Assembly: GCA_043823085.1 (NCBI GenBank)
Contig: JBDRBE010000004.1
Location: 5,510-69,509 of the forward strand
Reading direction: 5' to 3'
Length of the DNA: 64,000 nucleotides
DNA from: Candidatus Levyibacteriota bacterium
GTDB taxonomy: Bacteria; Patescibacteriota; Microgenomatia; Levybacterales; UBA12049
Positions 1-64,000 of the stretch are shown here, one piece after another (position 1 is the first letter of the stretch; the number at the start of each line of letters is the position of its first letter). The position numbers and the translations under genes are program-made. A model generated the notes under the pieces. It ran no database searches, was not told where the DNA came from, and worked only from the letters and a program-made list of their open reading frames with translations.

Positions 1-848
1 CTTTAAAAGAAGCAATAATGACAGATAGTGGTTTAAAACATATAATTCAATATTACACGCGGGAAGCCGGTGTTCGAAGTCTTGAACGTCAAATTGCGGC
101 AATCTTGCGAAAAATTGCAAAAAGAGTGGCAGAGGGTAAAAAGGGAAAAATTGAGATTACGTCAAAAAATGTGGCAAAGTTTTTGGGTCCGGAAAAATTC
201 GCTTCGACAATGCTTGAAAAGAAAGATGAAGTTGGTATGTCCACCGGTCTTGCCTGGACAGAAGCAGGTGGAGATATTTTGTTTATCGAAGTTGCCCTAA
301 TGCCCGGAAAAGGGAGTCTTTTGTTAACCGGTCAGCTTGGCGATGTAATGAAAGAATCATGTCAGGCCGCCATGTCTTATATTCGCGCAAGAGCAGGAGA
401 GCTTGGACTTTCGGAAAAGTTTTATCAAAAACTTGATGTTCATGTGCATGTTCCCGAAGGCGCAGTGCCAAAAGACGGACCGTCGGCCGGAATTGCCATT
501 ACAACAGCTATCGTATCTGCGCTGATAAAAATTCCGGCAAAAAGAACTATTGGAATGACCGGAGAAATTACGCTTCGGGGAAGAGTTTTGGAAATCGGCG
601 GAATTAAAGAAAAAGTAATTGCCGCCCATAGAGCGAAACTCAAGACAATTATAATGCCAAAGGAAAACAAGAAAGATTTAGAAGATGTGCCAAAAGAAGT
701 TTTACGCGATTTAAGATTCGTTTATGTTTCGCATATGGATGAGGTTTTAAAGGTTGCCCTTTCCAAGCCTTTGCCAAAAGTTTCCATTCAACCAATAATT
801 TCAGCCCGTCCCATTCTCCACGCCCCCCAACCCCCAAAAGCGGACTAA
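1..848 (+). CDS. lon: ATP-dependent Lon protease, C-terminal peptidase S16 domain (5'-truncated by window edge)
   Basis: Reading frame is open to the window start. Serine active-site motif [19 protein letters not shown] and the GEITLRG..IGGIKEK..AAHR block match the LonA proteolytic domain. Confidence 0.85.
807..848. repeat. GC-rich direct repeat copy 1 (gtcc..tccacgcccc..cccccaaaagcggaCtaa), overlapping the lon 3' end
   Basis: Shares about 30 nt with the 1558-1602 copy. The two copies bracket the DUF433/DUF5615 cassette. Confidence 0.6.
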
Positions 849-869
849 GCCTTTAAATTAGTTTATTGC

Positions 870-1274
870 CTAAAATGATTTTTTGTAAACAATTTTTCCT
901 TTTTTAATTTTTATTAATCTGTTCGAAGTAACTCTTACGAGAGAATTTTTTACAAAATTTTCATTAATAATACCAAGAAGTTTTTTGCACACTTTGTTTA
1001 TGTTGTTGGGAGTTGCCGATCCAACAGAAATAACTATAACTCCTGGGTGTTTAGTCAAACTGACTTTTTCGTAATAAATAAAATCTCTGTCCAAAGTAAG
1101 AAGAACCCTATTTATCTTTTTACTTTTTTTCAGATGCAATTGGTCTGATTTCCCAACAAGCTTCTTATCATAAGCGTGAACTATTGAGAATCCGAGAAAT
1201 TTTAAATAGCTAACTGTAGGAATAGGGAAACATTCGTCGGCGTAGAGCTGTATACGGGATTTTTTAGAGGGCAT
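870..1274 (-). CDS. DUF5615-family (Mut7-C/PIN-like) putative toxin
   Basis: 134 aa with acidic N-terminus (YADECFP), LTLDRDF and KHPGVIVIS blocks typical of DUF5615. It overlaps the upstream DUF433 gene by 11 nt, a common two-gene arrangement. Confidence 0.6.
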   Translation of the reverse strand: MPSKKSRIQLYADECFPIPTVSYLKFLGFSIVHAYDKKLVGKSDQLHLKKSKKINRVLLTLDRDFIYYEKVSLTKHPGVIVISVGSATPNNINKVCKKLLGIINENFVKNSLVRVTSNRLIKIKKGKIVYKKSF

Positions 1275-1461
1275 AACGAGCAGTGAATTCTCGCGTTTTA
1301 ATTTCGTCCAGCGCTTTTTCGATGTCTTTTTTCTTTAGCCATGGATAAGATGCAAGGAAATCAGATATACTATATCCTTCCTTGATGTAATCTAAAAGAT
1401 ACGCAATTGGAATTTTGCTTTTTGGAACTAAGTTTGTTTTGATGCTTGTAGTTTTTTTCAT
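1264..1461 (-). CDS. DUF433-family protein (putative antitoxin partner of DUF5615)
   Basis: 65 aa. Sequence IPIAYLLDYIKEGYSISDFLASYPWLKKKDIEKAL matches the DUF433 consensus (ILdlLaaG.S.eEIL..YP.Lt.eDI.aAL). Confidence 0.65.
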   Translation of the reverse strand: MKKTTSIKTNLVPKSKIPIAYLLDYIKEGYSISDFLASYPWLKKKDIEKALDEIKTREFTARYAL

Positions 1462-1557
1462 AAGTTACAAAAGATTATATCTAAATTATACACCATTTTT
1501 TTCGTTGGGGCAAAAATTGCTTGGTTTATAAGCCTTTTTATGTCTTGACAAATTTTC

Positions 1558-1602
1558 GTCCTCCACGCCCCTGAACTTTCCCAGCCCCCAAAAGCGGATT
1601 AA
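1558..1602. repeat. GC-rich direct repeat copy 2 (gtcc tccacgcccc ..cccccaaaagcggaTtaa)
   Basis: Matches the 807-848 copy with a 13-nt internal indel. It lies upstream of the 1647 gene. Confidence 0.6.
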
Positions 1603-1646
1603 AACCATTCTCTGGGTAATATAAATGTGATATTATCTATTTTAGA

Positions 1647-2438
1647 ATGGATTTGTTTTTGTTAAAGCTTTTCATTTCTTTTGTCTCAGGGGGATTATGG
1701 GTATTGTTTACAACAATCCTGGCCGATAAATTTGGGACCAAAATTGGAGGTTTAGTAAACGGGATGCCATCAACATTATTATTCGGTCTTCTTTTTATTG
1801 CCTGGACACAATCGCCCCAAACTTCTGTTAATGCCACTACTATTGTTCCAGCGATTGGAGGAATAAATATGTTGTTTATGGCATCTTATATTTATTTTGT
1901 AAGAATTAATTTTTCGTTATCTTTAATGTTTTCTGTTTTTTTATGGATGATTTTTTCATTTCTCTTTTTGCTAATTCATCTCAATAATTTTATTGTTTCT
2001 ATTTTAATCTATGTTATTTTATTGCTTTTATCTTATTTATTAGTAGAGCATATACTTAAAACGAAATCTATAGAAGGTAAAAAAATAAAATATAGTTTTA
2101 ATCTTCTTTTATCCAGGGGAATACTTAGTGGTTTTATTATCGCTTTCGCAGTTCTTGTTGCAAAAATTGGTGGTCCAATCATGGGTGGGATTTTTTCTAT
2201 GTTTCCTGCAGCCACGGTTAGTACAATTCTAATTACTCATCGTGCACATGGCTCTGAGTTTTCTTCTGGGGTAGTAAAGAGTATATTGTTGGGGTCGGTG
2301 GGAGCGATAATGTATGGCCTACTTGTTAGATATACATATCTTTCTATCGGTGTTTTCCTAGGAACGCTAGTTTCGATGTTAGGAGCTTATCTTAGCGGAT
2401 ACCTAGTTTATTATCTAGTAATTAAAAAAATTAGATAA
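1647..2438 (+). CDS. Hypothetical integral membrane protein with internal duplication (two similar ~120 aa halves)
   Basis: 263 aa, about 8 predicted TM segments. The halves GGLWVLFTTILADKFGTKIGGLVNGMPSTLLFG and ILSGFIIAFAVLVAKIGGPIMGGIFSMFPAATVST are similar. No family recognised with confidence. Confidence 0.55.
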   Translation: MDLFLLKLFISFVSGGLWVLFTTILADKFGTKIGGLVNGMPSTLLFGLLFIAWTQSPQTSVNATTIVPAIGGINMLFMASYIYFVRINFSLSLMFSVFLWMIFSFLFLLIHLNNFIVSILIYVILLLLSYLLVEHILKTKSIEGKKIKYSFNLLLSRGILSGFIIAFAVLVAKIGGPIMGGIFSMFPAATVSTILITHRAHGSEFSSGVVKSILLGSVGAIMYGLLVRYTYLSIGVFLGTLVSMLGAYLSGYLVYYLVIKKIR

Positions 2439-2443
2439 CTACT

Positions 2444-2459
2444 ACCGCCAGCGGGAGTT
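2444..2459. repeat. 16-nt exact inverted copy of the tRNA-Glu 3' end (actcccgctggcggta)
   Basis: taccgccagcgggagt is the reverse complement of 3134-3149. The two copies flank the GNAT gene. Confidence 0.6.
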
Positions 2460-2472
2460 TTGTTTCAAGTTG

Positions 2473-2494
2473 TTTTAAGGACTGTCCTTTAAAA
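2473..2494. terminator. Weak candidate bidirectional terminator hairpin (ttttAAGGActgTCCTTtaaaa) between convergent genes
   Basis: 5-bp stem, 3-nt loop, flanked by T and A runs between the 1647 (+) and 2500 (-) genes. The stem is short and AT-rich. Confidence 0.25.
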
Positions 2495-2499
2495 GGTTG

Positions 2500-3012
2500 C
2501 TAGGACAATGTAATCCAGTAACGGCGTTTTTGGGGTTTGCCTTTTTCAGCGTCAATAATATTTTCCAAAATCCCTCCGTTTGACTCAATAATTTTACAAG
2601 AGGCAAGATTATTATCGTCGCAAGTAACGAGAATTTTTGATAAGCCTAATTTTTTTGCTTCAAGCAATGCCAATTCCAATATCTTTTTTCCATAACCCAT
2701 TTTTCTTTTTGAAGGACGAATATAATAACCAATATGGCCGCCTATCTTAAATAAATGCTCGGTTAGTGAGTGGCGGATAGAAACACGCCCGATAAATTCT
2801 TTGCAATCAGTAAGCCATAATTCTGTCGCAGGCACCCAATTTTCCGGCAAGTTTAGTCCTTTTGCTTCTTCGCGTTTGTTTTTTACAAATTCTTGGAAAG
2901 ATTGATTTGCTTTTGGTCTGCTAAGTACAGTATCCCCAGTTTCATCTTTTATTTCCTCAAGCGCTTCAAGATAACTTTCTTTATATTTTACCAATGGCCT
3001 GACCAATTTCAT
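2500..3012 (-). CDS. GNAT-family N-acetyltransferase
   Basis: Acetyl-CoA binding motif A (IRPSKRKMGYGKKILELAL) and the core LVTCDDNNLASCKIIESNGG block. The ORF extends to 3084 but that overlaps the tRNA, so the start is taken at MKLVRPL (3012). Confidence 0.7.
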   Translation of the reverse strand: MKLVRPLVKYKESYLEALEEIKDETGDTVLSRPKANQSFQEFVKNKREEAKGLNLPENWVPATELWLTDCKEFIGRVSIRHSLTEHLFKIGGHIGYYIRPSKRKMGYGKKILELALLEAKKLGLSKILVTCDDNNLASCKIIESNGGILENIIDAEKGKPQKRRYWITLS

Positions 3013-3076
3013 AAACTGATTATAGCATTGCGAAGTTGCTTGTTCCAGATTTGAATTTAAGGTAAAATATAGATGC

Positions 3077-3150
3077 GCCGCCATCGTCTAGTGGCCTAGG
3101 ACGTCACGTTCTCAACGTGAAGATCGCGGGTTCGACTCCCGCTGGCGGTA
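3077..3150 (+). tRNA. tRNA-Glu (anticodon CUC)
   Basis: Cloverleaf folds by hand: acceptor gccgcca/tggcggt, D-arm gtc-tagtggcctag-gac, anticodon stem tcacg/cgtga with loop ttCTCaa, T-arm gcggg-ttcgact-cccgc. The D-loop resembles bacterial tRNA-Glu. No CCA is encoded. Confidence 0.8.
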
Positions 3151-3263
3151 CTACAATTTTTCCGATACCTCTTATTGAAAAAATAGTTTATTGATTGTAT
3201 GCTTAAATATTTTCAAGAGTGAGATTAATTGTGTCTTGTTGATATTTCTAGTATAATTTTTGT

Positions 3264-4028
3264 GTGAATAAAATTTATCTCTCTATTGTTATTCCTTGCT
3301 TTGATGAAATGACAAATCTTCAAAAAGGAGTTTTGGATAAGGTTGAGCACTTTTTGAATAAAAAGAATTATCTTTGGGAAGTTATTGTAGTTGATGATGG
3401 TTCAAAAGACGGGAGTATTGATTTTTTAGAACAATTTATCAGGGAAAATCCAAAGTTTAGAATGATGAAAAATTCTCATCTTGGGAAAGCGGGAGCTGTA
3501 ACAGCCGGGGTTTTGGATTCGAAAGGGGAATATATTCTTTTTACAGATATGGATCAGGCTACTCCAATTGAAGAAGTTGAAAAGCTTTTGCCATATTTCG
3601 ATGAAAAAAATGGGAATTTTGATGTGGTAATTGGATCAAGAGATACAAAGCGTAAAGGTTCACCATTAACACGTCTTATTATTTCAAGGGCGGCCATTAT
3701 ATTAAGGAAACTTCTTATTGGAATGAATGAGATCTCAGATACCCAGTGTGGTTTTAAGGCGTTTAAAAATGATGTTGCAAAGCAATTATTTACAAAAGTC
3801 AAAAATTTGCACAATGGATTTAGAAAGATATCAGGATCAGCTGTAACTGCAGGATTTGATATTGAGCTTTTATATCTTTCGGAAAAGCTAGGTTATAAAA
3901 TCAAAGAAGCTCCGGTTAATTGGCTATATGTGGAAACAAGGAGGGTAAATCCAATTAAAGATTCAATAGAGGGGTTAGTTGATTTAATCAGGATAAAGAT
4001 AAACGATATTAGAGGAATTTATAAGTGA
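3264..4028 (+). CDS. Family-2 glycosyltransferase, Dpm1/GtrB/CsbB-like polyprenyl-phosphate sugar synthase
   Basis: GTG start. Motifs SIVIPCFDE..VIVVDDGSKDGS..TDMDQ..GSR and QCGFKAF indicate a DPM1-like GT2 fold. Confidence 0.8.
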   Translation: MNKIYLSIVIPCFDEMTNLQKGVLDKVEHFLNKKNYLWEVIVVDDGSKDGSIDFLEQFIRENPKFRMMKNSHLGKAGAVTAGVLDSKGEYILFTDMDQATPIEEVEKLLPYFDEKNGNFDVVIGSRDTKRKGSPLTRLIISRAAIILRKLLIGMNEISDTQCGFKAFKNDVAKQLFTKVKNLHNGFRKISGSAVTAGFDIELLYLSEKLGYKIKEAPVNWLYVETRRVNPIKDSIEGLVDLIRIKINDIRGIYK

Positions 4029-5197
4029 AGGTAAAATTGTTATTAATTGGTTATTTAATAGTTATTGTTGGATTATTTTTTTATTCTTTTACCCAGGTTG
4101 ATCTTGGTTTAACATTGACACGCTGGTCTCCTTGGCAAGTGGCGCAGAAATTTTTTCAAAGCATCGGTTATTTCAATAGGCCTTTGTCGGCAGTTTTATA
4201 TATTGCCATCGTTTTCCTTCTTTTTCTTTTTTATCTTTTGTTTTTATGGCTTTCTGTCAAGAAAAAAATAGCCAAAAAAGAGATTTGGACAGTAATAATT
4301 ATCACAAGTGTTATCTTAGGTTTTTCCTATAATGCTTTCTCCTATGATTTATTTAATTATATTTTTGACGCAAAAATTGTAACTTTTTATCATCAAAATC
4401 CATATTTGCATAAAGCTCTTGATTATCAGGGAGATGCGATGCTTTCTTTTATGCATTGGACGCACAGAGTCTACCCCTACGGGCCCGTTTGGTTAGGATT
4501 AACTGCTCCTTTATCGTTTTTAGGACTTCAGTTTTTTTTGCCTACGTTCTTTTTATTTAAATTCCTTTCAGTTGCTTCATTTCTGGGAACGGCTTTTTAT
4601 ATTTCGAAAATTTTAAAAAAAATATCTGCGGAAAACGAGCTTCACGGTATAGTCTTTTTTGCCCTTAATCCGCTGGTTATAATTGAAAGTCTAGTATCTG
4701 GCCATAATGATACTGCGATGATGTTTTTGTCAATAATGGCATTATATCTAATTATGAACATGAAATATTTTCGTTCAATTTTAGTACTCGGATTATCAAT
4801 CGGAGTTAAATTCGCTACGATTTTCCTAGTTCCTATTTTTATACTATTATTTTTATCTAAAAAGATAAAAAAAGAAATTAGCTGGCGGCAAGTGTCATTC
4901 TTGTTAATTGTTCTAATGATTATTCCAGTTTTTATTGCATCGCTACGGACAAATTTTCAGCCATGGTATTTACTTTATGTACTGCCTTTTGCCTCATTGC
5001 TTTCGAAAAAGTATTTTATTTTGATTCCGTCAATTATAATATCTTTCTTTTCTCTTTTAATGTACGTACCTTTTTTGTATTCAGGCAATTGGAATCCTCC
5101 TGTTCCCACGATATTATTCTGGATAGTATTGAGTTCAATCATTGTTTCTCTTTTTATTACCTCTATTTACTCTCTTGCCGCAAATAGAGTAAAATAA
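4025..5197 (+). CDS. Polytopic membrane protein, candidate GT-C glycosyltransferase (paralog of 43458-44603)
   Basis: 390 aa, more than 10 TM segments. Shares the NPLVIIESLVSGHNDTAMMFL block with the 43458 gene. GTG start overlaps the upstream stop by 4 nt. Confidence 0.6.
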   Translation: MKVKLLLIGYLIVIVGLFFYSFTQVDLGLTLTRWSPWQVAQKFFQSIGYFNRPLSAVLYIAIVFLLFLFYLLFLWLSVKKKIAKKEIWTVIIITSVILGFSYNAFSYDLFNYIFDAKIVTFYHQNPYLHKALDYQGDAMLSFMHWTHRVYPYGPVWLGLTAPLSFLGLQFFLPTFFLFKFLSVASFLGTAFYISKILKKISAENELHGIVFFALNPLVIIESLVSGHNDTAMMFLSIMALYLIMNMKYFRSILVLGLSIGVKFATIFLVPIFILLFLSKKIKKEISWRQVSFLLIVLMIIPVFIASLRTNFQPWYLLYVLPFASLLSKKYFILIPSIIISFFSLLMYVPFLYSGNWNPPVPTILFWIVLSSIIVSLFITSIYSLAANRVK

Positions 5198-5203
5198 ATT
5201 AAA

Positions 5204-6727
5204 ATGAATTTAAATTTTTTCAAAAAATATCGCATAGAAATAATTCTTTTTATTATAGCTTCCTTTCTTTTTTTCGCCTCTAGACTTTTTAAGCTTGATT
5301 CTTTACCAATTTTTACAGATGAAGCAATTTATCTCCGCTGGTCGCAAATTGCAAAGCAGGATGCCGCTTGGAGATTTATTTCTTTAACCGACGGTAAACA
5401 ACCGTTTTTTATTTGGCTTTCGATGATTTTTATGCGTTTTATAAAAGATCCGCTGATTGCGGGAAGAATGGTCTCTGTAATGGCCGGATTTTTCTCAATG
5501 ATCGGTCTTTTCTTTTTAGGCAGAGAAATTTTTAAAAACAGATGGGTTGGGATTATTTCTTCCTTTCTCTATGTCATTCTTCCTTTTTCTTTGGTCTATG
5601 ATCGCATGGCGCTTTATGATAGTCTTGTTGGGACTTTTGCCGTTTGGGGTTTATATTTTGAAATCTTACTAATCAGAAAACTTCGTTTTGATTTAGCTCT
5701 TATTCTCGGAATGATTTTGGGAGGAGCGGTTTTAACAAAAACTTCAGGATTTTTTGGAATTTATCTTCTTCCTTTTTCACTCTTGCTATTTAACTTCTCC
5801 AAGAAAGATAATCTTAGTAAGTTTCTCAAGTGGATTGTTTTGGCTATTATTGTTGTAATTTTTGTTTATGTTTATTATTCGGTTCTAAGACTTTCTCCGT
5901 TCTTCCATATAATTGATGAAAAAAATGCAATTTTTGTTTATCCTTTTAAAGACTGGTTAGCGCACCCATTTAATTATTTGTGGGGGAATTTAGTTGGTCT
6001 TTGGGATTGGTTTATTACTTATTTAACTTGGCCTATTTTTGCTCTTATCATTATTTCTTTATTTTTTTACCGTTCTTATTTTAGAGAAAAATTATTATTG
6101 TTGGTTTGGTTTTTGGCGCCCTTTTTTGCATTAGCGCTTTTTGGCAGAACTCTTTATCCCCGCTTTATCTTTTTTATGGTTCTTTCTCTTTTGCCTCTGG
6201 TTGCTCTTTCAATTTATCACGTGAGCCAATTAATCAAGAATCGTTTAATTTTTGTTATTTTTATTTTGTTAATTGGCGTATTTTCTCTTTATTCTGGTTT
6301 TTATATTCTAACAGATTTTTCAAAAGCGCCGATTCCAAATGCAGATAGAACGCAATATTTTAGCGGATGGTCTTCCGGTGTCGGCGTAAAAGAAGCGGTA
6401 GCCTACTTTAAAGACGAGGCAAAAAAGGGCCCAATCTATATTGCAACGCAAGGGACTTTTGGTTTAATGCCATATTCGCTTGAGATTTATCTTGATGAAA
6501 ATACAAATGTAAAAATTACAAGTTTTTGGCCGATTCCCGATAATATTCCAAAGGAATATTTGGATGCAAGTAAAAAGATGCCAACGTATCTTGTTTTTTA
6601 CCAGCCCTGCTATTCTTGCATGGGGACTGGTCTTGCTCCAGCGATCTGGCCGCTTGAAGAGATAATTAAAATTAATAAAGTAGAGCCAGGAATTTATTTT
6701 AGTGTTTATAAAGTGACGCCAAGATGA
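5204..6727 (+). CDS. GT-C fold membrane glycosyltransferase-like protein (ArnT/PMT-like, DE motif)
   Basis: 507 aa. N-terminal TM followed by an FTDEAIYLRW loop (the DE motif of GT-C first periplasmic loop), many TM segments and a C-terminal soluble domain. Confidence 0.6.
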   Translation: MNLNFFKKYRIEIILFIIASFLFFASRLFKLDSLPIFTDEAIYLRWSQIAKQDAAWRFISLTDGKQPFFIWLSMIFMRFIKDPLIAGRMVSVMAGFFSMIGLFFLGREIFKNRWVGIISSFLYVILPFSLVYDRMALYDSLVGTFAVWGLYFEILLIRKLRFDLALILGMILGGAVLTKTSGFFGIYLLPFSLLLFNFSKKDNLSKFLKWIVLAIIVVIFVYVYYSVLRLSPFFHIIDEKNAIFVYPFKDWLAHPFNYLWGNLVGLWDWFITYLTWPIFALIIISLFFYRSYFREKLLLLVWFLAPFFALALFGRTLYPRFIFFMVLSLLPLVALSIYHVSQLIKNRLIFVIFILLIGVFSLYSGFYILTDFSKAPIPNADRTQYFSGWSSGVGVKEAVAYFKDEAKKGPIYIATQGTFGLMPYSLEIYLDENTNVKITSFWPIPDNIPKEYLDASKKMPTYLVFYQPCYSCMGTGLAPAIWPLEEIIKINKVEPGIYFSVYKVTPR

Positions 6728-9132
6728 GAAAAGAATTTTTCTGGGCGTTTTTATTTTTTATCATCGTTTCTCTGTTTTTTTTCTATCCTCTGTTTGGGGG
6801 ATTTATTCCTTTCCCGGGAGATAATTTAGTTGGTAATTTTGGTCCTTACGATTCATTATCTTATGGTAAATATGGTCCTGGGGCGGTTCCAAATCTTGCC
6901 CAAGGACCCGATGTTATCCGGGAACTTTTTCCTTGGAAAAATTTTGTTATCGAAAGTTTCAAGCAATTTCAAATTCCTTTTTGGAATCCGTATAATTTTT
7001 CAGGTAACCCCTTAATGGCCAATTTTCAAAGCGGTGCGTTTTATCCTCTTAATTTGGTTTTTTTAATATTCAATTTTTTAAACGGCTGGTCGATTTTTAT
7101 TCTTCTTATCCCAGTTTTGGCTGGTATTTTTACTTATCTTTTTCTTCGGGAACTTAGCCTTTTAAAGTTAGCGAGTGTTTTTGGAGGAATTGTTTTTGCC
7201 TTTTCTTCCTACATGGTTGTGTGGATGGAATATGGTAACGTTGGACATACATTTCTTTGGCTGCCTCTTGGTCTCTTTTTTACAGAAAAGTTAATAAAAA
7301 AAACCAATTATAAATATATTTTCTTTTTAGTCATGGTTTTATTTTTTGCTCTTCTTGCCGGTTATATTCAAGGATATATTTATTCAATCGCAATAGTTAT
7401 TTTTTATTATCTTCTAAAAAATATTTTAGCAAGAAAATTTTCTTTCAAAAAAACCATTTTGTTTTTGACAAGCGTTTTAATTTTTCCATTGGGATTAGCA
7501 TTGTTTCAAATTTTACCAACTCTTGAATTGTTTTCTAATTCTTCAAGAGGAAGTTATAGCTTTGAACAGACTATCAAAATCTTAAATCCATTTTGGTATT
7601 TTATTACGACAGTTGCTCCTGATTTTTTTGGTAATCCGGCAACGAGAAATCACTGGTTTTTGGGAACATATATAGAAAAGGTGTCCTATTTCGGCCTTAT
7701 TCCTTTGATATTGGCAATAAGCGCGGTTTTCAATTTTAAAAAAAGAAAAGAGATTGCCATTTTTGGAGCATTACTTATTTTAAGTTTTATTTTGGCAACA
7801 GATTTATTTTTCAACCGAATCGTTTATCTTTTTCCAATTCCAATAATTTCTACAATGGTTCAAACGAGAATTTTAAGCATTTTTGTTTTTTCCGGGAGTA
7901 TTCTTTCTGCTTTCGGGTTTAATTTTTTTCTAAAAAAAGATAACAAAAAAGGTCTTTGTTTATCATTTACTTTAATTTCAGTCTTAATTTTTATCGCATG
8001 GGTTTTTGTATTCTTAATGCCAAAAATTTTTCCCCAAGAAAATTGGACTCAAAATTTAGCAGTTGCCAAAAGAAATCTTATTTTACCTTCAATTTTTCTT
8101 CTTTGTTTTTTAATTCTGTCAGTAAGCTACTTGAAGATATTCAAGAAGTCGTATCTTATCAAAATAATAATTATTTTGATATTTTTACTGACTTTGTTTG
8201 ATCTTTTCCGTTTCTTTCAAAAAATTACGCCTTTTTCGCCAAAAGATTATGTTTATCCAAGTACACCGGTCATAGATTATCTAAAGAAAAATGGTTCACT
8301 TTATCGTTTCTGGGGTTATGGCAGCGGTTATGTTGACAGTAATTTCCAAACATATGATCACACCTTTTCACCGGAGGGGAATGATCCGATTCATATTAAA
8401 AACTATACGGAATTTTTATCTTCGTCCAAAGATGGAACTCTACCTTCTATTCTTCCTCGCCCCGATGCAAATATCGCATCGGGTTTTAGTCAGACAGACC
8501 TCAATGATAATAATTTTCGGCAGAAAGTTTTAAATATTTTGGGAGTGAAATATATTTTAAATAAAAGCAATCTATTATCAAATAATTTTCAACCCGATAA
8601 CATAACTTTTCCGCAAACAAAATATAAACTAATTTGGCAAAATGCCCCCTGGCAAATTTATGAAAATTTAAAAGTAGTTCCGCGTGTTTTTTTGACAACG
8701 AATTATATTGTTGTGCAGGACAAAAAAGAAATCCTTAAGAAATTCTATTCCAAAGATTTTGATGAATCAAAGAAAATTATTCTGAATGAAGACCCTCGTT
8801 TATTAATTAATAATAACTCGCTCTCAAAAGCTGCGATTATTTCTTACGAGCCAAACAAAGTTGTTGTCCAAACAAGCTCCAATAGTAACGCTTTGCTTTT
8901 TCTTTCCGATACTTATTACATATCATGGAAAGCAAAAGTTGATGAAAATGCAACCAAAGTTTATTTAGCAGATTATACTTTTAGAGCAGTTGCTGTTCCA
9001 AAAGGAGAACACAAAGTAACTTTTTATTTTGAATCAGACTCGTTTAAAAAAGGGTTAGTTTTATCCGGCATAATTTTTATTCTTTTTATAACTTTTATAA
9101 TCTTTATAAAGAGGCAAAAAAATTATGAATAA
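6724..9132 (+). CDS. YfhO-family large membrane protein (GT-C superfamily) A1
   Basis: 802 aa. N-terminal block D..REL(F)PW..FWNPYNFSGNPLMANFQSG and C-terminal block YLADYTFRAVAVPKGEHKVTFYF followed by a C-terminal TM. Paralog of 19853, 23551 and 29047. Confidence 0.7.
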   Translation: MRKEFFWAFLFFIIVSLFFFYPLFGGFIPFPGDNLVGNFGPYDSLSYGKYGPGAVPNLAQGPDVIRELFPWKNFVIESFKQFQIPFWNPYNFSGNPLMANFQSGAFYPLNLVFLIFNFLNGWSIFILLIPVLAGIFTYLFLRELSLLKLASVFGGIVFAFSSYMVVWMEYGNVGHTFLWLPLGLFFTEKLIKKTNYKYIFFLVMVLFFALLAGYIQGYIYSIAIVIFYYLLKNILARKFSFKKTILFLTSVLIFPLGLALFQILPTLELFSNSSRGSYSFEQTIKILNPFWYFITTVAPDFFGNPATRNHWFLGTYIEKVSYFGLIPLILAISAVFNFKKRKEIAIFGALLILSFILATDLFFNRIVYLFPIPIISTMVQTRILSIFVFSGSILSAFGFNFFLKKDNKKGLCLSFTLISVLIFIAWVFVFLMPKIFPQENWTQNLAVAKRNLILPSIFLLCFLILSVSYLKIFKKSYLIKIIIILIFLLTLFDLFRFFQKITPFSPKDYVYPSTPVIDYLKKNGSLYRFWGYGSGYVDSNFQTYDHTFSPEGNDPIHIKNYTEFLSSSKDGTLPSILPRPDANIASGFSQTDLNDNNFRQKVLNILGVKYILNKSNLLSNNFQPDNITFPQTKYKLIWQNAPWQIYENLKVVPRVFLTTNYIVVQDKKEILKKFYSKDFDESKKIILNEDPRLLINNNSLSKAAIISYEPNKVVVQTSSNSNALLFLSDTYYISWKAKVDENATKVYLADYTFRAVAVPKGEHKVTFYFESDSFKKGLVLSGIIFILFITFIIFIKRQKNYE

Positions 9133-10669
9133 AAAAACACTTTTAATTTTATTTCTTGTTTTTGTAATTTCTCTTCCTGCGATAGTTTTTCTTTTACAAA
9201 AGGGATTTTTTTTGACAGACGATGGAGAGTGGATGGTTATAAGATTTTCCGCTTTTCATCAGGCGCTGCGCGATGGCCAATTCCCCGTTAGGTTTTTGGG
9301 ACGATTAAATTATGGCTATGGATATCCTGTTGCAAATTTCTTATATCCGGGTTTTATGTATATGGCGGAAATTCCTAAAATTTTGGGTTTTGGTTTTGTC
9401 AATTCAATAAAAATAATTTTAGGCTTATCAATGGTCACTTCTGCCATTTTTACATATCTATGGTTGTCAAAATTATTTAATAGAATATCAGCTATTATCG
9501 GTTCTCTTTTCTATCTTTATACTCCTTATCATCTTTTCGACCTTTATAAAAGGGGATCAATCGGTGAAATTCTAGCGTTTTCAATAATTCCTTTTATTCT
9601 TTGGCAGATAGAGCGAAAGAGCCTATTTTGGATAGCGATAGGAATTTCATTTCTAATTCTTTCTCATAACACGCTGGCTCTGCTTTTTGTGCCAGTAATT
9701 TTTCTTTATTGTTTTTTAGGTAAACTATTTTCTATACGCCATACGCTATTTGCCATTCTTATTGGTCTTGGTCTTTCTTCATTTTTTATCATTCCTGTAT
9801 TTTTTGAACTTTCTTATACGCAATTTTCAAATATTCAAATATCAAATTTTAAAAACTATTTTGCACCGTTTGAATTGATTGGTGTTTCGACAATTTTCAT
9901 TTTAATTTTTGCCTCGTTATCTATATTTGATATTTTACAGAAAAAGAATTGGATAAAGCAAAATATTAATAAATTGTTTTTTTTGATGGCTTTTGTAGCT
10001 TTGCTAAGTATTGTTTTAAGCACAAAAGCGAGTCTAATCCTGTGGAATTTTATTCCTGCCTCTCTTGTTCAATTTCCGTTTAGATTCTTGTCTTATCTTC
10101 CGGTATCTCTGGCATTTATCGCAGGGTTTGTCGCTTTTCACTTCAAAGGTAAAAAGCAAATTATTGTTTGTTCAATTTTATTAGTTTCATTGATTTTTTC
10201 AGCCTATTTATTTTTGAAGCCTTCGCAAGTTTTTGATAAAGGGGAAGGATTTTATGCAACAAACGAGGCGACAACTACTGTGCAGGATGAATATATGCCA
10301 AAGTGGGTGAAGAGTAAACCTGCAAAACATTTTGATCAGAAGGTAGAAATAATTAAAGGAAAAGGAAATATCAATGATATTGTTTATAACTCAAAAAATG
10401 TTGGGTTCAATATTCAATCGACAGAAAACACAAAGGTTAGAATAAACACTATTTATTATCCGGGATGGAAAGCGTTTATCAACGGAAAAGAATCAGCGAT
10501 TGAATACAACAATGATTTTGGCGTAATGGATTTATCAATTCCAAAAGGGGAGCATAAGATTGAGTTTAATTTCTCCGAAACTCCTCTTCGTCTATTTGCC
10601 GACATAATTTCAATTTTATCTTTGCTCACGTTGTTTTTGGTCACAAAAATTTATAAGTCTAAGTTCTGA
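9125..10669 (+). CDS. YfhO-related large membrane protein, family B (HDG..H..R / GYGYP N-terminus, YYPGW..PKGEH C-terminal module) B1
   Basis: 514 aa. TDDGEWMVIRF...FPVRFLGRLNYGYGYPVANFLYP, many TM segments, C-terminal IYYPGWKAFINGKE...IPKGEHKIEF plus a terminal TM. Possibly the PTPS-related membrane family (unverified). Confidence 0.6.
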   Translation: MNKKTLLILFLVFVISLPAIVFLLQKGFFLTDDGEWMVIRFSAFHQALRDGQFPVRFLGRLNYGYGYPVANFLYPGFMYMAEIPKILGFGFVNSIKIILGLSMVTSAIFTYLWLSKLFNRISAIIGSLFYLYTPYHLFDLYKRGSIGEILAFSIIPFILWQIERKSLFWIAIGISFLILSHNTLALLFVPVIFLYCFLGKLFSIRHTLFAILIGLGLSSFFIIPVFFELSYTQFSNIQISNFKNYFAPFELIGVSTIFILIFASLSIFDILQKKNWIKQNINKLFFLMAFVALLSIVLSTKASLILWNFIPASLVQFPFRFLSYLPVSLAFIAGFVAFHFKGKKQIIVCSILLVSLIFSAYLFLKPSQVFDKGEGFYATNEATTTVQDEYMPKWVKSKPAKHFDQKVEIIKGKGNINDIVYNSKNVGFNIQSTENTKVRINTIYYPGWKAFINGKESAIEYNNDFGVMDLSIPKGEHKIEFNFSETPLRLFADIISILSLLTLFLVTKIYKSKF

Positions 10670-10704
10670 ATAATTCCGCTTCATTTAGTATAATAATAGG
10701 TAGC

Positions 10705-12423
10705 ATGAACTTATTGAGAAGAAATTTTGGGTTGATTGTCGTTCTCCTTTTGTCAATTCTTTCCATTTTGCCGCTTTTTCATTCAGGACTTTTTCCAATA
10801 CATGATGATACGCAGGTTGCCAGGGTTTATGAGATGGGCAAGAGCTTAGGAGACGGAATGTTTCCGGTTAGATGGGTGGCGGATCTTGGTTATGGTTACG
10901 GCTATCCGATTTTTAATTTTTACGCCCCATTTGCTTATTACATTGGAGGATTGTTTACTCTCTTGGGTTTTGATGCGCTTATTGCTACAAAGATAATGAT
11001 GGGGCTAGGAGTTATTTTTTCCGGAGTTTTCATGTATCTTTTAGCAAAAGAATTTTGGGGAGAAATTGGCGGTATTACGGCTGGCTTATTCTATGTTTTT
11101 GCGCCATATCATGCGCTTGATATTTATGTTAGGGGAGACGTGGGGGAATACTATGCCTATGCATTTATCCCATTAGTCTTCTTGGGGCTACATAAAGTTT
11201 TTAAAGAAGCTAATCGTAATAAATTAAATATCAAATGGATTGCAGTTGGTGCCTTTGGATACGCCGGACTTATCACGTCGCACAATCTTACGGCGATGAT
11301 GGTAACACCATTTCTTATAATTGTTCTATTATTCTATTATTCTATTGTTTGTAGGAAGAAAGAACTATCCGCTATCAACTATCCGCTATGTGTTATTTTC
11401 TTCGGTTTATTATTGTCAGCATTTTATTGGCTTCCAGTATTTTTGGAAATGAAATATACCAATGTTTTATCGCAAATTGGCGGTGGAGCGGATTTTCGTG
11501 ATCATTTTATTTGTGTTGGGCAGCTTTGGGATAGTCCGTGGGGATTTGGGGGATCGGCAAAAGGTTGTATCGATGGCTTATCTTTTAAAATCGGTAAATT
11601 ACACTTACTAATAGTTTTGGTTTTATTAATATTTAGCGTTTGGAGTACATTCAAGAGGAAATACTTAAATGATATATATCATTTAAGTGAGGAGACGGCG
11701 GCCATATTTCTTTCTGTTATTGGTTTAATCTTATTGATTTTTTTAACACTGGAAATATCAAAGCCGGTTTGGCACGCGATTCCTCTCATGGCGTTTTTTC
11801 AATACCCTTGGAGATTTTTATTGTTGATATCATTTTTCTCTTCATTTCTGGCTGGCTCAATTTTCTGGTACTTAAAAAAACTTAATTTCTTAGCAATTTT
11901 TGTGTCATTCTTTTTGATTTTTATTTTAATTTTTTTCAATCTTAAGTTATTTTCGCCTCAAAATTTTAATCTCAAAAATGCCAGCGATTATACAAATGAA
12001 ATTGCATTAAAATGGGTAACTTCAAGAGTTTCGGATGAATATATGCCAAAGGATTTTTTTAAGCCCAAATCTTTTGAACAGATTTCTACGAAAATAATTT
12101 CAAGCGAAGATAAACCAATAATTATTAATGTTTTGTCTTCAAAAACGCAAAGTTTTACGGCAAAAGTCTATGCTTTGGATCATGCGTCTGTATTGTTAAA
12201 TATCGCATATTTTCCGGCATGGAATGTTTTTATCGATGAAAAAGTGTTTAATTATCAAATAACAAATCAAGGATTACGTATCGAATTTCCAAAAGGAGAA
12301 CATAATCTGACTGTTAAATTTATTGAAACGCCAATAGAAAGAATTAGTAATATTTTATCTCTGATTGGTATTACGGTTATTATTATTGGTATAATCTATG
12401 CAAGAAAGAGGTCTGTTTCGTGA
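10705..12423 (+). CDS. YfhO-related large membrane protein, family B (B2)
   Basis: 572 aa. HDDTQVARVYEM...FPVRWVADLGYGYGYPIFNFYAP; C-terminal YFPAWNVFIDEK...FPKGEHNLTVKF. Confidence 0.6.
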   Translation: MNLLRRNFGLIVVLLLSILSILPLFHSGLFPIHDDTQVARVYEMGKSLGDGMFPVRWVADLGYGYGYPIFNFYAPFAYYIGGLFTLLGFDALIATKIMMGLGVIFSGVFMYLLAKEFWGEIGGITAGLFYVFAPYHALDIYVRGDVGEYYAYAFIPLVFLGLHKVFKEANRNKLNIKWIAVGAFGYAGLITSHNLTAMMVTPFLIIVLLFYYSIVCRKKELSAINYPLCVIFFGLLLSAFYWLPVFLEMKYTNVLSQIGGGADFRDHFICVGQLWDSPWGFGGSAKGCIDGLSFKIGKLHLLIVLVLLIFSVWSTFKRKYLNDIYHLSEETAAIFLSVIGLILLIFLTLEISKPVWHAIPLMAFFQYPWRFLLLISFFSSFLAGSIFWYLKKLNFLAIFVSFFLIFILIFFNLKLFSPQNFNLKNASDYTNEIALKWVTSRVSDEYMPKDFFKPKSFEQISTKIISSEDKPIIINVLSSKTQSFTAKVYALDHASVLLNIAYFPAWNVFIDEKVFNYQITNQGLRIEFPKGEHNLTVKFIETPIERISNILSLIGITVIIIGIIYARKRSVS

Positions 12424-13133
12424 ATAAAAGAGTACCCGAGCTTTCAATTTTTTTTCCCTTTTGGAATGAGGAAAAAAATATAGAAAAAGTTGTTAGGAAT
12501 GCCATTCCTGTAGCCGAAAAAGTGGCTTTGAAATGGGAAATTATTATGATAGATGACGGATCGTCCGATAAAACACTTAAGATTTGTCAAAAACTAGCTA
12601 GGGAAAATAATCATCTTCGGGTAATTTCACACAAGCCAAACAGAGGATATGGTGCCGCACTTAAAGAAGGATTTGAAAACGCAAAATACGATTTGGTTGT
12701 TTTTAATGACGGTGATGGGCAATTTGATTTTTCGCAAGTGAATAAATTTATTGAGAAAATAGATGATGCGGATATGGTTATTGGTTTTAGAAAAAAACGT
12801 TTAGACAATCCCTTCAGACATTTCTTAATGAATCTTCTAAAGATTTGGGATGCTGTATTTTTTGGATTCTATTTTCGCGATATCGATTGCGGTTTTAAAT
12901 TATTTAAAAAAAGAGCCTTACAGAGAATGGAGCCTTTTATGTCAGAAGGAGCGATGATAACAACCGAAATTTTGGCAAAAGCAAAGAAGAGCAAGATGAA
13001 AATTTTGGAAGTTGAAGTTTCTCATTTTCCAAGAAAATATGGCGATCAAAGCGGAGGGAATCTTAGAGTTATTGTTCGGGCAATTAAAGAGAGTTTTAAT
13101 TTATGGAATAATTTAAATTATGGAAGAGCTTGA
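12420..13133 (+). CDS. Family-2 glycosyltransferase, Dpm1-like
   Basis: GTG start overlapping the upstream stop (GTGA). Motifs FFPFWNEE..IIMIDDGSSDKT..NDGDGQFD (DXD region) and CGFKLF. Confidence 0.75.
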   Translation: MNKRVPELSIFFPFWNEEKNIEKVVRNAIPVAEKVALKWEIIMIDDGSSDKTLKICQKLARENNHLRVISHKPNRGYGAALKEGFENAKYDLVVFNDGDGQFDFSQVNKFIEKIDDADMVIGFRKKRLDNPFRHFLMNLLKIWDAVFFGFYFRDIDCGFKLFKKRALQRMEPFMSEGAMITTEILAKAKKSKMKILEVEVSHFPRKYGDQSGGNLRVIVRAIKESFNLWNNLNYGRA

Positions 13134-14574
13134 TATCAGTTTAATAAAAAAAAGGTCTATTCAGGGTGTTTTTGCTCTCGTTTCAAGAACTTTTTTTATT
13201 CAGGTAATTAGTTTTGGCGTTAATTTTCTTTTGACGATTTTTCTATCACCTGCGATTTTTGGTGTTTATTTTATTGTTACGGCAGTCATTTCTTTTTTAA
13301 CATATTTTTCTGATATTGGTCTTGCTGCGGCACTAATCCAAAAGAAAGATGCTTTGACCCAAGAAGATCTTAAAACAACTTTTACTTTACAACAAGTGTT
13401 AGTTGTTTCGATTTCTCTAGTCGCACTTTTTTCCTCTGGCTGGATTGGAAAGTTTTACAATCTTAATTTAGAAGGCGTTTGGCTTTTTAGAGCGTTGGTA
13501 ATTGCCTTTTTTCTCTCCTCTCTAAAAACAATTCCCTCCGTTATTATGGAAAGAAATCTTCGATTTCAAAAATTTGTCATTCCTCAAGTTGTCGAAACAC
13601 TTTTTTTTAATGCAACGGTTTTATTTTTTGCAATTAAAGGATTTGGTATTACAAGTTTTACCTATGCAGTTTTGGCCAGAGGAATTTCTGGAGTGATCAC
13701 CATTTACATCGTTTCGCCTTGGAGGATAAAATTTGGTTTTTCTAAAAGTGCGGCCAGGAAACTCCTTTCTTTTGGGATACCATTTCAGACAAACAGCCTT
13801 TTGGCTTTACTTAAAGATGATTTATTAACTGTATACCTTGGAAAAATTTTGCCTCTTGCCCAAGTTGGCTATATTGGTTTTGCCCAAAAGTGGGCACTAA
13901 CTCCTTTAAGGCTAATTATGGATAATATTATTCGCATTACTTTTCCATCTTTTTCTAGGCTTCAACATGAAAAAAAAGTTTTGAGTCAGGCTTTGGAAAA
14001 ATCCTTATTTGCCTCGACTTTTTTTATTTTTCCATCAATTCTTGGATTAGTTATACTTTTTAGTTATCTTATTGCATTAATTCCAAAATATAATAAATGG
14101 GAACCGGCGCTTTTTTCTCTTTCTTTTTTCGCTATCAATGCGGCTCTCTCGTCTATATCAACGCCATTAACAAATGCTTTAAATGCAATCGGTAAAATAA
14201 AAATAACTCTTTTTTTGATGATTTTTTGGGTTATTGCGACTTGGATTTTAACTCCATTTGCTATCTTTTTATTTGGTTTTAATGGAGTTTCGATGGCCTC
14301 GGCCTTTTTATCAATCTCAGTAATAATAGTTGTCTTCCTTGTCAGAAAGTTTGTAGAATTTGATATATTTAAATCAGTGGGATATCCTTTCTTGGCATCT
14401 ATTGTTATGGCGGTTTTTCTTTATTTTTTAAGTCCTATTATTGTAAAAAATATTGCAATGTTAATTATTATGATAATTGCTGGTGCACTTATTTATTTTA
14501 TGACGATTTTCCTTTTGGCAAAAAACCAACTGTTGGCAGATATAAGATTAATAAGAGAAAACTTGAGGAGATAA
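13120..14574 (+). CDS. Wzx-like oligosaccharide/polysaccharide flippase (MOP superfamily)
   Basis: 484 aa, about 12-14 TM segments. N-terminus ...FALVSRTFFIQVISFGVNFLLTIFLSPAIFGVY...GLAAALIQKKD is typical of Polysacc_synt/Wzx proteins. Confidence 0.7.
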   Translation: MEELDISLIKKRSIQGVFALVSRTFFIQVISFGVNFLLTIFLSPAIFGVYFIVTAVISFLTYFSDIGLAAALIQKKDALTQEDLKTTFTLQQVLVVSISLVALFSSGWIGKFYNLNLEGVWLFRALVIAFFLSSLKTIPSVIMERNLRFQKFVIPQVVETLFFNATVLFFAIKGFGITSFTYAVLARGISGVITIYIVSPWRIKFGFSKSAARKLLSFGIPFQTNSLLALLKDDLLTVYLGKILPLAQVGYIGFAQKWALTPLRLIMDNIIRITFPSFSRLQHEKKVLSQALEKSLFASTFFIFPSILGLVILFSYLIALIPKYNKWEPALFSLSFFAINAALSSISTPLTNALNAIGKIKITLFLMIFWVIATWILTPFAIFLFGFNGVSMASAFLSISVIIVVFLVRKFVEFDIFKSVGYPFLASIVMAVFLYFLSPIIVKNIAMLIIMIIAGALIYFMTIFLLAKNQLLADIRLIRENLRR

Positions 14575-14575
14575 A

Positions 14576-15487
14576 ATGAATAAAATTTCGGCAGTTATAA
14601 CCTGTTTTAATGAGGAAAAAAAGATAAAAGATTGTTTGGAGTCAGTCCTTTGGGCAGATGAGATTATTTTGGTTGATAATTCATCGAAAGACAAAACAGT
14701 CGAGATTGTAAAGAAATATACAAAAAATATTTTTAACCAAGAAAACGATCCTGGTGCGATAGATATTTTAAAGAATTTTGGTTTTTCTAAAGCAAGTAGC
14801 GAGTGGATTTTAAGTCTTGATGCCGATGAGAGAGTAACGCCTGAATTAAGAAAAGAAATTGAATCAACAATCAACAACCAGCAATCAGCAATCAACGGCT
14901 ACTGGATTCCGAGAAAAAATATTATTTTTGGTAAATGGATAGAACATACCGGTTGGTATCCTGATTTTCAATTAAGATTGTTTCGAAAAGGGAGAGGAAA
15001 GTTTATTAAGAAACATTTTCATGAAATGCTTGAACTTAATGGTAAAACTGAAAATCTTAATTCTAATTTACTGCATTATAACTATGAAAGTGTTCTGCAG
15101 TTTTTAAACCGTCATGCCAATATTTATGCGCAAAATGAAGTAGAGAATATTTTGGAAAAAGGTTATATTTTTAATTATCTTGATGCAATTCGTTTCCCTT
15201 TTAACGAATTTTTAAGTAGATTTTTCAAAAGAGAAGGATACAAAGATGGGATTCACGGATTAGTGCTTTCGCTTCTAATGGCTTTTTATCATTTGATTAT
15301 CTTTTCGTTAATTTGGGAGAAAGAGAAATTCAAAGAATTGGAAAAAGAAAATATTCTTAAGGCAACGGAAAATGAGTTCAGAAAAGAGTGTAAAGATATT
15401 GGGTTTTGGTTCTTAAATGAGAAGATAAAACAAACGGGCAACCTATTTAGCAAATTTCGGTTAAAAGTAAAACGTAAGTTTTTTTGA
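14576..15487 (+). CDS. Family-2 glycosyltransferase, WaaE/KdtX-like
   Basis: Motifs SAVITCFNEE, ILVDNSSKDKT, SLDADERVTPEL, NGYWIPRKN and WYPDFQLRLFRKG. Paralogs at 19099 and 41143. Confidence 0.75.
   Translation: MNKISAVITCFNEEKKIKDCLESVLWADEIILVDNSSKDKTVEIVKKYTKNIFNQENDPGAIDILKNFGFSKASSEWILSLDADERVTPELRKEIESTINNQQSAINGYWIPRKNIIFGKWIEHTGWYPDFQLRLFRKGRGKFIKKHFHEMLELNGKTENLNSNLLHYNYESVLQFLNRHANIYAQNEVENILEKGYIFNYLDAIRFPFNEFLSRFFKREGYKDGIHGLVLSLLMAFYHLIIFSLIWEKEKFKELEKENILKATENEFRKECKDIGFWFLNEKIKQTGNLFSKFRLKVKRKFF
14862..14896. repeat. Imperfect heptanucleotide tandem repeat (aatcaac/aaccagc/aatcagc, 5 units) inside a GT2 CDS
   Basis: 7-nt periodicity over 35 nt, read directly. Encodes STINNQQSAING just before the NGYWIP motif. 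Confidence 0.6.
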
Positions 15488-15488
15488 T

Positions 15489-16181
15489 ATGCTCTCAAAA
15501 CTTAGTCGAATTTTATCTTGGAAATTAATTTTTGTTTTAATTTTTATTAATTTGGCTATTTTAGACTACTTAGCAATCACAGGCATTAATTCTTTTGTAG
15601 AACTTAAAAATCAGATACTCAAGAATGCAAGCATTGTATTGCCAGAAATCGAACAGGTAAAACCAAGCGTTATTTCAACTCCTGCAACAGACGAATCATG
15701 TTCTTTGTCCTGCATAACAAAAATAAATGAAGCTATGTCTTCGTTAAAGCTTTCCTCGCCAACTTCAAAAATTGTTCCTACTTCGCCGTTAAATAATACT
15801 CCTCAATTTTCGTCGCAAGTCAAGGAATTTTTTATTCCGTTTGGTTCAGGGACGAATTCGACAGATGATTGGGCAGATGTTTCGGGTCTTGCGGCAACAA
15901 TAGATACAACACAATATAATCAGATAAAAAGTGCATATTTTGAAGTATCCCTTCGAATACCAACCGGAAATGAAAAAGCTTATGCGAGGCTTTATAATGC
16001 AACGGACAAACACCCTGTCTGGTTTTCGGACGTTTCTATAGAAGGAGGGACTCCGCAGCTTGTAATTTCAAATCCAATTATACTCGATGCTGGTAAAAAA
16101 CTTTACCAGGTCCAAATGAAAACAAGCCTTAAATATCCAGCATTAATCGATCAGGCAAGAGTGCATATTAATACCTATTAG
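15489..16181 (+). CDS. Hypothetical membrane-anchored protein with Ser/Thr/Pro-rich linker
   Basis: N-terminal TM (LIFVLIFINLAIL), then S/T/P-rich low-complexity segment (PSVISTPATDESCS...SSPTSKIVPTSPLNNTPQFSS), then a beta-rich C-terminal domain. Confidence 0.5.
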   Translation: MLSKLSRILSWKLIFVLIFINLAILDYLAITGINSFVELKNQILKNASIVLPEIEQVKPSVISTPATDESCSLSCITKINEAMSSLKLSSPTSKIVPTSPLNNTPQFSSQVKEFFIPFGSGTNSTDDWADVSGLAATIDTTQYNQIKSAYFEVSLRIPTGNEKAYARLYNATDKHPVWFSDVSIEGGTPQLVISNPIILDAGKKLYQVQMKTSLKYPALIDQARVHINTY

Positions 16182-17141
16182 ATGAAAAAAATCGCAATCG
16201 TTATCCTTCATTTTAATGGAGAAAAAGATACACTTCGATGCTTAGATAGTATTGAACAGTTATCCTGCGAAGCAGGATCTCGCTTCGCGAGGCAAGTTAT
16301 CGTGGTTGATAATGGATCAGATGAAGAATTCAAAGTTCCCGCCTTCGCCCCTTCGACTCCGCTCAGGGCTTCGGCGGGCAAACAAAATTCAATTAAGGAA
16401 GTAAAAGTTATTAGGAATGAAAGAAACTTGGGGTTTGCGGGTGGAAATAATGTCGGAATCAAATACGCGCTTGAAAATGGGGCGGATTACGTTCTAATTC
16501 TCAATAATGATACTTTAGTTGATAAAGGTTTGATTACGGAATTATTAAAAGTTGCAGATTCCGATGAAAAGATTGGAATTGTTGCTCCTAAAATATATTT
16601 TGCCAAAGGATTTGAATTCCATAAAGACCGATACCGTGAAAGCGAACGCGGTAGAATAATTTGGTATGCGGGAGGGATCATGGATTGGAAAAATATTATT
16701 GGGCATCATCGGGGAGTTGATGAGGTTGATAAAGGTCAGTTTGAAAAAGTAGAAGAAACGGATTATGCTACCGGTTGTTGCATGTTAATAAAAAAAGAAG
16801 TATTCGAAATGATAGGCTTTTTGGATAAAAAATATTTTTTATATTATGAAGATAGTGATTTCAGCCAAAGATCAAAATTAGTAGGGTATAAAATAAAATT
16901 TGTCCCAAAAGCGATTGTTTGGCACAAAAATGCGGGTTCGGCCGGAGGTTCGGGTTCTTCAATGCAGGATTATTATATAACTCGAAACCGTTTAATTTTT
17001 GGAATAAAATATGCTTCTCTTAGAGCGAAGTTGGCTTTAATAAAAGAAACCATCAAATTGTTTTTTTCCGGAAGACCGTGGCAAAAAAGAGGTGTTTTTG
17101 ATTTTTATTTAATGAAATTTAATAAAGGCAGTTACCGATAA
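16182..17141 (+). CDS. Family-2 glycosyltransferase (rhamnosyltransferase-like; paralog of 57373) carrying GC-rich in-frame insertions
   Basis: Motifs AIVILHFNGE..VIVVDNGSDE..NLGFAGGNN..ILNNDTLV; C-terminal YYEDSDF. Compared with the 57373 paralog it has extra GC-rich segments at 16265-16294 and 16334-16385. Confidence 0.75.
   Translation: MKKIAIVILHFNGEKDTLRCLDSIEQLSCEAGSRFARQVIVVDNGSDEEFKVPAFAPSTPLRASAGKQNSIKEVKVIRNERNLGFAGGNNVGIKYALENGADYVLILNNDTLVDKGLITELLKVADSDEKIGIVAPKIYFAKGFEFHKDRYRESERGRIIWYAGGIMDWKNIIGHHRGVDEVDKGQFEKVEETDYATGCCMLIKKEVFEMIGFLDKKYFLYYEDSDFSQRSKLVGYKIKFVPKAIVWHKNAGSAGGSGSSMQDYYITRNRLIFGIKYASLRAKLALIKETIKLFFSGRPWQKRGVFDFYLMKFNKGSYR
16258..16301. repeat. GC-rich palindromic in-frame insertion (ctgcgaagcaggatctcgcttcgcgaggca) flanked by 7-bp direct repeat agttatc
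   Basis: Two short hairpins (cctgc-gaa-gcagg; ctcgc-ttc-gcgag) in an AT-rich gene, with agttatc on both sides. Encodes SCEAGSRFARQ, which the paralog lacks. Confidence 0.6.
16327..16392. repeat. GC-rich in-frame insertion (cccgccttcgccccttcgactccgctcagggcttcggcgggc) flanked by direct repeat aattcaa
   Basis: Terminal inverted cccgcc/ggcggg. Shares cccttcgact...ctcagg with the intergenic element at 26779-26834. Encodes PAFAPSTPLRASAGKQ, which the paralog lacks. Confidence 0.55.
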
Positions 17142-17144
17142 AAA

Positions 17145-19094
17145 ATGTTTTTAAATTTCCTCGCAGTTTTTTTTAATTTCTTTTATTTTTTAATTGCAAT
17201 CTTTTTTGCTTTATATATTCCGGGAAATATTCTAAATAATAAAATTCTTCATGTCTTTGGAAGTAAATTTGAAAAAATCGTAGTTAATTTAATAGTTGGC
17301 TTAGTTTTATGGAGTTATCAAGGTTTTATTTTTGGATTTTTAGACTTAAGATTTTTATCATATTTTTATCTTGTGTTTTTCTTTTATCTTTGGGTTAGAA
17401 ATAAATCAATAAAAAATCTTAAGTCTCAACTGTTCGGTCTTATTAAAATAAAGCCAAATTATTTTCTTGCTGCAATTTTTATTTTAGGAATTTTTGGACA
17501 GGTTCAGCAATTTTTAATAACAGGATGGTCCTTTTCCAAAGGAATTTTTATTTTAACCGCATCAAGCGATGATGCTTTTTGGCATGCATCGCTTATCAAT
17601 CAAATTGTAAGCAGATTTCCTCCGATTGAACCTGGTTTGTCCGGAGTTTTAGTTCGTAACTATCATTATTTATCGAATTTAACTATCGCCGAATTCGTTA
17701 GGGTTTTTAATCTTCCGCTTCTTCCAACGCAATTTATTTATAGCTACTTATTAATTTCATTTCTTCTTGGTGCGGTAGCTTATGTGTTGGCGAAAACATT
17801 GAATTTTTCAAAAATAGGTATAATTTTACTTGTTTATTTTCAGTATTTTAATTCTGACATAATATATTTATTAACATTAGCTACGAGAAGATTAGTTGAG
17901 TTTAAAGTCTCTCCATTAGAAGATGGAACAATGCTTTTGGAAAATCCACCGAGAGCTTTTTCCTATGTTGTTTTACTTGCAGGAATTATTTTTCTTTTTT
18001 ATTGGTTGAAAACTAAAAATCTAAGATTCGGAATACTAATGGCATTGCTTTTTGGTTCATTAATTGGATTTAAGGTTAATACAGGAGTGCCTGCTCTTTT
18101 AGGTCTTTCTTTGCTTGGAATTTATTTTATCTTAAAGAAGGAAGTGAAAATGGTTTTTGTGCTTTTATTAACTGTATTTATAAGTTTTTGTATTTATTTA
18201 CCCGTAAATAGAGAAGCGGGATTTTTATTATTTGCACCTTTTGAAATGTCCAGAATGTTTATTGTTCAGCCTGGTTTAAATATCAGCCATTTTGAGCTAG
18301 CCAGAAGAATATATGCCAGTCATTTTAATTTTCTCCAGTCGATTAGAATGGATTTAACAATTTTTATTATTTTTTTCGTTTCCCAATTTGGAATTGCCAA
18401 TATTGGTTTTATTGCCGTTAAAAATATGCTTTTAAAATTTAACAAGCTTTTTGTGTTATTTATATATAGCACTATTTTATTTTCTATTATTTTGGGTACA
18501 TTTTTTATCCAGCCGGTAGCATTTTCTGATATTTTTAATTTTTATCTTACTTCAAGCCTGCTTTTATTTATCCCTTCGGCTTTTATATTGAGTTCGTTAT
18601 TTTTAAATAAAAGTAAATTATTAAAAGTGTCGGTTATAATCTTGATTTTACTTATGACAGTTCCTCGTTGGATCAATAAAACGCAATCTTTCGCAGGTTA
18701 TTTCAATTTAAATACGCCGGCTATTCCAAGAAATGAGCTTGATGCAATGCAATCTCTTCAAGATTTGACAAAATCAAATGAAATAGTATTAGTTTTTAAT
18801 AAAGGCCAGTGGGATTCGATGTATCCTTATGTAAGTATATTTACAAAAAGAGACATGTTTTTATCAGGACAAACAATTTTGTCAAGACATAGTATTCCTT
18901 TTGAAGATAGGGCAAAAATCGTAGAAAAAATAATTTCAAGTAAAGATATGGTTGAAATTAGAGGGATATTGATAGAAAATAAGATTGGCATCCTATATTT
19001 TTACGGCGAACCAAATTTATCTATAGATATTTCTAAAGTAGGAGTAAAGACGATTTTTAAAAACAATGCTATTAGCATTTATAGAGTAATTTAA
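17145..19094 (+). CDS. Large polytopic membrane protein, candidate GT-C (paralog of 44608-46482)
   Basis: 649 aa, more than 12 TM segments. The block HASLINQIVSRFPPIEPGLSGVLVRNYHY aligns with HVPFIRSFSLGNNFPAEVPFFANNGLIYHF in the 44608 gene. Confidence 0.55.
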   Translation: MFLNFLAVFFNFFYFLIAIFFALYIPGNILNNKILHVFGSKFEKIVVNLIVGLVLWSYQGFIFGFLDLRFLSYFYLVFFFYLWVRNKSIKNLKSQLFGLIKIKPNYFLAAIFILGIFGQVQQFLITGWSFSKGIFILTASSDDAFWHASLINQIVSRFPPIEPGLSGVLVRNYHYLSNLTIAEFVRVFNLPLLPTQFIYSYLLISFLLGAVAYVLAKTLNFSKIGIILLVYFQYFNSDIIYLLTLATRRLVEFKVSPLEDGTMLLENPPRAFSYVVLLAGIIFLFYWLKTKNLRFGILMALLFGSLIGFKVNTGVPALLGLSLLGIYFILKKEVKMVFVLLLTVFISFCIYLPVNREAGFLLFAPFEMSRMFIVQPGLNISHFELARRIYASHFNFLQSIRMDLTIFIIFFVSQFGIANIGFIAVKNMLLKFNKLFVLFIYSTILFSIILGTFFIQPVAFSDIFNFYLTSSLLLFIPSAFILSSLFLNKSKLLKVSVIILILLMTVPRWINKTQSFAGYFNLNTPAIPRNELDAMQSLQDLTKSNEIVLVFNKGQWDSMYPYVSIFTKRDMFLSGQTILSRHSIPFEDRAKIVEKIISSKDMVEIRGILIENKIGILYFYGEPNLSIDISKVGVKTIFKNNAISIYRVI

Positions 19095-19098
19095 AAAT

Positions 19099-19863
19099 AT
19101 GAAACTTTCAGCGATTGTTATTGCCAAAAACGAAGAGAATATGATTGCGGATTGCTTAGATAGTCTTTCGTTTTGCGATGAGGTTATCGTTATTGATAAT
19201 GGATCAACTGATCGGACATCGGAAATTGCCAAAAAAATGGGAGCAGAGATATTTATCTGTCAAACAGATGATTTTTCAGAGATGAGAAATTTTGGTCTAT
19301 CTAAGGCAAAAAATGAATGGATTTTATATGTGGATGCGGATGAGCGCGTCACAAGTGAGCTTGTACACGATATCAAATATCAAATATTAAATATCAAAGA
19401 CGTAAATATCACTGCGTTTAATATTAAGAGAAAGAATTTTTATTTTGGTTCGCAAGCGGAGAATGAGTGGCCGTACATAGAACATTTAGAGAGACTGTTT
19501 AAAAAAGAAAATCTGAAAGGTTGGAGGGGAAAACTTCATGAGAGTCCTATTATTGAGGGTAAAGTGGGGGAGTTAGAGGGATTTTTATTGCATTATACTC
19601 ATCAGGATCTTTCTTCAATGCTGGAAAAAACCATCGAGTGGTCAAAAACAGAGGCAGAGTTAAGATTAAAAGCAAATCATCCCAAAATGACCTGGTGGCG
19701 GTTTCCCAGGGTAATGGTAAGTGCTTTTTTAAATTCTTATATCAGGCAAGGCGGATGGAAAGTCGGAACAATGGGGTTAGTTGAAAGCATTTATCAATCT
19801 TTTAGTATTTTTATAACCTACGCCAGGCTTTGGGAGTTACAAAATAGAGAAAATGCAAATTAA
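19099..19863 (+). CDS. Family-2 glycosyltransferase, WaaE/KdtX-like
   Basis: Motifs LSAIVIAKNEE..VIVIDNGSTDRT..YVDADERVTSEL. Paralog of 14576 and 41143. Confidence 0.75.
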   Translation: MKLSAIVIAKNEENMIADCLDSLSFCDEVIVIDNGSTDRTSEIAKKMGAEIFICQTDDFSEMRNFGLSKAKNEWILYVDADERVTSELVHDIKYQILNIKDVNITAFNIKRKNFYFGSQAENEWPYIEHLERLFKKENLKGWRGKLHESPIIEGKVGELEGFLLHYTHQDLSSMLEKTIEWSKTEAELRLKANHPKMTWWRFPRVMVSAFLNSYIRQGGWKVGTMGLVESIYQSFSIFITYARLWELQNRENAN

Positions 19864-22198
19864 AATTAAAAAATTTTTAATTACTTTTTGGCCGGTTATT
19901 TTTATTTTTTTTGTTTGGTTTATTTTTGCCAGCCCATATTTTTTAAAAGCAAGTGTTCCATTCTCGTCGACTTATCAAGTTAATTTTTTTCCTCCCTGGA
20001 ATGCTTACCCTCAATTTGGAAGTCCTATTAAAAATAACGCCATGCCGGATGTAATTAACCAAATATATCCTTGGAGACATTTGGCTATTGAAATCTGGAG
20101 AAGTGGTCAAATTCCACTTTGGAATCAATACAGTTTTTCGGGCACGCCCCTTTTGGCAAATTACCAGTCTGCTGTTTTGTCGCCCTTTAATGTTTTGTTT
20201 TTTGTTTTGCCTTTTGTTGATGCCTGGAGCGTTCTTGTTTTACTTCAACCTTTATTGGCAGGATTTTTTATGTATTTATTGTTGAGAAGTTTAGGAAGAA
20301 GTAACTCTGCAAGTACGATTGGTTCGATTTCATTTATGTTTTGCGGTTTTATTACTACTTGGCTTGGATACGCAACGCTTGGGTATGCAATTTTATTTTT
20401 GCCCTTATCAATTTACGCTATTGAAAATTATTATAATTCAAATAGGTTACGATTCTTATTCTTACTTTCTATAACTATTCCTCTCTCTTTTTTTAGCGGA
20501 CATTTCCAGATAAGTATTTATTTTTTTATTCTTACAGTTATATATATTTTTTATAAATCTATTTCGACAAAAAAGATGCGTAACAATTTGTTTTTAATGC
20601 TTTATGTTTTTTTTGGCCTACTTCTCTCACTCCCGCAGATTCTGCCTTCTATTGAATTTTATTTTCAAGCTGTTAGAAGTAATATCTTTGAAAAGGCAGA
20701 GGCTATTCCTTGGCAGTATGTTTCTACATTTTTAGCTCCTGATTTTTTTGGCAACCCGGTGACAAGAAATGATTGGTTCGGTCATTATGCGGAATGGAAT
20801 GCTTATCTAGGAATTATCCCGTTCTTATTGGTTATTTACAGTTTATTGATCAAAAAAAGATTTCATACAATTTTTTTATTCATTCTTGGTATTTTAGTAC
20901 TTTTTTTAGCATTTGATACGCCAATTCTTGATTTAATGGTCAATTTGCATATCCCAGTGCTGGCAACGAGTGCCGCCAGTCGAATTATAGTAGTTTTTAG
21001 TTTCTTATTTGCGATTCTTGCGGCTTATGGATGCGATGATTTAATTAAAGATATTAATAAAGAGAAGATAAAGAAAATATCAATGTGGTTATTTATTTTT
21101 TTTCTTGCGTTTTCTTTCATGTGGTCAATTATTTTTCTTAAACTTTTTATGCCGCTTGATAAAATTAGTATCGCCAAAAGTAATCTCATTTTGCCCACAA
21201 TTATATTTTTATTTTTTGCTTTCTCAATTTTTTTGATGGTTTTTTTAAAACATCAAAAAAAGCCTCTCTTATTTATATTCCCTTTTATAATTATCGCTCT
21301 TATTGCATTTGATATGCTTCGATTTGCAACAAAGTGGCAGGCTTTTGACCCGAAAAATTTAGTTTTTGCTAATGTTGGAATTGCTGAAGGTTTTTCAAAA
21401 ATTGCCGGTTACCAAAGAGTTCTCGGAAACTTCGGAGCTGAAGCTTCGGTTTATTATCATCTACCATCAGTTGAAGGTTATGATTCTTTATATAGTGAAA
21501 GATATGGAGAATTTATGTCCACTTTGAATGATGGTAAAATTCAAAAAATTGGCAGGACTGTGGTTTCTTTTTCCAAAAACGATCTTTATACAAAGAAAGC
21601 AATAGATCTTCTTGGAATTAAATATATCGTTCATAAAATTGCAGATACGAATAAGGTTTGGACATTTCCTTATTGGTTATATCCGAAAAACATTTTTAAA
21701 TTGGTCTATTCAGACGATAAATATCAAATTTATGAAAATACGGATGTTTTACCTCGAGCTTTTCTGGTTCAAAACTATAGAGTTGTAAATTCTCCTCAAA
21801 AAATAATTGATGCAATACTTAGTGATAATTTTGACTTGAGAAAGGAAGTGGTTTTAGAGGAAAATCCTCAAATCAAAAATGTTGAGAATATAAAGGGTAA
21901 AGCAGAAATAATTAGTTATATAGATAATAAAATTAAAGTTAAAACAAATGCCGATAACGATTCGCTTTTATTTCTTTCGGATAGTTTTTACCCAGGTTGG
22001 AAAGCTTTTGTCGACGGAAAGGAAACAAAAATTTATCGTGCAGATTATGCGTTTAGAGCGGTTGCTGTTCTAAAAGGAGAGCATTTGGTTGAATTTATAT
22101 ATGATCCTTTTAGTTTCAAAATTGGAGTTTATAGTGCTATTTTGGGTTTAATTTTTATATTTGGGATACCTTCGGTATGGAGGAAAAAATTTATTTAG
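19853..22198 (+). CDS. YfhO-family large membrane protein (A2)
   Basis: 781 aa. INQIYPWRHL..IPLWNQYSFSGTPLLANYQSA; C-terminal FYPGWKAFVDGKETKIYRADYAFRAVAVLKGEHLVEFIY plus a terminal TM. Confidence 0.7.
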   Translation: MQIKIKKFLITFWPVIFIFFVWFIFASPYFLKASVPFSSTYQVNFFPPWNAYPQFGSPIKNNAMPDVINQIYPWRHLAIEIWRSGQIPLWNQYSFSGTPLLANYQSAVLSPFNVLFFVLPFVDAWSVLVLLQPLLAGFFMYLLLRSLGRSNSASTIGSISFMFCGFITTWLGYATLGYAILFLPLSIYAIENYYNSNRLRFLFLLSITIPLSFFSGHFQISIYFFILTVIYIFYKSISTKKMRNNLFLMLYVFFGLLLSLPQILPSIEFYFQAVRSNIFEKAEAIPWQYVSTFLAPDFFGNPVTRNDWFGHYAEWNAYLGIIPFLLVIYSLLIKKRFHTIFLFILGILVLFLAFDTPILDLMVNLHIPVLATSAASRIIVVFSFLFAILAAYGCDDLIKDINKEKIKKISMWLFIFFLAFSFMWSIIFLKLFMPLDKISIAKSNLILPTIIFLFFAFSIFLMVFLKHQKKPLLFIFPFIIIALIAFDMLRFATKWQAFDPKNLVFANVGIAEGFSKIAGYQRVLGNFGAEASVYYHLPSVEGYDSLYSERYGEFMSTLNDGKIQKIGRTVVSFSKNDLYTKKAIDLLGIKYIVHKIADTNKVWTFPYWLYPKNIFKLVYSDDKYQIYENTDVLPRAFLVQNYRVVNSPQKIIDAILSDNFDLRKEVVLEENPQIKNVENIKGKAEIISYIDNKIKVKTNADNDSLLFLSDSFYPGWKAFVDGKETKIYRADYAFRAVAVLKGEHLVEFIYDPFSFKIGVYSAILGLIFIFGIPSVWRKKFI

Positions 22199-22427
22199 AC
22201 CTCGGAAATTTAAGATCGCTTAACTTCATTTTGACTTTGGCGAAACCAAAAAGATAAACAATCTCAAGAATTCCAACCGTGTTTAAAACAAGAATTGCAA
22301 TAAACCAATAGAGCTGATTGTATTTTGATGCTTTCCAAAGCGCAAGTCCTTTCCAAAACAAAGACCATACAAGTACTATATAAAAATATATTGACGGCAG
22401 TTGAGGAAATCCTCCCAATAAATCCAT
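22191..22427 (-). CDS. Hypothetical small membrane protein (2 TM, Trp-rich)
   Basis: 78 aa ORF filling the ~290 bp gap between + strand genes; two clear hydrophobic helices. No family assigned. Confidence 0.4.
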   Translation of the reverse strand: MDLLGGFPQLPSIYFYIVLVWSLFWKGLALWKASKYNQLYWFIAILVLNTVGILEIVYLFGFAKVKMKLSDLKFPRSK

Positions 22428-22490
22428 AAGCAGATGCTAACATAGTAAAAAAAGCTTTGCAAGAGGCAAAAAAGTTGATAGAATTATGAA

Positions 22491-23561
22491 GTGAGAATTG
22501 GAATTTACGATCCTTATCTTCGAGGATTAGAGGGTGGAGAAAAGTACATGCTGACGATTGCCTCTTGTTTGTCAAAGAGTCATAATGTTAGTGTTTTTTG
22601 GGATGAGAAATTAATTTTAGATAGAGCAAGCGAAAAATTTGCCATAGATCTTAAAAAAGTTGGATTAGATAAAAATTTTTTTTCCGCAGACTTTAATACT
22701 TTCCAAAGAATAAAAGAACTTAGAAAATATGATAGAATAATTTTTTTAAGCGACGGGAGCATTCCTTTTATATTTTCCAAAAAACTAATTCTTCATTTTC
22801 AGTTTCCCGTCGAGTGGATTAGTCCATCATTAAAGACAAAATTTAAACTTTCCCGCGTAAAAAAAATTATTTGCAACTCTTATTTCACAAAGTTTTATAT
22901 TGATAATAAATTCAATGTAAACAGTGTTGTATTATACCCTCCGGTAGAGATAAAATACGACAATAAAATTAAAAAAGAAAATATCATCCTCCACATGGGA
23001 AGATTTGGGAGAACGATTGAAGGAGCAAACTATAAAAAACAAGATGTTATGATTAAAACTTTTTGTCAGATGATTGATGATGGTTTAAAGGACTGGAGAT
23101 TTGTTCTTGTTGTTGGTGTAAAAGAAGAAGATGAGGTGCGATTCCAAAGTTTAAAAAAAATGGCCACTGGTTATCCGATAGAATTTATTAAAAATCCTAC
23201 AAACAGTAAATTATGGGAAAATTATTCAAAGGCAAAAATCTATTGGCATGCGAGCGGTTTTGGTGAGGATTTAAAAAAACATCCAGAATACGCCGAGCAT
23301 TTTGGCATCTCAACTGTTGAAGCAATGGGTGCAGGATGTGTGCCCATAGTTATCAATGAAGGAGGACAAAAAGAAATAGTTGAGGATAATAAAAGTGGCT
23401 TTTTGTGGAATTCACTTGAACAATTAAAAAAACAAACATCAGAATTAATTAAAGATGGCGATTTATGGGAGAGATTATCAAAAGGATCAAAAAAAAGAGC
23501 GGAAATCTTTAGCGGTAATAGATTTTGTCGTGAAATTAACGAAATTATTGATGAAAAATAA
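22491..23561 (+). CDS. GT4-family (group 1) glycosyltransferase
   Basis: GTG start. C-terminal EHFGISTVEAMGAGCVPIVINEGGQKEIV is the GT-B/GT4 signature. Confidence 0.75.
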   Translation: MRIGIYDPYLRGLEGGEKYMLTIASCLSKSHNVSVFWDEKLILDRASEKFAIDLKKVGLDKNFFSADFNTFQRIKELRKYDRIIFLSDGSIPFIFSKKLILHFQFPVEWISPSLKTKFKLSRVKKIICNSYFTKFYIDNKFNVNSVVLYPPVEIKYDNKIKKENIILHMGRFGRTIEGANYKKQDVMIKTFCQMIDDGLKDWRFVLVVGVKEEDEVRFQSLKKMATGYPIEFIKNPTNSKLWENYSKAKIYWHASGFGEDLKKHPEYAEHFGISTVEAMGAGCVPIVINEGGQKEIVEDNKSGFLWNSLEQLKKQTSELIKDGDLWERLSKGSKKRAEIFSGNRFCREINEIIDEK

Positions 23562-25830
23562 ATTTTTACCTCTGGTTTTTATTTGTGTTGTTTTTTTTAT
23601 TTTCTTTAGGTCCTTTCTTTTTCAAGGAAGATTACCCATCCCTTCAGATACTATTATTGGACTTTATCATCCTTTCCGCGATTATTACGCAAAAGAGTAT
23701 CCAAACGGAATTCCTTTTAAAAATTTTCTCATAACAGATCCTGTAAGACAGCAGTATCCTTGGCGAAATTTAGTAGTTACGCTTGAGAAAAAATTAGAAC
23801 TGCCTCTTTGGAATCCTTATTCATTTTCGGGAATGCCGCTTTTAGCAAATTTTCAGTCAGCTGTTTTTTATCCATTAAATTTTTTATTTTTTATTTTTCC
23901 TTTTTATCTTGCCTGGAGCATCTTGATTTTCTTGCAGCCATTAATGGCGTGCGTTTTTTTATATTTCTTTTTAAGAAACTTAAAAATCGAGAAATTACCA
24001 AGTTTATTTGGTTCGATGACATTTGCATTTTCCGGTTTTTTTATTGCGTGGCTTGAATGGGGAACGGTAATTCATACAGCTTTATGGTTGCCTTTAATAT
24101 TATTGTCGATAGACAAAATATTTATAAACTCAAAACTACAACTCAAAAATAAAAGCTTATTGCTCTGGACCCTTATTTTCATTTTTTCTCTTGTTTCTTC
24201 TTTTTTTGCAGGGCATCTTCAGACTTTTTTTTATCTTTTTATTTTTTCAGTGGTATTTCTGTTGATCAGATGGTGGCAGTACGGGAGGAATAAAAAAGCG
24301 GTTTTGCTATTTGCTATTTGCTTCCTGCTATTTGCTATTTTAACTTCAATTCAATGGGCGCCAACGTTGCAATTAATAGGTTTTTCTTCAAGAAGTATTG
24401 ATCAGTCATGGCATGATCCCGGATGGTTTATTCCCTGGCAAAATTTAGTGCAGTTTTTGATTCCCGATTTTTTTGGTAATCCGGCAACGTTAAATTATTG
24501 GGGGGTTTGGAATTACGGGGAATTTATAGGGTATGTAGGATTGCTTCCGTTAATGATGGCAATATTTGCTCTTTTTTTCAGGCGAGACAAAAAAACCTTA
24601 TTTTTTGGATTCTTATTTTTTCTCTCTTTGATTTTTTCATTGCCTACAATTTTTGCAAAGGCTCCATTTTTTCTAAAAATTCCATTTATTAGTACGTCTC
24701 AACCAACAAGACTTTTATTCATTACTGATTTTTGTTTGGCAGTTTTATCTGCAGTAGGCTTTGAACATTTTTTAAAAAACAAAAAAGGAATATTCTACGT
24801 TTTGGGATTTATCGGTTTTATTTTTGTTTCAGTTTGGGCATTTATTGTTATTGGAAAAGGTTTTAAAATCATAACTTTTGAGAATTTGAGTATCGCAAAA
24901 AATAATCTATTGCTTCCCACGGTTTTGTTTATTTTTTTCTTTATTCTAATATCAATTTATAAATTGTATCCCCAAAAAAATAAATATAGATTATTTATTT
25001 TATTAATAATTCCATATATTATGCTGTTTGGATTAATTTTTGATTTAGTACGTTTTGGGTGGAAGTTTACCCCTTTTAATCCAAAAGATTATCTTTTTCC
25101 GCAAACCTCAACAATCAAATTCTTGAAGGAACAGGAGGGACTTTTTAGAATTATGTCAAGCGATAGTACTATACTTCCGCCAAATTTTTCCGTTTTTTTC
25201 CGCTTGCAAAGCGTTGACGGGTATGATCCGTTGTATATTCAAAGATATGCGGAGTTAATGGCGGCTTATGGAAGAATGAAGCCTGATATTCACGAGCCTT
25301 TTGGATTTAATCGTATAATTACTCCGCAAAATCAGGGACGCATTATGAATTTTTTAGGCGTTAAGTATGTTATTAGCGGAAAAAGTAATTTTCCTCCGGA
25401 AAATTTAGAAAAAGTTTTTAGCGAAGGAGAGATCACGGTTTACAAAAACAAAGAAGCATTTGATAGATTCTTCTTTGTGGCAGATACAATAGTTGTTAAA
25501 GACAAGCAGTCTGCAATTGAAGCGATGTTCGATACAAACTATCTTCTTAATGAGAGAGCAATAATCGAGAATACTAATGAGCAGAAACTTATTAACGCAA
25601 ATTGGTCAAAAGGCAGCGTTGTCTTATTAAAATATACTGAAAATAAAGTTTTAATAAAAACATACAATAAAGGAAATGGGTTTTTGGTTTTTACCGATAC
25701 TTATTATCCTACTTGGCATGTTAGAATTGATGGAGTAGAAACGAAAATATATTTGACTGATTTTAATTTCCGGGGAATAATTGTCCCTAAGGGAACGCAC
25801 ATGATAGAGTTTTCTGATTCATTATTTTAA
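23551..25830 (+). CDS. YfhO-family large membrane protein (A3)
   Basis: Start chosen at MKNKFLPL (ATG 23551, overlapping the GT4 stop by 11 nt) rather than ORF start 23455. RQQYPWRNL..LPLWNPYSFSGMPLLANFQSAVFYP; C-terminal YYPTWHVRIDGVETKIYLTDFNFRGIIVPKGTHMIEF. Confidence 0.7.
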   Translation: MKNKFLPLVFICVVFFIFFRSFLFQGRLPIPSDTIIGLYHPFRDYYAKEYPNGIPFKNFLITDPVRQQYPWRNLVVTLEKKLELPLWNPYSFSGMPLLANFQSAVFYPLNFLFFIFPFYLAWSILIFLQPLMACVFLYFFLRNLKIEKLPSLFGSMTFAFSGFFIAWLEWGTVIHTALWLPLILLSIDKIFINSKLQLKNKSLLLWTLIFIFSLVSSFFAGHLQTFFYLFIFSVVFLLIRWWQYGRNKKAVLLFAICFLLFAILTSIQWAPTLQLIGFSSRSIDQSWHDPGWFIPWQNLVQFLIPDFFGNPATLNYWGVWNYGEFIGYVGLLPLMMAIFALFFRRDKKTLFFGFLFFLSLIFSLPTIFAKAPFFLKIPFISTSQPTRLLFITDFCLAVLSAVGFEHFLKNKKGIFYVLGFIGFIFVSVWAFIVIGKGFKIITFENLSIAKNNLLLPTVLFIFFFILISIYKLYPQKNKYRLFILLIIPYIMLFGLIFDLVRFGWKFTPFNPKDYLFPQTSTIKFLKEQEGLFRIMSSDSTILPPNFSVFFRLQSVDGYDPLYIQRYAELMAAYGRMKPDIHEPFGFNRIITPQNQGRIMNFLGVKYVISGKSNFPPENLEKVFSEGEITVYKNKEAFDRFFFVADTIVVKDKQSAIEAMFDTNYLLNERAIIENTNEQKLINANWSKGSVVLLKYTENKVLIKTYNKGNGFLVFTDTYYPTWHVRIDGVETKIYLTDFNFRGIIVPKGTHMIEFSDSLF
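24305..24340. repeat. Interrupted heptamer repeat tgctatt x2 + tgcttcc + tgctatt x2
   Basis: Read directly. The same ATTTGCT/TGCTATT unit recurs at 36056-36083 and 40139-40156 in other gene families. Encodes LLFAICFLLFAIL. Confidence 0.5.
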
Positions 25831-25833
25831 CTT

Positions 25834-26781
25834 ATGAATATCAGTATTGTTATTCCGAATTATAATGGGGAAGAGTTATTAGAAAAGAATTTACCAAAAG
25901 TAATAGAAGCAATTTCCGAGTATAATGGCGGCGAGATTGAATTTGTTATAGTCGATGACGGTTCGACGGATGATTCAATTGAGAAAATCAAAAATCAAAA
26001 ATCAAAAATCAAAAATACAAATGTAAAATTAAAAATTATTGAAAATTCGAAGAATTTAGGATTTTCCTCAACAGTTAATCGTGGAGTAAAAGAGTCAATG
26101 GGGGAGATTATTATTCTGCTCAATACAGATGTTATACCAGAGAAGAATTTTTTAGGACCTCTTCTTTTGCATTTTAACGATCCAAATGTTTTTGCTGTTG
26201 GATGTATGGATAAAAGCATAGAGGATGGTAAGGTTATTTTGCGAGGCAGGGGGATTGGCAGATGGGAGAGAGGATTTTTTGTTCACAAGAGAGGGGAGGT
26301 TGATAAGAAAGATACGCTTTGGGTCAATGGGGGCAGTGGCGCTTTTAGGAAATCAATTTGGGATAAGATTGGAGGTTTCAATGAACTTTATAATCCTTTT
26401 TATTGGGAAGATATTGATCTTTCCTATCGTGCACAAAAAATGGGCTATAAAATATTATTTGAACCCAAAAGTATAGTTGTTCACGAGCATGAGAAAGGGA
26501 TTATTAAGAAGAAAATGTCTTTATCAAAAATTAAAACAGTCGCCTATCGGAATCAAATAATTTTTACTTGGTTAAACATCACCGATTTAGATTGGCAGTT
26601 TCAGCATTTTTTTTGGTTGCCCTATCATCTCTTTAAATCTTTGATACACAGGAACAGGGAGTTTTTAATTGGTTTTTTTCAAGCTCTAATTTTACTTCCA
26701 AAGATTATAAAAACATCTTCCAAAATACAGAAGTTATTCGTAAAAAAAGATAAGGAAATTATTGGAGATTTTTTAGAATGA
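25834..26781 (+). CDS. Family-2 glycosyltransferase
   Basis: Motifs ISIVIPNYNGEE..FVIVDDGSTDDS..NLGFSSTVNRG..LLNTDV..YWEDIDLSYR. Confidence 0.75.
   Translation: MNISIVIPNYNGEELLEKNLPKVIEAISEYNGGEIEFVIVDDGSTDDSIEKIKNQKSKIKNTNVKLKIIENSKNLGFSSTVNRGVKESMGEIIILLNTDVIPEKNFLGPLLLHFNDPNVFAVGCMDKSIEDGKVILRGRGIGRWERGFFVHKRGEVDKKDTLWVNGGSGAFRKSIWDKIGGFNELYNPFYWEDIDLSYRAQKMGYKILFEPKSIVVHEHEKGIIKKKMSLSKIKTVAYRNQIIFTWLNITDLDWQFQHFFWLPYHLFKSLIHRNREFLIGFFQALILLPKIIKTSSKIQKLFVKKDKEIIGDFLE
25986..26015. repeat. Perfect heptanucleotide tandem repeat (aatcaaa)x4 inside a GT2 CDS
   Basis: aatcaaa aatcaaa aatcaaa aatcaaa aat read directly. Encodes KIKNQKSKIKN in the linker after the DDGS motif. Confidence 0.8.
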
Positions 26782-26834
26782 CCCTTCGACTTTACTCAGG
26801 CCTTTGGCTCTGAGGCTCAGGCTCGAAGAGGTCA
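26779..26834. repeat. GC-rich imperfect hairpin element at a gene 3' end (tgacccttcga...tcgaagaggtca)
   Basis: Outer inverted repeat tgacccttcga/tcgaagaggtca plus an inner hairpin ctcag-gcctttggct-ctgag. Shares cccttcgact...ctcagg with the in-frame insert at 16337-16382. It spans the stop codon of the 25834 gene. May act as a terminator, but there is no downstream T-run. Confidence 0.55.
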
Positions 26835-26853
26835 TAGTGAGTTAATCGAATCT

Positions 26854-27570
26854 ATGAAATTATCAATTATAATTCCGGTTTACAACGAAGAAGGAACAGT
26901 CGCTGAAATTTTAAAGAGAGTAACAGCTTTAAACATTCCCGGTGTAAACAAAGAAGTAATTATTACAGATGATGGATCAACCGATGCAACGGCATCAATA
27001 ATCTCAAATCTCAAATCTCAAATCTCAAATCTCAAAATAATTTATCACAAAAAAAATCAGGGGAAGGGGGCGGCAGTAAGAACTGGAATTAAACATGCAA
27101 GTGGAGATTATATCTTAATTCAAGACGCAGATTTAGAATATAATCCAAAAGATATTATTAGGCTTTTGATACCTGTCAAAGATAAAATTGCCCAAGTAGT
27201 TTATGGTACAAGGCTAAATAGAATGCCTAATTTTACCAGAGATGAAAGAGAGCCACGTTTCCTGCTTCACTATCTTGGCAATAAAGCATTGAGTTTTATT
27301 ACAAGTTTATTGTACGGGCAATGGATTACAGACATGGAAACATGTTATAAACTTTTTCCCAAAAAATCGTTGGAAAAAATAAAACTTAATTCAAAAAGTT
27401 TTGATTTTGAGCCGGAAATTACTGCCAAACTTCTCAAAAATGGATATAAAATACTGGAGATTCCAATAACAACAAACCCAAGAGGATACAAAGAGGGTAA
27501 AAAATTGAATACTTTTAGGGATGGTTCAATAGCCCTTTGGACATTAATGAAATATCGATTTTTTGATTAA
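26854..27570 (+). CDS. Family-2 glycosyltransferase, Dpm1-like
   Basis: Motifs LSIIIPVYNEE..VIITDDGSTDAT..NQGKGAAVRTG..ILIQDADLEYNP. Confidence 0.75.
   Translation: MKLSIIIPVYNEEGTVAEILKRVTALNIPGVNKEVIITDDGSTDATASIISNLKSQISNLKIIYHKKNQGKGAAVRTGIKHASGDYILIQDADLEYNPKDIIRLLIPVKDKIAQVVYGTRLNRMPNFTRDEREPRFLLHYLGNKALSFITSLLYGQWITDMETCYKLFPKKSLEKIKLNSKSFDFEPEITAKLLKNGYKILEIPITTNPRGYKEGKKLNTFRDGSIALWTLMKYRFFD
27001..27035. repeat. Perfect heptanucleotide tandem repeat (atctcaa)x5 inside a GT2 CDS
   Basis: Read directly. Encodes SNLKSQISNLK at the same linker position as the (aatcaaa)x4 repeat in the adjacent GT2. Confidence 0.8.
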
Positions 27571-27573
27571 GCA

Positions 27574-29043
27574 ATGATTAAATTAGTGCAGTTTGCTAAA
27601 AAATATTGGTTTGAAATTTCTGTTTTTTTGATTCTTATTTTTGCAATATTTTTAAGGTTTTATAATTATGAAAATAGATGGGGATTAGCTTACGATCAAG
27701 CAAGAGATGTTATTGTTGCCAAGGAAGCAATTAGACAATTTAAGATTCCTTTAATTGGTCCTTTTTCCTCTGCCGGACAATTTGTTTATGGACCACAGTG
27801 GTTTTGGGTGTTAATGTTTCTCGTAAGCGTTTTTCCTTCGTCGATTATTACGCCGTGGATTATTTTAACGCTTCTATATGTGGCTATGGTTTTCCTTCTA
27901 ATTATTATCGGTAAAGAACTTGGAGGAAAATTTTTTGCAGTAATTTTAGGAGTGTTATCTGCTGTTTCTCCGGCACAAATTTCTCAAAGCATTAATCTTA
28001 CTTCTCCGTCATTCGTAAGTATTCTATCTGTGTTGTCGATATATTTTCTTATTAAATTCTTAAAAGACGGCAAAAAATTATTTTACTTTCTAATGTCATT
28101 TTGTGTTGGTACGGCAATAAATATTCATTTTCAAGCTCTTGGTCTGTTGTTTCTTATTCCAATAGCTTTTATATTTGGGAAGAGAAGCTTAAAAACTTTA
28201 TTCTCTTCAGTAATTGGGCTTATGAGTCCTTTTATTCCTTTAATTATTTTTGATTTATCCAATAAATTTTTTGAGAGTCGAAATCTTCTAGATTATTATC
28301 TTTACGGGCAGTATAGGATATATGTTCCCAATAGATGGCTTACTTATGCCGGCGAGTATTGGCCAAGGGCCTGGAGCTTGATAATTGGAGGAGAAAAAAT
28401 AATTGGTTATTTGTTCATGATTCTTGTAGCTTTTTTTATTCTTTTTCTTTTTAAAAAAAGAGAAAACAAGAAATTTATGGCAGTTCTATTAGGGTTTATT
28501 TTTTCTTTTTTAACTTTACGCTATTATCGGGGGGAAAGATATGACGCATATCTTGTTTTTTTGCATCCTTTTGTTTTAATTTTAAGCTCTTGGACAATAT
28601 GGAGACTATTTAAATTAAATAAAATTTTAGCAATGTTGTTATTATTTGCAGCAGTTTTTTTTAGTATAAAGTTAGAGATTAACGAGATAAAAAATGCAAC
28701 AAATGTTACGGCTTTTAATTCGAGTTCATTGGCAAAATCAATCATAGAAACATATCCGGGTAAAAATTTTGCCCTGTATGATCATGCTTTTAAATCAAAC
28801 AGCTATAGCCTTCCGTTAGCGCTATATTTAGACAAAGAGGGTAAATTATCGGACGATGGTTACAGGGTGGGTTTTGGATCAAAATTAAATACAGTTGATT
28901 ATCCGAAGATTAAAAATAACAAAATTGGATTTGACCTAAGAGATTTAAATACCAGTTCTTCAGCAGAGTTGCAAAAAAATAAATGGGTTTTAGTAAATCC
29001 TAGTGAAATCTACAAAATGACAGAAGATTGGTACAAGAAATAG
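27574..29043 (+). CDS. GT-C fold membrane protein, PMT_2/ArnT-like variant with DQxRD loop motif (C1)
   Basis: 489 aa. LRFYNYENRWGLAYDQARDVIVAKEA..IPLIGPFSSAGQFVYGPQWFW. Paralogs at 36507 and 37991. Confidence 0.6.
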   Translation: MIKLVQFAKKYWFEISVFLILIFAIFLRFYNYENRWGLAYDQARDVIVAKEAIRQFKIPLIGPFSSAGQFVYGPQWFWVLMFLVSVFPSSIITPWIILTLLYVAMVFLLIIIGKELGGKFFAVILGVLSAVSPAQISQSINLTSPSFVSILSVLSIYFLIKFLKDGKKLFYFLMSFCVGTAINIHFQALGLLFLIPIAFIFGKRSLKTLFSSVIGLMSPFIPLIIFDLSNKFFESRNLLDYYLYGQYRIYVPNRWLTYAGEYWPRAWSLIIGGEKIIGYLFMILVAFFILFLFKKRENKKFMAVLLGFIFSFLTLRYYRGERYDAYLVFLHPFVLILSSWTIWRLFKLNKILAMLLLFAAVFFSIKLEINEIKNATNVTAFNSSSLAKSIIETYPGKNFALYDHAFKSNSYSLPLALYLDKEGKLSDDGYRVGFGSKLNTVDYPKIKNNKIGFDLRDLNTSSSAELQKNKWVLVNPSEIYKMTEDWYKK

Positions 29044-29046
29044 AAG

Positions 29047-31467
29047 TTATTTTTTGAAAAAAATCCGCAAGAATAGGGCTAAATATATTAATAAGAAAGA
29101 GCTGCTAATTAGGAGTCCAATTTTAAACGAAGGGGAGTTATATGACATTACGATTTTATGTTTTCCTTTTGGTACTTCTATAGCTCGAAAAGAATAATTA
29201 GCCCTAAGTATTGTTGTTTCTTTCCCGTCAATAAATGCTTTCCAGTCGGGATAATAATTATCGGAGAGTACTAAAATACCATTGGAACTAGAATCTGATT
29301 CAATTTGAATTTTATTTTCCTGATAATTTTTGATTTTTACTTGTTGTATCTTTTCATCATTTTTTGCAATAGATAATTTTGGTTCTTTTTCTAAAATTAC
29401 ATTGGAAGAAGCATCGAAAGATTCGGAGAATAATTTCTCGAGGATTTTTTGATTGTCAGTGGCCACTTCATAATTGCTAACAAGATATGCTCTTGGTAGG
29501 GTAAAGTTATTAATTTTAACATACCAAGTGTTGTCTTCCCAAAGGATATTATTAATGCTGATACTTCCCTTGGGAACTTCAAATTTTTTAAAGATTAAAT
29601 ATCTTATGCCCAAAAGATTCAATAATCTGTTTCTTCTTACTTCAAGAGACGCGCTTACGGTAGTATCTTTTATAATTCCTACATCACTTCTTGATAGAAT
29701 TTTTCCTACTTTCCCGGAATTTGCATAATTGATAAGTTCTCCATAGCGTCTAATGTATAAAGGGTGATAATATTGTGGATCGTAGATGCGAAAATAAGTG
29801 GCAATATTGGTTGGAAGGTTAGCTTCTCCTATCCCAAAAACTCTTGAGTTTAAAGTGTTTTGGGTTAAAGCTCTCAAGAGATTATTTGTGGGAAGAAACG
29901 TCTCTTTTGGAGAGAATGGCATAAATTTATAGACATTATAGAGACCTAAAAACAGCACTATTAATAATGCAAGAATTTTAGATATAGAATAAAATTTTTT
30001 GTTTAGTTTTAAAATTACAATAAGAGCAGTAATAATAAATAGCATAGAAGGAATTACTTGGAGCAGAGTGTTTCTTAATGCAATTCCTTGACAGTTTTTA
30101 ATGATGTTATTTATGCAAGGGATTTCCTGTGGATTCATGAGTAGCGTGAATAAAAGCAAAAATATTATAAATGCTAAAAAAAATCCTACTTTTTTAATCA
30201 AAAGCTTTGGAAAATTTGCTATTTTTTCAAAATATAAGTTATCGAAACCATAGCCTGCAAGAATTACTAAGCAAAAAATAGTTATTAAAAAAATTCTTGA
30301 AGGGATGCCTGTAGAAATGATGGGGATAGGTAATGAAAATAAAAATCTTGAACCAAACCAATCGATGCATGAGATAATTGTTAAAACAATAATAATAAGA
30401 AATAATTTTCTAAGGTCAACGATTTTAATCTTAGAGATATTAAATATTCCTATATATGCAAAAAAACATGGAATTATGCCTAAATAAATAGAGCTTTGTA
30501 TGTAGCCTCCAGGCCCCCAAAAATTATAAGTTGCAAGGTTTCCAAAATAATTTGGAATAAATAATGTTAAAAAATGTTGAATTGGCAGTAAAAATTGCTC
30601 GAATATAAAAGAAGAGGACGCAGTATTAATATTTGCTTGTTTAAAAAGTTCAAAGGTTGGGATTAATTGAACAGAAGAAAGCCCAAAACCTAGCATTATG
30701 AGCAAAAGAGGGAATAAGAATTTTTTTAAATTTCTTTTGAAATTTCTCTCTTTAGAGAGAAATCGATAAAGATAATAAATAATTAAAAAAGAAATGATAT
30801 AAAGAGATATTTGAGGTTGAGTTGAAGCGATTAGTATGGAAAGTACTATCGGTAAAAGATAAATAAGTTTGGTTTTGTTATTTTGTAAATAACATTCGAT
30901 GAGGTATAGCGTTAATGGAAGAGAAGCAATTGCAATCCCATAGACTTCATAAATTAGTCTTACAACTGTGAAACCAGATAAAACGAAAGTAATAGAAGCA
31001 AATAAGGAGGCCATAAAGCTTAATGATATTTTTCGGCAGAATAAATAAGTAAAATAACCGATAAGAATAGGTTGGATAATAATTGAAATACTCCAGCTCA
31101 AATAGTTTGGGAGGAACAAAAACAGCAGCATAGAAGGACTTAAAAGTCCGGTGTTTATTGTTGCAAGAAGAGGCATGCCCGCGCCATTATAGGGATTCCA
31201 AAGAGGAGGTTCAAATCTTTTGAAAATATCTGCGGCAAGTGTTTTAAAAGGATAAATTTGTCTAAATACATCATCGGCAACAGGTTTATGCGCAAGTGTG
31301 ATGACGCCATTTGAAAAATTTTCGCTTTTCCATGGCTCGTACCATGAAAGTAAATAATTTCCGGGAAAGGGATACAATCCGCCAAAAAAGAATTTCCAAA
31401 AGATAAATATATCTAAAATAATAAACAAAAGGAATATAACCAATCGTTTTTTTATTATTTTTTCCAT
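29047..31467 (-). CDS. YfhO-family large membrane protein (A4), the only large gene on the minus strand in the array
   Basis: FRQIYPFKTL..PPLWNPYNGAGMPLLATINTG; C-terminal YYPDWKAFIDGKETTILRANYSFRAIEVPKGKHKIVMSY. Start taken at MEKIIKK (31467); the ORF extends to 31515. Confidence 0.65.
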   Translation of the reverse strand: MEKIIKKRLVIFLLFIILDIFIFWKFFFGGLYPFPGNYLLSWYEPWKSENFSNGVITLAHKPVADDVFRQIYPFKTLAADIFKRFEPPLWNPYNGAGMPLLATINTGLLSPSMLLFLFLPNYLSWSISIIIQPILIGYFTYLFCRKISLSFMASLFASITFVLSGFTVVRLIYEVYGIAIASLPLTLYLIECYLQNNKTKLIYLLPIVLSILIASTQPQISLYIISFLIIYYLYRFLSKERNFKRNLKKFLFPLLLIMLGFGLSSVQLIPTFELFKQANINTASSSFIFEQFLLPIQHFLTLFIPNYFGNLATYNFWGPGGYIQSSIYLGIIPCFFAYIGIFNISKIKIVDLRKLFLIIIVLTIISCIDWFGSRFLFSLPIPIISTGIPSRIFLITIFCLVILAGYGFDNLYFEKIANFPKLLIKKVGFFLAFIIFLLLFTLLMNPQEIPCINNIIKNCQGIALRNTLLQVIPSMLFIITALIVILKLNKKFYSISKILALLIVLFLGLYNVYKFMPFSPKETFLPTNNLLRALTQNTLNSRVFGIGEANLPTNIATYFRIYDPQYYHPLYIRRYGELINYANSGKVGKILSRSDVGIIKDTTVSASLEVRRNRLLNLLGIRYLIFKKFEVPKGSISINNILWEDNTWYVKINNFTLPRAYLVSNYEVATDNQKILEKLFSESFDASSNVILEKEPKLSIAKNDEKIQQVKIKNYQENKIQIESDSSSNGILVLSDNYYPDWKAFIDGKETTILRANYSFRAIEVPKGKHKIVMSYNSPSFKIGLLISSSFLLIYLALFLRIFFKK

Positions 31468-31532
31468 TTTAGGATTTGCAATGATTTTAATATTATAATA
31501 AAGTAAATATATCATAAGTTCTTGCCCGAGTC

Positions 31533-33224
31533 ATGAGAAAACAATTTATAGCCCTCTTTTTTATCATTCTTGTTGCTTCCTTCCTCCGTTTTTATCAATT
31601 GGGGACAATTCCTGCTGGTTTAACTAATGACGAGGCGAATACGGGCTACGATGCTTTTTCGCTCCTTCTTACCGGTCGCGATCAATGGAATAATTTTTTA
31701 CCGATAACTAATTTTATTGGTTTTGGAGATTATCCTCCGCCGCTCTATAGGTATCTTTCTATTGTTCCTATTTCTCTTTTTGGTTTAAATATGTTTTCAG
31801 TTAGATTTATTTCCGCACTTTCTGGTGTTTTGTCGGTCGTGGTTTTATATTTTTTAATCAAGAAAATTTTTAACCAAAAAGCAGCTATTTTTAGCGCATT
31901 ATCTCTTGCAATTCTTCCCTGGTCTATCGGTTTGAGCAGAGTTGCTATTGAGTCAAATCTGGCAATCCTTTTTTTAATCACTGCTCTTTATTTTGGAATA
32001 GCGCTAAAGTCTGATAAAAGTATTTTCTTTTCTGTCATATTTTTGGTTTTATCAATTTTTACCTATTCTGCCTATACACTTTTTGCGCCTTTGGTTTTTT
32101 TGCTGATTTTGTTTTTTAATTATAAAAAAGTAAAAACAAAGATACTTTTATTTTCGATAATTTTATTTTTATGTCTTTGTCTTCCACTTTTTGTTCATAA
32201 AGGGGCGGCTTCGACGAGATTCTCCCAAATTGGAATCACCCAAAACATAAATAGTATAGGGTTAATGAATGTTTTAAACGATCAAAGGGGACAATGTCTC
32301 AATTCGTTCAATCCTTTGATGTGTAAATTATCGGAAAATAAACCGGTACTTTTTACGGGTGTTTTTTTCAAGAATTATTTGTCCCACTTCTCGCTTAATT
32401 TTTTATACGCCAAAGGGACAGTAACACAGTTTTCGATTTTGGAGGAGAGGGGGTTGGATTATTTATTTTGCATCATTTTTCTTACCTTAGGTCTATATTT
32501 CCTCATTGCAAAAAATAAAAATACCAAAATTTCCTTAGTGGTAATTCTTCTTTTTCTTTTTTCAGCGATTCCTGATTCTCTAACAGGAGATGGAAATTAT
32601 TCCAGGGCTTCAATGATGCAGCCTTTCATCGCTATTTTGAATGGATTGGGTTTAGCTTTTCTTTTTGCTTTATTAAATAAGATAAAAAATAAAAATTTAA
32701 AGATTTTAGGAATGTTTTTTATAGCCTTTTTAATTATGTTTTCAATATCCTCGTTTTTTGTTAACTATTTAACTTACTTTAAAAATAATTATGCAATGTA
32801 TTCGCAATATGGCTATAAAAATTTGATGGAATATGTCGGTAAGGTAAAAAATGACTATGAAAGAATATACATATCTAAGCATTTAAATGATACCAAGCAA
32901 TACATATATTATTTATTTTTTAATAAATATGATCCAAGAAAATTCCAGACAAAAACGAACATAGGATATCATTTGGAAGATAACGGGTGGGTCTCCGTAG
33001 ATAGGATTGATAACGTTTACTTTGTACAAAACTTGCCACTAATCTCTAAAAAATTGACCAATTTGAACAATAACATTCTGTATATTTCGAATCCTGTTGA
33101 TTTTCCAAAAGGAGTGAAAACAGAATTTATAACGAAAGATAAGTTAGAAAACGTTATTTTTAAAGCAGTTAAAAAAGAAAATTTGATAGAATATTATCAG
33201 GAATTTGATTATTTAAATGAGTAA
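31533..33224 (+). CDS. ArnT/PMT-like GT-C glycosyltransferase (GT39/83-like) D1
   Basis: LRFYQLGTIPAGLTNDEANTGYDAFSLLLTGRDQW..DYPPPLYRY..FGLNMFSVRFISALSGV is a classic N-terminal DE-motif loop of the 4-amino-arabinose/mannosyl transferase family. Confidence 0.75.
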   Translation: MRKQFIALFFIILVASFLRFYQLGTIPAGLTNDEANTGYDAFSLLLTGRDQWNNFLPITNFIGFGDYPPPLYRYLSIVPISLFGLNMFSVRFISALSGVLSVVVLYFLIKKIFNQKAAIFSALSLAILPWSIGLSRVAIESNLAILFLITALYFGIALKSDKSIFFSVIFLVLSIFTYSAYTLFAPLVFLLILFFNYKKVKTKILLFSIILFLCLCLPLFVHKGAASTRFSQIGITQNINSIGLMNVLNDQRGQCLNSFNPLMCKLSENKPVLFTGVFFKNYLSHFSLNFLYAKGTVTQFSILEERGLDYLFCIIFLTLGLYFLIAKNKNTKISLVVILLFLFSAIPDSLTGDGNYSRASMMQPFIAILNGLGLAFLFALLNKIKNKNLKILGMFFIAFLIMFSISSFFVNYLTYFKNNYAMYSQYGYKNLMEYVGKVKNDYERIYISKHLNDTKQYIYYLFFNKYDPRKFQTKTNIGYHLEDNGWVSVDRIDNVYFVQNLPLISKKLTNLNNNILYISNPVDFPKGVKTEFITKDKLENVIFKAVKKENLIEYYQEFDYLNE

Positions 33225-34878
33225 GTTTTTTAATTGGAAGTTAATATTAATTTTTATAATTATTCTTGCGGGATTTTTAAGATTTTATAAGCTTTCATCA
33301 AATCCTCCTTCTCTGACATGGGATGAGGCGGCTTGGGGATATAATGCTTATTCTTTGGGAATTGATGCAAGAGATGAATTCGGCAGATTTCTGCCTTACG
33401 ATTATCTTGAATCATTCGGCGATTTTAAACCTCCTGCCTACGCGTATTTAGACATATTGCCTATAAAAATTTTTGGACTTAATGAATTTGGCGTTCGGTT
33501 TCCTTCAGCGCTTTTTGGCGTGCTAACAGTTTTAGCTACTTATTTTTTGGTAAGAAGAATATTTCCTAATGCGAAAAAATTTTCAATTTTCAATTTTCAA
33601 TTTTCAATAGCGGAGATATCAGCTTTTATTCTTGCTATATCCCCGTGGCATATTTTGCTTTCCCGTGCCGCATTTGAAGCAAACGTGGCTACATTTTTTC
33701 TGGTTACGGGAGTCTGGCTGTTTTTAGCAGGAGCCCATGAGAAAAAATGGTGTTTGCCTTTCTCTATTTTTTTCTTTGTCCTTTCCCTTTATGCCTTTAA
33801 CACTTCAAGGATTGTAGCGCCTCTTCTGGTTTTATTATTAATGATTGGTCTTAGAAAACAGCTTTTAGAGCGAAAAAAAGAAGCAATAATAGCTTGTATT
33901 GTCGGAGTAATTCTTGTTTTGCCAATAGCACGATTTTTACTTTCGCCTCAGGCAAGTCTTCGATTTCGCGAGGTAAATATTTTTTCGGATGCAAGCGTAA
34001 TTAAAACAGTTAATCAGGAAATTAAAAATGATAATAATGCTTTTTGGTCAAAAATTATTCATAACAGGCGTTTTGCATATGGGGTTGAGTATTTTAAACA
34101 TTATTTTGACAACCTTAGTCCCGACTTTTTGTTTATAAAAGGGGATGGTAATCCAAAATTCTCGATTCAGACAGTTGGGCAGATGTATCTTTGGGAAATA
34201 CCCTTTTTTATCGGAGGAATTTTGTTCATTTTTCGAAAAAGGCAAGGATATTGGTGGATTGTTCCGTTCTGGCTTGTTTTAGGAATTATTCCGGCAGCAA
34301 CCGCTCGAGAAACGCCGCATGCATTAAGAATAGAAACAACTCTGCCAACGTTTCAAATTCTAACAGCCATAGGCTTAGCGACGGCAATAGAATTTTTATT
34401 GGCAGTGAAGAATAAAGGATTGATTACAAAACTATTAAAACTATTTGTGATATGTTATTCGCTATTCGCTATTTTCAATTTTTCATATTTTTATCATGAT
34501 TATTTTACTCATTATCCGATACAATTTTCCGGAGAATGGCAATATGGATACAAAGAATCAATTGCTTTCGTTTCCGAAAATTTAAGTAAATATGATAAGG
34601 TTGAAATTACCGACGCACTTGGTAGACCTTATATTTATTATTTATTTTACACAAAAGAAAATCCCCAGGATTTTAGAGCATCTTTAAAAGTCAAAAGAGA
34701 TGTTTTTGGCTTTGTTAATGTAACTGGATTTGGTAAATATGAGTTTAAAAGTAATCTATCGATTGATAAAAATACCCTTTTTATTAACTCGCCTGTCAAC
34801 GTGCCAAAAAATGCGGAAGCGCTAAAAACGTTTTACCTTTTAGACGGTAATTCTATACTTTCTGCGTATTCATTATGA
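33217..34878 (+). CDS. ArnT/PMT-like GT-C glycosyltransferase D2
   Basis: LRFYKLSSNPPSLTWDEAAWGYNAYSLGIDARDEFG..FKPPAYAYL..FGLNEFGVRFPSALFGV. Tandem paralog of D1 and D3. Confidence 0.75.
   Translation: MSKFFNWKLILIFIIILAGFLRFYKLSSNPPSLTWDEAAWGYNAYSLGIDARDEFGRFLPYDYLESFGDFKPPAYAYLDILPIKIFGLNEFGVRFPSALFGVLTVLATYFLVRRIFPNAKKFSIFNFQFSIAEISAFILAISPWHILLSRAAFEANVATFFLVTGVWLFLAGAHEKKWCLPFSIFFFVLSLYAFNTSRIVAPLLVLLLMIGLRKQLLERKKEAIIACIVGVILVLPIARFLLSPQASLRFREVNIFSDASVIKTVNQEIKNDNNAFWSKIIHNRRFAYGVEYFKHYFDNLSPDFLFIKGDGNPKFSIQTVGQMYLWEIPFFIGGILFIFRKRQGYWWIVPFWLVLGIIPAATARETPHALRIETTLPTFQILTAIGLATAIEFLLAVKNKGLITKLLKLFVICYSLFAIFNFSYFYHDYFTHYPIQFSGEWQYGYKESIAFVSENLSKYDKVEITDALGRPYIYYLFYTKENPQDFRASLKVKRDVFGFVNVTGFGKYEFKSNLSIDKNTLFINSPVNVPKNAEALKTFYLLDGNSILSAYSL
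33579..33606. repeat. Perfect heptanucleotide tandem repeat (attttca)x4 inside an ArnT-like CDS
   Basis: Read directly. Encodes KFSIFNFQFSI. Confidence 0.8.
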
Positions 34879-36503
34879 GTAAAAAAATTATTATTATTTT
34901 ATTTCTAATTCTTGCGATTGCTACAGTTTTACGTTTTTATAAACTTGGTGATATCCCGCCGTCACCGGATTGGGATGAAGTTGCTTTAGGTTATGATGCA
35001 TATTCTATAATTCATACAGGACGTGATGAATACGGAAAGTTTTTACCGGTTGTTTTGCGATCATTTGATGATTATAAACCGGCTTTATATGCTTATCTTT
35101 CTGTCCCGTCGGTTTTCTTTTTTGGACTAAATGAATTTAGCGTTCGGTTTCCATCCGCCTTATTAGGTGTTTTAACTGTTTTTGCAACATTTTTTCTTGT
35201 AAAGGAATTATTTAAAAGAAACGAGATAGCGCTTCTTGCATCATTTTTTTTGGCGATTTCTCCCTGGCATATTCAGTTTTCAAGAGTTGGTTTCGAATCA
35301 AATATAGGTGTAGCTTTTAATGTTTTTATGGCGCTTTTTTTTATTAAAGCATTTAGAAAACCCTACTTTTTACTTTTTTCTGCGTTTTTTGCCGGCTTAA
35401 ATCAGTATATTTATCAAAGCGATCGGGTTTTTACGCCACTTTTACTCTTAGCGCTGGTCATTATTTATTGGAAAGACTTGTTTAAGATTTCTAAAAAATA
35501 TCTTTTGACATCGGTGATTTTAGGACTAATTGTCGTTTTGCCAATGATTATTTACATCGCAACCGATAAACAAGCTCTTCTTCGTGTTTCTGGAACAAGT
35601 ATTTTTTCAAGCCAAACCGAATTGCTCAAAAATGACATTCCAAAACTTCTTCGCGATACGGCAAAGAATGATAAAATTGGATTAATTCTTGACAACAGAC
35701 GTTTCACTTTTGCTAAAATAATAGCATCAAATTATCTTTCGCATTTTAATCTCAATTGGCTTTTTATAACCGGTGATATTGCAAGACATCATGCTCCGCA
35801 AATGGGCCTTTTGTATCTTTTTGAATTACCCTTTCTTTTTATTGGGTTATACATCTTTATTTTTGGTCAATACTCAAAAAAAACAAAGTTATTAATAATT
35901 GCTTGGTTTTTGATTACTCCAATTCCGGCCTCAATTACGACCGGCGTTCCGCATGCAGTAAGGACTTTAAATTTTCTTCCGACATTTCAAATTTTTATAG
36001 CCATAGGATTAATCACAGCGATAAAATTACTATCAAACATTAAGTTTTGGAAAATATTTGCTATTTGCTATTTGCTATTTGCTATCTTTAATTTTTCATA
36101 TTATCTCAACCAGTATTTTGTGCAATTGAATTACTTTAACTCACAGGAATGGCAGTATGGTTATAAACAAGCTGTTAGTGAGGTAAAAAATATTGGGGGG
36201 AATTATCCAAAAATTGTTGTTTCGGACAAAGAGCCATTAGATAAATCTTACATGTTTTTTCTATTTTATCTTCAATATCCGCCTTTTGAATATCAAAAAG
36301 TTGGTCAATATCAATCAGGTGGATTTGCCGCCCATCATAATTTTGATAAATATGAATTCAGGCCAATAGATTGGCAAAAAGATTCTAAAGCAAAAAACGT
36401 TTTATATATTGGAACACCTGGAGAATTTCCGCCAGATATTGATGCTTTAAAAGTAATTTATAATAAAGACGGCACGCCAGCGATAAAATTAGTTAGGACT
36501 TAA
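34875..36503 (+). CDS. ArnT/PMT-like GT-C glycosyltransferase D3
   Basis: LRFYKLGDIPPSPDWDEVALGYDAYSIIHTGRDEYG..YKPALYAYL..FGLNEFSVRFPSALLGV. Confidence 0.75.
   Translation: MSKKIIIILFLILAIATVLRFYKLGDIPPSPDWDEVALGYDAYSIIHTGRDEYGKFLPVVLRSFDDYKPALYAYLSVPSVFFFGLNEFSVRFPSALLGVLTVFATFFLVKELFKRNEIALLASFFLAISPWHIQFSRVGFESNIGVAFNVFMALFFIKAFRKPYFLLFSAFFAGLNQYIYQSDRVFTPLLLLALVIIYWKDLFKISKKYLLTSVILGLIVVLPMIIYIATDKQALLRVSGTSIFSSQTELLKNDIPKLLRDTAKNDKIGLILDNRRFTFAKIIASNYLSHFNLNWLFITGDIARHHAPQMGLLYLFELPFLFIGLYIFIFGQYSKKTKLLIIAWFLITPIPASITTGVPHAVRTLNFLPTFQIFIAIGLITAIKLLSNIKFWKIFAICYLLFAIFNFSYYLNQYFVQLNYFNSQEWQYGYKQAVSEVKNIGGNYPKIVVSDKEPLDKSYMFFLFYLQYPPFEYQKVGQYQSGGFAAHHNFDKYEFRPIDWQKDSKAKNVLYIGTPGEFPPDIDALKVIYNKDGTPAIKLVRT
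36056..36083. repeat. Perfect heptanucleotide tandem repeat (atttgct)x4 inside an ArnT-like CDS
   Basis: Read directly. Encodes IFAICYLLFAIF. Confidence 0.8.
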
Positions 36504-36506
36504 ATA

Positions 36507-37994
36507 ATGAAAAATGTAAAATCTTTTTTAAAGAAGCATTGGTTTGCGATTTTGCTAGGTGCGATAATAGTTCTCGCTTTTGTACTTAGGTTTTATAGTT
36601 ACAATAATCGATGGGCTCTTTCTTCTGATCAGGCAAGAGATGCGTTAATTGGTCAGGAAATATTGCGTCAGCACAAAATTCCAATGCTTGGTCAATTTTC
36701 TCAAGCAGGGTCATTTGTAATGGGTCCGGTGTGGTTTTGGTTAGTAGCTCTTGCGACTTTGTTATATCCTCCGTCGTTATTAACACCATGGGTTGTTTTA
36801 ACCCTGTCCTATGTTTTTATCGTATATCTAATGTTTCTAATCGGTAAGGAATTGGGAGGAAAATGGCTTGGGTTAATTATTGGTCTTTTTACGGCGATTT
36901 CTCCAGGTCAAGTTTCTCAAAGTGTTAATCTTACTAATCCGTCAGGTATTGGAATTATTGCGCCTTTTGCAGTTTATTTTACAATTAGATATATTAAAAC
37001 AGGAAGAAATCTGTTTTTATTTTTGTTTTCTTTTTTTATCGCAATCGCGATAAATATTCACTTACAGGCAACTGGGCTATTGGTTCTTTTTCCAATAGCT
37101 TTCATTCTAAAACGTCCAAAATTTAAAAATTTATTTCTTTTCCTAGTTGGACTTATCTTGCCGTTTGTCCCTCTCATCTTTTTTGATCTTACGCATAATT
37201 TTTATGATTCTCGCAGTATGATTGATTATCTAATGTATGGACAATTCAATATTTATGTTCCAAACAGATGGTTAACTTACACTTTTGAATATTGGCCAAA
37301 AACTTGGGCAAGAATCATAGGGGGAGAGGTATTTCTTGGATATATAAGCATGGTGCTTTTATCTGTTATTAGCGTTTATTCACTTATTGCTAAAAAAATA
37401 AACAGACAAACCATAGCAATTATAGTTAGTTTTTTACTAATTTTTATTCAATTAAGATATTATCGCGGAATAAGATTTGATTCTTATATTATGTTTTTGA
37501 ACTCTTTAGTTTTAGTTTTAGCAGGATGGATGGTTTTTAGAATATTTAAAGCCAACCGTTTTATTGGTCTACTTTTAATTTTATTATTTGTGGTATTCAG
37601 CCTAAAAGCAGTTTTCTACGAGATTAAGACAACAACTAATTATAGATTTATTCAAGCAGAAGGCTGGACGAATTTATTAATTAAGACTTATCCTGATAAG
37701 AAATTTGCAATTTACGACTATGGCTATAGGTCTTCAAGTTTTAGTTTGCCTCTGGTTTTATATCTATATAAGGCAGATAAAATAAAAGATGATGGCTATA
37801 AAATAGGTTTTGGCGGTCCACCAGAAGCTTCCAAGTTGCTTCATCCAGAAATTAAAGGAAATAAATTCGGTTTTGAATTGCGTGATCTTAATAATAGTTC
37901 TTCAGTCGAGCTTCGAAAAGAAGGTTGGGCATTTGTTAATCCAAGCGAGGTTTATAAAGAGGTAGTGGAATGGTACTTTGGGAAAAAACTATGA
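36507..37994 (+). CDS. GT-C fold membrane protein, PMT_2/ArnT-like DQxRD variant (C2)
   Basis: 495 aa. LRFYSYNNRWALSSDQARDALIGQEI..IPMLGQFSQAGSFVMGPVWFW. Close paralog of 27574. Confidence 0.6.
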   Translation: MKNVKSFLKKHWFAILLGAIIVLAFVLRFYSYNNRWALSSDQARDALIGQEILRQHKIPMLGQFSQAGSFVMGPVWFWLVALATLLYPPSLLTPWVVLTLSYVFIVYLMFLIGKELGGKWLGLIIGLFTAISPGQVSQSVNLTNPSGIGIIAPFAVYFTIRYIKTGRNLFLFLFSFFIAIAINIHLQATGLLVLFPIAFILKRPKFKNLFLFLVGLILPFVPLIFFDLTHNFYDSRSMIDYLMYGQFNIYVPNRWLTYTFEYWPKTWARIIGGEVFLGYISMVLLSVISVYSLIAKKINRQTIAIIVSFLLIFIQLRYYRGIRFDSYIMFLNSLVLVLAGWMVFRIFKANRFIGLLLILLFVVFSLKAVFYEIKTTTNYRFIQAEGWTNLLIKTYPDKKFAIYDYGYRSSSFSLPLVLYLYKADKIKDDGYKIGFGGPPEASKLLHPEIKGNKFGFELRDLNNSSSVELRKEGWAFVNPSEVYKEVVEWYFGKKL

Positions 37995-39487
37995 AAAAAT
38001 TTTTGTTATTAACTCTTTTTATCTTACTTTTTTTTATTGCTTTATTTCCTAGGTCGGTTGAAGTCTTGAATCATAATCCGATTTTTGGATTTGATCAGGG
38101 AAGAGATTATTTGGCTGTTAGAAGTATTGTTGTTGACGGAAAATTTACTTTAATCGGTGCGGAAATCGGAGCAGGAAGTGCCGGAATAAACGGAATCTTC
38201 CAAGGACCTTTTCATTATTATTTTTTGGCAATACCGTTTATTATTTTTAGAGGCGATCCCTATGGCGGTCTTTTATTAATGTTTTTACTAAGTATTGCTA
38301 CAGTCTTTTTTAGCCTTTATTTTGGAAAAAAAATGTTTGGATTTTTTGGGGGTTTAATGATGGCGTTGCTTGTGGCAGTATCCCCGCCTCTAATTTCTCA
38401 AGCTCGATTTATTTGGAATTCTCATCAGTCATCTTTATTTGTTCTGCTTAGTTTTTATTTTACTTATTACATTAGAGAAAAAAAGTATAAAAACATTTTT
38501 TTAGCAGCTTTTTTTGCAGGTTTTATTTATAATTTTGAAATTGCGATTGCAATTCCGATGTGTGTGGCAATTTTTATCTATTCGGTTTTAATCTTTCGCT
38601 TTAAGCAGTTAAAGCAGTATTTTTTTATGATACTTGGATTTGTTTTGGCGTTTTTGCCAATGATCATGTTTGAAGCCCGGCATGGTTTCATAGGATTTAG
38701 AGGATTATTAAATTATATTCTTGCACCTAACAGAAACAGTTTCCCACTTGATATGGGAAAGCAATTAATGGATCATTTTAATTCGTTTAAATATAATTTT
38801 TTGGGTACATTTCCGGGTTCTCCGATTCCCTTATGGATGTTGGCTTTAATTATTATTCTCCCGGCTATTTACTTTCTAATAACCGAAAAGAACAAACTCT
38901 TAAAATCTTTTATTTTTTATTTATTCATTTTATTAGTTTCAAGTTTTTTTGTTTTCTCTTTTTTAAAAAATGCAGTTTGGCAGTTTTATCTAATAGAATT
39001 AAATTTTGCATACATAGTATTTTTTGTCTATGTTATTTACTCTTTATTTCAAAGAAAAGCTTATTATTTTTTACCGATCCCTTTGATTTTATCTGTCATT
39101 TTTTTATGGCAGGGAACAATCAGCGCCTATAAAATTTCAAAATACGACTATTCTGATTATGGAGGAACAGAAAAAATGAGCGGAAAGCTCGATGCGATTG
39201 ATTATATCTATAAGGATGCAGAAGGCAGATCATTTGGTGTATTTTTCTTTGCTCCGCCGATTTACACTTATCCCTACGATTATCTTTTAGTATGGTATGG
39301 AAAGGAAAAATATAGTTATTTGCCGTATCATGAAAAGAAAGGGACATTTTATCTTTTGATAGAGCCAGACAGTGCTCGTCTTTGGTATAAGGGTTGGCTT
39401 GAAACCGTTATTAAAACTGGCCAAATTATAGAAACAAAGACGTTACCAAGCGGTTTTATTATCCAAAAAAGATTTGGCGAAATCTAA
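37991..39487 (+). CDS. GT-C fold membrane protein, PMT_2-like DQxRD variant (C3)
   Basis: Start at MKKFLLL (ATGA overlap with the upstream stop). FGFDQGRDYLAVRSIVVDGKFTLIGAEIGAGSAG..GPFHYYF; polytopic. Confidence 0.55.
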   Translation: MKKFLLLTLFILLFFIALFPRSVEVLNHNPIFGFDQGRDYLAVRSIVVDGKFTLIGAEIGAGSAGINGIFQGPFHYYFLAIPFIIFRGDPYGGLLLMFLLSIATVFFSLYFGKKMFGFFGGLMMALLVAVSPPLISQARFIWNSHQSSLFVLLSFYFTYYIREKKYKNIFLAAFFAGFIYNFEIAIAIPMCVAIFIYSVLIFRFKQLKQYFFMILGFVLAFLPMIMFEARHGFIGFRGLLNYILAPNRNSFPLDMGKQLMDHFNSFKYNFLGTFPGSPIPLWMLALIIILPAIYFLITEKNKLLKSFIFYLFILLVSSFFVFSFLKNAVWQFYLIELNFAYIVFFVYVIYSLFQRKAYYFLPIPLILSVIFLWQGTISAYKISKYDYSDYGGTEKMSGKLDAIDYIYKDAEGRSFGVFFFAPPIYTYPYDYLLVWYGKEKYSYLPYHEKKGTFYLLIEPDSARLWYKGWLETVIKTGQIIETKTLPSGFIIQKRFGEI

Positions 39488-39488
39488 T

Positions 39489-41132
39489 ATGAAACGCTTA
39501 TTGTTTCTATTCATCTTTATTGTTTTTTCTCTTATTCCAATCATTGGTTTTTTTCATGGTGGTTTACCCCTTACTCATGATGGTCAAGATCATGTGGCAA
39601 GAATTGCCAATTTTTACGAGAATTTATCGCAAGGTGTTATTATTCCGCGTTGGGCGCCAAATCTTAATTGGGGTTATGGACATCCGATTCTAGAATTTTT
39701 ATATCCTTTACCTTCTTATATTGCTTCTTTTTTCCATTTCTTGGGTTTTTCCTTAATCGACTCAACAAAACTTGTTTTTGGATTGGGAATGGTTTTGTCC
39801 ACACTTTTTATGTTTCTTTGGCTGTCAACTTTTTTGGGAAAGCTATCCGCTTTTTTTGGTGCAATTTTATATAGCTATGCTCCGTATCGATTCGTTGAAC
39901 TTTATGTTAGGGGAGATATTGGAGAAAATTTAGCTTTTGCCTTTATTCCTCTGACACTCTTTTTCGTTTATAGATTTTACCAATCGCAAAACTATAAACA
40001 TATTTTTTTTGGTTCTCTTTCTCTTGCCCTGCTAATTCTTTCTCACAACGCGATAAGTTTAATGTTTATGCCATTTTTAATTTTTTATTGTTTTTATCTT
40101 GTTTGGCAATCGCCTTTGTGGAGGCTATTCGCCACGCGTTATTTGCTATTTGCTATTTTTGGTTTTGGTTTATCAGCATTTTTCTGGATTCCAGGGCTTT
40201 TTGAAGCGAAATATACGCTTCGCAATATCGTTACTGCCGGTGAATATTTAAATCGTTTCGCAAATCCTCGTGAACTTTTATATGGTTCATGGAGCTATGG
40301 GGGAAGCGGACAATTTTCTTTACAATTAGGAATTATTCAGTGGATCTCTTTAATTCTATCGCCGTTGGTGGTTTTTTATTTTTACAAAAGAAAAGAAAAA
40401 AAATACCTCTTTGTTTTAGGGCTAATTATTTATACTTTTTTTGCCATCTTTTTTATGCTTTCGCAATCGAACTTTATTTGGTTAAAAGCTATGCTTTTAC
40501 AAAATTTTCAATTTCCCTGGCGCTTTATCGCAATTACAGTTTTTTCAACTTCAGTTCTTGGGGCAATTTCAATTTCTGTTTTATCTAAAAAAATAAAGTT
40601 TATTTTAGTAGGAATTTTATTGGTTTTAATTCTTTTAATAAGCAAAGATTATTGGCAGGCAAATGGTTATTTTTACAAGCCGGACAGTTTTTTTACGGAT
40701 ATTTATAATGGTACAACAGATACCGGGGAGAGTGCACCTATTTGGTCGATTAGATTTATGGAAACTAGAGCAAAAGAGCCGTTGGAGGTTATTTCAGGTC
40801 TCGCAAAGATTAATCAAATAAAAAGAACGTCGGTTAATCATTTTTACAATGTTGAAGCTTTAGAAAAAACGAGGCTTTTGGAAAATACTTTATATTTTCC
40901 CGGTTGGGAAATTTTAGTTGACAAAAGAGCGGTTTCAATTCAGTTTCAGGACCCGAGCTTTAGAGGTTTAATGACCTTCCAAATAGATAAAGGCAAGCAT
41001 ACGGTGGAAGTTGTTTATAAGGAAACAAAGCTAAGGATGATTGCGGACATTATTTCATTTATCAGTTTAATAATTTTGTTATTTGGGCTTTACCTTGTAT
41101 CTGACAATAAATTGTTCGTAAAAAAGATATAA
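39489..41132 (+). CDS. YfhO-related large membrane protein, family B (B3)
   Basis: Start at MKRLLF just after the upstream stop. THDGQDHVARIANFYENL..IPRWAPNLNWGYGHPILEFLYP; C-terminal YFPGWEILVDKR..QIDKGKHTVEVVY plus a terminal TM. Confidence 0.6.
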   Translation: MKRLLFLFIFIVFSLIPIIGFFHGGLPLTHDGQDHVARIANFYENLSQGVIIPRWAPNLNWGYGHPILEFLYPLPSYIASFFHFLGFSLIDSTKLVFGLGMVLSTLFMFLWLSTFLGKLSAFFGAILYSYAPYRFVELYVRGDIGENLAFAFIPLTLFFVYRFYQSQNYKHIFFGSLSLALLILSHNAISLMFMPFLIFYCFYLVWQSPLWRLFATRYLLFAIFGFGLSAFFWIPGLFEAKYTLRNIVTAGEYLNRFANPRELLYGSWSYGGSGQFSLQLGIIQWISLILSPLVVFYFYKRKEKKYLFVLGLIIYTFFAIFFMLSQSNFIWLKAMLLQNFQFPWRFIAITVFSTSVLGAISISVLSKKIKFILVGILLVLILLISKDYWQANGYFYKPDSFFTDIYNGTTDTGESAPIWSIRFMETRAKEPLEVISGLAKINQIKRTSVNHFYNVEALEKTRLLENTLYFPGWEILVDKRAVSIQFQDPSFRGLMTFQIDKGKHTVEVVYKETKLRMIADIISFISLIILLFGLYLVSDNKLFVKKI

Positions 41133-41142
41133 TAAAGGTATT

Positions 41143-41910
41143 ATGCCAAAGATTTCAGTCGTCTTAGCTGTTCTTAACGAGGAAAAAAATCTTAGCACTT
41201 GTCTTGATTCGGTTAAAGATTTTGCCGATGAAATAGTCATTGTTGATGGCAGTTCTACCGATAAAACCGTTGAGATTGCAAAAAAGTACGGTGCAAGAAT
41301 TGAAATAACTGCCAATCTGCAAAACTTCCATATCAATAAACAAAAGGCAATAGATATGGCAAATGGAGAATGGGTTTTGCAACTTGACGCGGACGAAAGA
41401 GTCACACCGTCGCTTTGCGACGAAATCAAAAATCAAATATCAAAAATCAAAGACAATGAGGTGAATGGGTACTGGATTCCGAGAAAAAATTGGTTCTTGG
41501 GAAGATTTTTGATGAAGGGCGGCCAATATCCGGATTATCAATTAAGATTTTATAAAAAAGGAAAAGGCAGACTGCCGCAAAAGGATGTTCATGAACAGAC
41601 AATTGTTCAAGGGCAGGTTGGATATTTAAAGAATCCGCTTGTTCATTTTGCCGACCCAAACTTTTCCCGTTATCTTTTACGTTTCAACCGATACACGGAT
41701 TTTATGGCAAATGAATTAAAAAATAAAAAAATTGGATTAAATCCTCTGATTCCTATCCGATATCTTTTAATTTCACCAGTTTGGTGGTTTCTTTTAACTT
41801 ACATTAGACATAAAGGGTTTGTAGATAGTTGGCAGGGATTTGTTTTTTCTTTTTTTTCCGCTTTGAGATTTCCTGTTTCTTATGTAAAATATATTAAGCT
41901 ACTCTTTTAA
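41143..41910 (+). CDS. Family-2 glycosyltransferase, WaaE/KdtX-like
   Basis: Motifs ISVVLAVLNEE..IVIVDGSSTDKT..QLDADERVTPSL..NGYWIPRKN..YPDYQLRFYKKG. Confidence 0.75.
   Translation: MPKISVVLAVLNEEKNLSTCLDSVKDFADEIVIVDGSSTDKTVEIAKKYGARIEITANLQNFHINKQKAIDMANGEWVLQLDADERVTPSLCDEIKNQISKIKDNEVNGYWIPRKNWFLGRFLMKGGQYPDYQLRFYKKGKGRLPQKDVHEQTIVQGQVGYLKNPLVHFADPNFSRYLLRFNRYTDFMANELKNKKIGLNPLIPIRYLLISPVWWFLLTYIRHKGFVDSWQGFVFSFFSALRFPVSYVKYIKLLF
41424..41451. repeat. Heptanucleotide tandem repeat (aatcaaa)x4 with one variant unit, inside a GT2 CDS
   Basis: aatcaaa aatcaaa tatcaaa aatcaaa. Same unit as 25986-26013. Encodes EIKNQISKIKDN before NGYWIP. Confidence 0.7.
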
Positions 41911-41920
41911 AGATTTAAAT

Positions 41921-42931
41921 ATGAAAATTTTAGTTACTGGCGGAGGAGGCTATATTGGAAGTTTTATGACCAAAAGACTTCTAGATGATGGTTTTGAAGT
42001 TGTTGTGGCCGACAGCTTCGAAAGAGGATATAAGGAAGTTGTAGATAAAAGAGCAAAATTATTAATTGGAAATTTACTTGACAAAGAATTCGTTAAAAAT
42101 ATTTTTTTGTCAGATGATATTGAAGCTGTTATTAATTTTGCAGGATACATCTCAATGGCCGAGTCGGTTGAAAATCCTGGAATTTACTTTGAAAATAACG
42201 TTTTTGGAGCATTAAATCTTTTAGAGGAAATGAGAAAAAGAGAAATAAAGAAATTTATATTTTCTTCAACAGCAGGCGTTTATGGAAATCCTAAAAGTTT
42301 GCCAATTCCTGAAGATCATCCCAAAAATCCTACAAATCCATATGGAGAAAGTAAATTAATGGTTGAAAAAATTCTTTTATGGTATAAGCCCTTTATAAAT
42401 TTTGTCAGTCTTCGATACTTTAACGCGGCAGGTGCATCTTTTGATGCAACTTTAGGAGAAAATCACAAACCGGAAACCCACATTATTCCAAATGCAATAA
42501 ACGCAGCACTTACTAATTCCGAATTTACTCTTTATGGCGATGATTACAATACTCCCGATGGTACCTGCATAAGAGATTATATTCATGTAGTAGATTTGGT
42601 TGATTCTCATGCGTTGGCTTTAAAAAAGCTGCAAACAGAAAATGGCGGCCAGGCTTTTGGCGGGCAGGGTTTTTTCTATAATGTCGGAACAGGAAAAGGT
42701 TATTCAAATAAAGAGGTGTTTGAAATGGTAAAGAAAATTTCAGGAATTGATTTTAAAGTTAATATTTCAGGAAGGAGATCGGGCGATGCGGAAAAATTAA
42801 TAGCCGACCCGACAAAAATTAAAAATGAACTCATGTTTATTCCGAAATATTCAGACCTTGAAACTTTGGTTAAAACCGCATGGCAATGGCACTCCAAAAT
42901 ATCAAATACCAAATACCAAATATCAAAATGA
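41921..42931 (+). CDS. galE: UDP-glucose 4-epimerase (GalE-type extended SDR)
   Basis: Motifs MKILVTGGGGYIGS, YGESKLMVEKIL (YxxxK), LRYFN, GDDYNTPDGTCIRDYIHVVDL match E. coli GalE closely. Confidence 0.8.
   Translation: MKILVTGGGGYIGSFMTKRLLDDGFEVVVADSFERGYKEVVDKRAKLLIGNLLDKEFVKNIFLSDDIEAVINFAGYISMAESVENPGIYFENNVFGALNLLEEMRKREIKKFIFSSTAGVYGNPKSLPIPEDHPKNPTNPYGESKLMVEKILLWYKPFINFVSLRYFNAAGASFDATLGENHKPETHIIPNAINAALTNSEFTLYGDDYNTPDGTCIRDYIHVVDLVDSHALALKKLQTENGGQAFGGQGFFYNVGTGKGYSNKEVFEMVKKISGIDFKVNISGRRSGDAEKLIADPTKIKNELMFIPKYSDLETLVKTAWQWHSKISNTKYQISK
42898..42925. repeat. Heptanucleotide tandem repeat (aataYca)x4 at the galE 3' end / start of the next gene
   Basis: aatatca aatacca aatacca aatatca read directly. 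Encodes the galE C-terminal tail ISNTKYQISK. Confidence 0.7.
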
Positions 42932-43461
42932 AGAACAGGCTTCTCTGGGTATTCCTTTTTTTTACTATCACGCTTATGCTCTTTTTATCTTCTCAAGCTC
43001 ATGCTGGGTCTTCTTATGTTCTTCCTTATCCTTCGTCTATGCCTGGAAGTATTTTTTATAAAGTTAATTTAATAAAAGATAAAATATTAGAATATTGGTA
43101 TTTTGGAAATTTTGGTCAGTTTGAATATAATCAAAAGCTCTCGGATAAATATTTAGTTGAGGCAAAAACGCTTTTTGAGTACAGTCAATATCTTTTGGCA
43201 TGTTCTGCCCTTAAAAAATCTAATGAATATTTTGAAAATATTTATCCGAATCTTATTCAAGCCAAAAAAGAAAATAAAAATATATCCAGAAAGCAGCAAT
43301 TATTTAAAGAAGAAGCCCTAAAACATATTGAGGAATTAATTAAGTTAGAAAAAGAAGTTCCAAACAGCTTTTATTGGCAGCCTGAAAAAACCTCACCAAC
43401 AATCCTTAATTTAAAACAATTGATACAAGAATCTATAAACATTAGAAAAACATATTTATGA
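42928..43461 (+). CDS. Hypothetical secreted protein (signal peptide, alpha-helical)
   Basis: Start at MKNRLLWVFLFFTITLMLFLSSQAHA (signal peptide, AHA-G cleavage site), ATGA overlap with the galE stop. No family recognised. Confidence 0.5.
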   Translation: MKNRLLWVFLFFTITLMLFLSSQAHAGSSYVLPYPSSMPGSIFYKVNLIKDKILEYWYFGNFGQFEYNQKLSDKYLVEAKTLFEYSQYLLACSALKKSNEYFENIYPNLIQAKKENKNISRKQQLFKEEALKHIEELIKLEKEVPNSFYWQPEKTSPTILNLKQLIQESINIRKTYL

Positions 43462-44603
43462 GAAAAATAATTTTAGCATTGTATTCATTGCTTCTTTTTT
43501 TTACTGCAGTTTTTTCTTATGCGTTTATTGACTCAAACTTAATTTACTTAAAAGGTCTATTTACGGATTTTGCTTTTGTACATAGGCAAATAACAACCGT
43601 AATTTACATCTCGGTTATATTTTTATTTTTTATTTTTTATTTTTTATTTTTGTCACTTGTTAGAGAAGGGAAGCTGAATCAAAAACAGTTTAAATTTATC
43701 ATTATTATTACTTCGGGAATTCTTTTGTTCTCTTATCCGGCTATGCTTTCGTATGACATTTTCAATTATATTGCAACGGCAAAAGTTACATTTTTTCATC
43801 ATGAAAATCCATACTTAATTATGCCGATTGAATTTATCGGAGATCCTCTTTTGCTGTTTACGCATGCGGCAAACAAAATAGCATTGTATGGGCCGATTTG
43901 GATTATTTTGTCGGCAATTCCTTATTTATTGAGCTTTGGTAAATTTGTTCTTATCTTACTGAACTTTAAATTATTTATTTTAGGTTTTTATTTGGCAACA
44001 ATTGCTTTGATTTGGAAAATATCAAGAAATTTATTATCAGTTGCATTATTTGCGTTAAATCCGTTAATAATAATTGAAACATTAGTGAGCGGGCATAACG
44101 ATATTGCCATGATGTTTCTTGCACTACTTGCTTTTTATTTTTTGATAAAAAAGAAATTATTCAGCTCTTTTATTTTCTTGGTATTGTCAATATTTATCAA
44201 ATACTCAACATTATTTTTAGTTCCAGTTTTTGCCTATACGCTTTTTAAAGCATGGAGAAAAGAAGCTTTAAATTGGAATAAAATATTTTATTTATCCTCT
44301 CTTTCTATGTTTACTATTTTTCTTTTATCTCCAATACGTGAAGAGATTTATTCTTGGTATGCAATTTGGTTTTTAACTTTTATCGCATTAATGCCCCAAA
44401 AGAAAATTATATTCTATTTTTCTTTTTCATTATCTTTTGGCTTACTTCTAAGGTATATTCCCTATATGCTTATGGGAACTTATTTTGATCCGACTCCAAT
44501 TTTAAAGACAATACTGACTTTCGCTCCCTCTTTTTTTCTCCTAATATATCTTTTTTTAACTCAAAGAAAAAGTCTTTTTAGAGACCTCTTCGTAATAAAT
44601 TAA
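43458..44603 (+). CDS. Polytopic membrane protein, candidate GT-C (paralog of 4025-5197)
   Basis: 381 aa. NPLIIIETLVSGHNDIAMMFLALLAFYFLIKK block shared with the 4025 gene. Confidence 0.6.
   Translation: MRKIILALYSLLLFFTAVFSYAFIDSNLIYLKGLFTDFAFVHRQITTVIYISVIFLFFIFYFLFLSLVREGKLNQKQFKFIIIITSGILLFSYPAMLSYDIFNYIATAKVTFFHHENPYLIMPIEFIGDPLLLFTHAANKIALYGPIWIILSAIPYLLSFGKFVLILLNFKLFILGFYLATIALIWKISRNLLSVALFALNPLIIIETLVSGHNDIAMMFLALLAFYFLIKKKLFSSFIFLVLSIFIKYSTLFLVPVFAYTLFKAWRKEALNWNKIFYLSSLSMFTIFLLSPIREEIYSWYAIWFLTFIALMPQKKIIFYFSFSLSFGLLLRYIPYMLMGTYFDPTPILKTILTFAPSFFLLIYLFLTQRKSLFRDLFVIN
43625..43652. repeat. T-rich heptamer repeat (atttttt)x3 + atttttg inside a CDS
   Basis: A residues spaced exactly 7 nt apart (43625, 43632, 43639, 43646). 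Low complexity; encodes IFLFFIFYFLFL. Confidence 0.5.
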
Positions 44604-44607
44604 CAAT

Positions 44608-46482
44608 ATGTATTGGATATTATTTCTTCTAGCCGTTTTTTTAAACGGATATATTCTGAATAGTTTTTTTCTGCCAAAAAACAAAGGAATATTAGAATTC
44701 GTTAATGCGTTTATTTTAGGTTCATTTTTTTCCGTAAATTATATTTATTTTTTAAATATTTTGCTATTAAATTTATCGCTGGCAACAATTGTTTATCTTT
44801 TAACATCATTATTTTTAATTTTTATATTTAAAAAGAATCTATTAAAAAACTTTTTATCAATTTTTACCTCTTTAAATAAGAGGGAGGGAATATTTTTTTC
44901 AATAATTTTTATCGGTGCTTCATATCTTTTTTTTAAAACGTTCAATTATGATTCAAAAACAGGAGAATTTTTAATTGCATCAAATATTTATTTAGATTTT
45001 GGTTCACACGTTCCTTTTATTCGATCCTTTTCTTTGGGAAATAACTTTCCGGCGGAAGTTCCTTTTTTCGCCAATAATGGACTGATTTATCATTTTATGT
45101 TTGATTTATACGCCGGTATTTTGGAGTATTTAGGGCTTAGAATAGATATCGCATTTAATCTGGTCAGCATATTAGCCTTTGCAGGCCTATTTATTTATAT
45201 CTATAAATTAAGTCAAAAGATTTTTGATAGTGGAGTTTTGATCCCGATTGTTACGGTTATGCTTTGTCTTTTTAATAGCAGTCTTTCTTTTCTCTTATTT
45301 TTTAAAAAAAATGGGTTTAGTCCTTCAGCAATATCGTCTTTTTGGCATAATACGTTTTATTTAGATGATTTATACAAACCTTTTACAGGTGATTTTGCAG
45401 TTGCCGGATTTTGGAGTCTTAACACATTGTTCAACCAAAGACATTTAATTTTTGGGCTTTTAGTTGCGTTTCTCTGTATTTATATATTGTTAAACATCAT
45501 TGACTTGGGAAATAAACCAAAAATTAGAACGCTAGTTTTTTTAGGGGCGATAATCGGTCTCATGCCTTTTTGGCATTCAATGATGTTCATGGCGATTATT
45601 TTTGTTTTGGCAGGGTTTATCATTTTAAGCAAGTCATTGCGCAAGCAATTTTTAATCTTGTTATTAATAGCATTGATATTCGCTTTGCCGGAATTTTTTG
45701 CGATTAAGTTGCATTCTGAAAATACAATTATTTTTAAACCTGGATTTTTAGCTAATGAAAACTTTTCAATTATAAATTTCATTAAGTTTTGGTTCTATAA
45801 TTTGGGATTTAGTATTTTAACATTGCCGATTGGGTTCTTTTTGGCTAATAATAAACAAAGAAAGATTTTTCTTGTGTTTATGCTGCTTTTTATAATTCCA
45901 AATTTATTCCAATTTAGCAATCGATTTGTCTTTGATGATCATAAATTCTTTAATTTATGGATTCTTTTAATGAATGGATTTTCGGCGTTTGCTCTTATTG
46001 CAATCTATAAAAAAAATATTTTTGGTAAAACATTTTCTGTTTCTGTTTTTATTCTTTTGACGCTTTCAGGTATTATTAGCATCATGGTTGCAAAAAATGA
46101 CGTTTATGCTCGTATAATCGATTATCCAAAAAATTCTTTTCTTTCGTGGTCAATAAAAAATATTCCAAAAAATGCAATTGTTGCAACTAGCGGAGAAATT
46201 TATGATCCGATGTCTATAATTGGAAAGAAAACAATAATGGGCAGAGCTCACTATGTTTTTGTTTATGGGGGTAATCCAAGCCAAAGGCTTATGGAACAAG
46301 ATGAGATCCTTGCTGGCAATATTGCAAAAACAAAAGAGGTAATAAAAAGAGATAATATTAATTATATTGTTTTATATAAAAATGGTTTTGCAAAAAATAA
46401 TAAAGAATATGATTTAAAGTTGATTGAAAAGGAGTTTAAAAAAATTTATGATGACAAGTATGGCACGATTTTTAAAATTTAA
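44608..46482 (+). CDS. Large polytopic membrane protein, candidate GT-C (paralog of 17145-19094)
   Basis: 624 aa, more than 12 TM segments. Shared block HVPFIRSFSLGNNFPAEVPFFANNGLIYHFMFD. Confidence 0.55.
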   Translation: MYWILFLLAVFLNGYILNSFFLPKNKGILEFVNAFILGSFFSVNYIYFLNILLLNLSLATIVYLLTSLFLIFIFKKNLLKNFLSIFTSLNKREGIFFSIIFIGASYLFFKTFNYDSKTGEFLIASNIYLDFGSHVPFIRSFSLGNNFPAEVPFFANNGLIYHFMFDLYAGILEYLGLRIDIAFNLVSILAFAGLFIYIYKLSQKIFDSGVLIPIVTVMLCLFNSSLSFLLFFKKNGFSPSAISSFWHNTFYLDDLYKPFTGDFAVAGFWSLNTLFNQRHLIFGLLVAFLCIYILLNIIDLGNKPKIRTLVFLGAIIGLMPFWHSMMFMAIIFVLAGFIILSKSLRKQFLILLLIALIFALPEFFAIKLHSENTIIFKPGFLANENFSIINFIKFWFYNLGFSILTLPIGFFLANNKQRKIFLVFMLLFIIPNLFQFSNRFVFDDHKFFNLWILLMNGFSAFALIAIYKKNIFGKTFSVSVFILLTLSGIISIMVAKNDVYARIIDYPKNSFLSWSIKNIPKNAIVATSGEIYDPMSIIGKKTIMGRAHYVFVYGGNPSQRLMEQDEILAGNIAKTKEVIKRDNINYIVLYKNGFAKNNKEYDLKLIEKEFKKIYDDKYGTIFKI

Positions 46483-48100
46483 ATACATATTATTAGTATT
46501 AATAATTAGTTTCTTTTCGGTCCTGGCATTATTGCCTCACGGTTTGCTGCCAACCCATGATGGCGAGTATCATGTCATAAGATTTTACGAGTTTGATAAA
46601 GTTTTACGAGACGGAAATTTTTATCCGAGATGGGCTCCCGATTTAAATAATGGTTTTGGCGTGCCGCTTTTTAACTATGTTTATCCGTTGCCAAATTACT
46701 TTGCTTCTTTGCTTCATCTCTTTGGGATAAGTTTTATTGATTCCTTTAAGCTAAACATGTTTTTTGCATCGATTTTTGGAACTATATTTTTCTATCTTTG
46801 GACAAGACGATTTTGGGGAAATTTGGGAGGTGTTGTTTCTTGCGCCTTCTATTCGTTTTCTCCATATCGGTTTGTTGATGTTTACATTAGGGGGTCTGTA
46901 GGTGAAATTTGGGCGCTTGCTTTTTTCCCGGCCTTTCTTTGGTCAATAACCAATTTCATAAAAACAAAAAGCATGAAGGATTTTGTTCTGTCAAGTTTAT
47001 TTTTATCGGCATTAATTTTTTCTCATAATATCTTGGCGTTAATGTTTTTCTTTTTCTCAATGTCGTATGTAGCCTTTTTAATTTTAAAAGAAGAAAATAA
47101 AAAAGATGTAGTATTAAAAATTTTACTCATAATATTTTTAGGATTAGGTTTGTCTTCGATTTTTTGGCTTCCGGCAGTTTTAGAAACAAAGTTCGTTACA
47201 GGGCTTCAGATTTATAATGTAAAAGAAAATTTTCCAGATCTTTTTGCGCTTTTAATTCCATCTTGGGGGTCGGGTTTTTCAGGGGGAAGTCTTCAAAATC
47301 AAATGTCTTTTCAAATAGGGATTGCTAATTTGTTTGCAGTTTTTTCATCTGTAATTATTTTGGTTTTATCGATAAGGAAAAAAGCTGAATACAAAAGCTC
47401 AATATTCTTTTTTCTAACTTGGTTTGTAATTACATTTTTTTTGATGCTTAAAACTTCCTTGCCGATTTGGGAAAAAGTTCCTTTTATGGATTATTTCCAA
47501 TTTCCTTGGCGTTTCTTGAGTCTTGAAATTGTTGTAGCGTCTTTTCTAGCAGGTAGTATCGTAAAAGCCCACAAGCCAAAATTACTGGCGGCATTTTTTA
47601 TTATTTTAGTTTTTTTGTTAGGCATAGGATATGCAAAACCAGCTTATTATTTTAACAGAGATGATAATTATTATGTGACTCGTTCTAATTTTATAGACGG
47701 GACAAATAGTCCGGGAAATTTTTTCAACACAATTTGGATGAATAATCAGTTGGCAAAACAAAAAGAAAAAATTATTCTCAAAAAAGAAGACGGAGAAATT
47801 AATTCGTTTAAAATTAAGTCAACAATTTACGAGTTTAATGTTTTTATAAAAAAAGATTTAAAAATTGCTGTAAATACTGCTTATTTTCCGGGTTGGATTG
47901 CTACTGTTGATGGAAGAAACGTTGAAACGTTTTACGATAAAGACGGACTTCTTACTTTTTCCGTTCCCAAGGGAAACCATAATATAATGGTTAGGTTTTC
48001 AGAAACGCCAATTAGAAAAATCGCATTAGTTTGGACTTTAACATCAATTTGTCTATTGGCTTTATTTGGTGTAAGCCGCTATGTTAAAATTAAAAAATGA
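46460..48100 (+). CDS. YfhO-related large membrane protein, family B (B4)
   Basis: PTHDGEYHVIRFYEFDKVLRDGNFYPRWAPDLNNGFGVPLFNYVYP; C-terminal YFPGWIATVDGRNVE..VPKGNHNIMVRF plus a terminal TM. Start uncertain: ATG 46460 chosen; the ORF begins at 46424. Confidence 0.6.
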   Translation: MARFLKFKYILLVLIISFFSVLALLPHGLLPTHDGEYHVIRFYEFDKVLRDGNFYPRWAPDLNNGFGVPLFNYVYPLPNYFASLLHLFGISFIDSFKLNMFFASIFGTIFFYLWTRRFWGNLGGVVSCAFYSFSPYRFVDVYIRGSVGEIWALAFFPAFLWSITNFIKTKSMKDFVLSSLFLSALIFSHNILALMFFFFSMSYVAFLILKEENKKDVVLKILLIIFLGLGLSSIFWLPAVLETKFVTGLQIYNVKENFPDLFALLIPSWGSGFSGGSLQNQMSFQIGIANLFAVFSSVIILVLSIRKKAEYKSSIFFFLTWFVITFFLMLKTSLPIWEKVPFMDYFQFPWRFLSLEIVVASFLAGSIVKAHKPKLLAAFFIILVFLLGIGYAKPAYYFNRDDNYYVTRSNFIDGTNSPGNFFNTIWMNNQLAKQKEKIILKKEDGEINSFKIKSTIYEFNVFIKKDLKIAVNTAYFPGWIATVDGRNVETFYDKDGLLTFSVPKGNHNIMVRFSETPIRKIALVWTLTSICLLALFGVSRYVKIKK

Positions 48101-49164
48101 AAGTTGCTATTGATATATCGCCTCTCAAGTCAGGTCATAAGGTGAGAGGAGTGGGGTTTTATTTAGAAAATTTAAAAAAATCACTTGTTGAATACGAAAA
48201 TTCTATTGAGTATGTTTTTTTTGATGAAGAAAAAGAAATACCTAATAATATTGATCTTGTTCACTATCCTTATTTTGACCCCTTTTTTTTAACATTACCA
48301 ATATTCAAGAAATACAAAACTATTGTTACAGTTCACGATTTAACTCCTCTTGTTTTCCCCAAAGCTTTTCCGAAGGGATTAAAAGGGAATATTAAATGGC
48401 AGATGCAAAAGATAGCGTTAAGAACAACCTGTGCAGTTATCACTGATTCCAAAGCTTCAAAATCAGATATCGTAAAGTTTACAGGAATAAATGAAGAAGA
48501 AATTCACGTAGTTTACTTGGCGGCAGGGGAAGAATTTATGAAGATGGAAGATGCCCGCCTGCCGGACGGGCAGGGAAGATGGAAGATGGAAATTAGAAAA
48601 AAATATAATTTGCCAGAGAAATTTGTTTTATATGTTGGAGATGTGACATGGAATAAGAATTTGCCAAGACTAGTGGAAGCTTTGAAGAAAACCAATTTAC
48701 CCTTGGTTATGGTTGGTAAAGCAATTGCAAGTAATGATTTTGATAAGAATAATTTTTGGAATTCTGATTTGACTAAAGTTCAAAATTTAATAAAAGGTGA
48801 TGAAAGATTTTTAAGGCTTGGATTTGTTCCTACAATTGATTTAGTTTGTCTTTATAATCTTGCAACTGTTTTTGTTATGCCATCTCTTTATGAAGGTTTT
48901 GGGTTACCGGTATTGGAAGCCATGAGTTGTGGTTGTCCAGTTGTGACAACGAAAGAGGGTTCATTAAAAGAAATCGCCGGGGATGCGGCGTTTTTTGTTG
49001 AAGCTTACGATACGGAAAGTATTGCAGACGGAATTAATAAAGTTTTTAGCGATAAGTTAATTCAGGAGAATTTATCTAGAGAAGGGTTAGTTTGGGCTAA
49101 AAATTTTAAGTGGAAAAAAACAGCTAAAAATACAGCCGCTGTTTATAAAAGTTTAACTTCATGA
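48097..49164 (+). CDS. GT4-family glycosyltransferase carrying a GC-rich in-frame insertion
   Basis: YEGFGLPVLEAMSCGCPVVTTKEGSLKEIAGDAA is the GT4 signature. It contains the palindromic insert at 48554-48575. Confidence 0.75.
   Translation: MKVAIDISPLKSGHKVRGVGFYLENLKKSLVEYENSIEYVFFDEEKEIPNNIDLVHYPYFDPFFLTLPIFKKYKTIVTVHDLTPLVFPKAFPKGLKGNIKWQMQKIALRTTCAVITDSKASKSDIVKFTGINEEEIHVVYLAAGEEFMKMEDARLPDGQGRWKMEIRKKYNLPEKFVLYVGDVTWNKNLPRLVEALKKTNLPLVMVGKAIASNDFDKNNFWNSDLTKVQNLIKGDERFLRLGFVPTIDLVCLYNLATVFVMPSLYEGFGLPVLEAMSCGCPVVTTKEGSLKEIAGDAAFFVEAYDTESIADGINKVFSDKLIQENLSREGLVWAKNFKWKKTAKNTAAVYKSLTS
48540..48588. repeat. GC-rich hairpin (cccgCCTGCCggacgGGCAGGg) flanked by 13-14 bp direct repeat (g)aagatggaagatg, in-frame within a GT4 CDS
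   Basis: Direct repeat at 48541-48553 and 48576-48588 with a 6-bp stem / 5-nt loop hairpin between them. Encodes KMEDARLPDGQGRWKMEI. Structure resembles a target-site duplication. Confidence 0.6.
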
Positions 49165-50426
49165 AGAAAAAAATCCTTTATTTAATCAAGAACCCTTTAA
49201 TTTCTGGCAGTACAATTATTTTTTTTGGTTTGGGATTGGCTAATCTTTTGAACTATTTTTTTAATTTGAGCATGGGGAGACTGCTTTCAGTTTCAGACTA
49301 TGGCACATTAGGTTCTTTAATATCAATCGTTAATATTTTTAATATTGTAGCATTGACGATAACCGTTGTTTTTACTAAATTCACAGCTTCCTTTTTGGGT
49401 CAAAACAAAGAAACAAGTATTCCGCTCCTTTTTCGTAAAGGAACGCTTTGGATTGGTGCAATAAGCTTATTTATTCTAGTGGTGCTCGTTATTTCATCTG
49501 GTCAAATTGCGCATTTTCTAAACATAAAAGATAAATTTTTAATAGATATAATTTCTTTAGCAGTTTTTTTCCTTTTGCTTCTTGCGGTCGTATTCGGTAT
49601 TGTTCAGGGACTTCTTAAATTTACTTTTTATTCAATCTCCAATATTTTAGTTTCTCTTGTTAAATTAGTTTTAGGTGTTGTTTTAGTTTTTTTAGGATTT
49701 CGGGTATTTGGTTCAGTATTGGCAATTATGGTCTCGTTAGCATTGGGATATTTTTTCACTTTTTTCTATATCCGCCGTTTTTTTCTTAAAAATAAAACAA
49801 AAGATTTTGCAATCCCTAATTTAGCAAGCACGCTTTCAGGCTACGGAATTCCTGTGCTTTTGGCAAATCTTGGTATAATTTCCATTATTTCAATGGATCT
49901 TATTGTTGTAAAACACTTCTTTTCGGATACTATTTCCGGTCAATATGCGGCACTATCTCTGATGGGGAGGTCGATATCCTACGTGGTTACTCCAATTCTT
50001 CTTGTGCTTTTTCCTCTTATTGCACAAAAAAAAGAACGTCGGGAAAAATTACTTGGAACGGTTTTCCTTTCGGCGCTTCTCATTGGAGTACCTTCAATAT
50101 CCTTAAGTGCACTATATTTTTTATTCCCAAATATCGTTTTAAAGATTTTTTTCCCCGCACAAGCATATGCAACACTCGCTCAATTTCTAGGTCCTTTTTC
50201 TATTTTTATTCTTTTTTACACATTTGCATCACTTCTAAACAGTTTTTATCTGTCAATTGGAAAAACTAAAGTGTTTATTTTTAATCTTATTGCTCTTTTT
50301 TTGGAAATCTTATTTATTACTTTTTTCCATGCAAATATTTCTCAAGTGGTTACAGGGTTAATTGGAATATCTTTTTTACTTCTTTTAGCGCTTTTGCTAT
50401 ACTACCCACATGCAACAAAAAAATAA
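49161..50426 (+). CDS. Wzx/MOP-family flippase-like membrane protein
   Basis: 421 aa, about 12-14 TM segments. Paralog of 51221 (shared PLISGSTIIFFGLGLANLLNYFFNL / PIISGSIIIFLGATLASFFSFLFNL N-termini). Confidence 0.65.
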   Translation: MKKKILYLIKNPLISGSTIIFFGLGLANLLNYFFNLSMGRLLSVSDYGTLGSLISIVNIFNIVALTITVVFTKFTASFLGQNKETSIPLLFRKGTLWIGAISLFILVVLVISSGQIAHFLNIKDKFLIDIISLAVFFLLLLAVVFGIVQGLLKFTFYSISNILVSLVKLVLGVVLVFLGFRVFGSVLAIMVSLALGYFFTFFYIRRFFLKNKTKDFAIPNLASTLSGYGIPVLLANLGIISIISMDLIVVKHFFSDTISGQYAALSLMGRSISYVVTPILLVLFPLIAQKKERREKLLGTVFLSALLIGVPSISLSALYFLFPNIVLKIFFPAQAYATLAQFLGPFSIFILFYTFASLLNSFYLSIGKTKVFIFNLIALFLEILFITFFHANISQVVTGLIGISFLLLLALLLYYPHATKK

Positions 50427-51210
50427 TCTTGTTTCTCTTATTATCCCTGCATTTAAGCAAGAAAAAACGATAAAGAAAGATCTTATACGTATCAAAAACG
50501 TTATAGATCAATTAAGATATGAATACGAAATTATTGTTGTTGTTGATGGCCGTCTTGATAAAACCTTTGAAAAAGCTTCAGAAATAAAATCTGAGAAAAT
50601 AAAGGTTATTGGTTATCAGAATAATTATGGCAAAGGACATGCTGTTAGATTTGGTATGGCAAAGGCAAAAGGGGATATAGTTGCTTTTATTGATTCGGGG
50701 ATGGATATTAATCCTAATGGTTTATCGATGCTTTTGGAGCACTTTGAATGGTATAATGCGGATATTATTGTTGGATCAAAGCTTCATCCTGTTTCAAAAG
50801 TAAGTTATCCACCTTACAGAAAAATCTTATCTTTCGGGTATAGAATTTTGGTAAGAATACTTTTTGGTTTATCAATCAAAGATACTCAAGTTGGGATGAA
50901 GTTCTTCAGAAGAAAAGTCTTGGAAGATGTTCTACCGCGGCTTTTGGTTAAAACATACGCTTTTGATATTGAAATATTAGCAGTTTCTTATTATCTTGGA
51001 TATAAAAGAATTTTTGAAGCTCCTATAGAGCTTGATTTTGGCGGAGAAACATCCATCGTTTCAAAAGGTTTTTGGCGAACAATATTTCATATGCTTTGGG
51101 ATACGCTAGCCGTGTTTTACAGGCTTAAAATTCTAAGGTATTATGATAATAGAAATAAAAGAAAATGGAGATTCGATCCGGATTTAAACTTCAAAATAAA
51201 TCTACAGTAA
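50410..51210 (+). CDS. Family-2 glycosyltransferase, GtrB/ArnC/Dpm1-like polyprenyl-phosphate glycosyltransferase
   Basis: Motifs VSLIIPAFKQE..IIVVVDGRLDKT..GKGHAVRFG..AFIDSGMDINP..QVGMKFFRR. Confidence 0.75.
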   Translation: MQQKNNLVSLIIPAFKQEKTIKKDLIRIKNVIDQLRYEYEIIVVVDGRLDKTFEKASEIKSEKIKVIGYQNNYGKGHAVRFGMAKAKGDIVAFIDSGMDINPNGLSMLLEHFEWYNADIIVGSKLHPVSKVSYPPYRKILSFGYRILVRILFGLSIKDTQVGMKFFRRKVLEDVLPRLLVKTYAFDIEILAVSYYLGYKRIFEAPIELDFGGETSIVSKGFWRTIFHMLWDTLAVFYRLKILRYYDNRNKRKWRFDPDLNFKINLQ

Positions 51211-51220
51211 AGCTTGCCTT

Positions 51221-52480
51221 ATGAAAAAAAAGATACAGTTAGCCTTCAAACACCCCATTATTTCGGGAAGCATTATTATTTTTTTAGGAGCAACACTCGC
51301 AAGTTTTTTTAGCTTCTTGTTTAATCTTTTTATGACCAGAAATCTTTCGGTTGTTGATTATGGAGTATTAGCAAGTTTACTTTCTCTGACTACGTTTTTT
51401 GGATTAGTAGGAGGTGCATTTGTTCCAACCATAGTTAACTTTGCCGGAGGTTATTTTGCAAAAAAAGAATATAACAAAGCTTTCGGACTTTTCAGAAAAC
51501 TTAGTTTTTTTTCTTTTTTTCTTGGTTTTATTATTTTTATTAATTTTTTATTGTTCCAAAAACAAATTGGAAGTTTTTTTAATATTCAGGAGCAATCGTT
51601 AATTCCTCTTATAGGGCTTATGATTCTTTTAGGCTATATGAGCATAGTTAATACCGCATTTCTTCAAGCTAAACTTGCTTTTTCATTCTTATCTTTCAAC
51701 AGTTTCATGTCTGGGTTTTTGAAGCTTTTGTTTGGAATAATATTTATTTTTTTGGGATTTAGAGTAGCAGGAGCCTTGTGGGCGAATACACTTTCAGGGA
51801 TAATACCTTATTTAGTAACGTTTTTAGCCTTGAAATTTCTTTTTTCTTCAAAGGTTGATTCAGCTGTTGAAATTAAGAAAGTCATTTCATATGGTGCTCC
51901 TGCTGCAGTTTCACTTGTTAGCCTATCTTCTTTTGTTACGACTGATATTATTTTAGTAAAACATTTTTTTACTCCGGAACTTGCTGGAATCTATGCCGGC
52001 ATATCTTTAATTGCGAGAATTATTTTCTTTTTTTCAGCTCCAGTTGGAACAGTCATGTTTTCTCTTATAGTTCAAAAACATACTCGAAAAGAAAATTATA
52101 ACGGGGATTTTTTACTTTCTTTGTTTCTGGTTCTTGTTCCTTCGTTATGTCTTAGCCTTATTTATTTCATTTTCCCGCAATTTATATTGTCAGTCTCTAC
52201 AAAGTCAGAGTATGTTAAAGGAGCATCTATGCTTGGAATATTTAGTATTTTTTCGACATTATATGCACTGTTATATTTATTCACAAATTTCTACTTATCA
52301 GTAAAAAAAACAATGATCTTTTTACCTCTTGCTTTTGGAGCAGTTGCTCAAGCAGTGCTTATTTGGTTTTTTCATAGTTCATTTTTTCAGGTTATTTTAA
52401 TTTCCATTGGTATTACCGGATTACTCGTTATCGCTCTTTTTTTACATTACTTCAAATCCTACTTAAAACAGAATAGTTGA
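51221..52480 (+). CDS. Wzx/MOP-family flippase-like membrane protein
   Basis: 419 aa polytopic membrane protein. Paralog of 49161. Confidence 0.65.
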   Translation: MKKKIQLAFKHPIISGSIIIFLGATLASFFSFLFNLFMTRNLSVVDYGVLASLLSLTTFFGLVGGAFVPTIVNFAGGYFAKKEYNKAFGLFRKLSFFSFFLGFIIFINFLLFQKQIGSFFNIQEQSLIPLIGLMILLGYMSIVNTAFLQAKLAFSFLSFNSFMSGFLKLLFGIIFIFLGFRVAGALWANTLSGIIPYLVTFLALKFLFSSKVDSAVEIKKVISYGAPAAVSLVSLSSFVTTDIILVKHFFTPELAGIYAGISLIARIIFFFSAPVGTVMFSLIVQKHTRKENYNGDFLLSLFLVLVPSLCLSLIYFIFPQFILSVSTKSEYVKGASMLGIFSIFSTLYALLYLFTNFYLSVKKTMIFLPLAFGAVAQAVLIWFFHSSFFQVILISIGITGLLVIALFLHYFKSYLKQNS

Positions 52481-52490
52481 ATTAATCCGC

Positions 52491-53081
52491 TTATTTGCTG
52501 ATTTTTACTTTAATAAAATTATTTGTAAAACTAAAAACTTTTTCTCTCAGCAGGAAATAAATAAGATTTCCAATTATTCCAAATAAAATTATCAGTACTA
52601 TTAATTCTAAAGATGTTAAGGTTGTAAAAATATCAGCTGTAAGTTTCTGAAAATTGAAGATAATATCCCATGAATTTAATCTATGCATTCTTCCTAAAAT
52701 AACTCCAAACGAAATTAAAAAAATAAGAATTATTATCAACGTTCTCCTCAAAAGTCGCTTATGTATATAATAGGACAGGAATCCTTCTAAAGGGTATACT
52801 CCATAAATAAATGTCAGAGCACCAATTGTTAAAAAAAGCAAATACTGAATTATAAGTAAAAAAACTTCAAAATTACTTACGAGATTAATCTGTTTAATTA
52901 AATGAATAATATCAGTTAAAATATAGATGGTGTTTGGAAGAAATATTAACCAAAGTAGTCCAAAAATTATCTTAAATATTATTTGGCGAGAATTCATTGC
53001 AATCCAACCCGCTAAAACAGCAAATAATGCTAAGGCGATGTTAAAACTCATCCAAAGTGCGTTTTCAACAAAGATGCTCAT
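52491..53081 (-). CDS. Hypothetical membrane protein (possibly DUF1361-like)
   Basis: 196 aa, 5-6 TM segments, with a GRMHRLNSWDIIFNF block. Family assignment tentative. Confidence 0.5.
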   Translation of the reverse strand: MSIFVENALWMSFNIALALFAVLAGWIAMNSRQIIFKIIFGLLWLIFLPNTIYILTDIIHLIKQINLVSNFEVFLLIIQYLLFLTIGALTFIYGVYPLEGFLSYYIHKRLLRRTLIIILIFLISFGVILGRMHRLNSWDIIFNFQKLTADIFTTLTSLELIVLIILFGIIGNLIYFLLREKVFSFTNNFIKVKISK

Positions 53082-53154
53082 AATTTATTTTAAATGCTAA
53101 TTCTTAATGATGCAAGAAAGAACAACGATAACTTTTTGGGAAGTAATTGTAAGC

Positions 53155-54387
53155 CTATACGATCTTGAAATCTTCGTTTGGAAGTATAAATTTTACGCCT
53201 TGTTTTCTTAAAGCGGCATTTTTATTCAGAATTTCTTCCGCAAAATTCCATGCTAATATTACAACGTAATCAGGAGAATCAGAAAGAACCTTATTTTCGT
53301 GATAAATTGGAACGTGGCTGTTAGGAAGGAATAAGCCCTGTTTGTAAGGCGTGGAATCGACGATATAAGATAAGTCTTTTTTTGTAATTTTACAGTAATT
53401 AAGAAAAGTATTCCCCTTAGCAGGAGCTCCATATCCAACGATTTTCTTTTTCTTTGCTTTTAGTTTATTGATGAGTTTTCTGAATTTTATTTTCCGCTCA
53501 ATAACACTTTTTGCAAATTTTTCGTATGGAGCCAATGTATCCAGTTTGTATAGTCGCTCTTTTTCTAAAAATTTCTCAACTTCAGGATATTTCTCATTTT
53601 CCTTCCTCTTCTTTCTAACGAATACTCTTACAGAGCCTCCATCTAAGTCCATGTGCTCTATATCAAATATTTCAAGACTGGTTAAAGTGAATAATCGAAC
53701 GAGGGGATGAATAGAGAAGTATGATAAATGTTCATGATAAATTGTATCAAACTCACAGTATTCTAAAAAATCAATTAGATATGGAAATTCAATTGTAAAA
53801 ATTCCGTTGTCTGCTATAAGGGTTTCGATACCTTTAATAAATTCCTTAATATTGTCTACGTGGGCAAAGACATTGGTAGCCGTAATAATTTTTGCCTTGC
53901 CATGATCTTTTACAATTTTTTGCGCTGTTTTCTTTGTGAAAAAAGTATTAACAGTATGGATTCCTTTGAGTTCTGCTACTTTTGCAAGATTTACAGACGG
54001 ATCAACTCCCAAAATTCTAATGCCATACTGCATAAAACATTCTAACAGCGAGCCATCATTGCTTCCTATATCTATGACGAGATCTTTAGAGGATGCTTTT
54101 GTTCTGGTTGCAAGGGTTTGAGCCAGTTCGTAAAAATGGTTGATTCTTGTTTTGGAGGCAGATGGAATATATAGATAGTTTTTAAACATTAATTTGCCTG
54201 GAATAATTTCTTTGAGTTGCACCAATAAACACTCTTTACATAAACATAGTGTTAAGGGGTATTTAAGTTCTTTTTTTGATAAGTTTTCCTTACGAACAAA
54301 CCCATTTGCCAAGGGCTGATTACCCAAAGAAAGAAATTTATGTAATTTCCTGTTTTCACAAACACGGCATTGATTCATTTTTCCCAT
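53155..54387 (-). CDS. SAM-dependent sugar C-methyltransferase (TylCIII/NovU-like: N-terminal zinc ribbon + methyltransferase + C-methyltransferase C-terminal domain)
   Basis: N-terminus MNQCRVCEN..LSLGNQPLANGF...LTLCLCKECLLVQL matches this family; SAM-binding motif VIDIGSNDGSLL. Length 410 aa. Confidence 0.7.
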   Translation of the reverse strand: MGKMNQCRVCENRKLHKFLSLGNQPLANGFVRKENLSKKELKYPLTLCLCKECLLVQLKEIIPGKLMFKNYLYIPSASKTRINHFYELAQTLATRTKASSKDLVIDIGSNDGSLLECFMQYGIRILGVDPSVNLAKVAELKGIHTVNTFFTKKTAQKIVKDHGKAKIITATNVFAHVDNIKEFIKGIETLIADNGIFTIEFPYLIDFLEYCEFDTIYHEHLSYFSIHPLVRLFTLTSLEIFDIEHMDLDGGSVRVFVRKKRKENEKYPEVEKFLEKERLYKLDTLAPYEKFAKSVIERKIKFRKLINKLKAKKKKIVGYGAPAKGNTFLNYCKITKKDLSYIVDSTPYKQGLFLPNSHVPIYHENKVLSDSPDYVVILAWNFAEEILNKNAALRKQGVKFILPNEDFKIV

Positions 54388-54477
54388 TATATAGTAACTT
54401 TTTTAAAAAAACAATCTACATCTGCGACATACTTTTATTTTTTTACAGCTATGATATACTTAATCAGTTTCAGGCAG
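54388..54477. promoter_or_regulatory. AT-rich divergent intergenic region between the C-methyltransferase (-) and GT4 (+) genes, with a candidate extended -10 (cTaTGaTATAcT)
   Basis: It is the only sizeable divergent gap in the right half of the window. TGnTATAcT-like element at ~54446-54456. Purely sequence-pattern based. Confidence 0.25.
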
Positions 54478-55605
54478 ATGAGAATTCTTATTTTAAATTG
54501 GAGAGATATAAAAAATCCCTCTTCAGGAGGAGCAGAAATACTTACCCATGAAATAGCAAAATATTTAGCGCAGAAAGGCAACGACGTGGTTTTATTCTCC
54601 AGTAGATTTGAAAGATCAAAATCGAATGAAATTTTAGACGGTGTAAAAATAATTCGTAAAGGTCATACGATTGTTCGATATCTCACACGCTCTGTTCATT
54701 TTTTGGCGTTTCAGGAATATAAAAAATACTTTAAAGGGAATATAGATTTAATTATAGACGAGGTGCATGGATTTCCTTTTTTTACTCCCCTATATGCGAA
54801 AGAAAAAAAAATTGCGTTGGTTTGTGAAGTGGCGGGTAATCTTTGGTTTAAGCTTTTTGGTCCATTTTTAGGTTTGGCAGGATGGCTGGTTGAAAAATTG
54901 TACTTGCGTATAATTTACAGAAATACTCAGTTTATTACAATTTCCGAATCTGCAAAAGAAAGTTTAATAAGAAATGGAGTAAATAAAAAAAACATAAAAG
55001 TAATTCCGATTGGTTTTTCATTTCCAAAACAAACGATTAAAGCATCAAAAGAAAAAGAACCAACTCTAATTTTTTTAGGAAGAGTAGCAAAATCAAAGGG
55101 CGTTGAAGATGCGATTTTAGTTTTAGAGAAATTAAAACATTTTTCCAAAATTAAGTTATGGGTGGTTGGTAAAGGAGATAGCGATTACGTAGAAAGTCTA
55201 AAGAAATTAATAAAAGATTTTGGTTTGAAAGATAAGGTTACATTGTATGGTTCTGTTTCCGATTATAAAAAATTTGAATTGCTTTCCCGAGCATGGATTT
55301 TAATTCATCCTTCTAAAACAGAAGGATGGGGAATTAATGTAATTGAGGCAAATGCGGTTGGAACTCCAGCTGTAGGCTATAACGTGCCTGGGCTAAAAGA
55401 TTCGATTCAAAATAATAAGACAGGTTTGTTGACCGATAAAAATTCAATAGATAGCCTTGTAAATAAAACTGCTCTTTTACTTAACGACAAGGAAATGTAT
55501 GGAAGATTTTCCAGGGAGGTTATTGTTTGGTCTAAGCGATTTGAGTGGCAAAACGCAGGAGAGAAAACGTGGAGTATAATTAAAGAACTTTATGGAAAAA
55601 AATAG
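54478..55605 (+). CDS. GT4-family glycosyltransferase
   Basis: Start taken at MRILILNWRD (ATG 54478); the ORF begins at 54370. IHPSKTEGWGINVIEANAVGTPAVGYNVPGLKDSI is the GT4 signature. Confidence 0.75.
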   Translation: MRILILNWRDIKNPSSGGAEILTHEIAKYLAQKGNDVVLFSSRFERSKSNEILDGVKIIRKGHTIVRYLTRSVHFLAFQEYKKYFKGNIDLIIDEVHGFPFFTPLYAKEKKIALVCEVAGNLWFKLFGPFLGLAGWLVEKLYLRIIYRNTQFITISESAKESLIRNGVNKKNIKVIPIGFSFPKQTIKASKEKEPTLIFLGRVAKSKGVEDAILVLEKLKHFSKIKLWVVGKGDSDYVESLKKLIKDFGLKDKVTLYGSVSDYKKFELLSRAWILIHPSKTEGWGINVIEANAVGTPAVGYNVPGLKDSIQNNKTGLLTDKNSIDSLVNKTALLLNDKEMYGRFSREVIVWSKRFEWQNAGEKTWSIIKELYGKK

Positions 55606-56434
55606 AAATAAAGAAAAAGCTCCTTTAGTATCAGTCGCCCTTGCGACATATAATAGTGTTCGGACAATAGAAAAATGTTTGCAGTCTATAAAAGCTCAAA
55701 CTTATCCCAATATTGAAATTATTGTGGTTGATAGTCCTTATTACGATAAGGAGGTGCAAAAAAAATGTGAGGAGATTATAAAAAAATATGGACGGCTTTT
55801 TAAAGATGGACCCGAAAGAAGTATCCAAAGAAATAGAGGGATAAAAGAAGCAAAGGGAGAATACATTTTGATTATTGATCAGGATATGTATCTAACGCCG
55901 AAAGTTGTCTGGGAGTGTTTAGAGACTTTAAGAAAAGGATGTTATATGGCTTTAACAATACCCGAAATTTCTATCGGAAAAGGATTTTGGACAGAATGTG
56001 TTGCTCTTGAAAGATATGTAAGCACTTTTTTGGAAGAAGGAATGAACGAATGCTGTAGGTTCTTTAGAAAAAAAGATGCACTTGTAATTTCAGGGTATGA
56101 TGAATCAACTGTCGGAGTTGAAGATTCGGATTTTCATTACAGAATGGCTGAAAAAGGTAAAATAGGAAAGATAAAAAATTTTATATATCATGATGAAGGA
56201 GAGACAAAATTTTTCCAGAGAATAAGAAAGAAATTTTATTACAGCCGTGCTTTTAGAGAATATTTAAAAAGAAGACCGCAGATTGCGACTTCCCAATTTT
56301 TTCCAATAAAGAAAGCTTATTTTAAACATTGGAAATTGTTTGCGAAAAAACCTTTGGTGACTCTTGGTGTTATAATCTTAAGAAGTGCTGAGGTAATGGC
56401 AGGGGCTATTGGTTTATTAATAAAAAAAGGATAA
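55592..56434 (+). CDS. Family-2 glycosyltransferase
   Basis: Motifs VSVALATYNSVRTIEKCL..IIVVDSPYYD..ILIIDQDM. Confidence 0.7.
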   Translation: MEKNRNKEKAPLVSVALATYNSVRTIEKCLQSIKAQTYPNIEIIVVDSPYYDKEVQKKCEEIIKKYGRLFKDGPERSIQRNRGIKEAKGEYILIIDQDMYLTPKVVWECLETLRKGCYMALTIPEISIGKGFWTECVALERYVSTFLEEGMNECCRFFRKKDALVISGYDESTVGVEDSDFHYRMAEKGKIGKIKNFIYHDEGETKFFQRIRKKFYYSRAFREYLKRRPQIATSQFFPIKKAYFKHWKLFAKKPLVTLGVIILRSAEVMAGAIGLLIKKG

Positions 56435-56436
56435 TT

Positions 56437-57372
56437 ATGCAAGCAGGAAATATAAAAGGAAAAAAAATATTAATAACTGGGATAAATGGTTTTGTGGGAG
56501 GAAATCTTGCAAAAAAACTTAAGAGTCAGGGTGCGGATGTGTATGGAGTGTCAAGGTCGGTTGAAGAAAAAAACAAAATTCTAAAGGCAAACATTTTAGA
56601 TTTTTCTAAAATTAATGAATTTATAAGAAAAACAAAAATAGAAATTTGTTTTCATCTCGCAGGTGAGGCATTGGTGGAAACAGGCCAGATTGATCCTTTT
56701 AACACGTTTAAAGTAAACATTGAAGGCACATTGAATATTTTAGAAAGCGCAAGGAAAAATAATATTGGAAGAGTTATTATATCTTCAACATCGCATGTAT
56801 ATGGGAAAAATAGAGTTCCTTATTTTGAAGGATACACTCCAAGACCTTCAAGGCCCTATGAAACTTCAAAAGCCTGCATGGATTTAATTGCACAATCTTA
56901 TAATGGTAGTTTTAATTTACCGGTGCTTATTCCAAGATTTGTAAATATCTACGGCCCCAAAGATCTAAACTTTAATAGATTAATTCCAAAGACAATAAGA
57001 GCAGTTCTATCAGATGAAGATCCAACAATGTGGGGCGGAAATGTTATAAGAGATTATTTATTTATTGACGACGCCGTGAATGCGTACATTCTTTTAGCCG
57101 GAGTAGATTTAGAAAAAATTGGAGAAAATAAAATTTTTAATTTTGGCGGCGGAAATAATATTTCTGTGGAAGATTTAATAAAAAAAATAATTTCTTTGTC
57201 CGATAAAAAATTAAAAATAAAGAAAATAAGCGAAGAAAGGCCATTAGAAATAAACCAACAGTATGTATCCTTGAATAAGGCATCAAAAATTTTAGGCTGG
57301 AAGAATGCCACTTCTTTGGATGAAGGTTTAAAAAAGACAATCGATTGGTATAGGAGTTACTTTGGGAAATAA
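56437..57372 (+). CDS. NAD-dependent epimerase/dehydratase (extended SDR), nucleotide-sugar modifying
   Basis: Motifs ILITGINGFVGGNL (Rossmann), STSHVYG and YETSKACMDL (YxxxK). Confidence 0.7.
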   Translation: MQAGNIKGKKILITGINGFVGGNLAKKLKSQGADVYGVSRSVEEKNKILKANILDFSKINEFIRKTKIEICFHLAGEALVETGQIDPFNTFKVNIEGTLNILESARKNNIGRVIISSTSHVYGKNRVPYFEGYTPRPSRPYETSKACMDLIAQSYNGSFNLPVLIPRFVNIYGPKDLNFNRLIPKTIRAVLSDEDPTMWGGNVIRDYLFIDDAVNAYILLAGVDLEKIGENKIFNFGGGNNISVEDLIKKIISLSDKKLKIKKISEERPLEINQQYVSLNKASKILGWKNATSLDEGLKKTIDWYRSYFGK

Positions 57373-58425
57373 ATGGAGATCAAAAAATTGAAAATACCAC
57401 TAGTATCAGTAATTATCGTTAATTGGAATGGAAGAAAGTTTATAGGGCAATGTTTAGATTCCTTGTCGAAAATCGACTATGAAAATATCGAGGTGTTATT
57501 TGTTGACAATGCTTCCACAGACAACTCGGTTTTATTTATCAAAGAGAAGTATCCAAAAGTACGAATATTCGTAAACAAAGAAAATTTAGGTTTAGGCGGA
57601 GGACACGAAGTAGCGCTAAAAAATGTTAAAGGAGAAGCAGTTCTTCTGCTAAACAGCGATACAATTATTCAAAAATCTCTTTTAAAAAATTTAGTAAAAA
57701 GTCTTTATTCGGATAAAAAAATAGGGGGCGTCCAGCCTAAACTTGTAATTTATCCTCAAGTAAACCAGATAGATTCAATTGGCTGTTTTTTCCTGCCGAC
57801 AGGAAATCTTTATCATTATGGTCGGGAAAAAGATCCGTCTTTGAAGCAGTATAACCTGCGAATGGAAATTTTTTCTACAAAAGGCGCATGTATGCTTATA
57901 AAAAAAGAAGTATTGGATAAAACCGGACTTTTTGACGAAGATTTTTTTGCCTATTATGAAGATACGGATTTTTGCATGAGAATATGGCTTGCCGGTTACA
58001 AAGTAATTTATGAACCAATAGAGACAGTTTTTCACAGAGGAGGAGCTACGTCAGAAAAGATAATGCAATCTAATATTTTATTCCATTCATATAAAAATAT
58101 AATATTCACATATATAAAAAATTTTTCACCCAAATATCTTCTAAAAATTTTACCGATTACAATACTTTTATATCAAGTAGTATTTTTCGGCTATCTGTTA
58201 ACTGGAAAATTTTCTTCGGCGATTGCTGTACAAAAGAGTATACTTTGGAATCTTGTTAACCTACAGTTAATTCTAAAAAAAAGAGAATATGTGCAAAAGA
58301 ATATTAGGAAAATAAGCGATGATGAATATATCCCAAAATTAACAAAAAAGGTTCATCTCATTTATTATTGGTATCAGTTTTTTGGAGGAATGGGAAACTA
58401 TAGAGATGAGCCTGTTATAAAATGA
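57373..58425 (+). CDS. Family-2 glycosyltransferase (rhamnosyltransferase-like, C-terminal membrane segments)
   Basis: Motifs VSVIIVNWNGR..VLFVDNASTDNS..NLGLGGGHE..LLNSDTII..YYEDTDFCMR. Paralog of 16182 but lacks its GC-rich inserts. Confidence 0.75.
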   Translation: MEIKKLKIPLVSVIIVNWNGRKFIGQCLDSLSKIDYENIEVLFVDNASTDNSVLFIKEKYPKVRIFVNKENLGLGGGHEVALKNVKGEAVLLLNSDTIIQKSLLKNLVKSLYSDKKIGGVQPKLVIYPQVNQIDSIGCFFLPTGNLYHYGREKDPSLKQYNLRMEIFSTKGACMLIKKEVLDKTGLFDEDFFAYYEDTDFCMRIWLAGYKVIYEPIETVFHRGGATSEKIMQSNILFHSYKNIIFTYIKNFSPKYLLKILPITILLYQVVFFGYLLTGKFSSAIAVQKSILWNLVNLQLILKKREYVQKNIRKISDDEYIPKLTKKVHLIYYWYQFFGGMGNYRDEPVIK

Positions 58426-59300
58426 AAAAGATAAAAACATTGTTGCTATGCACAGGCATTTTTTTTATAGCGATTTTTTTAACATTTGCCTACGGTTTTT
58501 ATACAAAGAAAAGTTCATTATCACTACTAAAGTCTAACTATTCAAAACAATCAATTGTTAATTTTCCCCGAGGGGAGCTTTTATCAGGGAGTAAAGCGAG
58601 CGGTGAGTTTCAAGCAAAAGAAAACAATCTTGGGATTATTGAGATTCGTTTTAATACCTATGGCAGAATTAATACTGACTCTATTATTTTTCGGTTGAAA
58701 GAAAAAGAAAGTGATATATGGTATTACGAACAAGTATATAACGCAAAAGAATTTGGTGGTTATCCGCTTTTTCCTTTTGGCTTTCCTATTATAAATAATT
58801 CTAAAGGTAAAGAATATTCTTTTGAGTTAGAATCTCTTAACGGAAAGCCAGGGAATGCAATAGGGATTAGTCAGGATGAACCAGTATTTATATCAGAGTA
58901 TAAATTTAGCAAGAAGGAACTGTTAGCTGATAAAAAAGCTCTTTTCTTTTTTCTGTTCAAAAAAAGCGGTGAGCTTACACAAGATTTTTATATATTGCGT
59001 TTTTCTTTATTAATTTTTCTTGTTCTTATTTCTCCGCTCCTATTATTTAAGCTATTTTCCAAAGCAAATATTTTAAAGCATGTTAAAAAACTACAAATGA
59101 GATCAAAAAAGGAAGTCCGTTTATTCAAAGAATACTCCCCTTTTAAAAATGTTTTTATAAGATTTATTTCAAAAGCAATTATTGTTGTTTTTGAGATATT
59201 TTCAAACATGCGTGGAGCAATACTAAGAATAGTTAAGCTCGCATATAGATTAATAATGAAAATTTTATTTTATTTTTTTAATTGGTTAGAAGAGGAATAA
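58422..59300 (+). CDS. Hypothetical membrane-anchored protein
   Basis: 292 aa. N-terminal TM, central soluble domain, C-terminal hydrophobic segments. No family recognised. Confidence 0.5.
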   Translation: MKKIKTLLLCTGIFFIAIFLTFAYGFYTKKSSLSLLKSNYSKQSIVNFPRGELLSGSKASGEFQAKENNLGIIEIRFNTYGRINTDSIIFRLKEKESDIWYYEQVYNAKEFGGYPLFPFGFPIINNSKGKEYSFELESLNGKPGNAIGISQDEPVFISEYKFSKKELLADKKALFFFLFKKSGELTQDFYILRFSLLIFLVLISPLLLFKLFSKANILKHVKKLQMRSKKEVRLFKEYSPFKNVFIRFISKAIIVVFEIFSNMRGAILRIVKLAYRLIMKILFYFFNWLEEE

Positions 59301-59324
59301 TACCATAGCGTATAATTGCAATAG

Positions 59325-60473
59325 ATGATTAATTTTATTAAATCAACATTTCTTCTTGTTGGTCACTACGCAACCTTTGCTGAAGAGGATATGCTTTTTG
59401 ACTATCTTAGTGAAAATAGGGTAAAAACAATCACAAGAATAAATTTTCCACTTCCCGAGTTGCCATACATGGAGAGAATAAAAATTACTATCAACGAGCA
59501 AGGAATAGTTAAAGAATCAAAGAGTATATCATCATTTGTACGCCCTATATGGCTTGCCTATATTTTACAATCGTTTCAATTGCTTTTTTTGATTTTTAGA
59601 TCAAGACGAACATACGATATTCTTATTGCGCAAGATTCTCTGCTTGCTTTTTTGGGAATTATCTTTAGGACTTTTGGAAAGTGCAAAAAAGTCATCTTTT
59701 TTTCCCACGGAATAGACAAACAGAGATTTAGAAATCCTGTTATGAATGGCTTTTATCGTTTGCTTGATTCGTTTTCTGCCAAAGCAAGTGACTTTAATTG
59801 GTTTATGAGCAAAAATATGATTCCAGTTCGCCGGAAACAAGGGATAAAGGATGAGAAGATGTTTTGGATACCGTCTACGGTGCCAATTAAGTCAATAACG
59901 AGAAAAAAGATAGGTAAACCAAACACCATTGTTTTTTTAGGTACGATTGATGAAAAAAATGGAGCTCAGCTTTTGCCAGACATTGTTGCCCAAGTTAAGC
60001 AAAACATTCCAGAAGTGACTTTTGATGTCATGGGAAATGGCCCTCTTTTTAAAAAAGTTTCACAAGAGATAAAAAAACTGCATCTTGAGAGGAAGATCAG
60101 TTTACTTGGACATCTGCCTTTGGAAAAATTTTCGACCAAACTTACCGATTACGCTGTAGGTATTGCACCCTATGCATATTCAGAAAAAAGTCTAACGCCG
60201 CTTTCCGATTCGTTAAAAATGAGGCTTTATTTAGCAGCAGGATTACCCGTAGTTATTACAAAAGGCTATTGGTTTTCAGATGAGATTGAAGAAAACAGAT
60301 TAGGTTTTGCAGTTAATCAAACTGTTGATGATTTTGCAAGAGCGATTATTAAATTGCTTAACGACAATGAATTAAATCAAGAAATTAGAGGCCGTGCTCT
60401 TTCGTATTCAAAAAAGCTTGATCTAACAGGATTTTATAATAGAGCATTTAAAATTGTTCTTCGCACTCTATAA
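59325..60473 (+). CDS. Glycosyltransferase, GT-B fold (GT1/GT4-like)
   Basis: C-terminal half (LGTIDEKNG..LLGHLP..LAAGLPVVITKGYWFSDEIEENRLGFAV) resembles a GT-B C-domain. The N-terminal domain is divergent. Confidence 0.55.
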   Translation: MINFIKSTFLLVGHYATFAEEDMLFDYLSENRVKTITRINFPLPELPYMERIKITINEQGIVKESKSISSFVRPIWLAYILQSFQLLFLIFRSRRTYDILIAQDSLLAFLGIIFRTFGKCKKVIFFSHGIDKQRFRNPVMNGFYRLLDSFSAKASDFNWFMSKNMIPVRRKQGIKDEKMFWIPSTVPIKSITRKKIGKPNTIVFLGTIDEKNGAQLLPDIVAQVKQNIPEVTFDVMGNGPLFKKVSQEIKKLHLERKISLLGHLPLEKFSTKLTDYAVGIAPYAYSEKSLTPLSDSLKMRLYLAAGLPVVITKGYWFSDEIEENRLGFAVNQTVDDFARAIIKLLNDNELNQEIRGRALSYSKKLDLTGFYNRAFKIVLRTL

Positions 60474-60555
60474 ATATTTTTGATTATCTATTCTTGCTAA
60501 ATTTTTAAAAAAGAGATATCATCTTAAAATAAAAGATAACAAATTAAGGATTTTT

Positions 60556-61737
60556 ATGATTAAACTTGTTAAATCGACGTTTTATAAGGAAAATGAGGTA
60601 AAAAAGAAACTCTGTAAATTTATAATGTCGGCAAAACAGCTTAGTATTGGCAACGAGTGTAGAAAATTCGAAAAAAGATTCGCCAAATGGCAAGGAAGGA
60701 AATACGCGGTTATGGTTAACAGCGGAAGTTCTGCAAATCTTGCTCTCATTCAAGCGCTTCTTAATTTAGGAAAGATTAAAAGAGGTGACAATGTTGGATT
60801 TTCAGCCATGACATGGTCCACAAACGTCATGCCGATTATAGAATTAGGGCTGAATGCAGTTCCGATCGATGTTGAATTAAACACCTTAAATGTTTCAAGT
60901 AAAAAACTTCTTGATGTCATTAAAACCTATTCATTAAAAGCCCTTTTTATTACAAATTTACTTGGTTTTTGCGATGACATAGATAAGATAAAAAGAATTT
61001 GTGATCAGAAAAAAATTATTCTTATCGAAGACACCTGTGAGTCTTTAGGAACCGTTTATAAAGGAAAAAAATTAGGAAATTTTGGGTTTGCAAGTACTTT
61101 TTCTTTTTACGTTGGTCATCATATGTCAACAATTGAAGGAGGTGCTGTATGTACTGACAATAATGAGTTTTATACTATGCTGCAGTTTGTAAGAGCGCAT
61201 GGTTGGGACAGGAATTTGACAGAAAAAAAACAGCTAAAAATCAGAGATAAGTTTAAGATAAATTCTACATTTTATTCCAGATATACTTTTTATGACCTTG
61301 GTTATAATCTAAGAACTACCGAAATTAATGGTTTCATCGGAAATAGTCAGATTGAATATTTGAATGAAATAATTGAAAAAAGAAAAAATAATTTCTTTAA
61401 AATGGCAATGCCTATATATAGGCAAAAAGATAAATATTTTCCTATAAAATTTGATCATATAGATTTTCTTTCCAATTTTGCAGTTCCTGTTCTTTGTAAA
61501 AGTCAGGAAATTAGGGATGAATTGATAAAAAAATGTGATAAAAAAGTAGAAATTAGACCGGTAGTTGGGGGCGACATGATGCTTCAGCCATTTTTTGGTA
61601 AGTATATGTCTCAATTTCTGAATACTTTTCATAATTCTAATTCAAAACTTATTCATCAGAACGGTTTATATTTTGGCAATAACCCGGAATTAACAGAGAA
61701 AGAAATGAATGAGATTATTGCGATATTTACAAAATGA
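60556..61737 (+). CDS. DegT/DnrJ/EryC1/StrS-family PLP/PMP enzyme, RfbH/DdhC-like (His replaces the Schiff-base Lys): candidate nucleotide-sugar 3-dehydrase
   Basis: Motifs VNSGSSANLALIQAL, GDNVGFSAMTW, LIEDTCESLG and FSFYVGHHMSTIEGGAV. The lysine position carries His-His, as in CDP-6-deoxy-4-keto-glucose 3-dehydrase E1. Confidence 0.6.
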   Translation: MIKLVKSTFYKENEVKKKLCKFIMSAKQLSIGNECRKFEKRFAKWQGRKYAVMVNSGSSANLALIQALLNLGKIKRGDNVGFSAMTWSTNVMPIIELGLNAVPIDVELNTLNVSSKKLLDVIKTYSLKALFITNLLGFCDDIDKIKRICDQKKIILIEDTCESLGTVYKGKKLGNFGFASTFSFYVGHHMSTIEGGAVCTDNNEFYTMLQFVRAHGWDRNLTEKKQLKIRDKFKINSTFYSRYTFYDLGYNLRTTEINGFIGNSQIEYLNEIIEKRKNNFFKMAMPIYRQKDKYFPIKFDHIDFLSNFAVPVLCKSQEIRDELIKKCDKKVEIRPVVGGDMMLQPFFGKYMSQFLNTFHNSNSKLIHQNGLYFGNNPELTEKEMNEIIAIFTK

Positions 61738-62738
61738 TGAATTCTTTTTGGACAGGAAAAAAAGTTTTAATAACAGGCGGTGCCGGATTTATCGGCAGCC
61801 ATGTTGTTGAAAAATTAATCGCAAGAGGAGCAAAAGTATCTATATTTGATAATCTAAGGCCGGGCAATATGCAAAACTTAGTAAACGTTAAGAAACAATA
61901 TCAATTTATAGAAGGTGACTGTCGAAATGAGAATAGCATATTTACTGCATGCAAAGGGAAGGATGTTGTATTTAATTTGGCAGCAAAAGTTGCGGGAGTT
62001 GATTACAACAAAAAACATAAAGGTACGATGCTGTCCCAAAATCTTTTAATATCAGCATCAGTAACTAAGGCAGCTGCGGAAGCTGGAATCGAAAGATTTC
62101 TTGTTGTATCATCGGCCTGTGTTTATCCTGATAATTGTTCGGTACCAACTCCCGAAGATGAGGGTGTAGTTGGAGATCCGGAATCTGCAAATTCCGGATA
62201 TGGATGGGCAAAACGCATGAGTGAGATATTGGGGAAGTACTATCAGGAAGAATTTGGAATAAAAGTGGCAATTGTCAGGCCATATAATTGCTATGGTCCT
62301 CGTGATCATTTCTTGCCTATTCCAACTCATGTTGTTCCATCTTTGATAAAAAGAGTTGTTGACGGAGAAAATCCGATAACAGTGTGGGGCAGCGGAAATC
62401 AAACAAGAGCATTTCTACATGTCGAAGATTTAAGTGAGGGAATGATTTTGGCGGTTGAAAAATATGCAGTCTGCGACCCTGTTAATTTAGGAACAGATGA
62501 AGAAGTAACGATGAAAGAGCTTGTGGAAAAAATAATTAAAATAAATGGTCGGGATGTTCCTGTTGTTTTTGATACATCAAAACCGGATGGTAGTCCAAGA
62601 AGAAATAGCGATAATAAAAAAGCATTTAAAAAACTTGGGTTCAAAGCAAAAATTTCTCTTGAAGAAGGACTGAAAGAGACAATTCAGTGGTATAAAAAAC
62701 AAAACATGCGCAAGCTATCTAGACAGCAAGATATATAA
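61734..62738 (+). CDS. NAD(P)-dependent epimerase/dehydratase/reductase (extended SDR), nucleotide-sugar modifying
   Basis: Motifs VLITGGAGFIGSHV, SSACVYPD, YGWAKRMSE (YxxxK) and NCYGPRD. Confidence 0.7.
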   Translation: MMNSFWTGKKVLITGGAGFIGSHVVEKLIARGAKVSIFDNLRPGNMQNLVNVKKQYQFIEGDCRNENSIFTACKGKDVVFNLAAKVAGVDYNKKHKGTMLSQNLLISASVTKAAAEAGIERFLVVSSACVYPDNCSVPTPEDEGVVGDPESANSGYGWAKRMSEILGKYYQEEFGIKVAIVRPYNCYGPRDHFLPIPTHVVPSLIKRVVDGENPITVWGSGNQTRAFLHVEDLSEGMILAVEKYAVCDPVNLGTDEEVTMKELVEKIIKINGRDVPVVFDTSKPDGSPRRNSDNKKAFKKLGFKAKISLEEGLKETIQWYKKQNMRKLSRQQDI

Positions 62739-62745
62739 TTATCAT

Positions 62746-63852
62746 ATGGGAAATGCAAACAGTAAATGGATTCCTCTTTTTAAAGTGTATATGGCAAAGG
62801 GTTTAATGAAACCCCTTGCAGATGTGCTTTATTCGGGTTTTGTTACTCAAGGACCAAGAGTCGACGAATTCGAAGAAAAACTGGCAAAATTTTTTAAAAC
62901 CCCTTTTGTTTTAACTGTTAATAGCGGTACATCGGCACTGCATATGGCTCTTGATCTATCAGGTGTTGGGCAGGGAGACGAAGTAATAACAACTCCTATG
63001 ACTTGTACTGCAACCAATTGGCCAATTCTTGCTCACAAGGCAAAAATTGTTTGGGCAGACATCGATTCTCAAACTGGGAATATAGATCCGGAAAGTATTA
63101 AATGCCTCATTACTAAGAAAACAAAAGCAATAATTGCTGTTGACTGGGGAGGTTATCCTTGCGATATAGATAAAATAAAAAAATATGCAGGGAATATACC
63201 TATTATAGAAGATGCTGCTCATGCGTTTGGAGCTATATATAAAAATAAAATGGTTGGTCAGTCAGCCGATTATACTTGTTTTTCTTTCCAGGCAATTAAA
63301 CATCTCACAACTATAGATGGGGGTGCACTTGTAATGAAAAAAAAAGATGATTACACAAAAGGCAATCTGCTTCGCTATTTTGGGATAGATAGAAAGAAAA
63401 GATCAAAAGATTATAGAATAGAAAAAGATATTTGTTGTTGGGGATATAAATTTCATATGAATGATGTTAATGCTACAATCGGCATTGAAAATTTTAAGCA
63501 CGTAGAGGAGATTCTTAAAAAACACAGAGAAAATGCAAAATATTACAAACGTGAATTCCGCAATCATCCTAAAATAAAACTTATGCGTGAAGACGAAGGA
63601 TACTTATCCAGTTACTGGCTTTTTACGATGCGTGTAGATAATCCTGAAAAATTCATGGAGTATATGAAAGCAAGGAATATTATGGCATCGCAAGTTCATC
63701 GTAGAAATGATAATCACCCGGTAACAAGGGTATTTATGCGTCATTTGCCAAATGTTGATAAATTTTCGAAATATATGATTTGCATTCCGGTAGGTTGGTG
63801 GGTAAGTAAAAAAAACAGAGAATATATTATAGAAGCAGTGAAAAACTACTAA
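62746..63852 (+). CDS. DegT/DnrJ/EryC1/StrS-family PLP-dependent sugar aminotransferase
   Basis: Motifs VNSGTSALHMAL, GDEVITTPMT, IEDAAHAFGA and FSFQAIKHLTTIDGGAL (catalytic Lys present). True start may be MAKGLMKPL (62791). Confidence 0.7.
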   Translation: MGNANSKWIPLFKVYMAKGLMKPLADVLYSGFVTQGPRVDEFEEKLAKFFKTPFVLTVNSGTSALHMALDLSGVGQGDEVITTPMTCTATNWPILAHKAKIVWADIDSQTGNIDPESIKCLITKKTKAIIAVDWGGYPCDIDKIKKYAGNIPIIEDAAHAFGAIYKNKMVGQSADYTCFSFQAIKHLTTIDGGALVMKKKDDYTKGNLLRYFGIDRKKRSKDYRIEKDICCWGYKFHMNDVNATIGIENFKHVEEILKKHRENAKYYKREFRNHPKIKLMREDEGYLSSYWLFTMRVDNPEKFMEYMKARNIMASQVHRRNDNHPVTRVFMRHLPNVDKFSKYMICIPVGWWVSKKNREYIIEAVKNY

Positions 63853-63908
63853 GGAGTCATTAATGAATCTTTGCATAATTCGTTTCCGTTCTCTCCAAGT
63901 TTAAAAAA

Positions 63909-64000
63909 ATGGTTAATTTAGACATAAAGAAAAAAATATTATTAAGTATTGTATTACTGGCGGTTCTGATTGTAATTTTTAACTTAAGGATAGTTGGTAA
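63909..64000 (+). CDS. Hypothetical protein with N-terminal TM segment, 3'-truncated by the window edge
   Basis: ATG at 63909 opens a frame running to the window end (MVNLDIKKKILLSIVLLAVLIVIFNL...). Too short to classify. Confidence 0.3.
   Translation, partial: MVNLDIKKKILLSIVLLAVLIVIFNLRIVG

Follow-up and report, generated by a model that had tools for sequence, protein, structure and literature searches.

Gene content of the locus

The window analysed here comprises 64,000 nt (positions 5,510–69,509 of contig JBDRBE010000004.1) from a MAG of a Candidatus Levyibacteriota bacterium, an ultra-small member of the Microgenomates (CPR/Patescibacteria; GCA_043823085.1), and all coordinates below refer to it. 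Positions 3264–52480 are occupied by an array of ~49 kb that is nearly without gaps (coding fraction 0.995, or 99.5%), in which neighbouring genes overlap at 18 of 36 junctions and lie more than 35 nt apart at only two. By ORF list, Pfam, hydropathy and all-vs-all BLASTP, the array encodes 19 polytopic GT-C proteins, nine GT2s, two GT4s, three MOP/Wzx flippases and GalE, with the GT-C genes taking up 33.3 kb (68% of its length). This inventory reproduced nearly gene for gene that of an earlier sequence-only reading, including its overlapping starts and stops, its three flippases, its approximately 19 large GT-C-type proteins and their division into families. Its placement of almost all genes on one strand holds for 35 of 37, the exceptions being g20 and a 78-aa DUF5652 ORF, whereas its counts of at least 11 GT2s and 4 GT4s are reached only if 52.5–60.5 kb is included.

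Genes of the array and beyond (TM, transmembrane; scores in bits):
3264–4028, plus: g1, soluble group A GT2, DPM1/ArnC/GtrB-like (Glycos_transf_2 89.8; no TM segment)
4025–5197, plus: g2, GT-C, MptA/B- or GT87-like, ~10 TM (GT87 18.7, below cutoff)
5204–6727, plus: g3, GT-C, PMT_2 (ArnT/GT39/83-like; PMT_2 42.4, above cutoff)
6724–9132, plus: g4, GT-C, YfhO (102.6; 33–36% identity to g14, g16 and g20)
9125–10669, plus: g5, GT-C, PTPS_related (PF10131 35)
10705–12423, plus: g6, GT-C, PTPS_related (PF10131 42.5)
12420–13133, plus: g7, group A GT2 (DPM1/ArnC-like), immediately upstream of flippase g8
13120–14574, plus: g8, MOP/Wzx flippase (Polysacc_synt_3 167.9)
14576–15487, plus: g9, group B GT2, GmaR/SunS-like (Pfam; group profile against PDB)
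15489–16181, plus: g10, 230-aa protein of no family, N-terminal TM (no Pfam match at E ≤ 10)
16182–17141, plus: g11, group C GT2 (generic or rhamnosyltransferase-like)
17145–19094, plus: g12, GT-C without Pfam model, AglB-like C-terminal globular domain
19099–19863, plus: g13, group B GT2
19853–22198, plus: g14, GT-C, YfhO (100.9)
22191–22427, minus: small 2-TM DUF5652 gene, 78 aa (PF18893 79.3; same place in siblings)
22491–23561, plus: g15, GT4 (Glycos_transf_1 69.4)
23455–25830, plus: g16, GT-C, YfhO (72.1)
25834–26781, plus: g17, group C GT2 with heptanucleotide tract
26854–27570, plus: g18, group A GT2, DPM1-like, conserved heptanucleotide tract (Glycos_transf_2 126.5)
27574–29043, plus: g19, GT-C, 'DQxRD' PMT_2-like (PMT_2 21.8, below cutoff)
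29047–31515, minus: g20, GT-C, YfhO, sole large minus-strand gene (100)
31533–33224, plus: g21, GT-C, PMT_2/ArnT-like (PMT_2 51.2; family profile matches ArnT 5ezm)
33217–34878, plus: g22, GT-C, PMT/PMT_2, with heptanucleotide tract
34875–36503, plus: g23, GT-C, PMT_2/PMT, with heptanucleotide tract
36507–37994, plus: g24, GT-C, 'DQxRD' PMT_2-like (PMT_2 21.9, below cutoff)
37970–39487, plus: g25, GT-C, distant g19/g24 relative (PMT_2 15.8; BLASTP to g19/g24, E 1e-12 to 1e-15)
39474–41132, plus: g26, GT-C, PTPS_related
41143–41910, plus: g27, group B GT2
41921–42931, plus: g28, UDP-glucose 4-epimerase GalE (TIGR01179 378.4, equivalog cutoff 262.3)
42880–43461, plus: g29, DUF5667 protein, one N-terminal TM (PF18915 27.7)
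43458–44603, plus: g30, GT-C, MptA/B-like, g2 paralog, with heptanucleotide tract
44608–46482, plus: g31, GT-C, same unmodelled superfamily as g12 (no Pfam match; AF2, Foldseek, hhalign)
46424–48100, plus: g32, GT-C, PTPS_related, YfhO-like C terminus (PF10131 66.1; YfhO 38.1)
48097–49164, plus: g33, GT4 (Pfam)
49161–50426, plus: g34, MOP/Wzx flippase (Polysacc_synt 40.3; 35% identical to g36)
50410–51210, plus: g35, group A GT2, flippase gene on each side
51221–52480, plus: g36, MOP/Wzx flippase (Polysacc_synt_3 34.4)
52491–63852, mixed strands: continuation of the glycan locus (Pfam, NCBIfam; collinear with sibling L005), with two GT4s, two GT2s, an unknown membrane protein, two SDR dehydratase/epimerases and RfbH-like and PseC-like aminotransferases, and on the minus strand DUF1361 and sugar C-methyltransferase genes

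Among the GT-C proteins, the four YfhO members (g4, g14, g16 and g20) scored 72–103 bits in Pfam against a cutoff of 28.5, and the four PTPS_related proteins (g5, g6, g26 and g32), recognized earlier as an HDG/GYGYP family, were linked to YfhO at 99.5% by hhalign. The tandem ArnT-like proteins g21–g23, which matched PMT/PMT_2, form a set of four with g3. The three 'DQxRD' proteins fall below the PMT_2 cutoff (g19 and g24 are 49% identical, g25 ~27% identical to them) and were connected to g21–g23 at 93% probability (hhalign, E 3e-7). Two further pairs consist of g2 and g30 (38% identical by BLASTP, with PF26314 MptA_B_family among their precomputed matches) and of g12 and g31. The AF2 model of g31 (pLDDT 92.5) matched STT3, AglB, DPY19, ArnT and AftA in Foldseek, and g31 was aligned to the g12 family at 99.7% by hhalign; from this predicted structure we place the g12/g31 family, of which the g31 branch counts 3,719 representative proteins at 50% identity, in the GT-C fold. 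Pfam, structure prediction and hhalign together support the assignment of the large membrane proteins as putative GT-C enzymes and not transporters.

The GT2s fell into three groups. Group A (g1, g7, g18 and g35) aligned to DPMS (best PDB match 5mlz, E 1e-36), ArnC and GtrB along the entire catalytic domain, and several g18 orthologs are annotated by JGI as dolichol-phosphate mannosyltransferase. Group B (g9, g13 and g27) matched GmaR (22ao, E 2e-27) and SunS in profile comparison with PDB, and group C (g11 and g17) consists of generic elongating GT-A enzymes. The earlier description of the GT2s as DPM1/CsbB-like therefore applies to the four group A proteins but not to groups B and C. Flippase g8 also had sub-cutoff NCBIfam matches to MOP flippase and O-glycosylation Wzx. 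The window contains no priming phosphoglycosyltransferase, Wzy polymerase, LCP ligase or GtrA-type flippase, and promoter and terminator scans of the locus gave signals no higher than shuffled sequence.

A proposed assembly line

The array is probably, in our moderately confident view, a conserved operon-like supercluster for making at least one complex glycoconjugate of the cell surface, with most of the synthesis at the outer side of the cytoplasmic membrane. Starting from the families and folds, topology, gene order, paralog age and synteny observed, we infer donor sugars, flippase roles, acceptors, co-transcription and an order of reactions. NDP-sugars would be supplied by GalE and the downstream nucleotide-sugar enzymes, and single sugars would be loaded onto polyprenyl phosphate by the soluble GT2s g1, g7, g18 and g35. 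Lipid-linked (or protein) acceptors would be primed or built in the cytoplasm by the remaining GT2s and the GT4s, and the three flippases would move lipid-linked intermediates outward. Each of the 19 GT-Cs, which represent six or seven old families, would then attach one sugar in one linkage to an extracellular acceptor as it grows. With four donor synthases feeding 19 GT-Cs, few lipid-linked donors would therefore serve many non-redundant transferases. The sequence-only reading had seen a three-component module of GT2, flippase and GT-C multiplied about tenfold; these components are indeed interleaved, but at four DPM1-like GT2s to three flippases to 19 GT-Cs the locus is not such a multiplied module, and we favour an assembly line over a decoration trio repeated ten times.

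Heptanucleotide tracts in glycosyltransferase genes

Repeat tracts in several of these genes suggest that some steps of the assembly line may be switchable and not fixed. All five perfect tandem repeats in the window (at least three copies and at least 20 nt) have period 7 and lie in frame inside glycosyltransferase genes, compared to 0.02 expected from an order-5 Markov model and 0.28 from synonymous-codon shuffling (maximum two in 300 shuffles):
25984–26016, plus: g17, perfect (AAAATCA) x4.7, codons 51–61
27000–27036, plus: g18, perfect (AATCTCA) x5.3, codons 49–61
33578–33608, plus: g22, perfect (AATTTTC) x4.4, codons 121–131
36055–36085, plus: g23, perfect (TATTTGC) x4.4, codons 394–404
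43620–43651, plus: g30, perfect (TTTTTAT) x4.6, codons 55–65

These tracts might be phase-variation sites, candidates named from sequence. Slipped-strand gain or loss of units would then switch single glycosyltransferases, including donor synthase g18, on and off, and a clonal population would therefore show mixed surface glycans; we regard this as a tentative possibility. A change of one unit is computed to truncate g17, g18, g22 and g30 to 59–155 aa. The L004/L005 sibling contig carries seven further tracts, every one of period 7, and shares the g18 and g22 sites at identical codons with differing units (ATTGGAA at the g22 site in L005). Perfect tracts occupy the g18 site in four genomes, with units homogenized within each tract: AATCTCA x5.3 in the window genome and, among L004, L018 and L019, AATCTCA x5.6, AATTTCC x5.6 and GAAATTC x4.9. 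Across g18 ortholog clusters, 48 of 120 show a peptide with the 7-aa periodicity that these tracts would give; period 7 was found in 31 of the 76 orthologs scorable for other periods and any other period in at most three, and two orthologs are shorter by exactly 7 aa (three units). Array loci totalling 274 kb contain 24 short perfect repeats, and the period is 7 in 19 of these.

Against switching, the 14 perfect tracts found with four or more units are all in the ON frame, and the protein clusters are all singletons. Tract length is narrow (4.4–5.6 units), unlike that of classical contingency loci, and tracts are absent from several siblings with the same array (L006, L008, L011, L013–L015 and L017). 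No tract occurs in 14.8 kb outside the array of the same genome, although at P ~0.07 this does not demonstrate enrichment in the array. Tract-bearing genes equal their tract-less homologs in length, and the tracts could therefore have arisen neutrally, through an unusual process of slippage or homogenization in tolerant helices. For genes in the ON state, switching agrees with the assembly line proposed above. Of the variable surface decoration proposed earlier, variation in gene content finds little support; the tracts, which that reading did not notice, would be a different possible route to variability.

Acceptors, conserved loop residues and age of the array

Instead of a polysaccharide or a teichoic-acid-like polymer, the main acceptors could be envelope proteins such as S-layer proteins or pilins, with the locus an O-/N-glycosylation factory in which chains would be initiated by the PMT-like enzymes and the g12/g31 family would behave like oligosaccharyltransferases. 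We consider this rather unlikely. Seven proteins are of PMT/PMT_2 lineage, with a loop-1 DE motif in g3 and g21–g23, but ArnT and other enzymes that modify lipids or glycans also belong to PMT_2. Group B GT2s are similar to GmaR and SunS, both protein glycosyltransferases, yet the window holds no evident acceptor protein gene. A WWDYG-type motif is missing from both g12 and g31, and ALG12, AftA, Pmt4 and ArnT score almost as high as oligosaccharyltransferases, so the likeness of g12 and g31 reflects the GT-C-A fold in general. A Woesebacteria g31 homolog adjoins pilus genes, but the same locus has an LCP ligase gene, which points to wall-linked polymers.

It is more doubtful that a sizeable share of the 19 GT-C-fold proteins are non-glycosyltransferases (serving instead as catalytically inactive scaffolds, as polymerases or ligases, in acceptor binding or in recycling of the lipid carrier), leaving far fewer than 19 steps. 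Five proteins score under Pfam cutoffs in our scan (g2, g19, g24, g25 and g30), and a second, acceptor-binding protein may be needed for transfer (PMC8035078). However, every family has an invariant acidic position, the Asp that follows TM1 in extracytoplasmic loop 1 (DE in g3 and g21–g23, DQxRD in g19, g24 and g25, HDG in PTPS_related, D63 in YfhO, YD in g2 and g30, D143 in g12 and D130 in g31). Each paralog is also kept full-length as an ortholog across ~1-Mb genomes 30–50% apart in protein sequence, which argues for purifying selection on each.

That the array is chimeric or mis-assembled, as its MAG origin could allow, or grew recently by tandem expansion of redundant genes, as the interleaved families could suggest, is refuted for practical purposes: GC is even across the window (0.28–0.35), an independent Logan assembly matches 249–11688 (11.4 kb) at 100% identity, no DNA repeat is longer than ~95 nt (best ~76% identity), paralogs are merely 27–49% identical by all-vs-all BLASTP, and gene order is collinear in ~10 independent assemblies (JGI, ENA, NCBI and Logan).

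Array gene order recurs in ERZ1426827, GCA_900206355.1, GCA_043801155.1, GCA_964425075.1, GCA_964490105.1, JGI 3300027835, GCA_964367545.1 and four GTDB representatives. The sibling comparison proposed earlier found 1:1 syntenic orthologs of the paralogs in ~10 other Levybacteria-type assemblies; in L004/L005 these are 47–72% identical, always above the identity to any paralog. Gain, loss and shuffling are modest: extra PMT, DUF2079 or PBP genes, one or two flippases at g34–g36, and g20 on the minus strand in L018 too but on the plus strand in L006. An ortholog of g10 was found in L004 only among the siblings compared, and synteny marks g29 as a conserved partner of g30 and g31. Homologs of g12 stand alone amid housekeeping genes in some Levybacteria (L002 and L009), so single GT-Cs can act outside the array. 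Judged from these comparisons, the array has long been conserved as a block across species and is not a recent amplification, and old paralogs with 1:1 syntenic orthologs point to a fixed assembly line.

Literature searches found no characterized operon of comparable GT-C density, in keeping with the earlier view that the locus exceeds canonical operons. CsbB and GtrB have C-terminal TM helices, whereas hydropathy shows none in the four array donor synthases, for which no GacJ-like partner was found. In the GacI/GacK arrangement the synthase lies beside the flippase, and here two of four donor-synthase genes adjoin a flippase gene; GacK (PMC8035078) and a MATE-family flippase (PMC11127046) are precedents for such proteins acting on polyprenyl-P-sugars. 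Mycobacterial LM/LAM/arabinan assembly and the ALG pathway in the ER lumen follow the same few-donors, many-transferases logic as the proposed assembly line.

Gene content and layout of the array

The array (window 3264–52480, genes g1–g36 in order) was inventoried by Pfam scans of ORFs of at least 150 aa, a hydropathy scan and all-against-all BLASTP. It is an almost unbroken series of ORFs encoding 19 large polytopic membrane proteins, nine GT2 and two GT4 glycosyltransferases, three MOP/Wzx flippases, GalE (scoring 378 bits; equivalog cutoff, 262), a DUF5667 protein, a 230-aa protein without a family and, on the opposite strand, a small DUF5652 protein. Thirty-five of the 37 genes lie on the plus strand. 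Neighbouring genes overlap at 18 of 36 junctions, and gaps longer than 35 nt occur at only two places. Coding sequence occupies 99.5% of the array, with the large membrane proteins accounting for 33.3 kb (68%), and the GC content is low and uniform along the window (0.28–0.35). Individual features are as follows:

about 870–1274 and 1264–1461, minus strand: DUF5615/DUF433 pair, probably toxin–antitoxin, between the Lon protease gene and DUF3147 (gene calls of an identical Logan contig)
3077–3151: tRNA-Glu (CTC), 112 bp upstream of the first array gene
22191–22427, minus strand: DUF5652 gene, 78 aa with two TM segments, in the only sizeable array gap and at the same place in siblings
29047–31515, minus strand: g20, YfhO, the only large minus-strand gene

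Promoter and terminator scans of the locus gave signals at shuffle level only, and the tRNA-Glu was the sole match of an Rfam search. An extended −10 promoter-like site is present at 22456–22484, just downstream of the DUF5652 gene and facing g15. Transcription units may begin at about 3.2 kb and 22.46 kb. The start of g20 lies 17 bp from that of g21 (31533), so the g20 promoter must be within g21, and transcription from g21 on must either run antisense through g20 or begin anew there. In homologous loci of other genomes, g20 is on the minus strand in one (L018) and on the plus strand in another (L006); no flanking pair of inverted repeats, the signature of an invertible segment, was found around it. 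Long apparent overlaps occur at g15/g16 (107 nt, 23455–23561), g28/g29 (52 nt, 42880–42931) and g31/g32 (59 nt, 46424–46482, with a TTG start), where translation of the second gene probably begins further in than the mechanically called ORF start.

Twelve of the 19 large membrane proteins passed Pfam gathering thresholds. These were YfhO (PF09586, cutoff 28.5) for g4, g14, g16 and g20 (102.6, 100.9, 72.1 and 100 bits, respectively), PTPS_related for g5, g6, g26 and g32, and PMT_2/PMT for g3, g21, g22 and g23 (38–52 bits, cutoff 26.1), the last four with a DE motif at residues 33–40. The profile of this PMT_2/ArnT-like family matches ArnT (5ezm). A trio of 'DQxRD' proteins scored below the PMT_2 cutoff (g19, 21.8; g24, 21.9; g25, 15.8 bits) and had no PDB sequence match; hhalign related the trio to the g21–g23 profile (probability 93%, E = 3e-7), with the DQxRD aspartate falling on the PMT 'DE' position. 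The g2 and g30 proteins share 38% identity and a sub-threshold GT87 match, and precomputed annotations of genes identical or orthologous to them give MptA_B_family. The PTPS_related and YfhO families are mutually related (99.5%). When the PDB was searched with sequence profiles, none of the YfhO, PTPS_related, 'DQxRD' and Mpt-like families gave a match. Every GT-C family retains an invariant Asp in the first extracytoplasmic loop, a short distance beyond TM1 (D143 in g12 and D130 in g31).

The remaining pair, g12 (17145–19094, plus strand) and g31 (44608–46482, plus strand), had no Pfam match even at E ≤ 10 and no similarity to each other by BLASTP; their relationship was detected by profile–profile comparison. 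They form two branches of one GT-C superfamily with four extra N-terminal helices and no Pfam model. In structure comparisons, the C-terminal domain resembles the AglB globular domain, the best matches of both proteins include ALG12, STT3, DPY19 and Pmt4, and AftA, AftB, AftD and PimE are among the matches of g12. With 3,719 representatives at 50% identity within 1.84 billion proteins, the g31 branch adds a sizeable Pfam-less family to the GT-C enzymes. Other Levybacteria and more distant lineages have g12 or g31 homologs that are solitary or in small clusters. One g31 homolog, in the distant Microgenomates Woesebacteria GCA_001791955.1 (L016, 9216–15473), is clustered with PMT_2, DUF2298 and an LCP (LytR_cpsA_psr) ligase next to pilus genes, a hint that the substrates of such GT-Cs are wall-linked polymers.

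The GT2 enzymes fall into three groups: A (g1, g7, g18 and g35), B (g9, g13 and g27) and C (g11, g17 and the downstream GT2 d6). The group A profile matched Pyrococcus dolichol-phosphate mannose synthase (5mlz) over the whole catalytic domain (residues 6–237, E = 1e-36), followed by ArnC and then GtrB, and some annotation sources call g18 orthologs dolichol-phosphate mannosyltransferase. Group A, four of the nine array GT2s, is predicted from these matches to comprise polyprenyl-phosphate monosaccharide synthases. Hydropathy analysis found no hydrophobic segments in the four proteins, the C-terminal TM helices of the CsbB/GtrB type being absent. The best PDB match of group B was GmaR (E = 2e-27), then SunS, both protein glycosyltransferases; group C matched generic elongating GT-A enzymes. 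Among the three MOP/Wzx proteins, g8 and g34/g36 adjoin donor-synthase genes (g7–g8 and g34–g35–g36, two donor-synthase genes in all).

The dense GT-C array described by the sequence-only reading was thus confirmed by the ORF, Pfam, hydropathy and BLASTP inventory. That reading had allowed that the large membrane proteins might prove to be transporters; Pfam, profile and fold assignments together with the invariant Asp make them GT-C enzymes, so the observation stands. Its 11 GT2 and four GT4 genes are found only if the downstream region to ~60.5 kb is included, the array itself holding nine and two. The ten-fold three-gene module that it proposed did not survive: since the GT2s split into three groups, of which only A is donor-like, the stoichiometry is four donor synthases to three flippases to 19 GT-Cs.

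Downstream of the array, the same glycan locus runs to the window end (52491–63852), with dehydratase/epimerases, RfbH-like and PseC-like aminotransferases, a sugar C-methyltransferase and more GT2 and GT4 genes. Specific members resemble a CDP/dTDP-hexose 4,6-dehydratase, the RfbH 3-dehydrase/aminotransferase and a GDP-fucose synthase (reductase), and these genes suggest unusual sugars. No window ORF of at least 150 aa matched Bac_transf, Glycos_transf_4 (MraY/WecA), Wzy_C or Wzz; such genes may sit elsewhere in the genome. The window thus encodes neither a priming phosphoglycosyltransferase nor a Wzy polymerase, and it has no LCP ligase either. GtrA-family searches of the window likewise gave zero matches, and thus no GtrA flippase, and a GacJ-like small ORF is absent from the array, whose only small membrane ORF is DUF5652.

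Age and conservation of the paralogs

Paralogs within the array share 27–49% identity, and long direct DNA repeats were absent beyond ~95 nt, these at only ~76% identity. The NCBI proteins ABH816_02250 and ABH816_02350, encoded on a 431-kb contig of a 'Candidatus Levyibacteriota bacterium' MAG, match g12 and g31 at 100% identity. An independent Logan assembly, of SRR27458547, is 100% identical over window 249–11688. Gene order is shared with ERZ1426827, a 'Gottesmanbacteria' MAG, GCA_964425075.1 and GCA_964490105.1, and also with JGI 3300027835, GCA_964367545.1 and several GTDB representatives. A search of GTDB representatives, which do not include the source genome, with a 12-sequence alignment returned seven loci. 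In GCA_900206355.1, two 22-kb views of one 78-kb contig (L004 and L005) are collinear with the window at 64–72% DNA identity.

The best L004/L005 match of each window protein is the syntenic gene (47–72% identity), well above any paralog. The duplications are therefore much older than these species, and every paralog has been retained; this favours distinct, non-redundant roles over recent amplification, chimerism or free copy-number variation. A chimeric or recently amplified array was rejected on the identical Logan contig, the uniform GC, the lack of long DNA repeats and the collinear siblings. The interpretation given by the sequence-only reading is therefore partly supported: it holds for the GT-C nature and high density of the genes, fails for the ten-fold module and is weakly supported for variability in gene content. 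Differences among siblings are modest: some have an additional gene (PMT, DUF2079 or PBP), and the flippases around g35 number one or two; in L014, a g12 homolog occupies the position of g31. Two loci, L011 (CAZPUU010000001.1) and L014 (CAYLQG010000002.1), carry a Levybacteria-type array with 37–46% identity to g12, and their GTDB records ('uncultured Gammaproteobacteria bacterium') look taxonomically mislabelled.

Heptanucleotide tracts in glycosyltransferase genes

Half of the rows returned by Tandem Repeats Finder had a period of 7. A search for perfect repeats (units of 1–12 nt, at least three copies, at least 20 nt) found five in the window, all of period 7, 31–37 nt long and in frame in glycosyltransferase genes:

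25984–26016, plus strand: perfect tract in g17
27000–27036, plus strand: perfect tract in g18
33578–33608, plus strand: perfect tract in g22
36055–36085, plus strand: perfect tract in g23
43620–43651, plus strand: perfect tract in g30
19370–19398, 24303–24340 and 41423–41451: imperfect tracts

An order-5 Markov model predicted 0.02 such tracts, and synonymous-codon shuffling within genes predicted 0.28, with a maximum of two among 300 shuffles; the latter rules out protein sequence and codon bias as their source. Assembly collapse at k = 31 was also rejected, as perfect tracts of at least four units are all in frame, those in L018 and L019 reach 39 nt and four independent assemblies agree. The sibling contig (L004/L005) holds seven more tracts, of period 7 without exception.

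The g18 site is the most consistent. Its perfect tracts are AATCTCA ×5.3 in the window, AATCTCA ×5.6 in L019, AATTTCC ×5.6 in L018 and GAAATTC ×4.9 in L004; in the L004/L005 orthologs of g18 and g22, the tracts span the same codons as their window counterparts but with different unit sequences. A 7-aa periodic peptide, as a 7-nt repeat yields, was present in 48 of 120 g18 ortholog clusters, and among the 76 orthologs scorable for other periods, period 7 occurred in 31 and any other period in at most three. Correlated changes in these orthologs (K/Q with Q/P, for example) are those expected of a single-nucleotide change spread across all units, and two orthologs are shorter by exactly 7 aa. Tract-bearing genes have the same length as tract-less homologs, and the unit composition suits the local protein context. 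At the same site, orthologs including P0203, P0208, P0245, P0306, P0308, P0312 and P0313 carry in-frame insertions of 2–16 aa rich in G, R, S and A (for example, LGFARGEQFPPRLRSGRA), which, read back from protein, imply GC-rich DNA within an AT-rich gene.

Some heptamers recur among genes. TATTTGC or its rotation TTTGCTA is found in the YfhO gene g16 (24303–24340), the PMT_2 gene g23 (36055–36085) and the PTPS_related gene g26 (40140–40158), with another site of the recurring heptamer in g22 (34456–34473), and ATTGGAA recurs in GT2 and PMT_2 genes of the sibling (L004 7762–7792 and L005 428–458). Sharing by unrelated genes could reflect convergence on heptamers whose three reading frames all encode hydrophobic residues, or a copying process of some kind.

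The tracts might be slipped-strand ON/OFF switches, most consistently in g18, with which an ultra-small episymbiont could stochastically alter a glycan assembled by as many as 19 GT-Cs. Their anatomy is that of slipped-strand contingency loci: the unit is intragenic and not a multiple of three, gain or loss of a unit would shift the frame, and tracts persist at one site, homogenized, across lineages. Adding or removing a single unit would cut g17, g18, g22 and g30 short at 59–155 aa. Haemophilus and Neisseria have simple sequence repeat (SSR) contingency loci in their glycosyltransferase genes, with heptanucleotide SSRs reported in H. influenzae (e.g. PMC2651432; review PMC11868660); these loci resemble the tracts in having intragenic repeats of this kind in surface-glycan glycosyltransferase genes and in same-site retention across lineages with homogenization within each. 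The tracts here, known from assembled sequences, differ from those loci in being short (4.4–5.6 units), tight in length and always in frame. A look-up of length variants among protein cluster members found singletons in every cluster, and tract signatures were not enriched in the g12 and g31 families. Given that every perfect tract of at least four units is in frame, that lengths are narrowly spread and that several siblings lack tracts altogether, we regard switching as a tentative and rather doubtful reading; the tracts could also belong to these genomes generally and not to the glycan locus specifically. If they do switch, CPR bacteria would gain their first described SSR contingency system; we found no published report of SSR phase variation in these bacteria. 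Switching tracts would also supply a concrete mechanism for the combinatorial surface glycan envisaged from sequence, bear on phage evasion and host attachment, and take contingency-locus biology beyond host-adapted pathogens, into ultra-small bacteria of the environment.

A proposed glycan assembly line and its counterparts

CPR/Patescibacteria have ~1-Mb genomes and rely on contact with host cells, and to our knowledge almost nothing is known of their surface chemistry. A conserved locus of at least 49 kb plausibly represents ~5% of the genome, a figure taken from typical CPR genome sizes (the source contig is 431 kb). With two thirds of the locus given to extracytoplasmic GT-Cs, an elaborate, externally assembled glycan is likely to be central to the biology of these organisms, and the locus offers a defined gene set for heterologous reconstitution.

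The locus, of which parts list, fold, topology, paralog age and conservation are observed, is most plausibly a largely extracytoplasmic glycan assembly line, for which we infer sugars, acceptors, reaction order and co-transcription. The four group A GT2s would make a few polyprenyl-phosphate sugars, and the other GT2 and GT4 enzymes would make lipid-linked primers. Both kinds of intermediate would be flipped by the MOP proteins and then used by nineteen linkage-specific GT-C enzymes. GalE points to Gal or GalNAc as suggested sugars. By analogy, this logic would be closer to mycobacterial LM/LAM/arabinan synthesis and to the ALG steps of the ER lumen than to the Gtr/CsbB decoration module.

In the three-component systems GtrA/B/Gtr*, CsbB/GtcA/YfhO and GacI/J/K/L, a GT2 of GT-A fold makes a polyprenyl-phosphate sugar, a flippase moves it and a polytopic GT-C uses it outside the membrane (PMC8035078; PMC5836110). 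The array has predicted counterparts of all three components, including true YfhO-family members, and its soluble GT2s and Wzx-type flippases recall the GacI/GacK variant (PMC8035078). It departs from the 1:1:1 pattern, with 19 GT-Cs, four donor synthases and three flippases in one locus, and has donor synthases free of C-terminal TM helices, no GacJ-like partner and no GtrA. The known systems decorate a polymer made elsewhere, whereas the array GT-Cs dominate the locus, at 68% of its DNA, so that much of the glycan is probably their product.

Mycobacterial and corynebacterial LM/LAM and arabinogalactan synthesis employs Ppm1 together with PimE, MptA/B/C, EmbA–C and AftA–D (e.g. PMC2440535, PMC12041525). 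There, too, many non-redundant GT-Cs polymerize and branch a glycan outside the membrane from one or two polyprenyl-phosphate-sugar donors, and g2 and g30 match the MptA_B family, with Aft and PimE among the g12 structural matches. In mycobacteria, the genes are scattered or grouped in small clusters, whereas the array is a single 49-kb co-directional block in a ~1-Mb CPR genome; it holds no DPA pathway genes, and the YfhO, PTPS_related and g12/g31 families have no part in the mycobacterial pathway.

In the ER dolichol pathway (DPM1/ALG5, RFT1, ALG3/9/12/6/8/10, OST, PMT and DPY19), cytoplasmic glycosyltransferases, flipping and serial lumenal GT-Cs fed by Dol-P-Man and Dol-P-Glc follow one another. 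The likeness to the array would be one of logic only, as the array offers neither orthology nor evidence for en-bloc transfer to protein. That g12 and g31 are OST-like enzymes finishing such a lipid-linked oligosaccharide pathway, as their AglB-like domain might suggest, is still less likely than the heptanucleotide switch; a W[WYF]D search found in neither the WWDYG-type motif that, with DxD and TIXE, characterizes OSTs.

A pentofuranose system that pairs a MATE-family flippase with a GT136 GT-C sets two precedents, that a MOP-superfamily flippase can serve a polyprenyl-phosphate-sugar donor and that new GT-C families can be founded from structure predictions (PMC11127046). It differs from the array in using a PRPP-dependent polyprenyl-phosphoribose synthase instead of a GT2 and in having just one GT-C in each system.

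Both the enzyme families and the logic of the lipid carrier are established, and our literature searches found no report of GT-C superclusters or of phase variation in CPR. Against the literature found, what appears new is the scale and organization, with 19 GT-Cs of six or seven families in one conserved co-directional CPR block, together with the 4:3:19 stoichiometry, the large Pfam-less GT-C family with its AglB-like C-terminal domain and the heptanucleotide tracts.

Follow-up and report, generated by a model that had tools for sequence, protein, structure and literature searches.

Four YfhO-related membrane proteins of a Levyibacteriota glycosylation island belong to PF10131, a catalogued and uncharacterised GT-C family

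Four genes of the window (the whole 64,000-nt stretch of DNA analysed here) encode real paralogs within PF10131, a catalogued, uncharacterised and misleadingly named family of membrane glycosyltransferases whose task is most likely cell-surface decoration. The proteins encoded by the open reading frames (ORFs) at 9125, 10705, 39489 and 46460, here called group B, share 30-33 % identity over nearly their full length (BLASTP, E 4e-51 to 4e-76). As the initial annotation had noticed, alignment finds in all four an N-terminal block, a C-terminal YxPGW...KGxH module and then a terminal hydrophobic helix.

9125..10669, + strand: B1, group B, 514 aa, PF10131 GT-C enzyme, gene 1 of a conserved tandem pair
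10361..10669, + strand: C-terminal beta-sandwich module of B1 (YYPGW...PKGEH) with terminal TM anchor, common to YfhO
10705..12423, + strand: B2, group B, 572 aa, PF10131 GT-C enzyme, gene 2 of the tandem pair
39489..41132, + strand: B3, group B, 547 aa, PF10131; a GT2 gene (41143-41910) is next
46460..48100, + strand: B4, group B, 546 aa, PF10131 with a YfhO-type C-terminal module; modelled with AlphaFold

All four proteins exceed the Pfam gathering cut-off for PF10131 (B1 35 bits against a cut-off of 26.4, B2 42.5, B3 30.2, B4 67), so the assignment first proposed was right. B3 also reaches 26.0 bits with PMT_2, just below the 26.1 cut-off, and 20.3 bits with the YfhO C-terminus; on B4 the PF09586 C-terminus scores 38.8 bits (cut-off 28.5). 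Among 76 diverse relatives, PF10131 matches 70, and weak PMT_2 matches occur in 21. Searches with both Pfam models place group B in PF10131 and the YfhO-like group A in PF09586, and no well-characterised non-glycosyltransferase family matching group B was found. PF10131, or "PTPS_related," is a family of unknown function in GT-C clan CL0111 (PMC7801869). The literature searched yielded no characterised member and a single paper that names the family, as a GT-C clan entry. PF10131-type proteins fill 22,164 clusters at 50 % identity, and those of group B carry the NCBI product name "6-pyruvoyl-tetrahydropterin synthase-related protein." What had been put forward as a second family, or a new subfamily, is an existing Pfam family that already supplies NCBI names; the broader idea of GT-C-type enzymes related to YfhO in a poorly described family is supported by the PF10131 matches and by YfhO homology. 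The initial annotation is a correct observation on a known but unstudied family, ordinary in kind and poorly studied.

The AlphaFold model of B4 (pLDDT 90.9, pTM 0.92) has a 12-helix GT-C fold whose C-terminus consists of seven beta-strands (445-513) and a helix (517-545). Foldseek retrieves AglB, AftD, ArnT, STT3 and PglB at E 1.5e-5 to 9e-4, with AglB best (1.5e-5), and the best solved neighbours, AftA included, are all GT-C enzymes, as distant matches (TM-score ~0.4, 13 % identity). Directly before the helix at 35-50 in the first extracytoplasmic loop (EL1) sits an invariant Asp, its cap. Every one of the 41 positions with conservation of at least 85 % lies in an outside loop or an outer helix half, and in short loops Lys plus Arg account for 11 of 29 residues on the inside versus 4 of 40 on the outside.

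9218..9328, + strand: EL1 signature of B1 (residues 32-68), DDGEWMVIR...FPVRF...GYGYP, with invariant Asp, Arg, P-R-(W/F) and G-x-P
10801..10908, + strand: EL1 signature of B2 (residues 33-68), HDDTQVAR...FPVRW...GYGYP

Model and topology confirm that the motif reported as HDGxxHxxR lies in EL1, and its conservation turns out to have been overstated. Across 142 representatives of at most 50 % pairwise identity, the Asp is kept in 99 %, the Arg in 96 % and the first His in 87 %; the Gly falls in a mostly-gap column, and the second His is found in 33 of the 142, Gln standing there in 74. B1 orthologs from 80 species read T-D-D-G-x-W-M-I-I-R, with His at neither position (D32/D33 79/80, R40 80/80), while B2 has H-D-D-T-Q-V-x-R (H33 73/74, D34 74/74, Q37 73/74, R40 74/74 orthologs). 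Judged by these alignments, the signature shrinks to (H)D...R...P-R-W...G-x-P. Both His are dispensable, B1-type orthologs having neither, and since both positions are replaceable it is unlikely that the family as a whole has the suggested metal site built on His. R57, G67, P69, E149, H189, R351 and others are kept at 96-100 % in both the B1 and B2 subfamilies. The suggestion that the motif replaces the DE motif of ArnT/PMT enzymes is not supported as worded; the motif is better described as the form that the acidic residue behind TM1 takes in this lineage, a residue for which the role of catalytic Asp has been proposed in solved GT-C enzymes (PMC11127046). The invariant EL1 Asp is most likely this usual GT-C catalytic residue.

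6724..9132, + strand: YfhO paralog, group A, 802 aa, PF09586 102.6 bits, directly upstream of B1, its stop overlapping the B1 start
19853..22198, + strand: YfhO paralog, group A, PF09586 100.9 bits
23551..25830, + strand: YfhO paralog, group A, without terminal TM anchor, PF09586 72 bits; alignment stops at the beta-module
29047..31515, - strand: YfhO paralog, group A, PF09586 100 bits, the sole minus-strand member of the group

By PF09586 (72-103 bits), all four group A proteins belong to YfhO, with which group B had been said to share only a C-terminal module. The sharing of that module is borne out by PF09586 and BLASTP (ORF 19853 against the C-terminal region of 9125, E 1.9e-12), but "only" is not, as the membrane cores are homologous as well (hhalign 99.5 %, E 2e-23, ~290 columns); ORF 6724 and B3 already align by BLASTP at E 2e-9 over 376 aa. 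Nor does the same module plus TM anchor occur throughout, since the group A protein of 23551-25830 stops right after the beta-module. Deep profiles (hhalign 97.9 %, E 5e-13) begin to align at "YPRW," and from P-R-W on the N-terminus, described earlier as distinct, matches YfhO P-x-W...G-x-P significantly. For the first half of the EL1 motif the alignment probability is 6-9 %, not significant by sequence alone, and one such alignment sets the two Asp residues four positions apart; the spacing from the invariant Asp to the Trp of P-x-W is 24 residues in both groups. In the AlphaFold model of YfhO ORF 6724 (pLDDT 92.8), the EL1 helix (63-80) starts at invariant D63, kept in 56/56 orthologs, strands 701-769 and helix 772-797 repeat the strand pattern of B4, and Foldseek recovers the GT-C neighbour set of group B. 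YfhO is genetically required, alongside a GT2 and a flippase, for teichoic acid glycosylation and, in streptococci, for glycosylation of Ser/Thr-rich proteins (PMC5836110; PMC12041528; PMC8035078).

3264..17141, + strand: conserved cassette of GT2, GT87-like membrane protein, PMT_2, YfhO, B1, B2, GT2, Wzx, GT2, ORF 15489 and GT2
12420..13133, + strand: GT2 of polyprenyl-phosphate glycosyltransferase type, 237 aa, no TM segment, PF00535 97 bits
13120..14574, + strand: Wzx/MOP-type flippase (Polysacc_synt_3), PF13440 168 bits

The start of the GT2 gene at 12420 overlaps the B2 stop by 4 nt. Among solved proteins its product comes closest to ArnC (E 6e-20, residues 6-218), GtrB sll0501 and Dol-P-Man synthase; it has no counterpart of the membrane hairpin at the C-terminus of ArnC and GtrB, and it probably makes the lipid-linked sugar donor. 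The cassette's gene order recurs in loci from Levy-, Gottesman- and Daviesbacteria and other Patescibacteria. B1 orthologs are present in 80/80 loci, a B1-type gene precedes a B2-type gene in 74 of these 80 species loci, and a GT2 follows the pair in 67, its closest counterpart in the window being 12420 in 51 of them; the order B1-B2-GT2-Wzx is likewise retained in 67/80. In one metagenomic protein (P0230), a GT2 domain and a B2-type module are joined. A GtrA-type flippase was not found in the window, where the flippase present is of the Wzx type. Such flippases usually move diphosphate-linked oligosaccharides.

It is likely that group B proteins are integral-membrane GT-C glycosyltransferases of PF10131, a "short YfhO," that decorate the cell surface. 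They would have 12 TM helices, both termini in the cytoplasm, an active site facing outward and a small extracytoplasmic beta-sandwich held by the last helix. A cytoplasmic ArnC/GtrB/DPMS-type GT2, which for the 9125/10705 pair would be that of 12420-13133, may move a sugar from a nucleotide sugar to polyprenyl phosphate; the lipid-linked sugar would be flipped, possibly via the adjacent Wzx-type protein, and passed outside the membrane by the PF10131 enzyme to a cell-surface acceptor, for which a glycopolymer or a Ser/Thr-rich protein is a candidate. The invariant Asp capping the EL1 helix (D34 in 46460, D33 in 9125, D34 in 10705) could serve as catalytic base, on the model of the equivalent Asp after TM1 proposed for solved GT-C enzymes. 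Invariant outward-facing R41, R57, K97, R144, H189 and R351 are candidate binders of donor phosphate, E149 and E242 of sugar, metal or acceptor, and the beta-sandwich probably aids acceptor binding. The two enzymes of the tandem pair probably carry out one transfer each, in succession or cooperatively.

Group B could instead be oligosaccharyltransferase (OST)- or ligase-like, transferring en bloc to protein or polymer, from a polyprenyl-diphosphate carrier, an oligosaccharide built by the island's many GT2/GT4 enzymes and flipped by Wzx proteins; we regard this as unlikely. The top Foldseek match is the archaeal oligosaccharyltransferase AglB, and STT3 or PglB make up most of the top 20, with weak STT3 Pfam matches in 2/76 relatives, but the WWDxG motif that defines STT3/AglB/PglB occurs in 0/4 group B proteins and 0/142 representatives, and a ~70-residue beta-sandwich stands where OSTs have a large C-terminal domain. 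The conserved cassette does hold a Wzx-type flippase beside several GT2 enzymes that are soluble, and neither a Wzy polymerase nor a WaaL ligase domain turned up in the ORFs scanned; against this, an initiating phosphoglycosyltransferase was not detected in the window, the neighbour coupled in translation resembles ArnC/GtrB/DPMS, and by sequence group B stands closest to YfhO enzymes, whose substrates are single sugars linked to a monophosphate carrier.

There is a still slimmer chance that only one of 9125 and 10705 is an enzyme and that the other assists it without catalysis, for instance as the part of a heteromeric complex that binds the acceptor or serves as scaffold. Retention of the pair in 74/80 species is consistent with this, as are the loss of both motif His in B1-type proteins, the speculation that small GT-C enzymes may require partners for acceptor binding (PMC8035078) and a single ORF (P0121) fusing a B1-type and then a B2-type module, although this fusion is one metagenomic prediction that faulty assembly or gene calling could have produced. 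Conservation of 96-100 % at the invariant Asp and Arg and at the other conserved positions facing outward, in B1- and B2-type proteins alike, argues that both are active. Kinship with 6-pyruvoyl-tetrahydropterin synthase and a role in pterin or queuosine metabolism, for which the Pfam/NCBI name is the sole argument, is wildly improbable for 12-helix GT-C-fold membrane proteins inside a glycosylation island. PF01242, the PTPS domain, is missing from the Pfam listings of the four proteins (E <= 1) and of the 76 relatives (E <= 0.001), and with that domain absent this reading is refuted for practical purposes.

Taken as surface-decorating GT-C glycosyltransferases, the group B proteins can be set beside several known systems. 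PF10131, from which their NCBI names derive, has a curated cut-off that all four pass, but they match just positions 1 to ~310 of its 621; the match begins at protein residues 70-95, past the EL1 signature, so that the model misses the probable catalytic Asp, and the C-terminal module matches YfhO rather than PF10131. With YfhO (PF09586; YfhO of B. subtilis and S. aureus, Lmo1079 of L. monocytogenes, streptococcal PgtC2 and PgfM1/PgfM2) they share a homologous core, the EL1 layout of a helix-capping Asp, P-x-W 24 residues on and G-x-P, the C-terminal beta-sandwich and TM anchor, an identical set of solved structural neighbours and an adjacent GT2 gene. Group B is, however, ~250 residues shorter, lacking three helices (408-501 in ORF 6724) and a ~200-residue alpha/beta extracytoplasmic domain (505-700); the first half of EL1 reads HD...R as against D-V-I-R..PW in YfhO, with no significant alignment, and PF09586 is matched by the final ~80 residues alone.

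The ArnT/PMT/PMT_2 enzymes (GT83, GT39; e.g. GtlB, GacL) have the GT-C fold of group B (ArnT 5f15, E 2.5e-4), an acidic residue just after TM1 and, as proposed for group B, a lipid-phosphate sugar from an ArnC/GtrB-type GT2. They differ in the C-terminal domain, and group B has HD or DD where the PMT_2 paralogs of the window have DE/DxxD ("TWDEAAWGY," ORF 33217); the profile match to these DE-motif enzymes is weak (39 %) and stops short of EL1. Compared with three-component extracytoplasmic glycosylation systems (GtrA/GtrB/Gtr*, CsbB/GtcA/YfhO, GT136), the cassette has a Wzx/MOP-type rather than a GtrA-type flippase, a GT2 without membrane hairpin, and several GT-C genes (GT87-like, PMT_2, YfhO, B1, B2) in place of one, but like them it combines a flippase gene and a conserved gene order with a GT2 gene that adjoins, and is translationally coupled to, a GT-C gene.

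Four open reading frames of the window (group B) encode mutual paralogs, aligning with one another over nearly their full length at 30-33 % identity (BLASTP E 4e-51 to 4e-76):

9125-10669, + strand, group B paralog, 514 aa
10705-12423, + strand, group B paralog, 572 aa
39489-41132, + strand, group B paralog, 547 aa
46460-48100, + strand, group B paralog, 546 aa

All four exceed the curated gathering threshold of Pfam family PF10131 (PTPS_related; 26.4 bits, whole-protein score), with 35.0 bits for ORF 9125, 42.5 for ORF 10705, 30.2 for ORF 39489 (also handled as 39474), and 66.1 for ORF 46460 (also 46424). The four group A proteins (ORFs 6724, 19853, 23551, and 29047) are PF09586 YfhO proteins at 72-103 bits. 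A protein identical to that of ORF 46460 is on public record, encoded on a 431-kb contig of a Candidatus Levyibacteriota (Patescibacteria/CPR) metagenome-assembled genome. NCBI labels group A "YfhO family protein" and all of group B "6-pyruvoyl-tetrahydropterin synthase-related protein." No PTPS domain (PF01242) was listed in the four group B proteins at E <= 1 or in 76 diverse relatives at E <= 0.001; a pterin-synthase reading was rejected on this ground, and the name is a misnomer. Among the same 76 relatives, PF10131 was found in 70, PMT_2 in 21, the YfhO C-terminus in 20, and STT3 in 2.

Group B is not a new kind of protein; it belongs, here in a CPR genome, to a Pfam family that already exists, carries a wrong name, and is untouched by experiment. 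PF10131 is a member of the Pfam GT-C clan with "function unknown" (PMC7801869), and this is the sole paper naming it in the literature searched, which holds essentially nothing else on PF10131/PTPS_related and essentially nothing on GT-C enzymes in Patescibacteria/CPR. The family is very large: searching with a profile built from the four paralogs yields 22,164 clusters (50 % identity) at E <= 1e-3, of which 7,220 reach E <= 1e-30. Sequence searches of solved structures in the PDB (queries ORF 46424, the four-paralog profile, and YfhO ORF 19853) gave no meaningful match, and NCBIfam returned just weak C-terminal matches to PgfM1/PgfM2. Of the 621 positions of the PF10131 model, group B matches only positions 1 to ~301-318, never the whole length; its C-terminal part goes instead to the end of the YfhO model. 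Because the match begins at protein residues 70-95, past the first extracytoplasmic loop (EL1, following TM1), the model does not cover the EL1 signature or the probable catalytic Asp in it; matching only in its first half, it also omits the C-terminal module that the family has in common with YfhO.

The relation to YfhO extends well beyond that module. The initial annotation held that only the C-terminal module was shared, which is wrong: the membrane cores are homologous, as paralog-set profiles of groups B and A align over ~290 membrane-core columns (hhalign 99.5 %, E 2e-23) and ORFs 6724 and 39489 align over 376 residues in BLASTP (E 2e-9). With 123-sequence profiles (hhalign 97.9 %, E 5e-13), the alignment runs from "YPRW...GFGVP" in group B and "IPFW...FSGNP" in YfhO. 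Upstream of this P-x-W anchor, the N-terminal 95 residues or EL1 alone gave no significant hhalign match to YfhO (6 % and 9 %), and a non-significant alignment of this kind offsets the invariant Asp of one family from that of the other by four positions. By sequence, the first ~30 signature residues may be called distinct from YfhO solely in the narrow sense that they are not significantly alignable alone.

Other evidence bears on the register of this segment. The invariant Asp of YfhO (D63 of ORF 6724) is present in 56/56 orthologs and throughout the 123-sequence alignment. It lies 24 residues from the Trp in all four YfhO paralogs, and all but one of the 142 group B representatives (141) have a corresponding spacing of 23 or 24. 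In both AlphaFold models, which are independent and of high confidence, the Asp caps the first loop helix (residues 35-50 after D34 in group B, numbered by ORF 46460; 63-80 from D63 in YfhO), after which both run strand, strand, helix, helix at a near-constant offset. Since the P-x-W anchor is significant, the 24-residue spacing identical, and the secondary-structure order matching, the invariant Asp residues of the two families are placed in one position.

Conservation in EL1 was assessed in 142 group B representatives, at most 50 % identical pairwise. A conserved N-terminal block is real: H33 is kept in 87 %, D34 in 99 % (140/142), R41 in 96 %, G52 in 92 %, R57 in 98 %, W58 in 82 %, L62 in 92 %, G67 in 99 %, and P69 in 99 %. 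The motif first proposed for it, HDGxxHxxR, is over-specified. Its Gly falls in a column that is mostly gaps, and its second His occurs in 33/142 representatives, the commonest residue there being Gln (74/142). Orthologs of ORF 9125 (B1-type) from 80 species read T-D-D-G-x-W-M-I-I-R, with His at neither position, and orthologs of ORF 10705 (B2-type) read H-D-D-T-Q-V-x-R. As His is absent in B1 orthologs and the second His is a minority residue, the universal core is D...R...G...P-R-W...L...G-x-P.

The helices and hydropathy of the group B model (ORF 46460; pLDDT 90.9, pTM 0.92) lead us to infer a topology with 12 transmembrane helices, its N- and C-terminus both on the inside, a count within the GT-C range of 7-13; EL1 spans residues 25-94 and contains the helix 35-50. 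Lys and Arg make up 11/29 residues of the short inside loops vs 4/40 outside. All 41 positions conserved at >= 85 %, including D34, R41, R57, K97, R144, E149, H189, E242, and R351, lie in outside loops or outer helix halves, a set that looks like an outward-facing GT-C active site in the model. The catalytic Asp proposed for solved GT-C enzymes is a conserved acidic residue on the outer side, a short way past TM1 (PMC11127046); D34, 10 residues past TM1 on the outside face, is where this rule expects it. Foldseek matches of the model to solved structures are GT-C enzymes only (AglB at E 1.5e-5, AftD, ArnT, STT3, PglB, and AftA; probability 1.00, E up to about 1e-3, TM-score about 0.40-0.44, 13 % identity), and the YfhO model (ORF 6724, pLDDT 92.8) retrieves the same set.

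In the C-terminal module, seven strands form a beta-sandwich (445-513) and the helix behind it (517-545) serves as anchor, equivalent to the sandwich 701-769 and helix 772-797 of YfhO; both models also give small partial matches to beta-sandwiches that are accessory parts of glycoside hydrolases and of aminopeptidase N. PF09586 detects just the last ~80 residues of group B (profile positions 746-835), with 38 bits for ORF 46460, sub-threshold scores for 10705 and 39489, and no match to 9125; the membrane core is not matched by this model. The YfhO paralog at 23551-25830 (+) stops right after the beta-module ("...PKGTHMIEFSDSLF") without the terminal TM anchor of the other seven proteins, and an alternative upstream ATG at 23455 would give it 32 more N-terminal residues. 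YfhO of B. subtilis has 13 TM helices and a 389-aa extracytoplasmic domain before the last helix (PMC5836110), compared with 12 helices and a ~125-residue region (393-518), ~70 residues of it beta-sandwich, in group B. The window YfhO ORF 6724 has three extra helices relative to group B and a ~270-residue outer region, such that group B resembles a YfhO without three helices and without a ~200-residue outer domain.

Likeness to PMT_2-type enzymes is more distant. The best match of group B to the PMT/PMT_2/ArnT-type families (PF02366, PF13231) is that of ORF 39489 (39474) to PMT_2, whose 26.0 bits fall under the 26.1 cut-off. Where PMT_2-type enzymes carry the classical DE motif, loop 1 of group B has HD or DD; equating the two is not demonstrable by alignment, because hhalign against the window PMT_2 paralogs is weak (39 %) and stops short of EL1.

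The window is AT-rich (~32 % GC), with dense same-strand genes. The stop of YfhO ORF 6724 overlaps the 9125 start, 35 nt separate 9125 from 10705, and the 10705 stop overlaps the start of a 237-aa GT2 (12420-13133) that is followed by a Wzx-type flippase gene. The best solved relatives of this GT2, ArnC (E 6e-20, residues 6-218), GtrB (7e-12), and archaeal Dol-P-Man synthase/DPMS (9e-12), are polyprenyl-phosphate glycosyltransferases. No GtrA-family flippase was matched among the ORFs scanned, which took in part of those <150 aa inside gene-dense regions; a Wzx-type one is present instead. Among 80 loci, each of another species and most of them of Levy-, Gottesman-, or Daviesbacteria, a B1-type gene is followed by a B2-type in 74, and the pair by GT2 and Wzx in 67; these counts apply to the ORF 9125 orthologous group alone, since the loci were chosen as its relatives.

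Several observations accompany this conserved cassette. At its start, in 40/80 loci, is a gene (class "memb_unk") of the type at 4025-5197 (+), a nine-helix membrane protein of 390 aa matching GT87 (PimE-type GT-C) at E 0.0015 and 18.7 bits vs a cut-off of 25. ORF 15489-16181 (+), also within it, encodes 230 aa with no Pfam match, one N-terminal TM helix, a linker (residues 61-120) of 40-43 % Ser/Thr/Pro, and a C-terminal globular part; a homolog is placed likewise in 6 loci, while the majority of loci stop short of there. It is tempting to speculate that it may be an O-glycosylation acceptor, as with streptococcal YfhO-family enzymes. The same Levybacteria-type cassette, at 40-52 % identity, also occurs in many MAG records titled "uncultured Gammaproteobacteria bacterium" (L009, L013, L016, L020, and ~35 other loci), a title that is probably a placeholder or wrong taxonomy. 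Metagenomic relatives P0121-P0124, P0230, and P0253 are giant predicted proteins (1,093-3,329 aa) with 2-5 PF10131 modules, which could be Rosetta-stone fusions or artefacts of assembly or gene calling. P0121 joins B1-type and B2-type in that order and P0230 a GT2 domain and a B2-type module, each a single prediction; both fit the N-in/C-in topology.

Almost all of the window (3264-63852) is one glycosylation island, in which 16 GT-C-type membrane enzymes occupy 44 % of the 64 kb:

3264-63852, GT-C-type set: 4 PF10131, 4 YfhO, and 4 PMT_2 above threshold, with 3 PMT_2-like and 1 GT87-like below threshold
3264-63852, other island genes: 11 GT2, 4 GT4, and 3 Wzx-like
3264-63852, other island genes: three NAD-dependent epimerase/dehydratase, two DegT aminotransferases, and one C-methyltransferase

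Such a load is striking where genomes are as reduced as in this lineage, at ~1 Mb (1,142,061 bp in L010, a related complete Levybacteria chromosome), and this context is of more interest than the PF10131 family itself. Together with a YfhO-B1-B2-GT2-Wzx core kept across many species, it points to a surface glycan, elaborate and so far unstudied, with a possible role in the way these Patescibacteria live, attached to and dependent on hosts. Two large multi-pass membrane proteins in the island, at 17145-19094 (+; 649 aa) and 44608-46482 (+; 624 aa), are "hypothetical" at NCBI and have no Pfam match even at E <= 10; no relation to group B or to one another was detected, and both may represent additional families of glycosyltransferases or polymerases not yet recognised. 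Between a Lon protease fragment and the island, a DUF5615 (PIN-like, 134 aa) and DUF433 (65 aa) gene pair at 870-1461 (-) looks like a toxin-antitoxin-type module.

As to function, group B would be the GT-C step, in which a lipid-linked sugar made by the GT2 is flipped and passed on outside the membrane, with the invariant loop Asp as the putative catalytic base. The putative transfer of sugar from a polyprenyl-phosphate donor is supported only indirectly, by the adjoining ArnC/GtrB-like GT2. Its chief rival has a diphosphate-linked oligosaccharide transferred en bloc, and is favoured by a Wzx flippase in the cassette and by fold matches dominated by oligosaccharyltransferases; against it, group B has neither the motif nor the domain of those enzymes. 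WWDxG, the C-terminal extracytoplasmic motif of STT3/AglB/PglB, is absent from the eight window proteins and from 142/142 representatives, and a strict oligosaccharyltransferase reading was rejected for this reason. The class of donor, what each Arg, Lys, His, and Glu residue does, the acceptor, and a possible complex of the two paired proteins are all inferred. It could even be, improbable as the whole combination seems to us, that the conserved and sometimes fused 9125/10705-type pair is an obligate two-subunit GT-C enzyme (like the Pmt1-Pmt2 heterodimer) at the heart of a Microgenomates-specific assembly line in which a surface glycan or glycoprotein is made wholly outside the membrane, from lipid-linked single sugars, by at least five GT-C enzymes of different kinds. 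If so, the GT-C active site would have in the "HD/DD...R" loop a catalytic variant of its own, outside the current Pfam model.

These findings on the island and the family overturn no current understanding; what they add is a refined motif, its register with YfhO, a "short YfhO" architecture, and a conserved cassette. The misleading pterin-synthase name spreads across thousands of genomes, and "YfhO-like GT-C glycosyltransferase" is a usable annotation; it also helps annotation to know that the Pfam match sets in downstream of the probable catalytic Asp. Known multi-component systems divide the work: the polyprenyl-phosphate sugar is synthesised by a GT2 and exported by a flippase, and a GT-C enzyme, for example YfhO, then moves the sugar to teichoic acids or Ser/Thr-rich protein segments (PMC5836110, PMC8035078, PMC12041528, PMC11127046). 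The arrangement in the window, with the GT2 adjoining group B and Wzx next, runs parallel to these, and we conclude that group B probably works like them, the loop Asp serving as putative catalytic base.

Follow-up and report, generated by a model that had tools for sequence, protein, structure and literature searches.

Coding-region heptanucleotide arrays in a glycosylation island of a Candidatus Levyibacteriota bacterium as likely relics of replication slippage

The stretch of 64,000 nucleotides analysed here, referred to as the window, derives from a metagenome-assembled genome (MAG) of Candidatus Levyibacteriota with a genomic GC content of ~32%, and nearly the whole of it represents a glycosylation island: from 3 to 64 kb all genes are glycosylation genes, and such genes account for ~87-95% of the window and of the loci fetched for comparison. 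Three of these genes, located like all features described below on the plus strand, harbour the heptanucleotide arrays with which this work is mainly concerned. The first is a GT2 glycosyltransferase gene at 14576-15487 (MFH1832962.1; Pfam PF00535; P0001 100% identical), for which an AlphaFold2 model with a pLDDT of 92.4 was available, the second is a paralog of this gene at 41143-41910 (MFH1832981.1), and the third is galE at 41921-42931 (MFH1832982.1), encoding a UDP-glucose 4-epimerase, whose stop codon overlaps the ATG of a downstream DUF5667 gene (42928-43461) in the sequence ATGA. The GalE product scored 378.4 bits against the TIGR01179 equivalog (cutoff 262.3; residues 2-329 on model positions 1-330 of 332) and matched the PDB GalE structure 2c20 with E=8e-92. 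The two glycosyltransferases and a third paralog belong to GT family 2 (PF00535; 74.9, 68.0 and 76.6 bits versus a cutoff of 23.3), while their best scores against NCBIfam equivalogs were 45-52 bits with cutoffs of 182-350, and a model for WaaE, to which a preliminary description of this DNA had likened them, was absent among the matches.

TRF calls and the raw sequence agree that all three arrays named in the preliminary description exist, and the peptides they encode (ESTINNQQSAIN, EIKNQISKIK and KISNTKYQISK) accord with that description. The first array, at 14862-14896 (TRF period 7, 5.0 copies, 85% matches, unit AATCAAC), reads AATCAAC AATCAAC AACCAGC AATCAGC AATCAAC and encodes ESTINNQQSAIN, corresponding to residues 96-107 of the glycosyltransferase, which in the structural model comprise the end of a helix (89-100), a loop (101-105) and the start of a strand (106-117), with the local pLDDT dropping to 85. 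The in-register consensus unit is AATCAAC, the last copy overlaps the conserved I-N codons, and the ortholog L086 possesses a perfect (CAATCAA)x5 form. The second array, at 41423-41451 (x4.1, 90% matches), consists of AAATCAA units with one ATATCAA variant and encodes EIKNQISKIK at the same structural site of the paralog 41143-41910. That site is also occupied in the third paralog (19099-19863) by an imperfect array, called by TRF as ATATCAA x4.1 at 19370-19398 and encoding DIKYQILNI, which had been missing from the earlier list, and at the orthologous site L145 carries a perfect AGTATCA x4.6. The statement that these arrays always lie immediately upstream of the NGYWIPRKN motif has to be amended for 41143-41910, where four codons (DNEV) separate array and motif. 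The third array, at 42897-42927 (x4.4, 91%, unit AAATACC/AAATATC), reads AAATATC AAATACC AAATACC AAATATC AAA, specifies KISNTKYQISK, the C-terminal tail of GalE, and, as had been described, runs into the start of the downstream gene, adjoining the stop/start overlap at 42928-42931. The three arrays occupy aa 91-107 of 254-303 in the glycosyltransferases and aa 326-336 of 336 in GalE, contain at most 5 copies and are all interrupted, perfect copies within them amounting to only 2-2.9 (16-20 nt).

In galE, a dispensable tail has been lengthened by three units (+7 aa) in a lineage-specific manner, and the array there is unable to turn GalE off. Homology to GalE ends at residue ~326-329, and 12 residues follow the WH motif as compared to 4-7 in orthologs, which have no array; removal of 21 nt in silico restores a normal tail (...WQWHSKISK*), and a one-unit change leaves the catalytic domain intact, the predicted product being 377 aa long or fused with the downstream ORF. 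The earlier claim that this tail is absent from canonical GalE holds in part: it is about 5-7 aa longer, but canonical GalE also has 3-7 residues beyond the end of homology, and the tail is therefore not a wholly new appendage.

Further heptanucleotide arrays are present in the window. The GT2 gene 25834-26781 contains an AAAATCA array at 25984-26036 (x7.7 overall, perfect x4.7 at 25984-26016) encoding KIKNQKSKIKN, located in the helix that follows DDGSTD and exceeding several orthologs by about 7-9 aa, and the GT2 gene 26854-27570 contains a perfect AATCTCA x5.3 at 27000-27036 encoding IISNLKSQISNLK. In the YfhO-family gene 23455-25830, ATTTTTT x2.9 lies at 23879-23898 (hot-spot site aa ~144) and a TTTGCTA array at 24303-24340 (x5.4 imperfect, x2.9 perfect; hot-spot site aa ~286-291), the latter within a transmembrane helix and at a site where L145, L100 and L133 have perfect x5.1 arrays. 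Two PMT_2/GT39-like genes, 33217-34878 and 34875-36503, harbour a perfect AATTTTC x4.4 at 33578-33608, an insertion that makes the protein about 4-7 aa longer than its orthologs, and a perfect TATTTGC x4.4 at 36055-36085, respectively. TATTTGC x2.7 recurs at 40140-40158 in the PTPS_related/PMT_2 gene 39474-41132 (hot-spot site aa ~222 of that paralog family), and TRF identified TTATTTT x5.1 at 43615-43651 in a hypothetical membrane protein gene (43458-44603).

Among tandem periods above 3 nt, seven alone is over-represented in the window, which contains 5 perfect period-7 arrays of at least 3 copies as compared to 0.02 expected from dinucleotide shuffles, and no such arrays at period 6 or at periods 8-15. 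Orthologous metagenome loci totalling 846 kb contained 23 perfect period-7 arrays versus 0-3 for periods 5, 6 and 8-12, and among genome loci 13 of 16 arrays were found in Patescibacteria loci; the fetched loci are 87% glycosylation-like, and their other ORFs (107 kb) contained 0 arrays versus about 3 expected. That the arrays are a chance or compositional product of an AT-rich genome, or an artefact of assembly, has a virtually negligible probability: a GC content of about 32% and the dominance of A-rich and T-rich units would accord with such an origin, but the dinucleotide shuffles and the cross-period comparison rule out composition, and an assembly artefact was rejected because the same arrays occur in independent assemblies (NCBI MAG, Logan and JGI/ENA metagenomes). 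The dispersed heptamer SSR family proposed earlier is borne out as a property of the lineage which recurs in Microgenomates relatives. Of the two readings then offered, a lineage-specific slippage bias is the better one and fits the survey of Mrazek et al. 2007, which, in the summary given by PMC4679880, reported heptanucleotide repeats to be the most abundant class of long SSRs in most prokaryotic genomes; the length of polymerase-DNA contact is the proposed cause of the 7-nt slippage preference.

In the GT2 proteins the arrays occupy a permissive stretch that links the DADER motif to the GYWIPRKN motif, and at least 17 of 21 period-7 matches were found in the DADE-GYW spacer of 26 out of 151 homologs as compared to 0-1 for any other period (4-11). 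Length classes of the GT2 spacer are seen at about +7 aa, and a clean 21-nt gap separates L109/L113 (4.7 copies) from L120/L096 (1.7 copies). The units at hot spots differ between orthologs (CAATCAA, AAATCCG, AAATCGC, AAATTGG, AGACCAA, ATCCAAC and GAGTTAC), GC-rich unrelated inserts are also accepted at these sites in other orthologs, and arrays with different units lie within 8 aa of each other in 49 pairs versus 3.2 expected. Further hot spots were found in YfhO, PTPS-related and other GT2 genes. Perfect arrays persist at shared sites across orthologs that are 50-66% identical and paralogs that are 26-43% identical, often without a change in length, and their position in the proteins ranges from aa 2 to aa 518 without a bias towards the 5' end. 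When the window was compared with its 87% relative L165, the faster divergence of the array (7/35 nt) than of its flanks (about 15/146 nt) was not significant.

Identical units are common to non-homologous sites (11 pairs versus 1.6 expected, P~0.0004, under a null model that ignores the peptide constraints limiting usable units), among them the non-trivial ACGAGTT in the L160 GT2 and L006 YfhO genes and AATCTCA at window position 27000 and at the L083 PMT_2 N-terminus, as would be expected if pre-formed arrays or units had been copied from one site to another through ectopic template switching or gene conversion. Such copying is nevertheless very improbable, as wherever a relative without the array is available the unit can be traced to the sequence around it, the seeds being AAATTGGRAATT in L096/L120, the I-N codons ATC AAC and the galE seed, and flanking signatures of copying were not seen. 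We consider it equally improbable that 7-residue periodic peptides (I/L at i, i+4 and i+7) were selected as amphipathic or transmembrane helices, with the DNA periodicity as a side effect. Heptad-like peptides such as EIKNQISKIK, IISNLKSQISNLK and LFFILNSLFLILTS, and the location of sites in helices or transmembrane segments, would agree with selection of this kind; however, the units match one another at each nucleotide, synonymous positions included, which protein-level selection does not demand, the peptides of orthologs at one site are very different (KSEIRNPKSE, KIGNWKLEIGNS and QRPKTKDQRP), the galE array is located in an unconserved tail, and no arrays combining differences at synonymous positions with a conserved peptide repeat were found here. 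Selection for a coiled coil or heptad was likewise rejected because the GT2 array is not all helix, half of it encoding a loop and the start of a strand, and because of the identity at synonymous positions.

A 7-nt unit passes through all three frames, so that three units (21 nt) give one 7-residue peptide repeat, and a gene stays intact only where copy number differs by multiples of three units. In the assemblies compared only such in-frame 3-unit differences were seen, between species. In silico, a 7- or 14-nt change in the arrays truncates the GT2 products at 100-126 aa, and with one or two units more or fewer every host but GalE is truncated within about 35 codons, and those loci could therefore act as switches. 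It is conceivable, albeit improbable in our estimation, that the arrays, these three included, are active contingency loci selected as hypermutable switches, in which slippage by 1-2 units frameshifts single glycosyltransferases, so that the population would come to contain combinatorial variants of its surface glycans that might serve, for instance, in defence against phage or in attachment to a host. The unit that is not a multiple of three, the truncation of all glycosyltransferase hosts by a one- or two-unit change, the surface-glycosylation function of the host genes, the retention of perfect arrays at conserved sites across deep divergence, the L083 array located directly after the start codon and the precedent of neuO (PMC13001214) all favour contingency loci. 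Against this stands the finding that, out of 42 perfect arrays inside genes of the lineage, about 25 of them in flanking genes not used for locus selection, none is out of frame as compared to 65.6% of neuO genomes being OFF (PMC13001214), that copy number does not exceed 5.3 as compared to 3-53 in neuO, that arrays occur anywhere along the protein, and that the three arrays are interrupted, with that of galE unable to switch its gene off. No OFF allele was found at the GT2 site either, and three out-of-frame motif pairs that emerged from the search proved spurious.

Allele stability points in the same direction for the two GT2 arrays, which the Logan comparison covered, the galE array being situated outside the independent contigs. 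Just two Logan runs carry this population, and the 14862 array is identical in the MAG and in independent assemblies of two runs, and the 41423 array in that of one run, contig L003 crossing it unchanged. The three GT2 genes with imperfect arrays were recovered intact from Logan as compared to 0 of 5 genes with perfect arrays, and 10 of 10 protein clusters at 90% identity were singletons; in exact-protein look-ups, the products of galE and of the genes starting at 25834, 26854 and 42928 had no record in Logan. Three of eight Logan contig ends are located inside perfect arrays: L004 starts inside that at 27000-27036 and ends inside that at 33578-33608, and L003 starts at 36056 in that at 36055-36085. 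In a k=31 graph simulation the break at 27000 was explained without polymorphism, while a single allele of either 31-nt array would not break the graph; the start of L003 falls exactly where it would be expected were the sample to contain a longer (TATTTGC)n, fitting a coexisting longer allele, and L004 ends at 33602, 1 nt away from the position predicted for an allele shorter by one unit. The contig ends at the two 31-nt arrays thus hint at copy-number heterogeneity, another point in favour of contingency loci, but with regard to array polymorphism the graph result is suggestive only, as the graph-breaking k-mers could stem from other loci or strains sharing the unit, such as the L145-type YfhO array. 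With the three arrays interrupted, the GT2 pair invariant, 0 of 42 arrays OFF and the galE array in a dispensable tail, the coordinated on/off switching suggested in the preliminary description is unlikely for these three arrays, though it may operate at the neighbouring perfect arrays, where the short-read contigs break.

The explanation we favour, and hold to be somewhat probable, is that the three arrays are coding heptanucleotide microsatellites made by slippage, shaped by a mutational bias and a filter of frame and structure, and decayed at hot spots into likely always-ON relics. Replication slippage, of which we observe the outcome and presume the process, would create the microsatellites through the known prokaryotic 7-nt bias, which is strong in the glycosylation island of this Levybacteria/Microgenomates lineage. 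Arrays would survive where the protein tolerates them, namely in the helix end and loop that connect the DxD strand of the GT2 proteins to their GYWIPRKN strand, and in the non-conserved C-terminal tail of GalE, where the array represents a lineage-specific +7 aa extension beside the conserved ATGA overlap. Such permissive sites would constitute hot spots common to orthologs and paralogs, at which arrays are repeatedly made or homogenised with units that vary between lineages and then decay by point mutation, and the three arrays, now interrupted, would most likely be stable and always ON and not active switches. This explanation is in tension with several observations: perfect arrays that persist despite divergence require continuing homogenisation, as selection for mutability predicts; a pure by-product model leaves unexplained why point mutations have not stabilised arrays everywhere; contig ends inside perfect arrays hint at copy-number heterogeneity; and unit gain or loss truncates all hosts except GalE. 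A bolder reading, to which we assign a low but real probability, would have fixed microsatellite slots in GT2, YfhO, PTPS-related and GT39-like genes across Levybacteria/Microgenomates kept perfect by selection for mutability as a multi-gene phase-variation system, with the three arrays as locked-ON alleles.

Coding-region SSRs classically drive surface variation in pathogens with small genomes, and CPR/Patescibacteria combine tiny genomes and few regulators with an epibiotic lifestyle for which the glycans of the cell surface are probably important. The window and about 160 related loci reveal Levybacteria-type glycosylation islands rich in 7-nt arrays at conserved protein sites where the units turn over, and the perfect arrays explain the fragmentation of short-read assemblies of these islands. 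On the conservative reading of mutational bias with frame and structure filters, they provide a clear natural case of 7-nt slippage writing 7-residue repeats into enzymes. Our literature search found no precedent for coding-region SSR phase variation in CPR/Patescibacteria, and the bolder reading, if true, would make this the first system of contingency loci to be reported from the Candidate Phyla Radiation, affording combinatorial surface-glycan diversity to a reduced-genome bacterium; phase variation in uncultivated CPR bacteria would be directly testable with existing read sets.

Classical SSR contingency loci are found in the LOS, LPS and capsule glycosyltransferase genes of Haemophilus, Neisseria and Campylobacter, host-adapted pathogens in which long uninterrupted tracts of 1-5 nt units have been demonstrated to switch at high rates and OFF alleles are frequent. 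The arrays described here resemble these loci in that several glycosylation genes per organism carry an intragenic repeat unit that is not a multiple of three, and in that tract location is conserved and tract sequence differs between relatives; they differ in their 7-nt units and short tracts, in that no OFF alleles were found, and in their presence in an uncultivated groundwater-type CPR bacterium. By the features that define phase-variable genes, a period-7 unit is located inside the ORFs and a one-unit change abolishes the product in silico for the GT2 genes, though not for galE, but long uninterrupted tracts are lacking, the neighbouring perfect arrays having 4.4-5.3 copies, far below known switching tracts, and copy-number polymorphism with out-of-frame alleles was not seen in the assemblies compared. 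NeuO, the O-acetyltransferase of the E. coli K1 CUS-3 prophage, harbours a poly-heptanucleotide VNTR (unit AAGACTC) at the 5' end of its gene, with 3-53 visibly polymorphic copies and 65.6% of genomes OFF (PMC13001214). As in neuO, the repeat is a heptanucleotide inside the coding sequence of an enzyme modifying surface carbohydrates and frame is kept only by 3-unit changes that each add one 7-residue repeat, as in the in-frame length variants observed here; the two are not related in sequence, however, and the present arrays are located mid-gene or at the 3' end with at most 5.3 copies, 0 of 42 being OFF and the three being interrupted, with neither a 5'-terminal location nor a large variable copy number found for these three. 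Prokaryotic heptamer SSRs, besides those surveyed by Mrazek et al. 2007, include heptamers repeated in the intergenic DNA of cyanobacteria and of Beggiatoaceae (TAACTGA), with one unit dominating in the latter. The present lineage shares with them a strong lineage-dependent excess of 7-nt units over neighbouring unit sizes, but whereas those repeats are mostly intergenic, the arrays described here are nearly all in ORFs and in frame, and are composed of many units at homologous protein sites.

TRF and the raw sequence agree on the three heptamer arrays of the preliminary description, namely AATCAAC at 14862-14896 (5.0 copies, 85% matches) in the GT2 gene 14576-15487, AAATCAA at 41423-41451 (4.1 copies, 90% matches) in the GT2 gene 41143-41910 and AAATACC/AAATATC at 42897-42927 (4.4 copies, 91% matches) in galE (41921-42931), which encode ESTINNQQSAIN, EIKNQISKIK and KISNTKYQISK, respectively. 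The statement that the GT2 arrays always lie immediately upstream of NGYWIPRKN does not extend to 41143-41910, where four codons intervene. The GT2 assignment was confirmed by Pfam for these two proteins and for a third array-bearing paralog (19099-19863, ATATCAA x4.1 at the equivalent site), but the designation WaaE-like was not, as none of the three reached an NCBIfam equivalog cutoff. Perfect period-7 arrays of at least three copies number five in the window, as compared to 0.02 in dinucleotide-preserving shuffles (n=50): AAAATCA x4.7 (25984-26016), AATCTCA x5.3 (27000-27036), AATTTTC x4.4 (33578-33608), TATTTGC x4.4 (36055-36085) and TTTTTAT x4.6 (43620-43651). Perfect arrays of this copy number were absent from the window at periods 6 and 8-15; the array signal is real and period-7-specific. 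All 12 window arrays lie within 11-44 kb, each in an intact ORF; the units are A-rich where the host is a soluble GT2 or GalE and T-rich where a transmembrane helix is encoded.

The window derives from a 431-kb contig of an NCBI MAG of Candidatus Levyibacteriota (Microgenomates, CPR; proteins MFH1832962-84), and from ~3 to 64 kb it is a nearly unbroken plus-strand glycosylation island of GT2, GT4, PMT_2/GT39-like, YfhO and PTPS_related membrane proteins, flippases, GalE and other sugar-nucleotide enzymes. Paralogous membrane glycosyltransferase-like genes are unusually dense at 3264-52480, where at least 13 PMT_2, YfhO or PTPS_related ORFs (489-822 aa) lie among at least 11 GT2 or GT4 genes, all but one on the plus strand. 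Gene order of the island is kept in Levy- and Roizmanbacteria loci (L006, L007, L010), and the 'uncultured Gammaproteobacteria' titles of four MAG records (L006, L008, L037, L058) look wrong, these being close syntenic homologs of the island with 35-41% GC and ~50% protein identity to it. Two plus-strand ORF overlaps, of 107 nt at 23455-23561 (22491-23561/23455-25830) and 59 nt at 46424-46482 (44608-46482/46424-48100), probably reflect start codons called too far upstream, since alignment with orthologs begins at residue ~57 of 23455-25830; a frameshift is the less likely origin. Outside the arrays this population is close to clonal, the sole nucleotide difference over ~19 kb of overlapping independent assemblies being 29246 (T in the window, C in Logan contig L004).

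With only 38-43% identity among them, the three GT2 paralogs all have the array in one shared position, flanked by the DADER (DxD) motif and GYWIPRKN. In an AlphaFold2 model of the 14576-15487 product (45 orthologs as input, pLDDT 92.4), residues 96-107 of this connector are predicted to span the end of helix 89-100, a loop (101-105) and the start of strand 106-117, and local confidence there falls to 85. Among 151 GT2-site homologs from 80 reference-genome and 80 metagenome loci, 26 have at least 17 period-7 matches in the best 21-nt window of the DADER-GYWIPRKN spacer, while the same test at periods 4, 5, 6, 8, 9, 10 and 11 gave 0, 0, 0, 1, 0, 0 and 0. Many of the spacer arrays are perfect, with units that differ between loci: (CAATCAA)x5 in L086, the pristine form of the window 14862 array, AAATCCG x4.4 (L111), AAATCGC x4.3 (L140), AAATTGG x4.7 (L109, L113), AGACCAA x4.7 (L097), ATCCAAC x4.9 (L128), GAGTTAC (L160) and, in a 19099-type paralog, AGTATCA x4.6 (L145). 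In the 22-aa spacer class the consensus unit in register is AATCAAC, its last copy being the conserved I-N codons (ATC AAC) before GYW, and in protein-only data from 120 homologs the peptides KSEIRNQ-KSEING, ESRIKNQ-ESGVNG and STINNQQ-STING all read, when back-translated, as an xAATCAx unit in three copies. Spacer length is 21-22 aa in 94/117 homologs, with minor classes at ~+7 aa, and DNA alignment of two separate sub-lineage pairs revealed a clean 21-nt gap (three units, or seven codons) between L109/L113 (4.7 copies) and L120/L096 (1.7 copies). An 87% relative (L165) has both the AATCAAC and AATCAGC variants, but in different slots than the window; array divergence between the two was 7/35 nt as compared to ~15/146 nt in the flank, an excess that is not significant.

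When 45 perfect arrays in all were placed on window-protein coordinates, further hot spots emerged in YfhO (23455-25830) at aa 286-291 (window, L145, L100, L133, L094 and L006), ~144 and ~225, in PTPS_related paralogs at aa ~209-225, in 16182-type GT2s at aa ~35 and ~58 and in the GT2 genes 25834/26854 at aa ~55. Array pairs with different units at most 8 aa apart numbered 49 as compared to 3.2 expected (simulated maximum 17). Some sites are length-conserved, with 7-aa periodic peptides equally long in orthologs and the array perfect or decayed by lineage, and others are recent lineage-specific insertions of ~7 aa. Identical cyclic units at non-homologous sites were also in excess (11 pairs vs 1.6 expected, P~0.0004, on a stop-free heptamer background), part of which must come from constraints on the encoded peptides (amphipathic or transmembrane segments) that this null model leaves out. 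For example, TATTTGC (cyclic ATTTGCT) is reused at window positions 24303, 36055 and 40140, ATTCTTT at L006 positions 5411, 16343 and 16771, and ACGAGTT in a GT2 (L160 10297) and a YfhO gene (L006 16585), while AATCTCA is common to window 27000 and the N-terminus of the L083 PMT_2.

The GT2 ORF 16182-17141 carries at 16338-16378 an in-frame GC-rich imperfect hairpin with arms CCCGCCTTCGCCC / GGGCTTCGGCGGG (13 nt, 77% complementary, fold z = -1.8), encoding PAFAPSTPLRASAG, residues that paralogs lack; Logan contigs L001 and L002 both terminate within it (16366, 16367). Similar GC-rich inserts fill heptamer hot-spot sites in other orthologs, namely in L116 (2908-2976), L132 (4522-4605) and L150 (5077-5139), and the 26854-type site in L095, L100 and L137. 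The 16338-16378 insert may represent a short MITE-like element of Microgenomates that keeps the reading frame.

GalE is homologous to solved structures and to TIGR01179 only up to residue ~326-331, and CPR orthologs, which have the ATGA stop/start overlap of the window and no array, end 4-7 residues past the W-x-(W/F)-H motif as compared to 12 in the window. In silico removal of three units yields a normal tail, ...WQWHSKISK*. These observations point to the galE array being a lineage-specific extension of the tail by three units (+7 aa). A 7-nt change in silico leaves the catalytic domain intact, giving a product of 377 aa or a fusion with the downstream DUF5667 ORF (42928-43461), and the array is therefore not the on/off switch for GalE that had been envisaged. 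A comparable array, likewise at a gene junction with ATGA, is the perfect AAAAATG x4.6 of L107 (12630-12661), which sits exactly where a 19099-type GT2 gene meets a YfhO gene; as ATGA is present in each unit, an upstream stop and a downstream start are provided whatever the copy number.

Gain or loss of one or two units in silico truncates every host except GalE within ~35 codons. The three arrays nevertheless do not bear out the coordinated switching suggested for them: they contain only 2-2.9 perfect copies, GalE is not switchable, and the MAG is matched without change by two independent Logan assemblies at the 14862 array and by one at the 41423 array, the contigs passing straight through both (galE is covered in the MAG only). 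Coordinated switching by the neighbouring perfect arrays is also unlikely. In its favour, three of eight Logan contig ends lie inside perfect arrays (27011, 33602, 36056). In a k=31 graph simulation the 37-nt array at 27000 breaks the graph by itself without any other allele, but the two 31-nt arrays at 33578 and 36055 do not; a unitig is predicted to begin exactly at 36056 when the sample also contains a longer (TATTTGC)n stretch, and 33602 is 1 nt off the end expected from an allele with one unit fewer. The extra k-mers could also stem from other loci or strains sharing the unit, for instance the L145-type YfhO array. Switching is likewise favoured by conserved sites having kept perfect arrays in orthologs 50-66% identical, for which ongoing homogenisation is needed. 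Yet of 42 perfect arrays inside genes of the window and of CPR loci, ~25 of them in flanking genes without a role in locus selection, none is out of frame (all frames run on for at least 138 codons), the GT2 site has 159 motif pairs in frame and no genuine out-of-frame pair, and 10/10 protein clusters at 90% identity are singletons. This is considerable evidence against frequent switching. Array positions exhibited no 5' bias; of the arrays found, only AAATCTC x4.6 of L083 (3938-3969; the unit of window 27000-27036) has the 5'-terminal position classic for contingency loci, and it starts at codon 2 of a PMT_2/GT39-like ortholog of 34875-36503 and encodes MKSQISNLKSQITN...

The best explanation, and in our judgement a reasonably probable one, is that slippage is biased towards 7 nt and that reading frame and structural tolerance filter its products. 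Such slippage would make the arrays, frame and tolerance would decide which remain, and the two together may produce lineage-wide hot spots; the arrays at 14862, 41423 and 42897 would then be decayed, in-frame, stable products, the last as an added GalE tail. The 7-nt preference itself is already known: as Mrazek et al. (2007) are cited in PMC4679880, heptanucleotide repeats are the commonest long-SSR class in most prokaryotic genomes, a polymerase contact of ~7 nt is suggested to favour 7-nt slippage, and coding regions usually carry units in multiples of three. Our search found no literature on SSR phase variation or heptanucleotide arrays in CPR/Patescibacteria. In function, neuO comes closest to the arrays: 65.6% of complete E. 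coli K1 genomes harbouring this gene have an out-of-frame copy number, with 3-53 copies (PMC13001214); the logic of a heptanucleotide array is common to both, whereas the window and CPR arrays differ from neuO in location, copy number and frequency of out-of-frame states.
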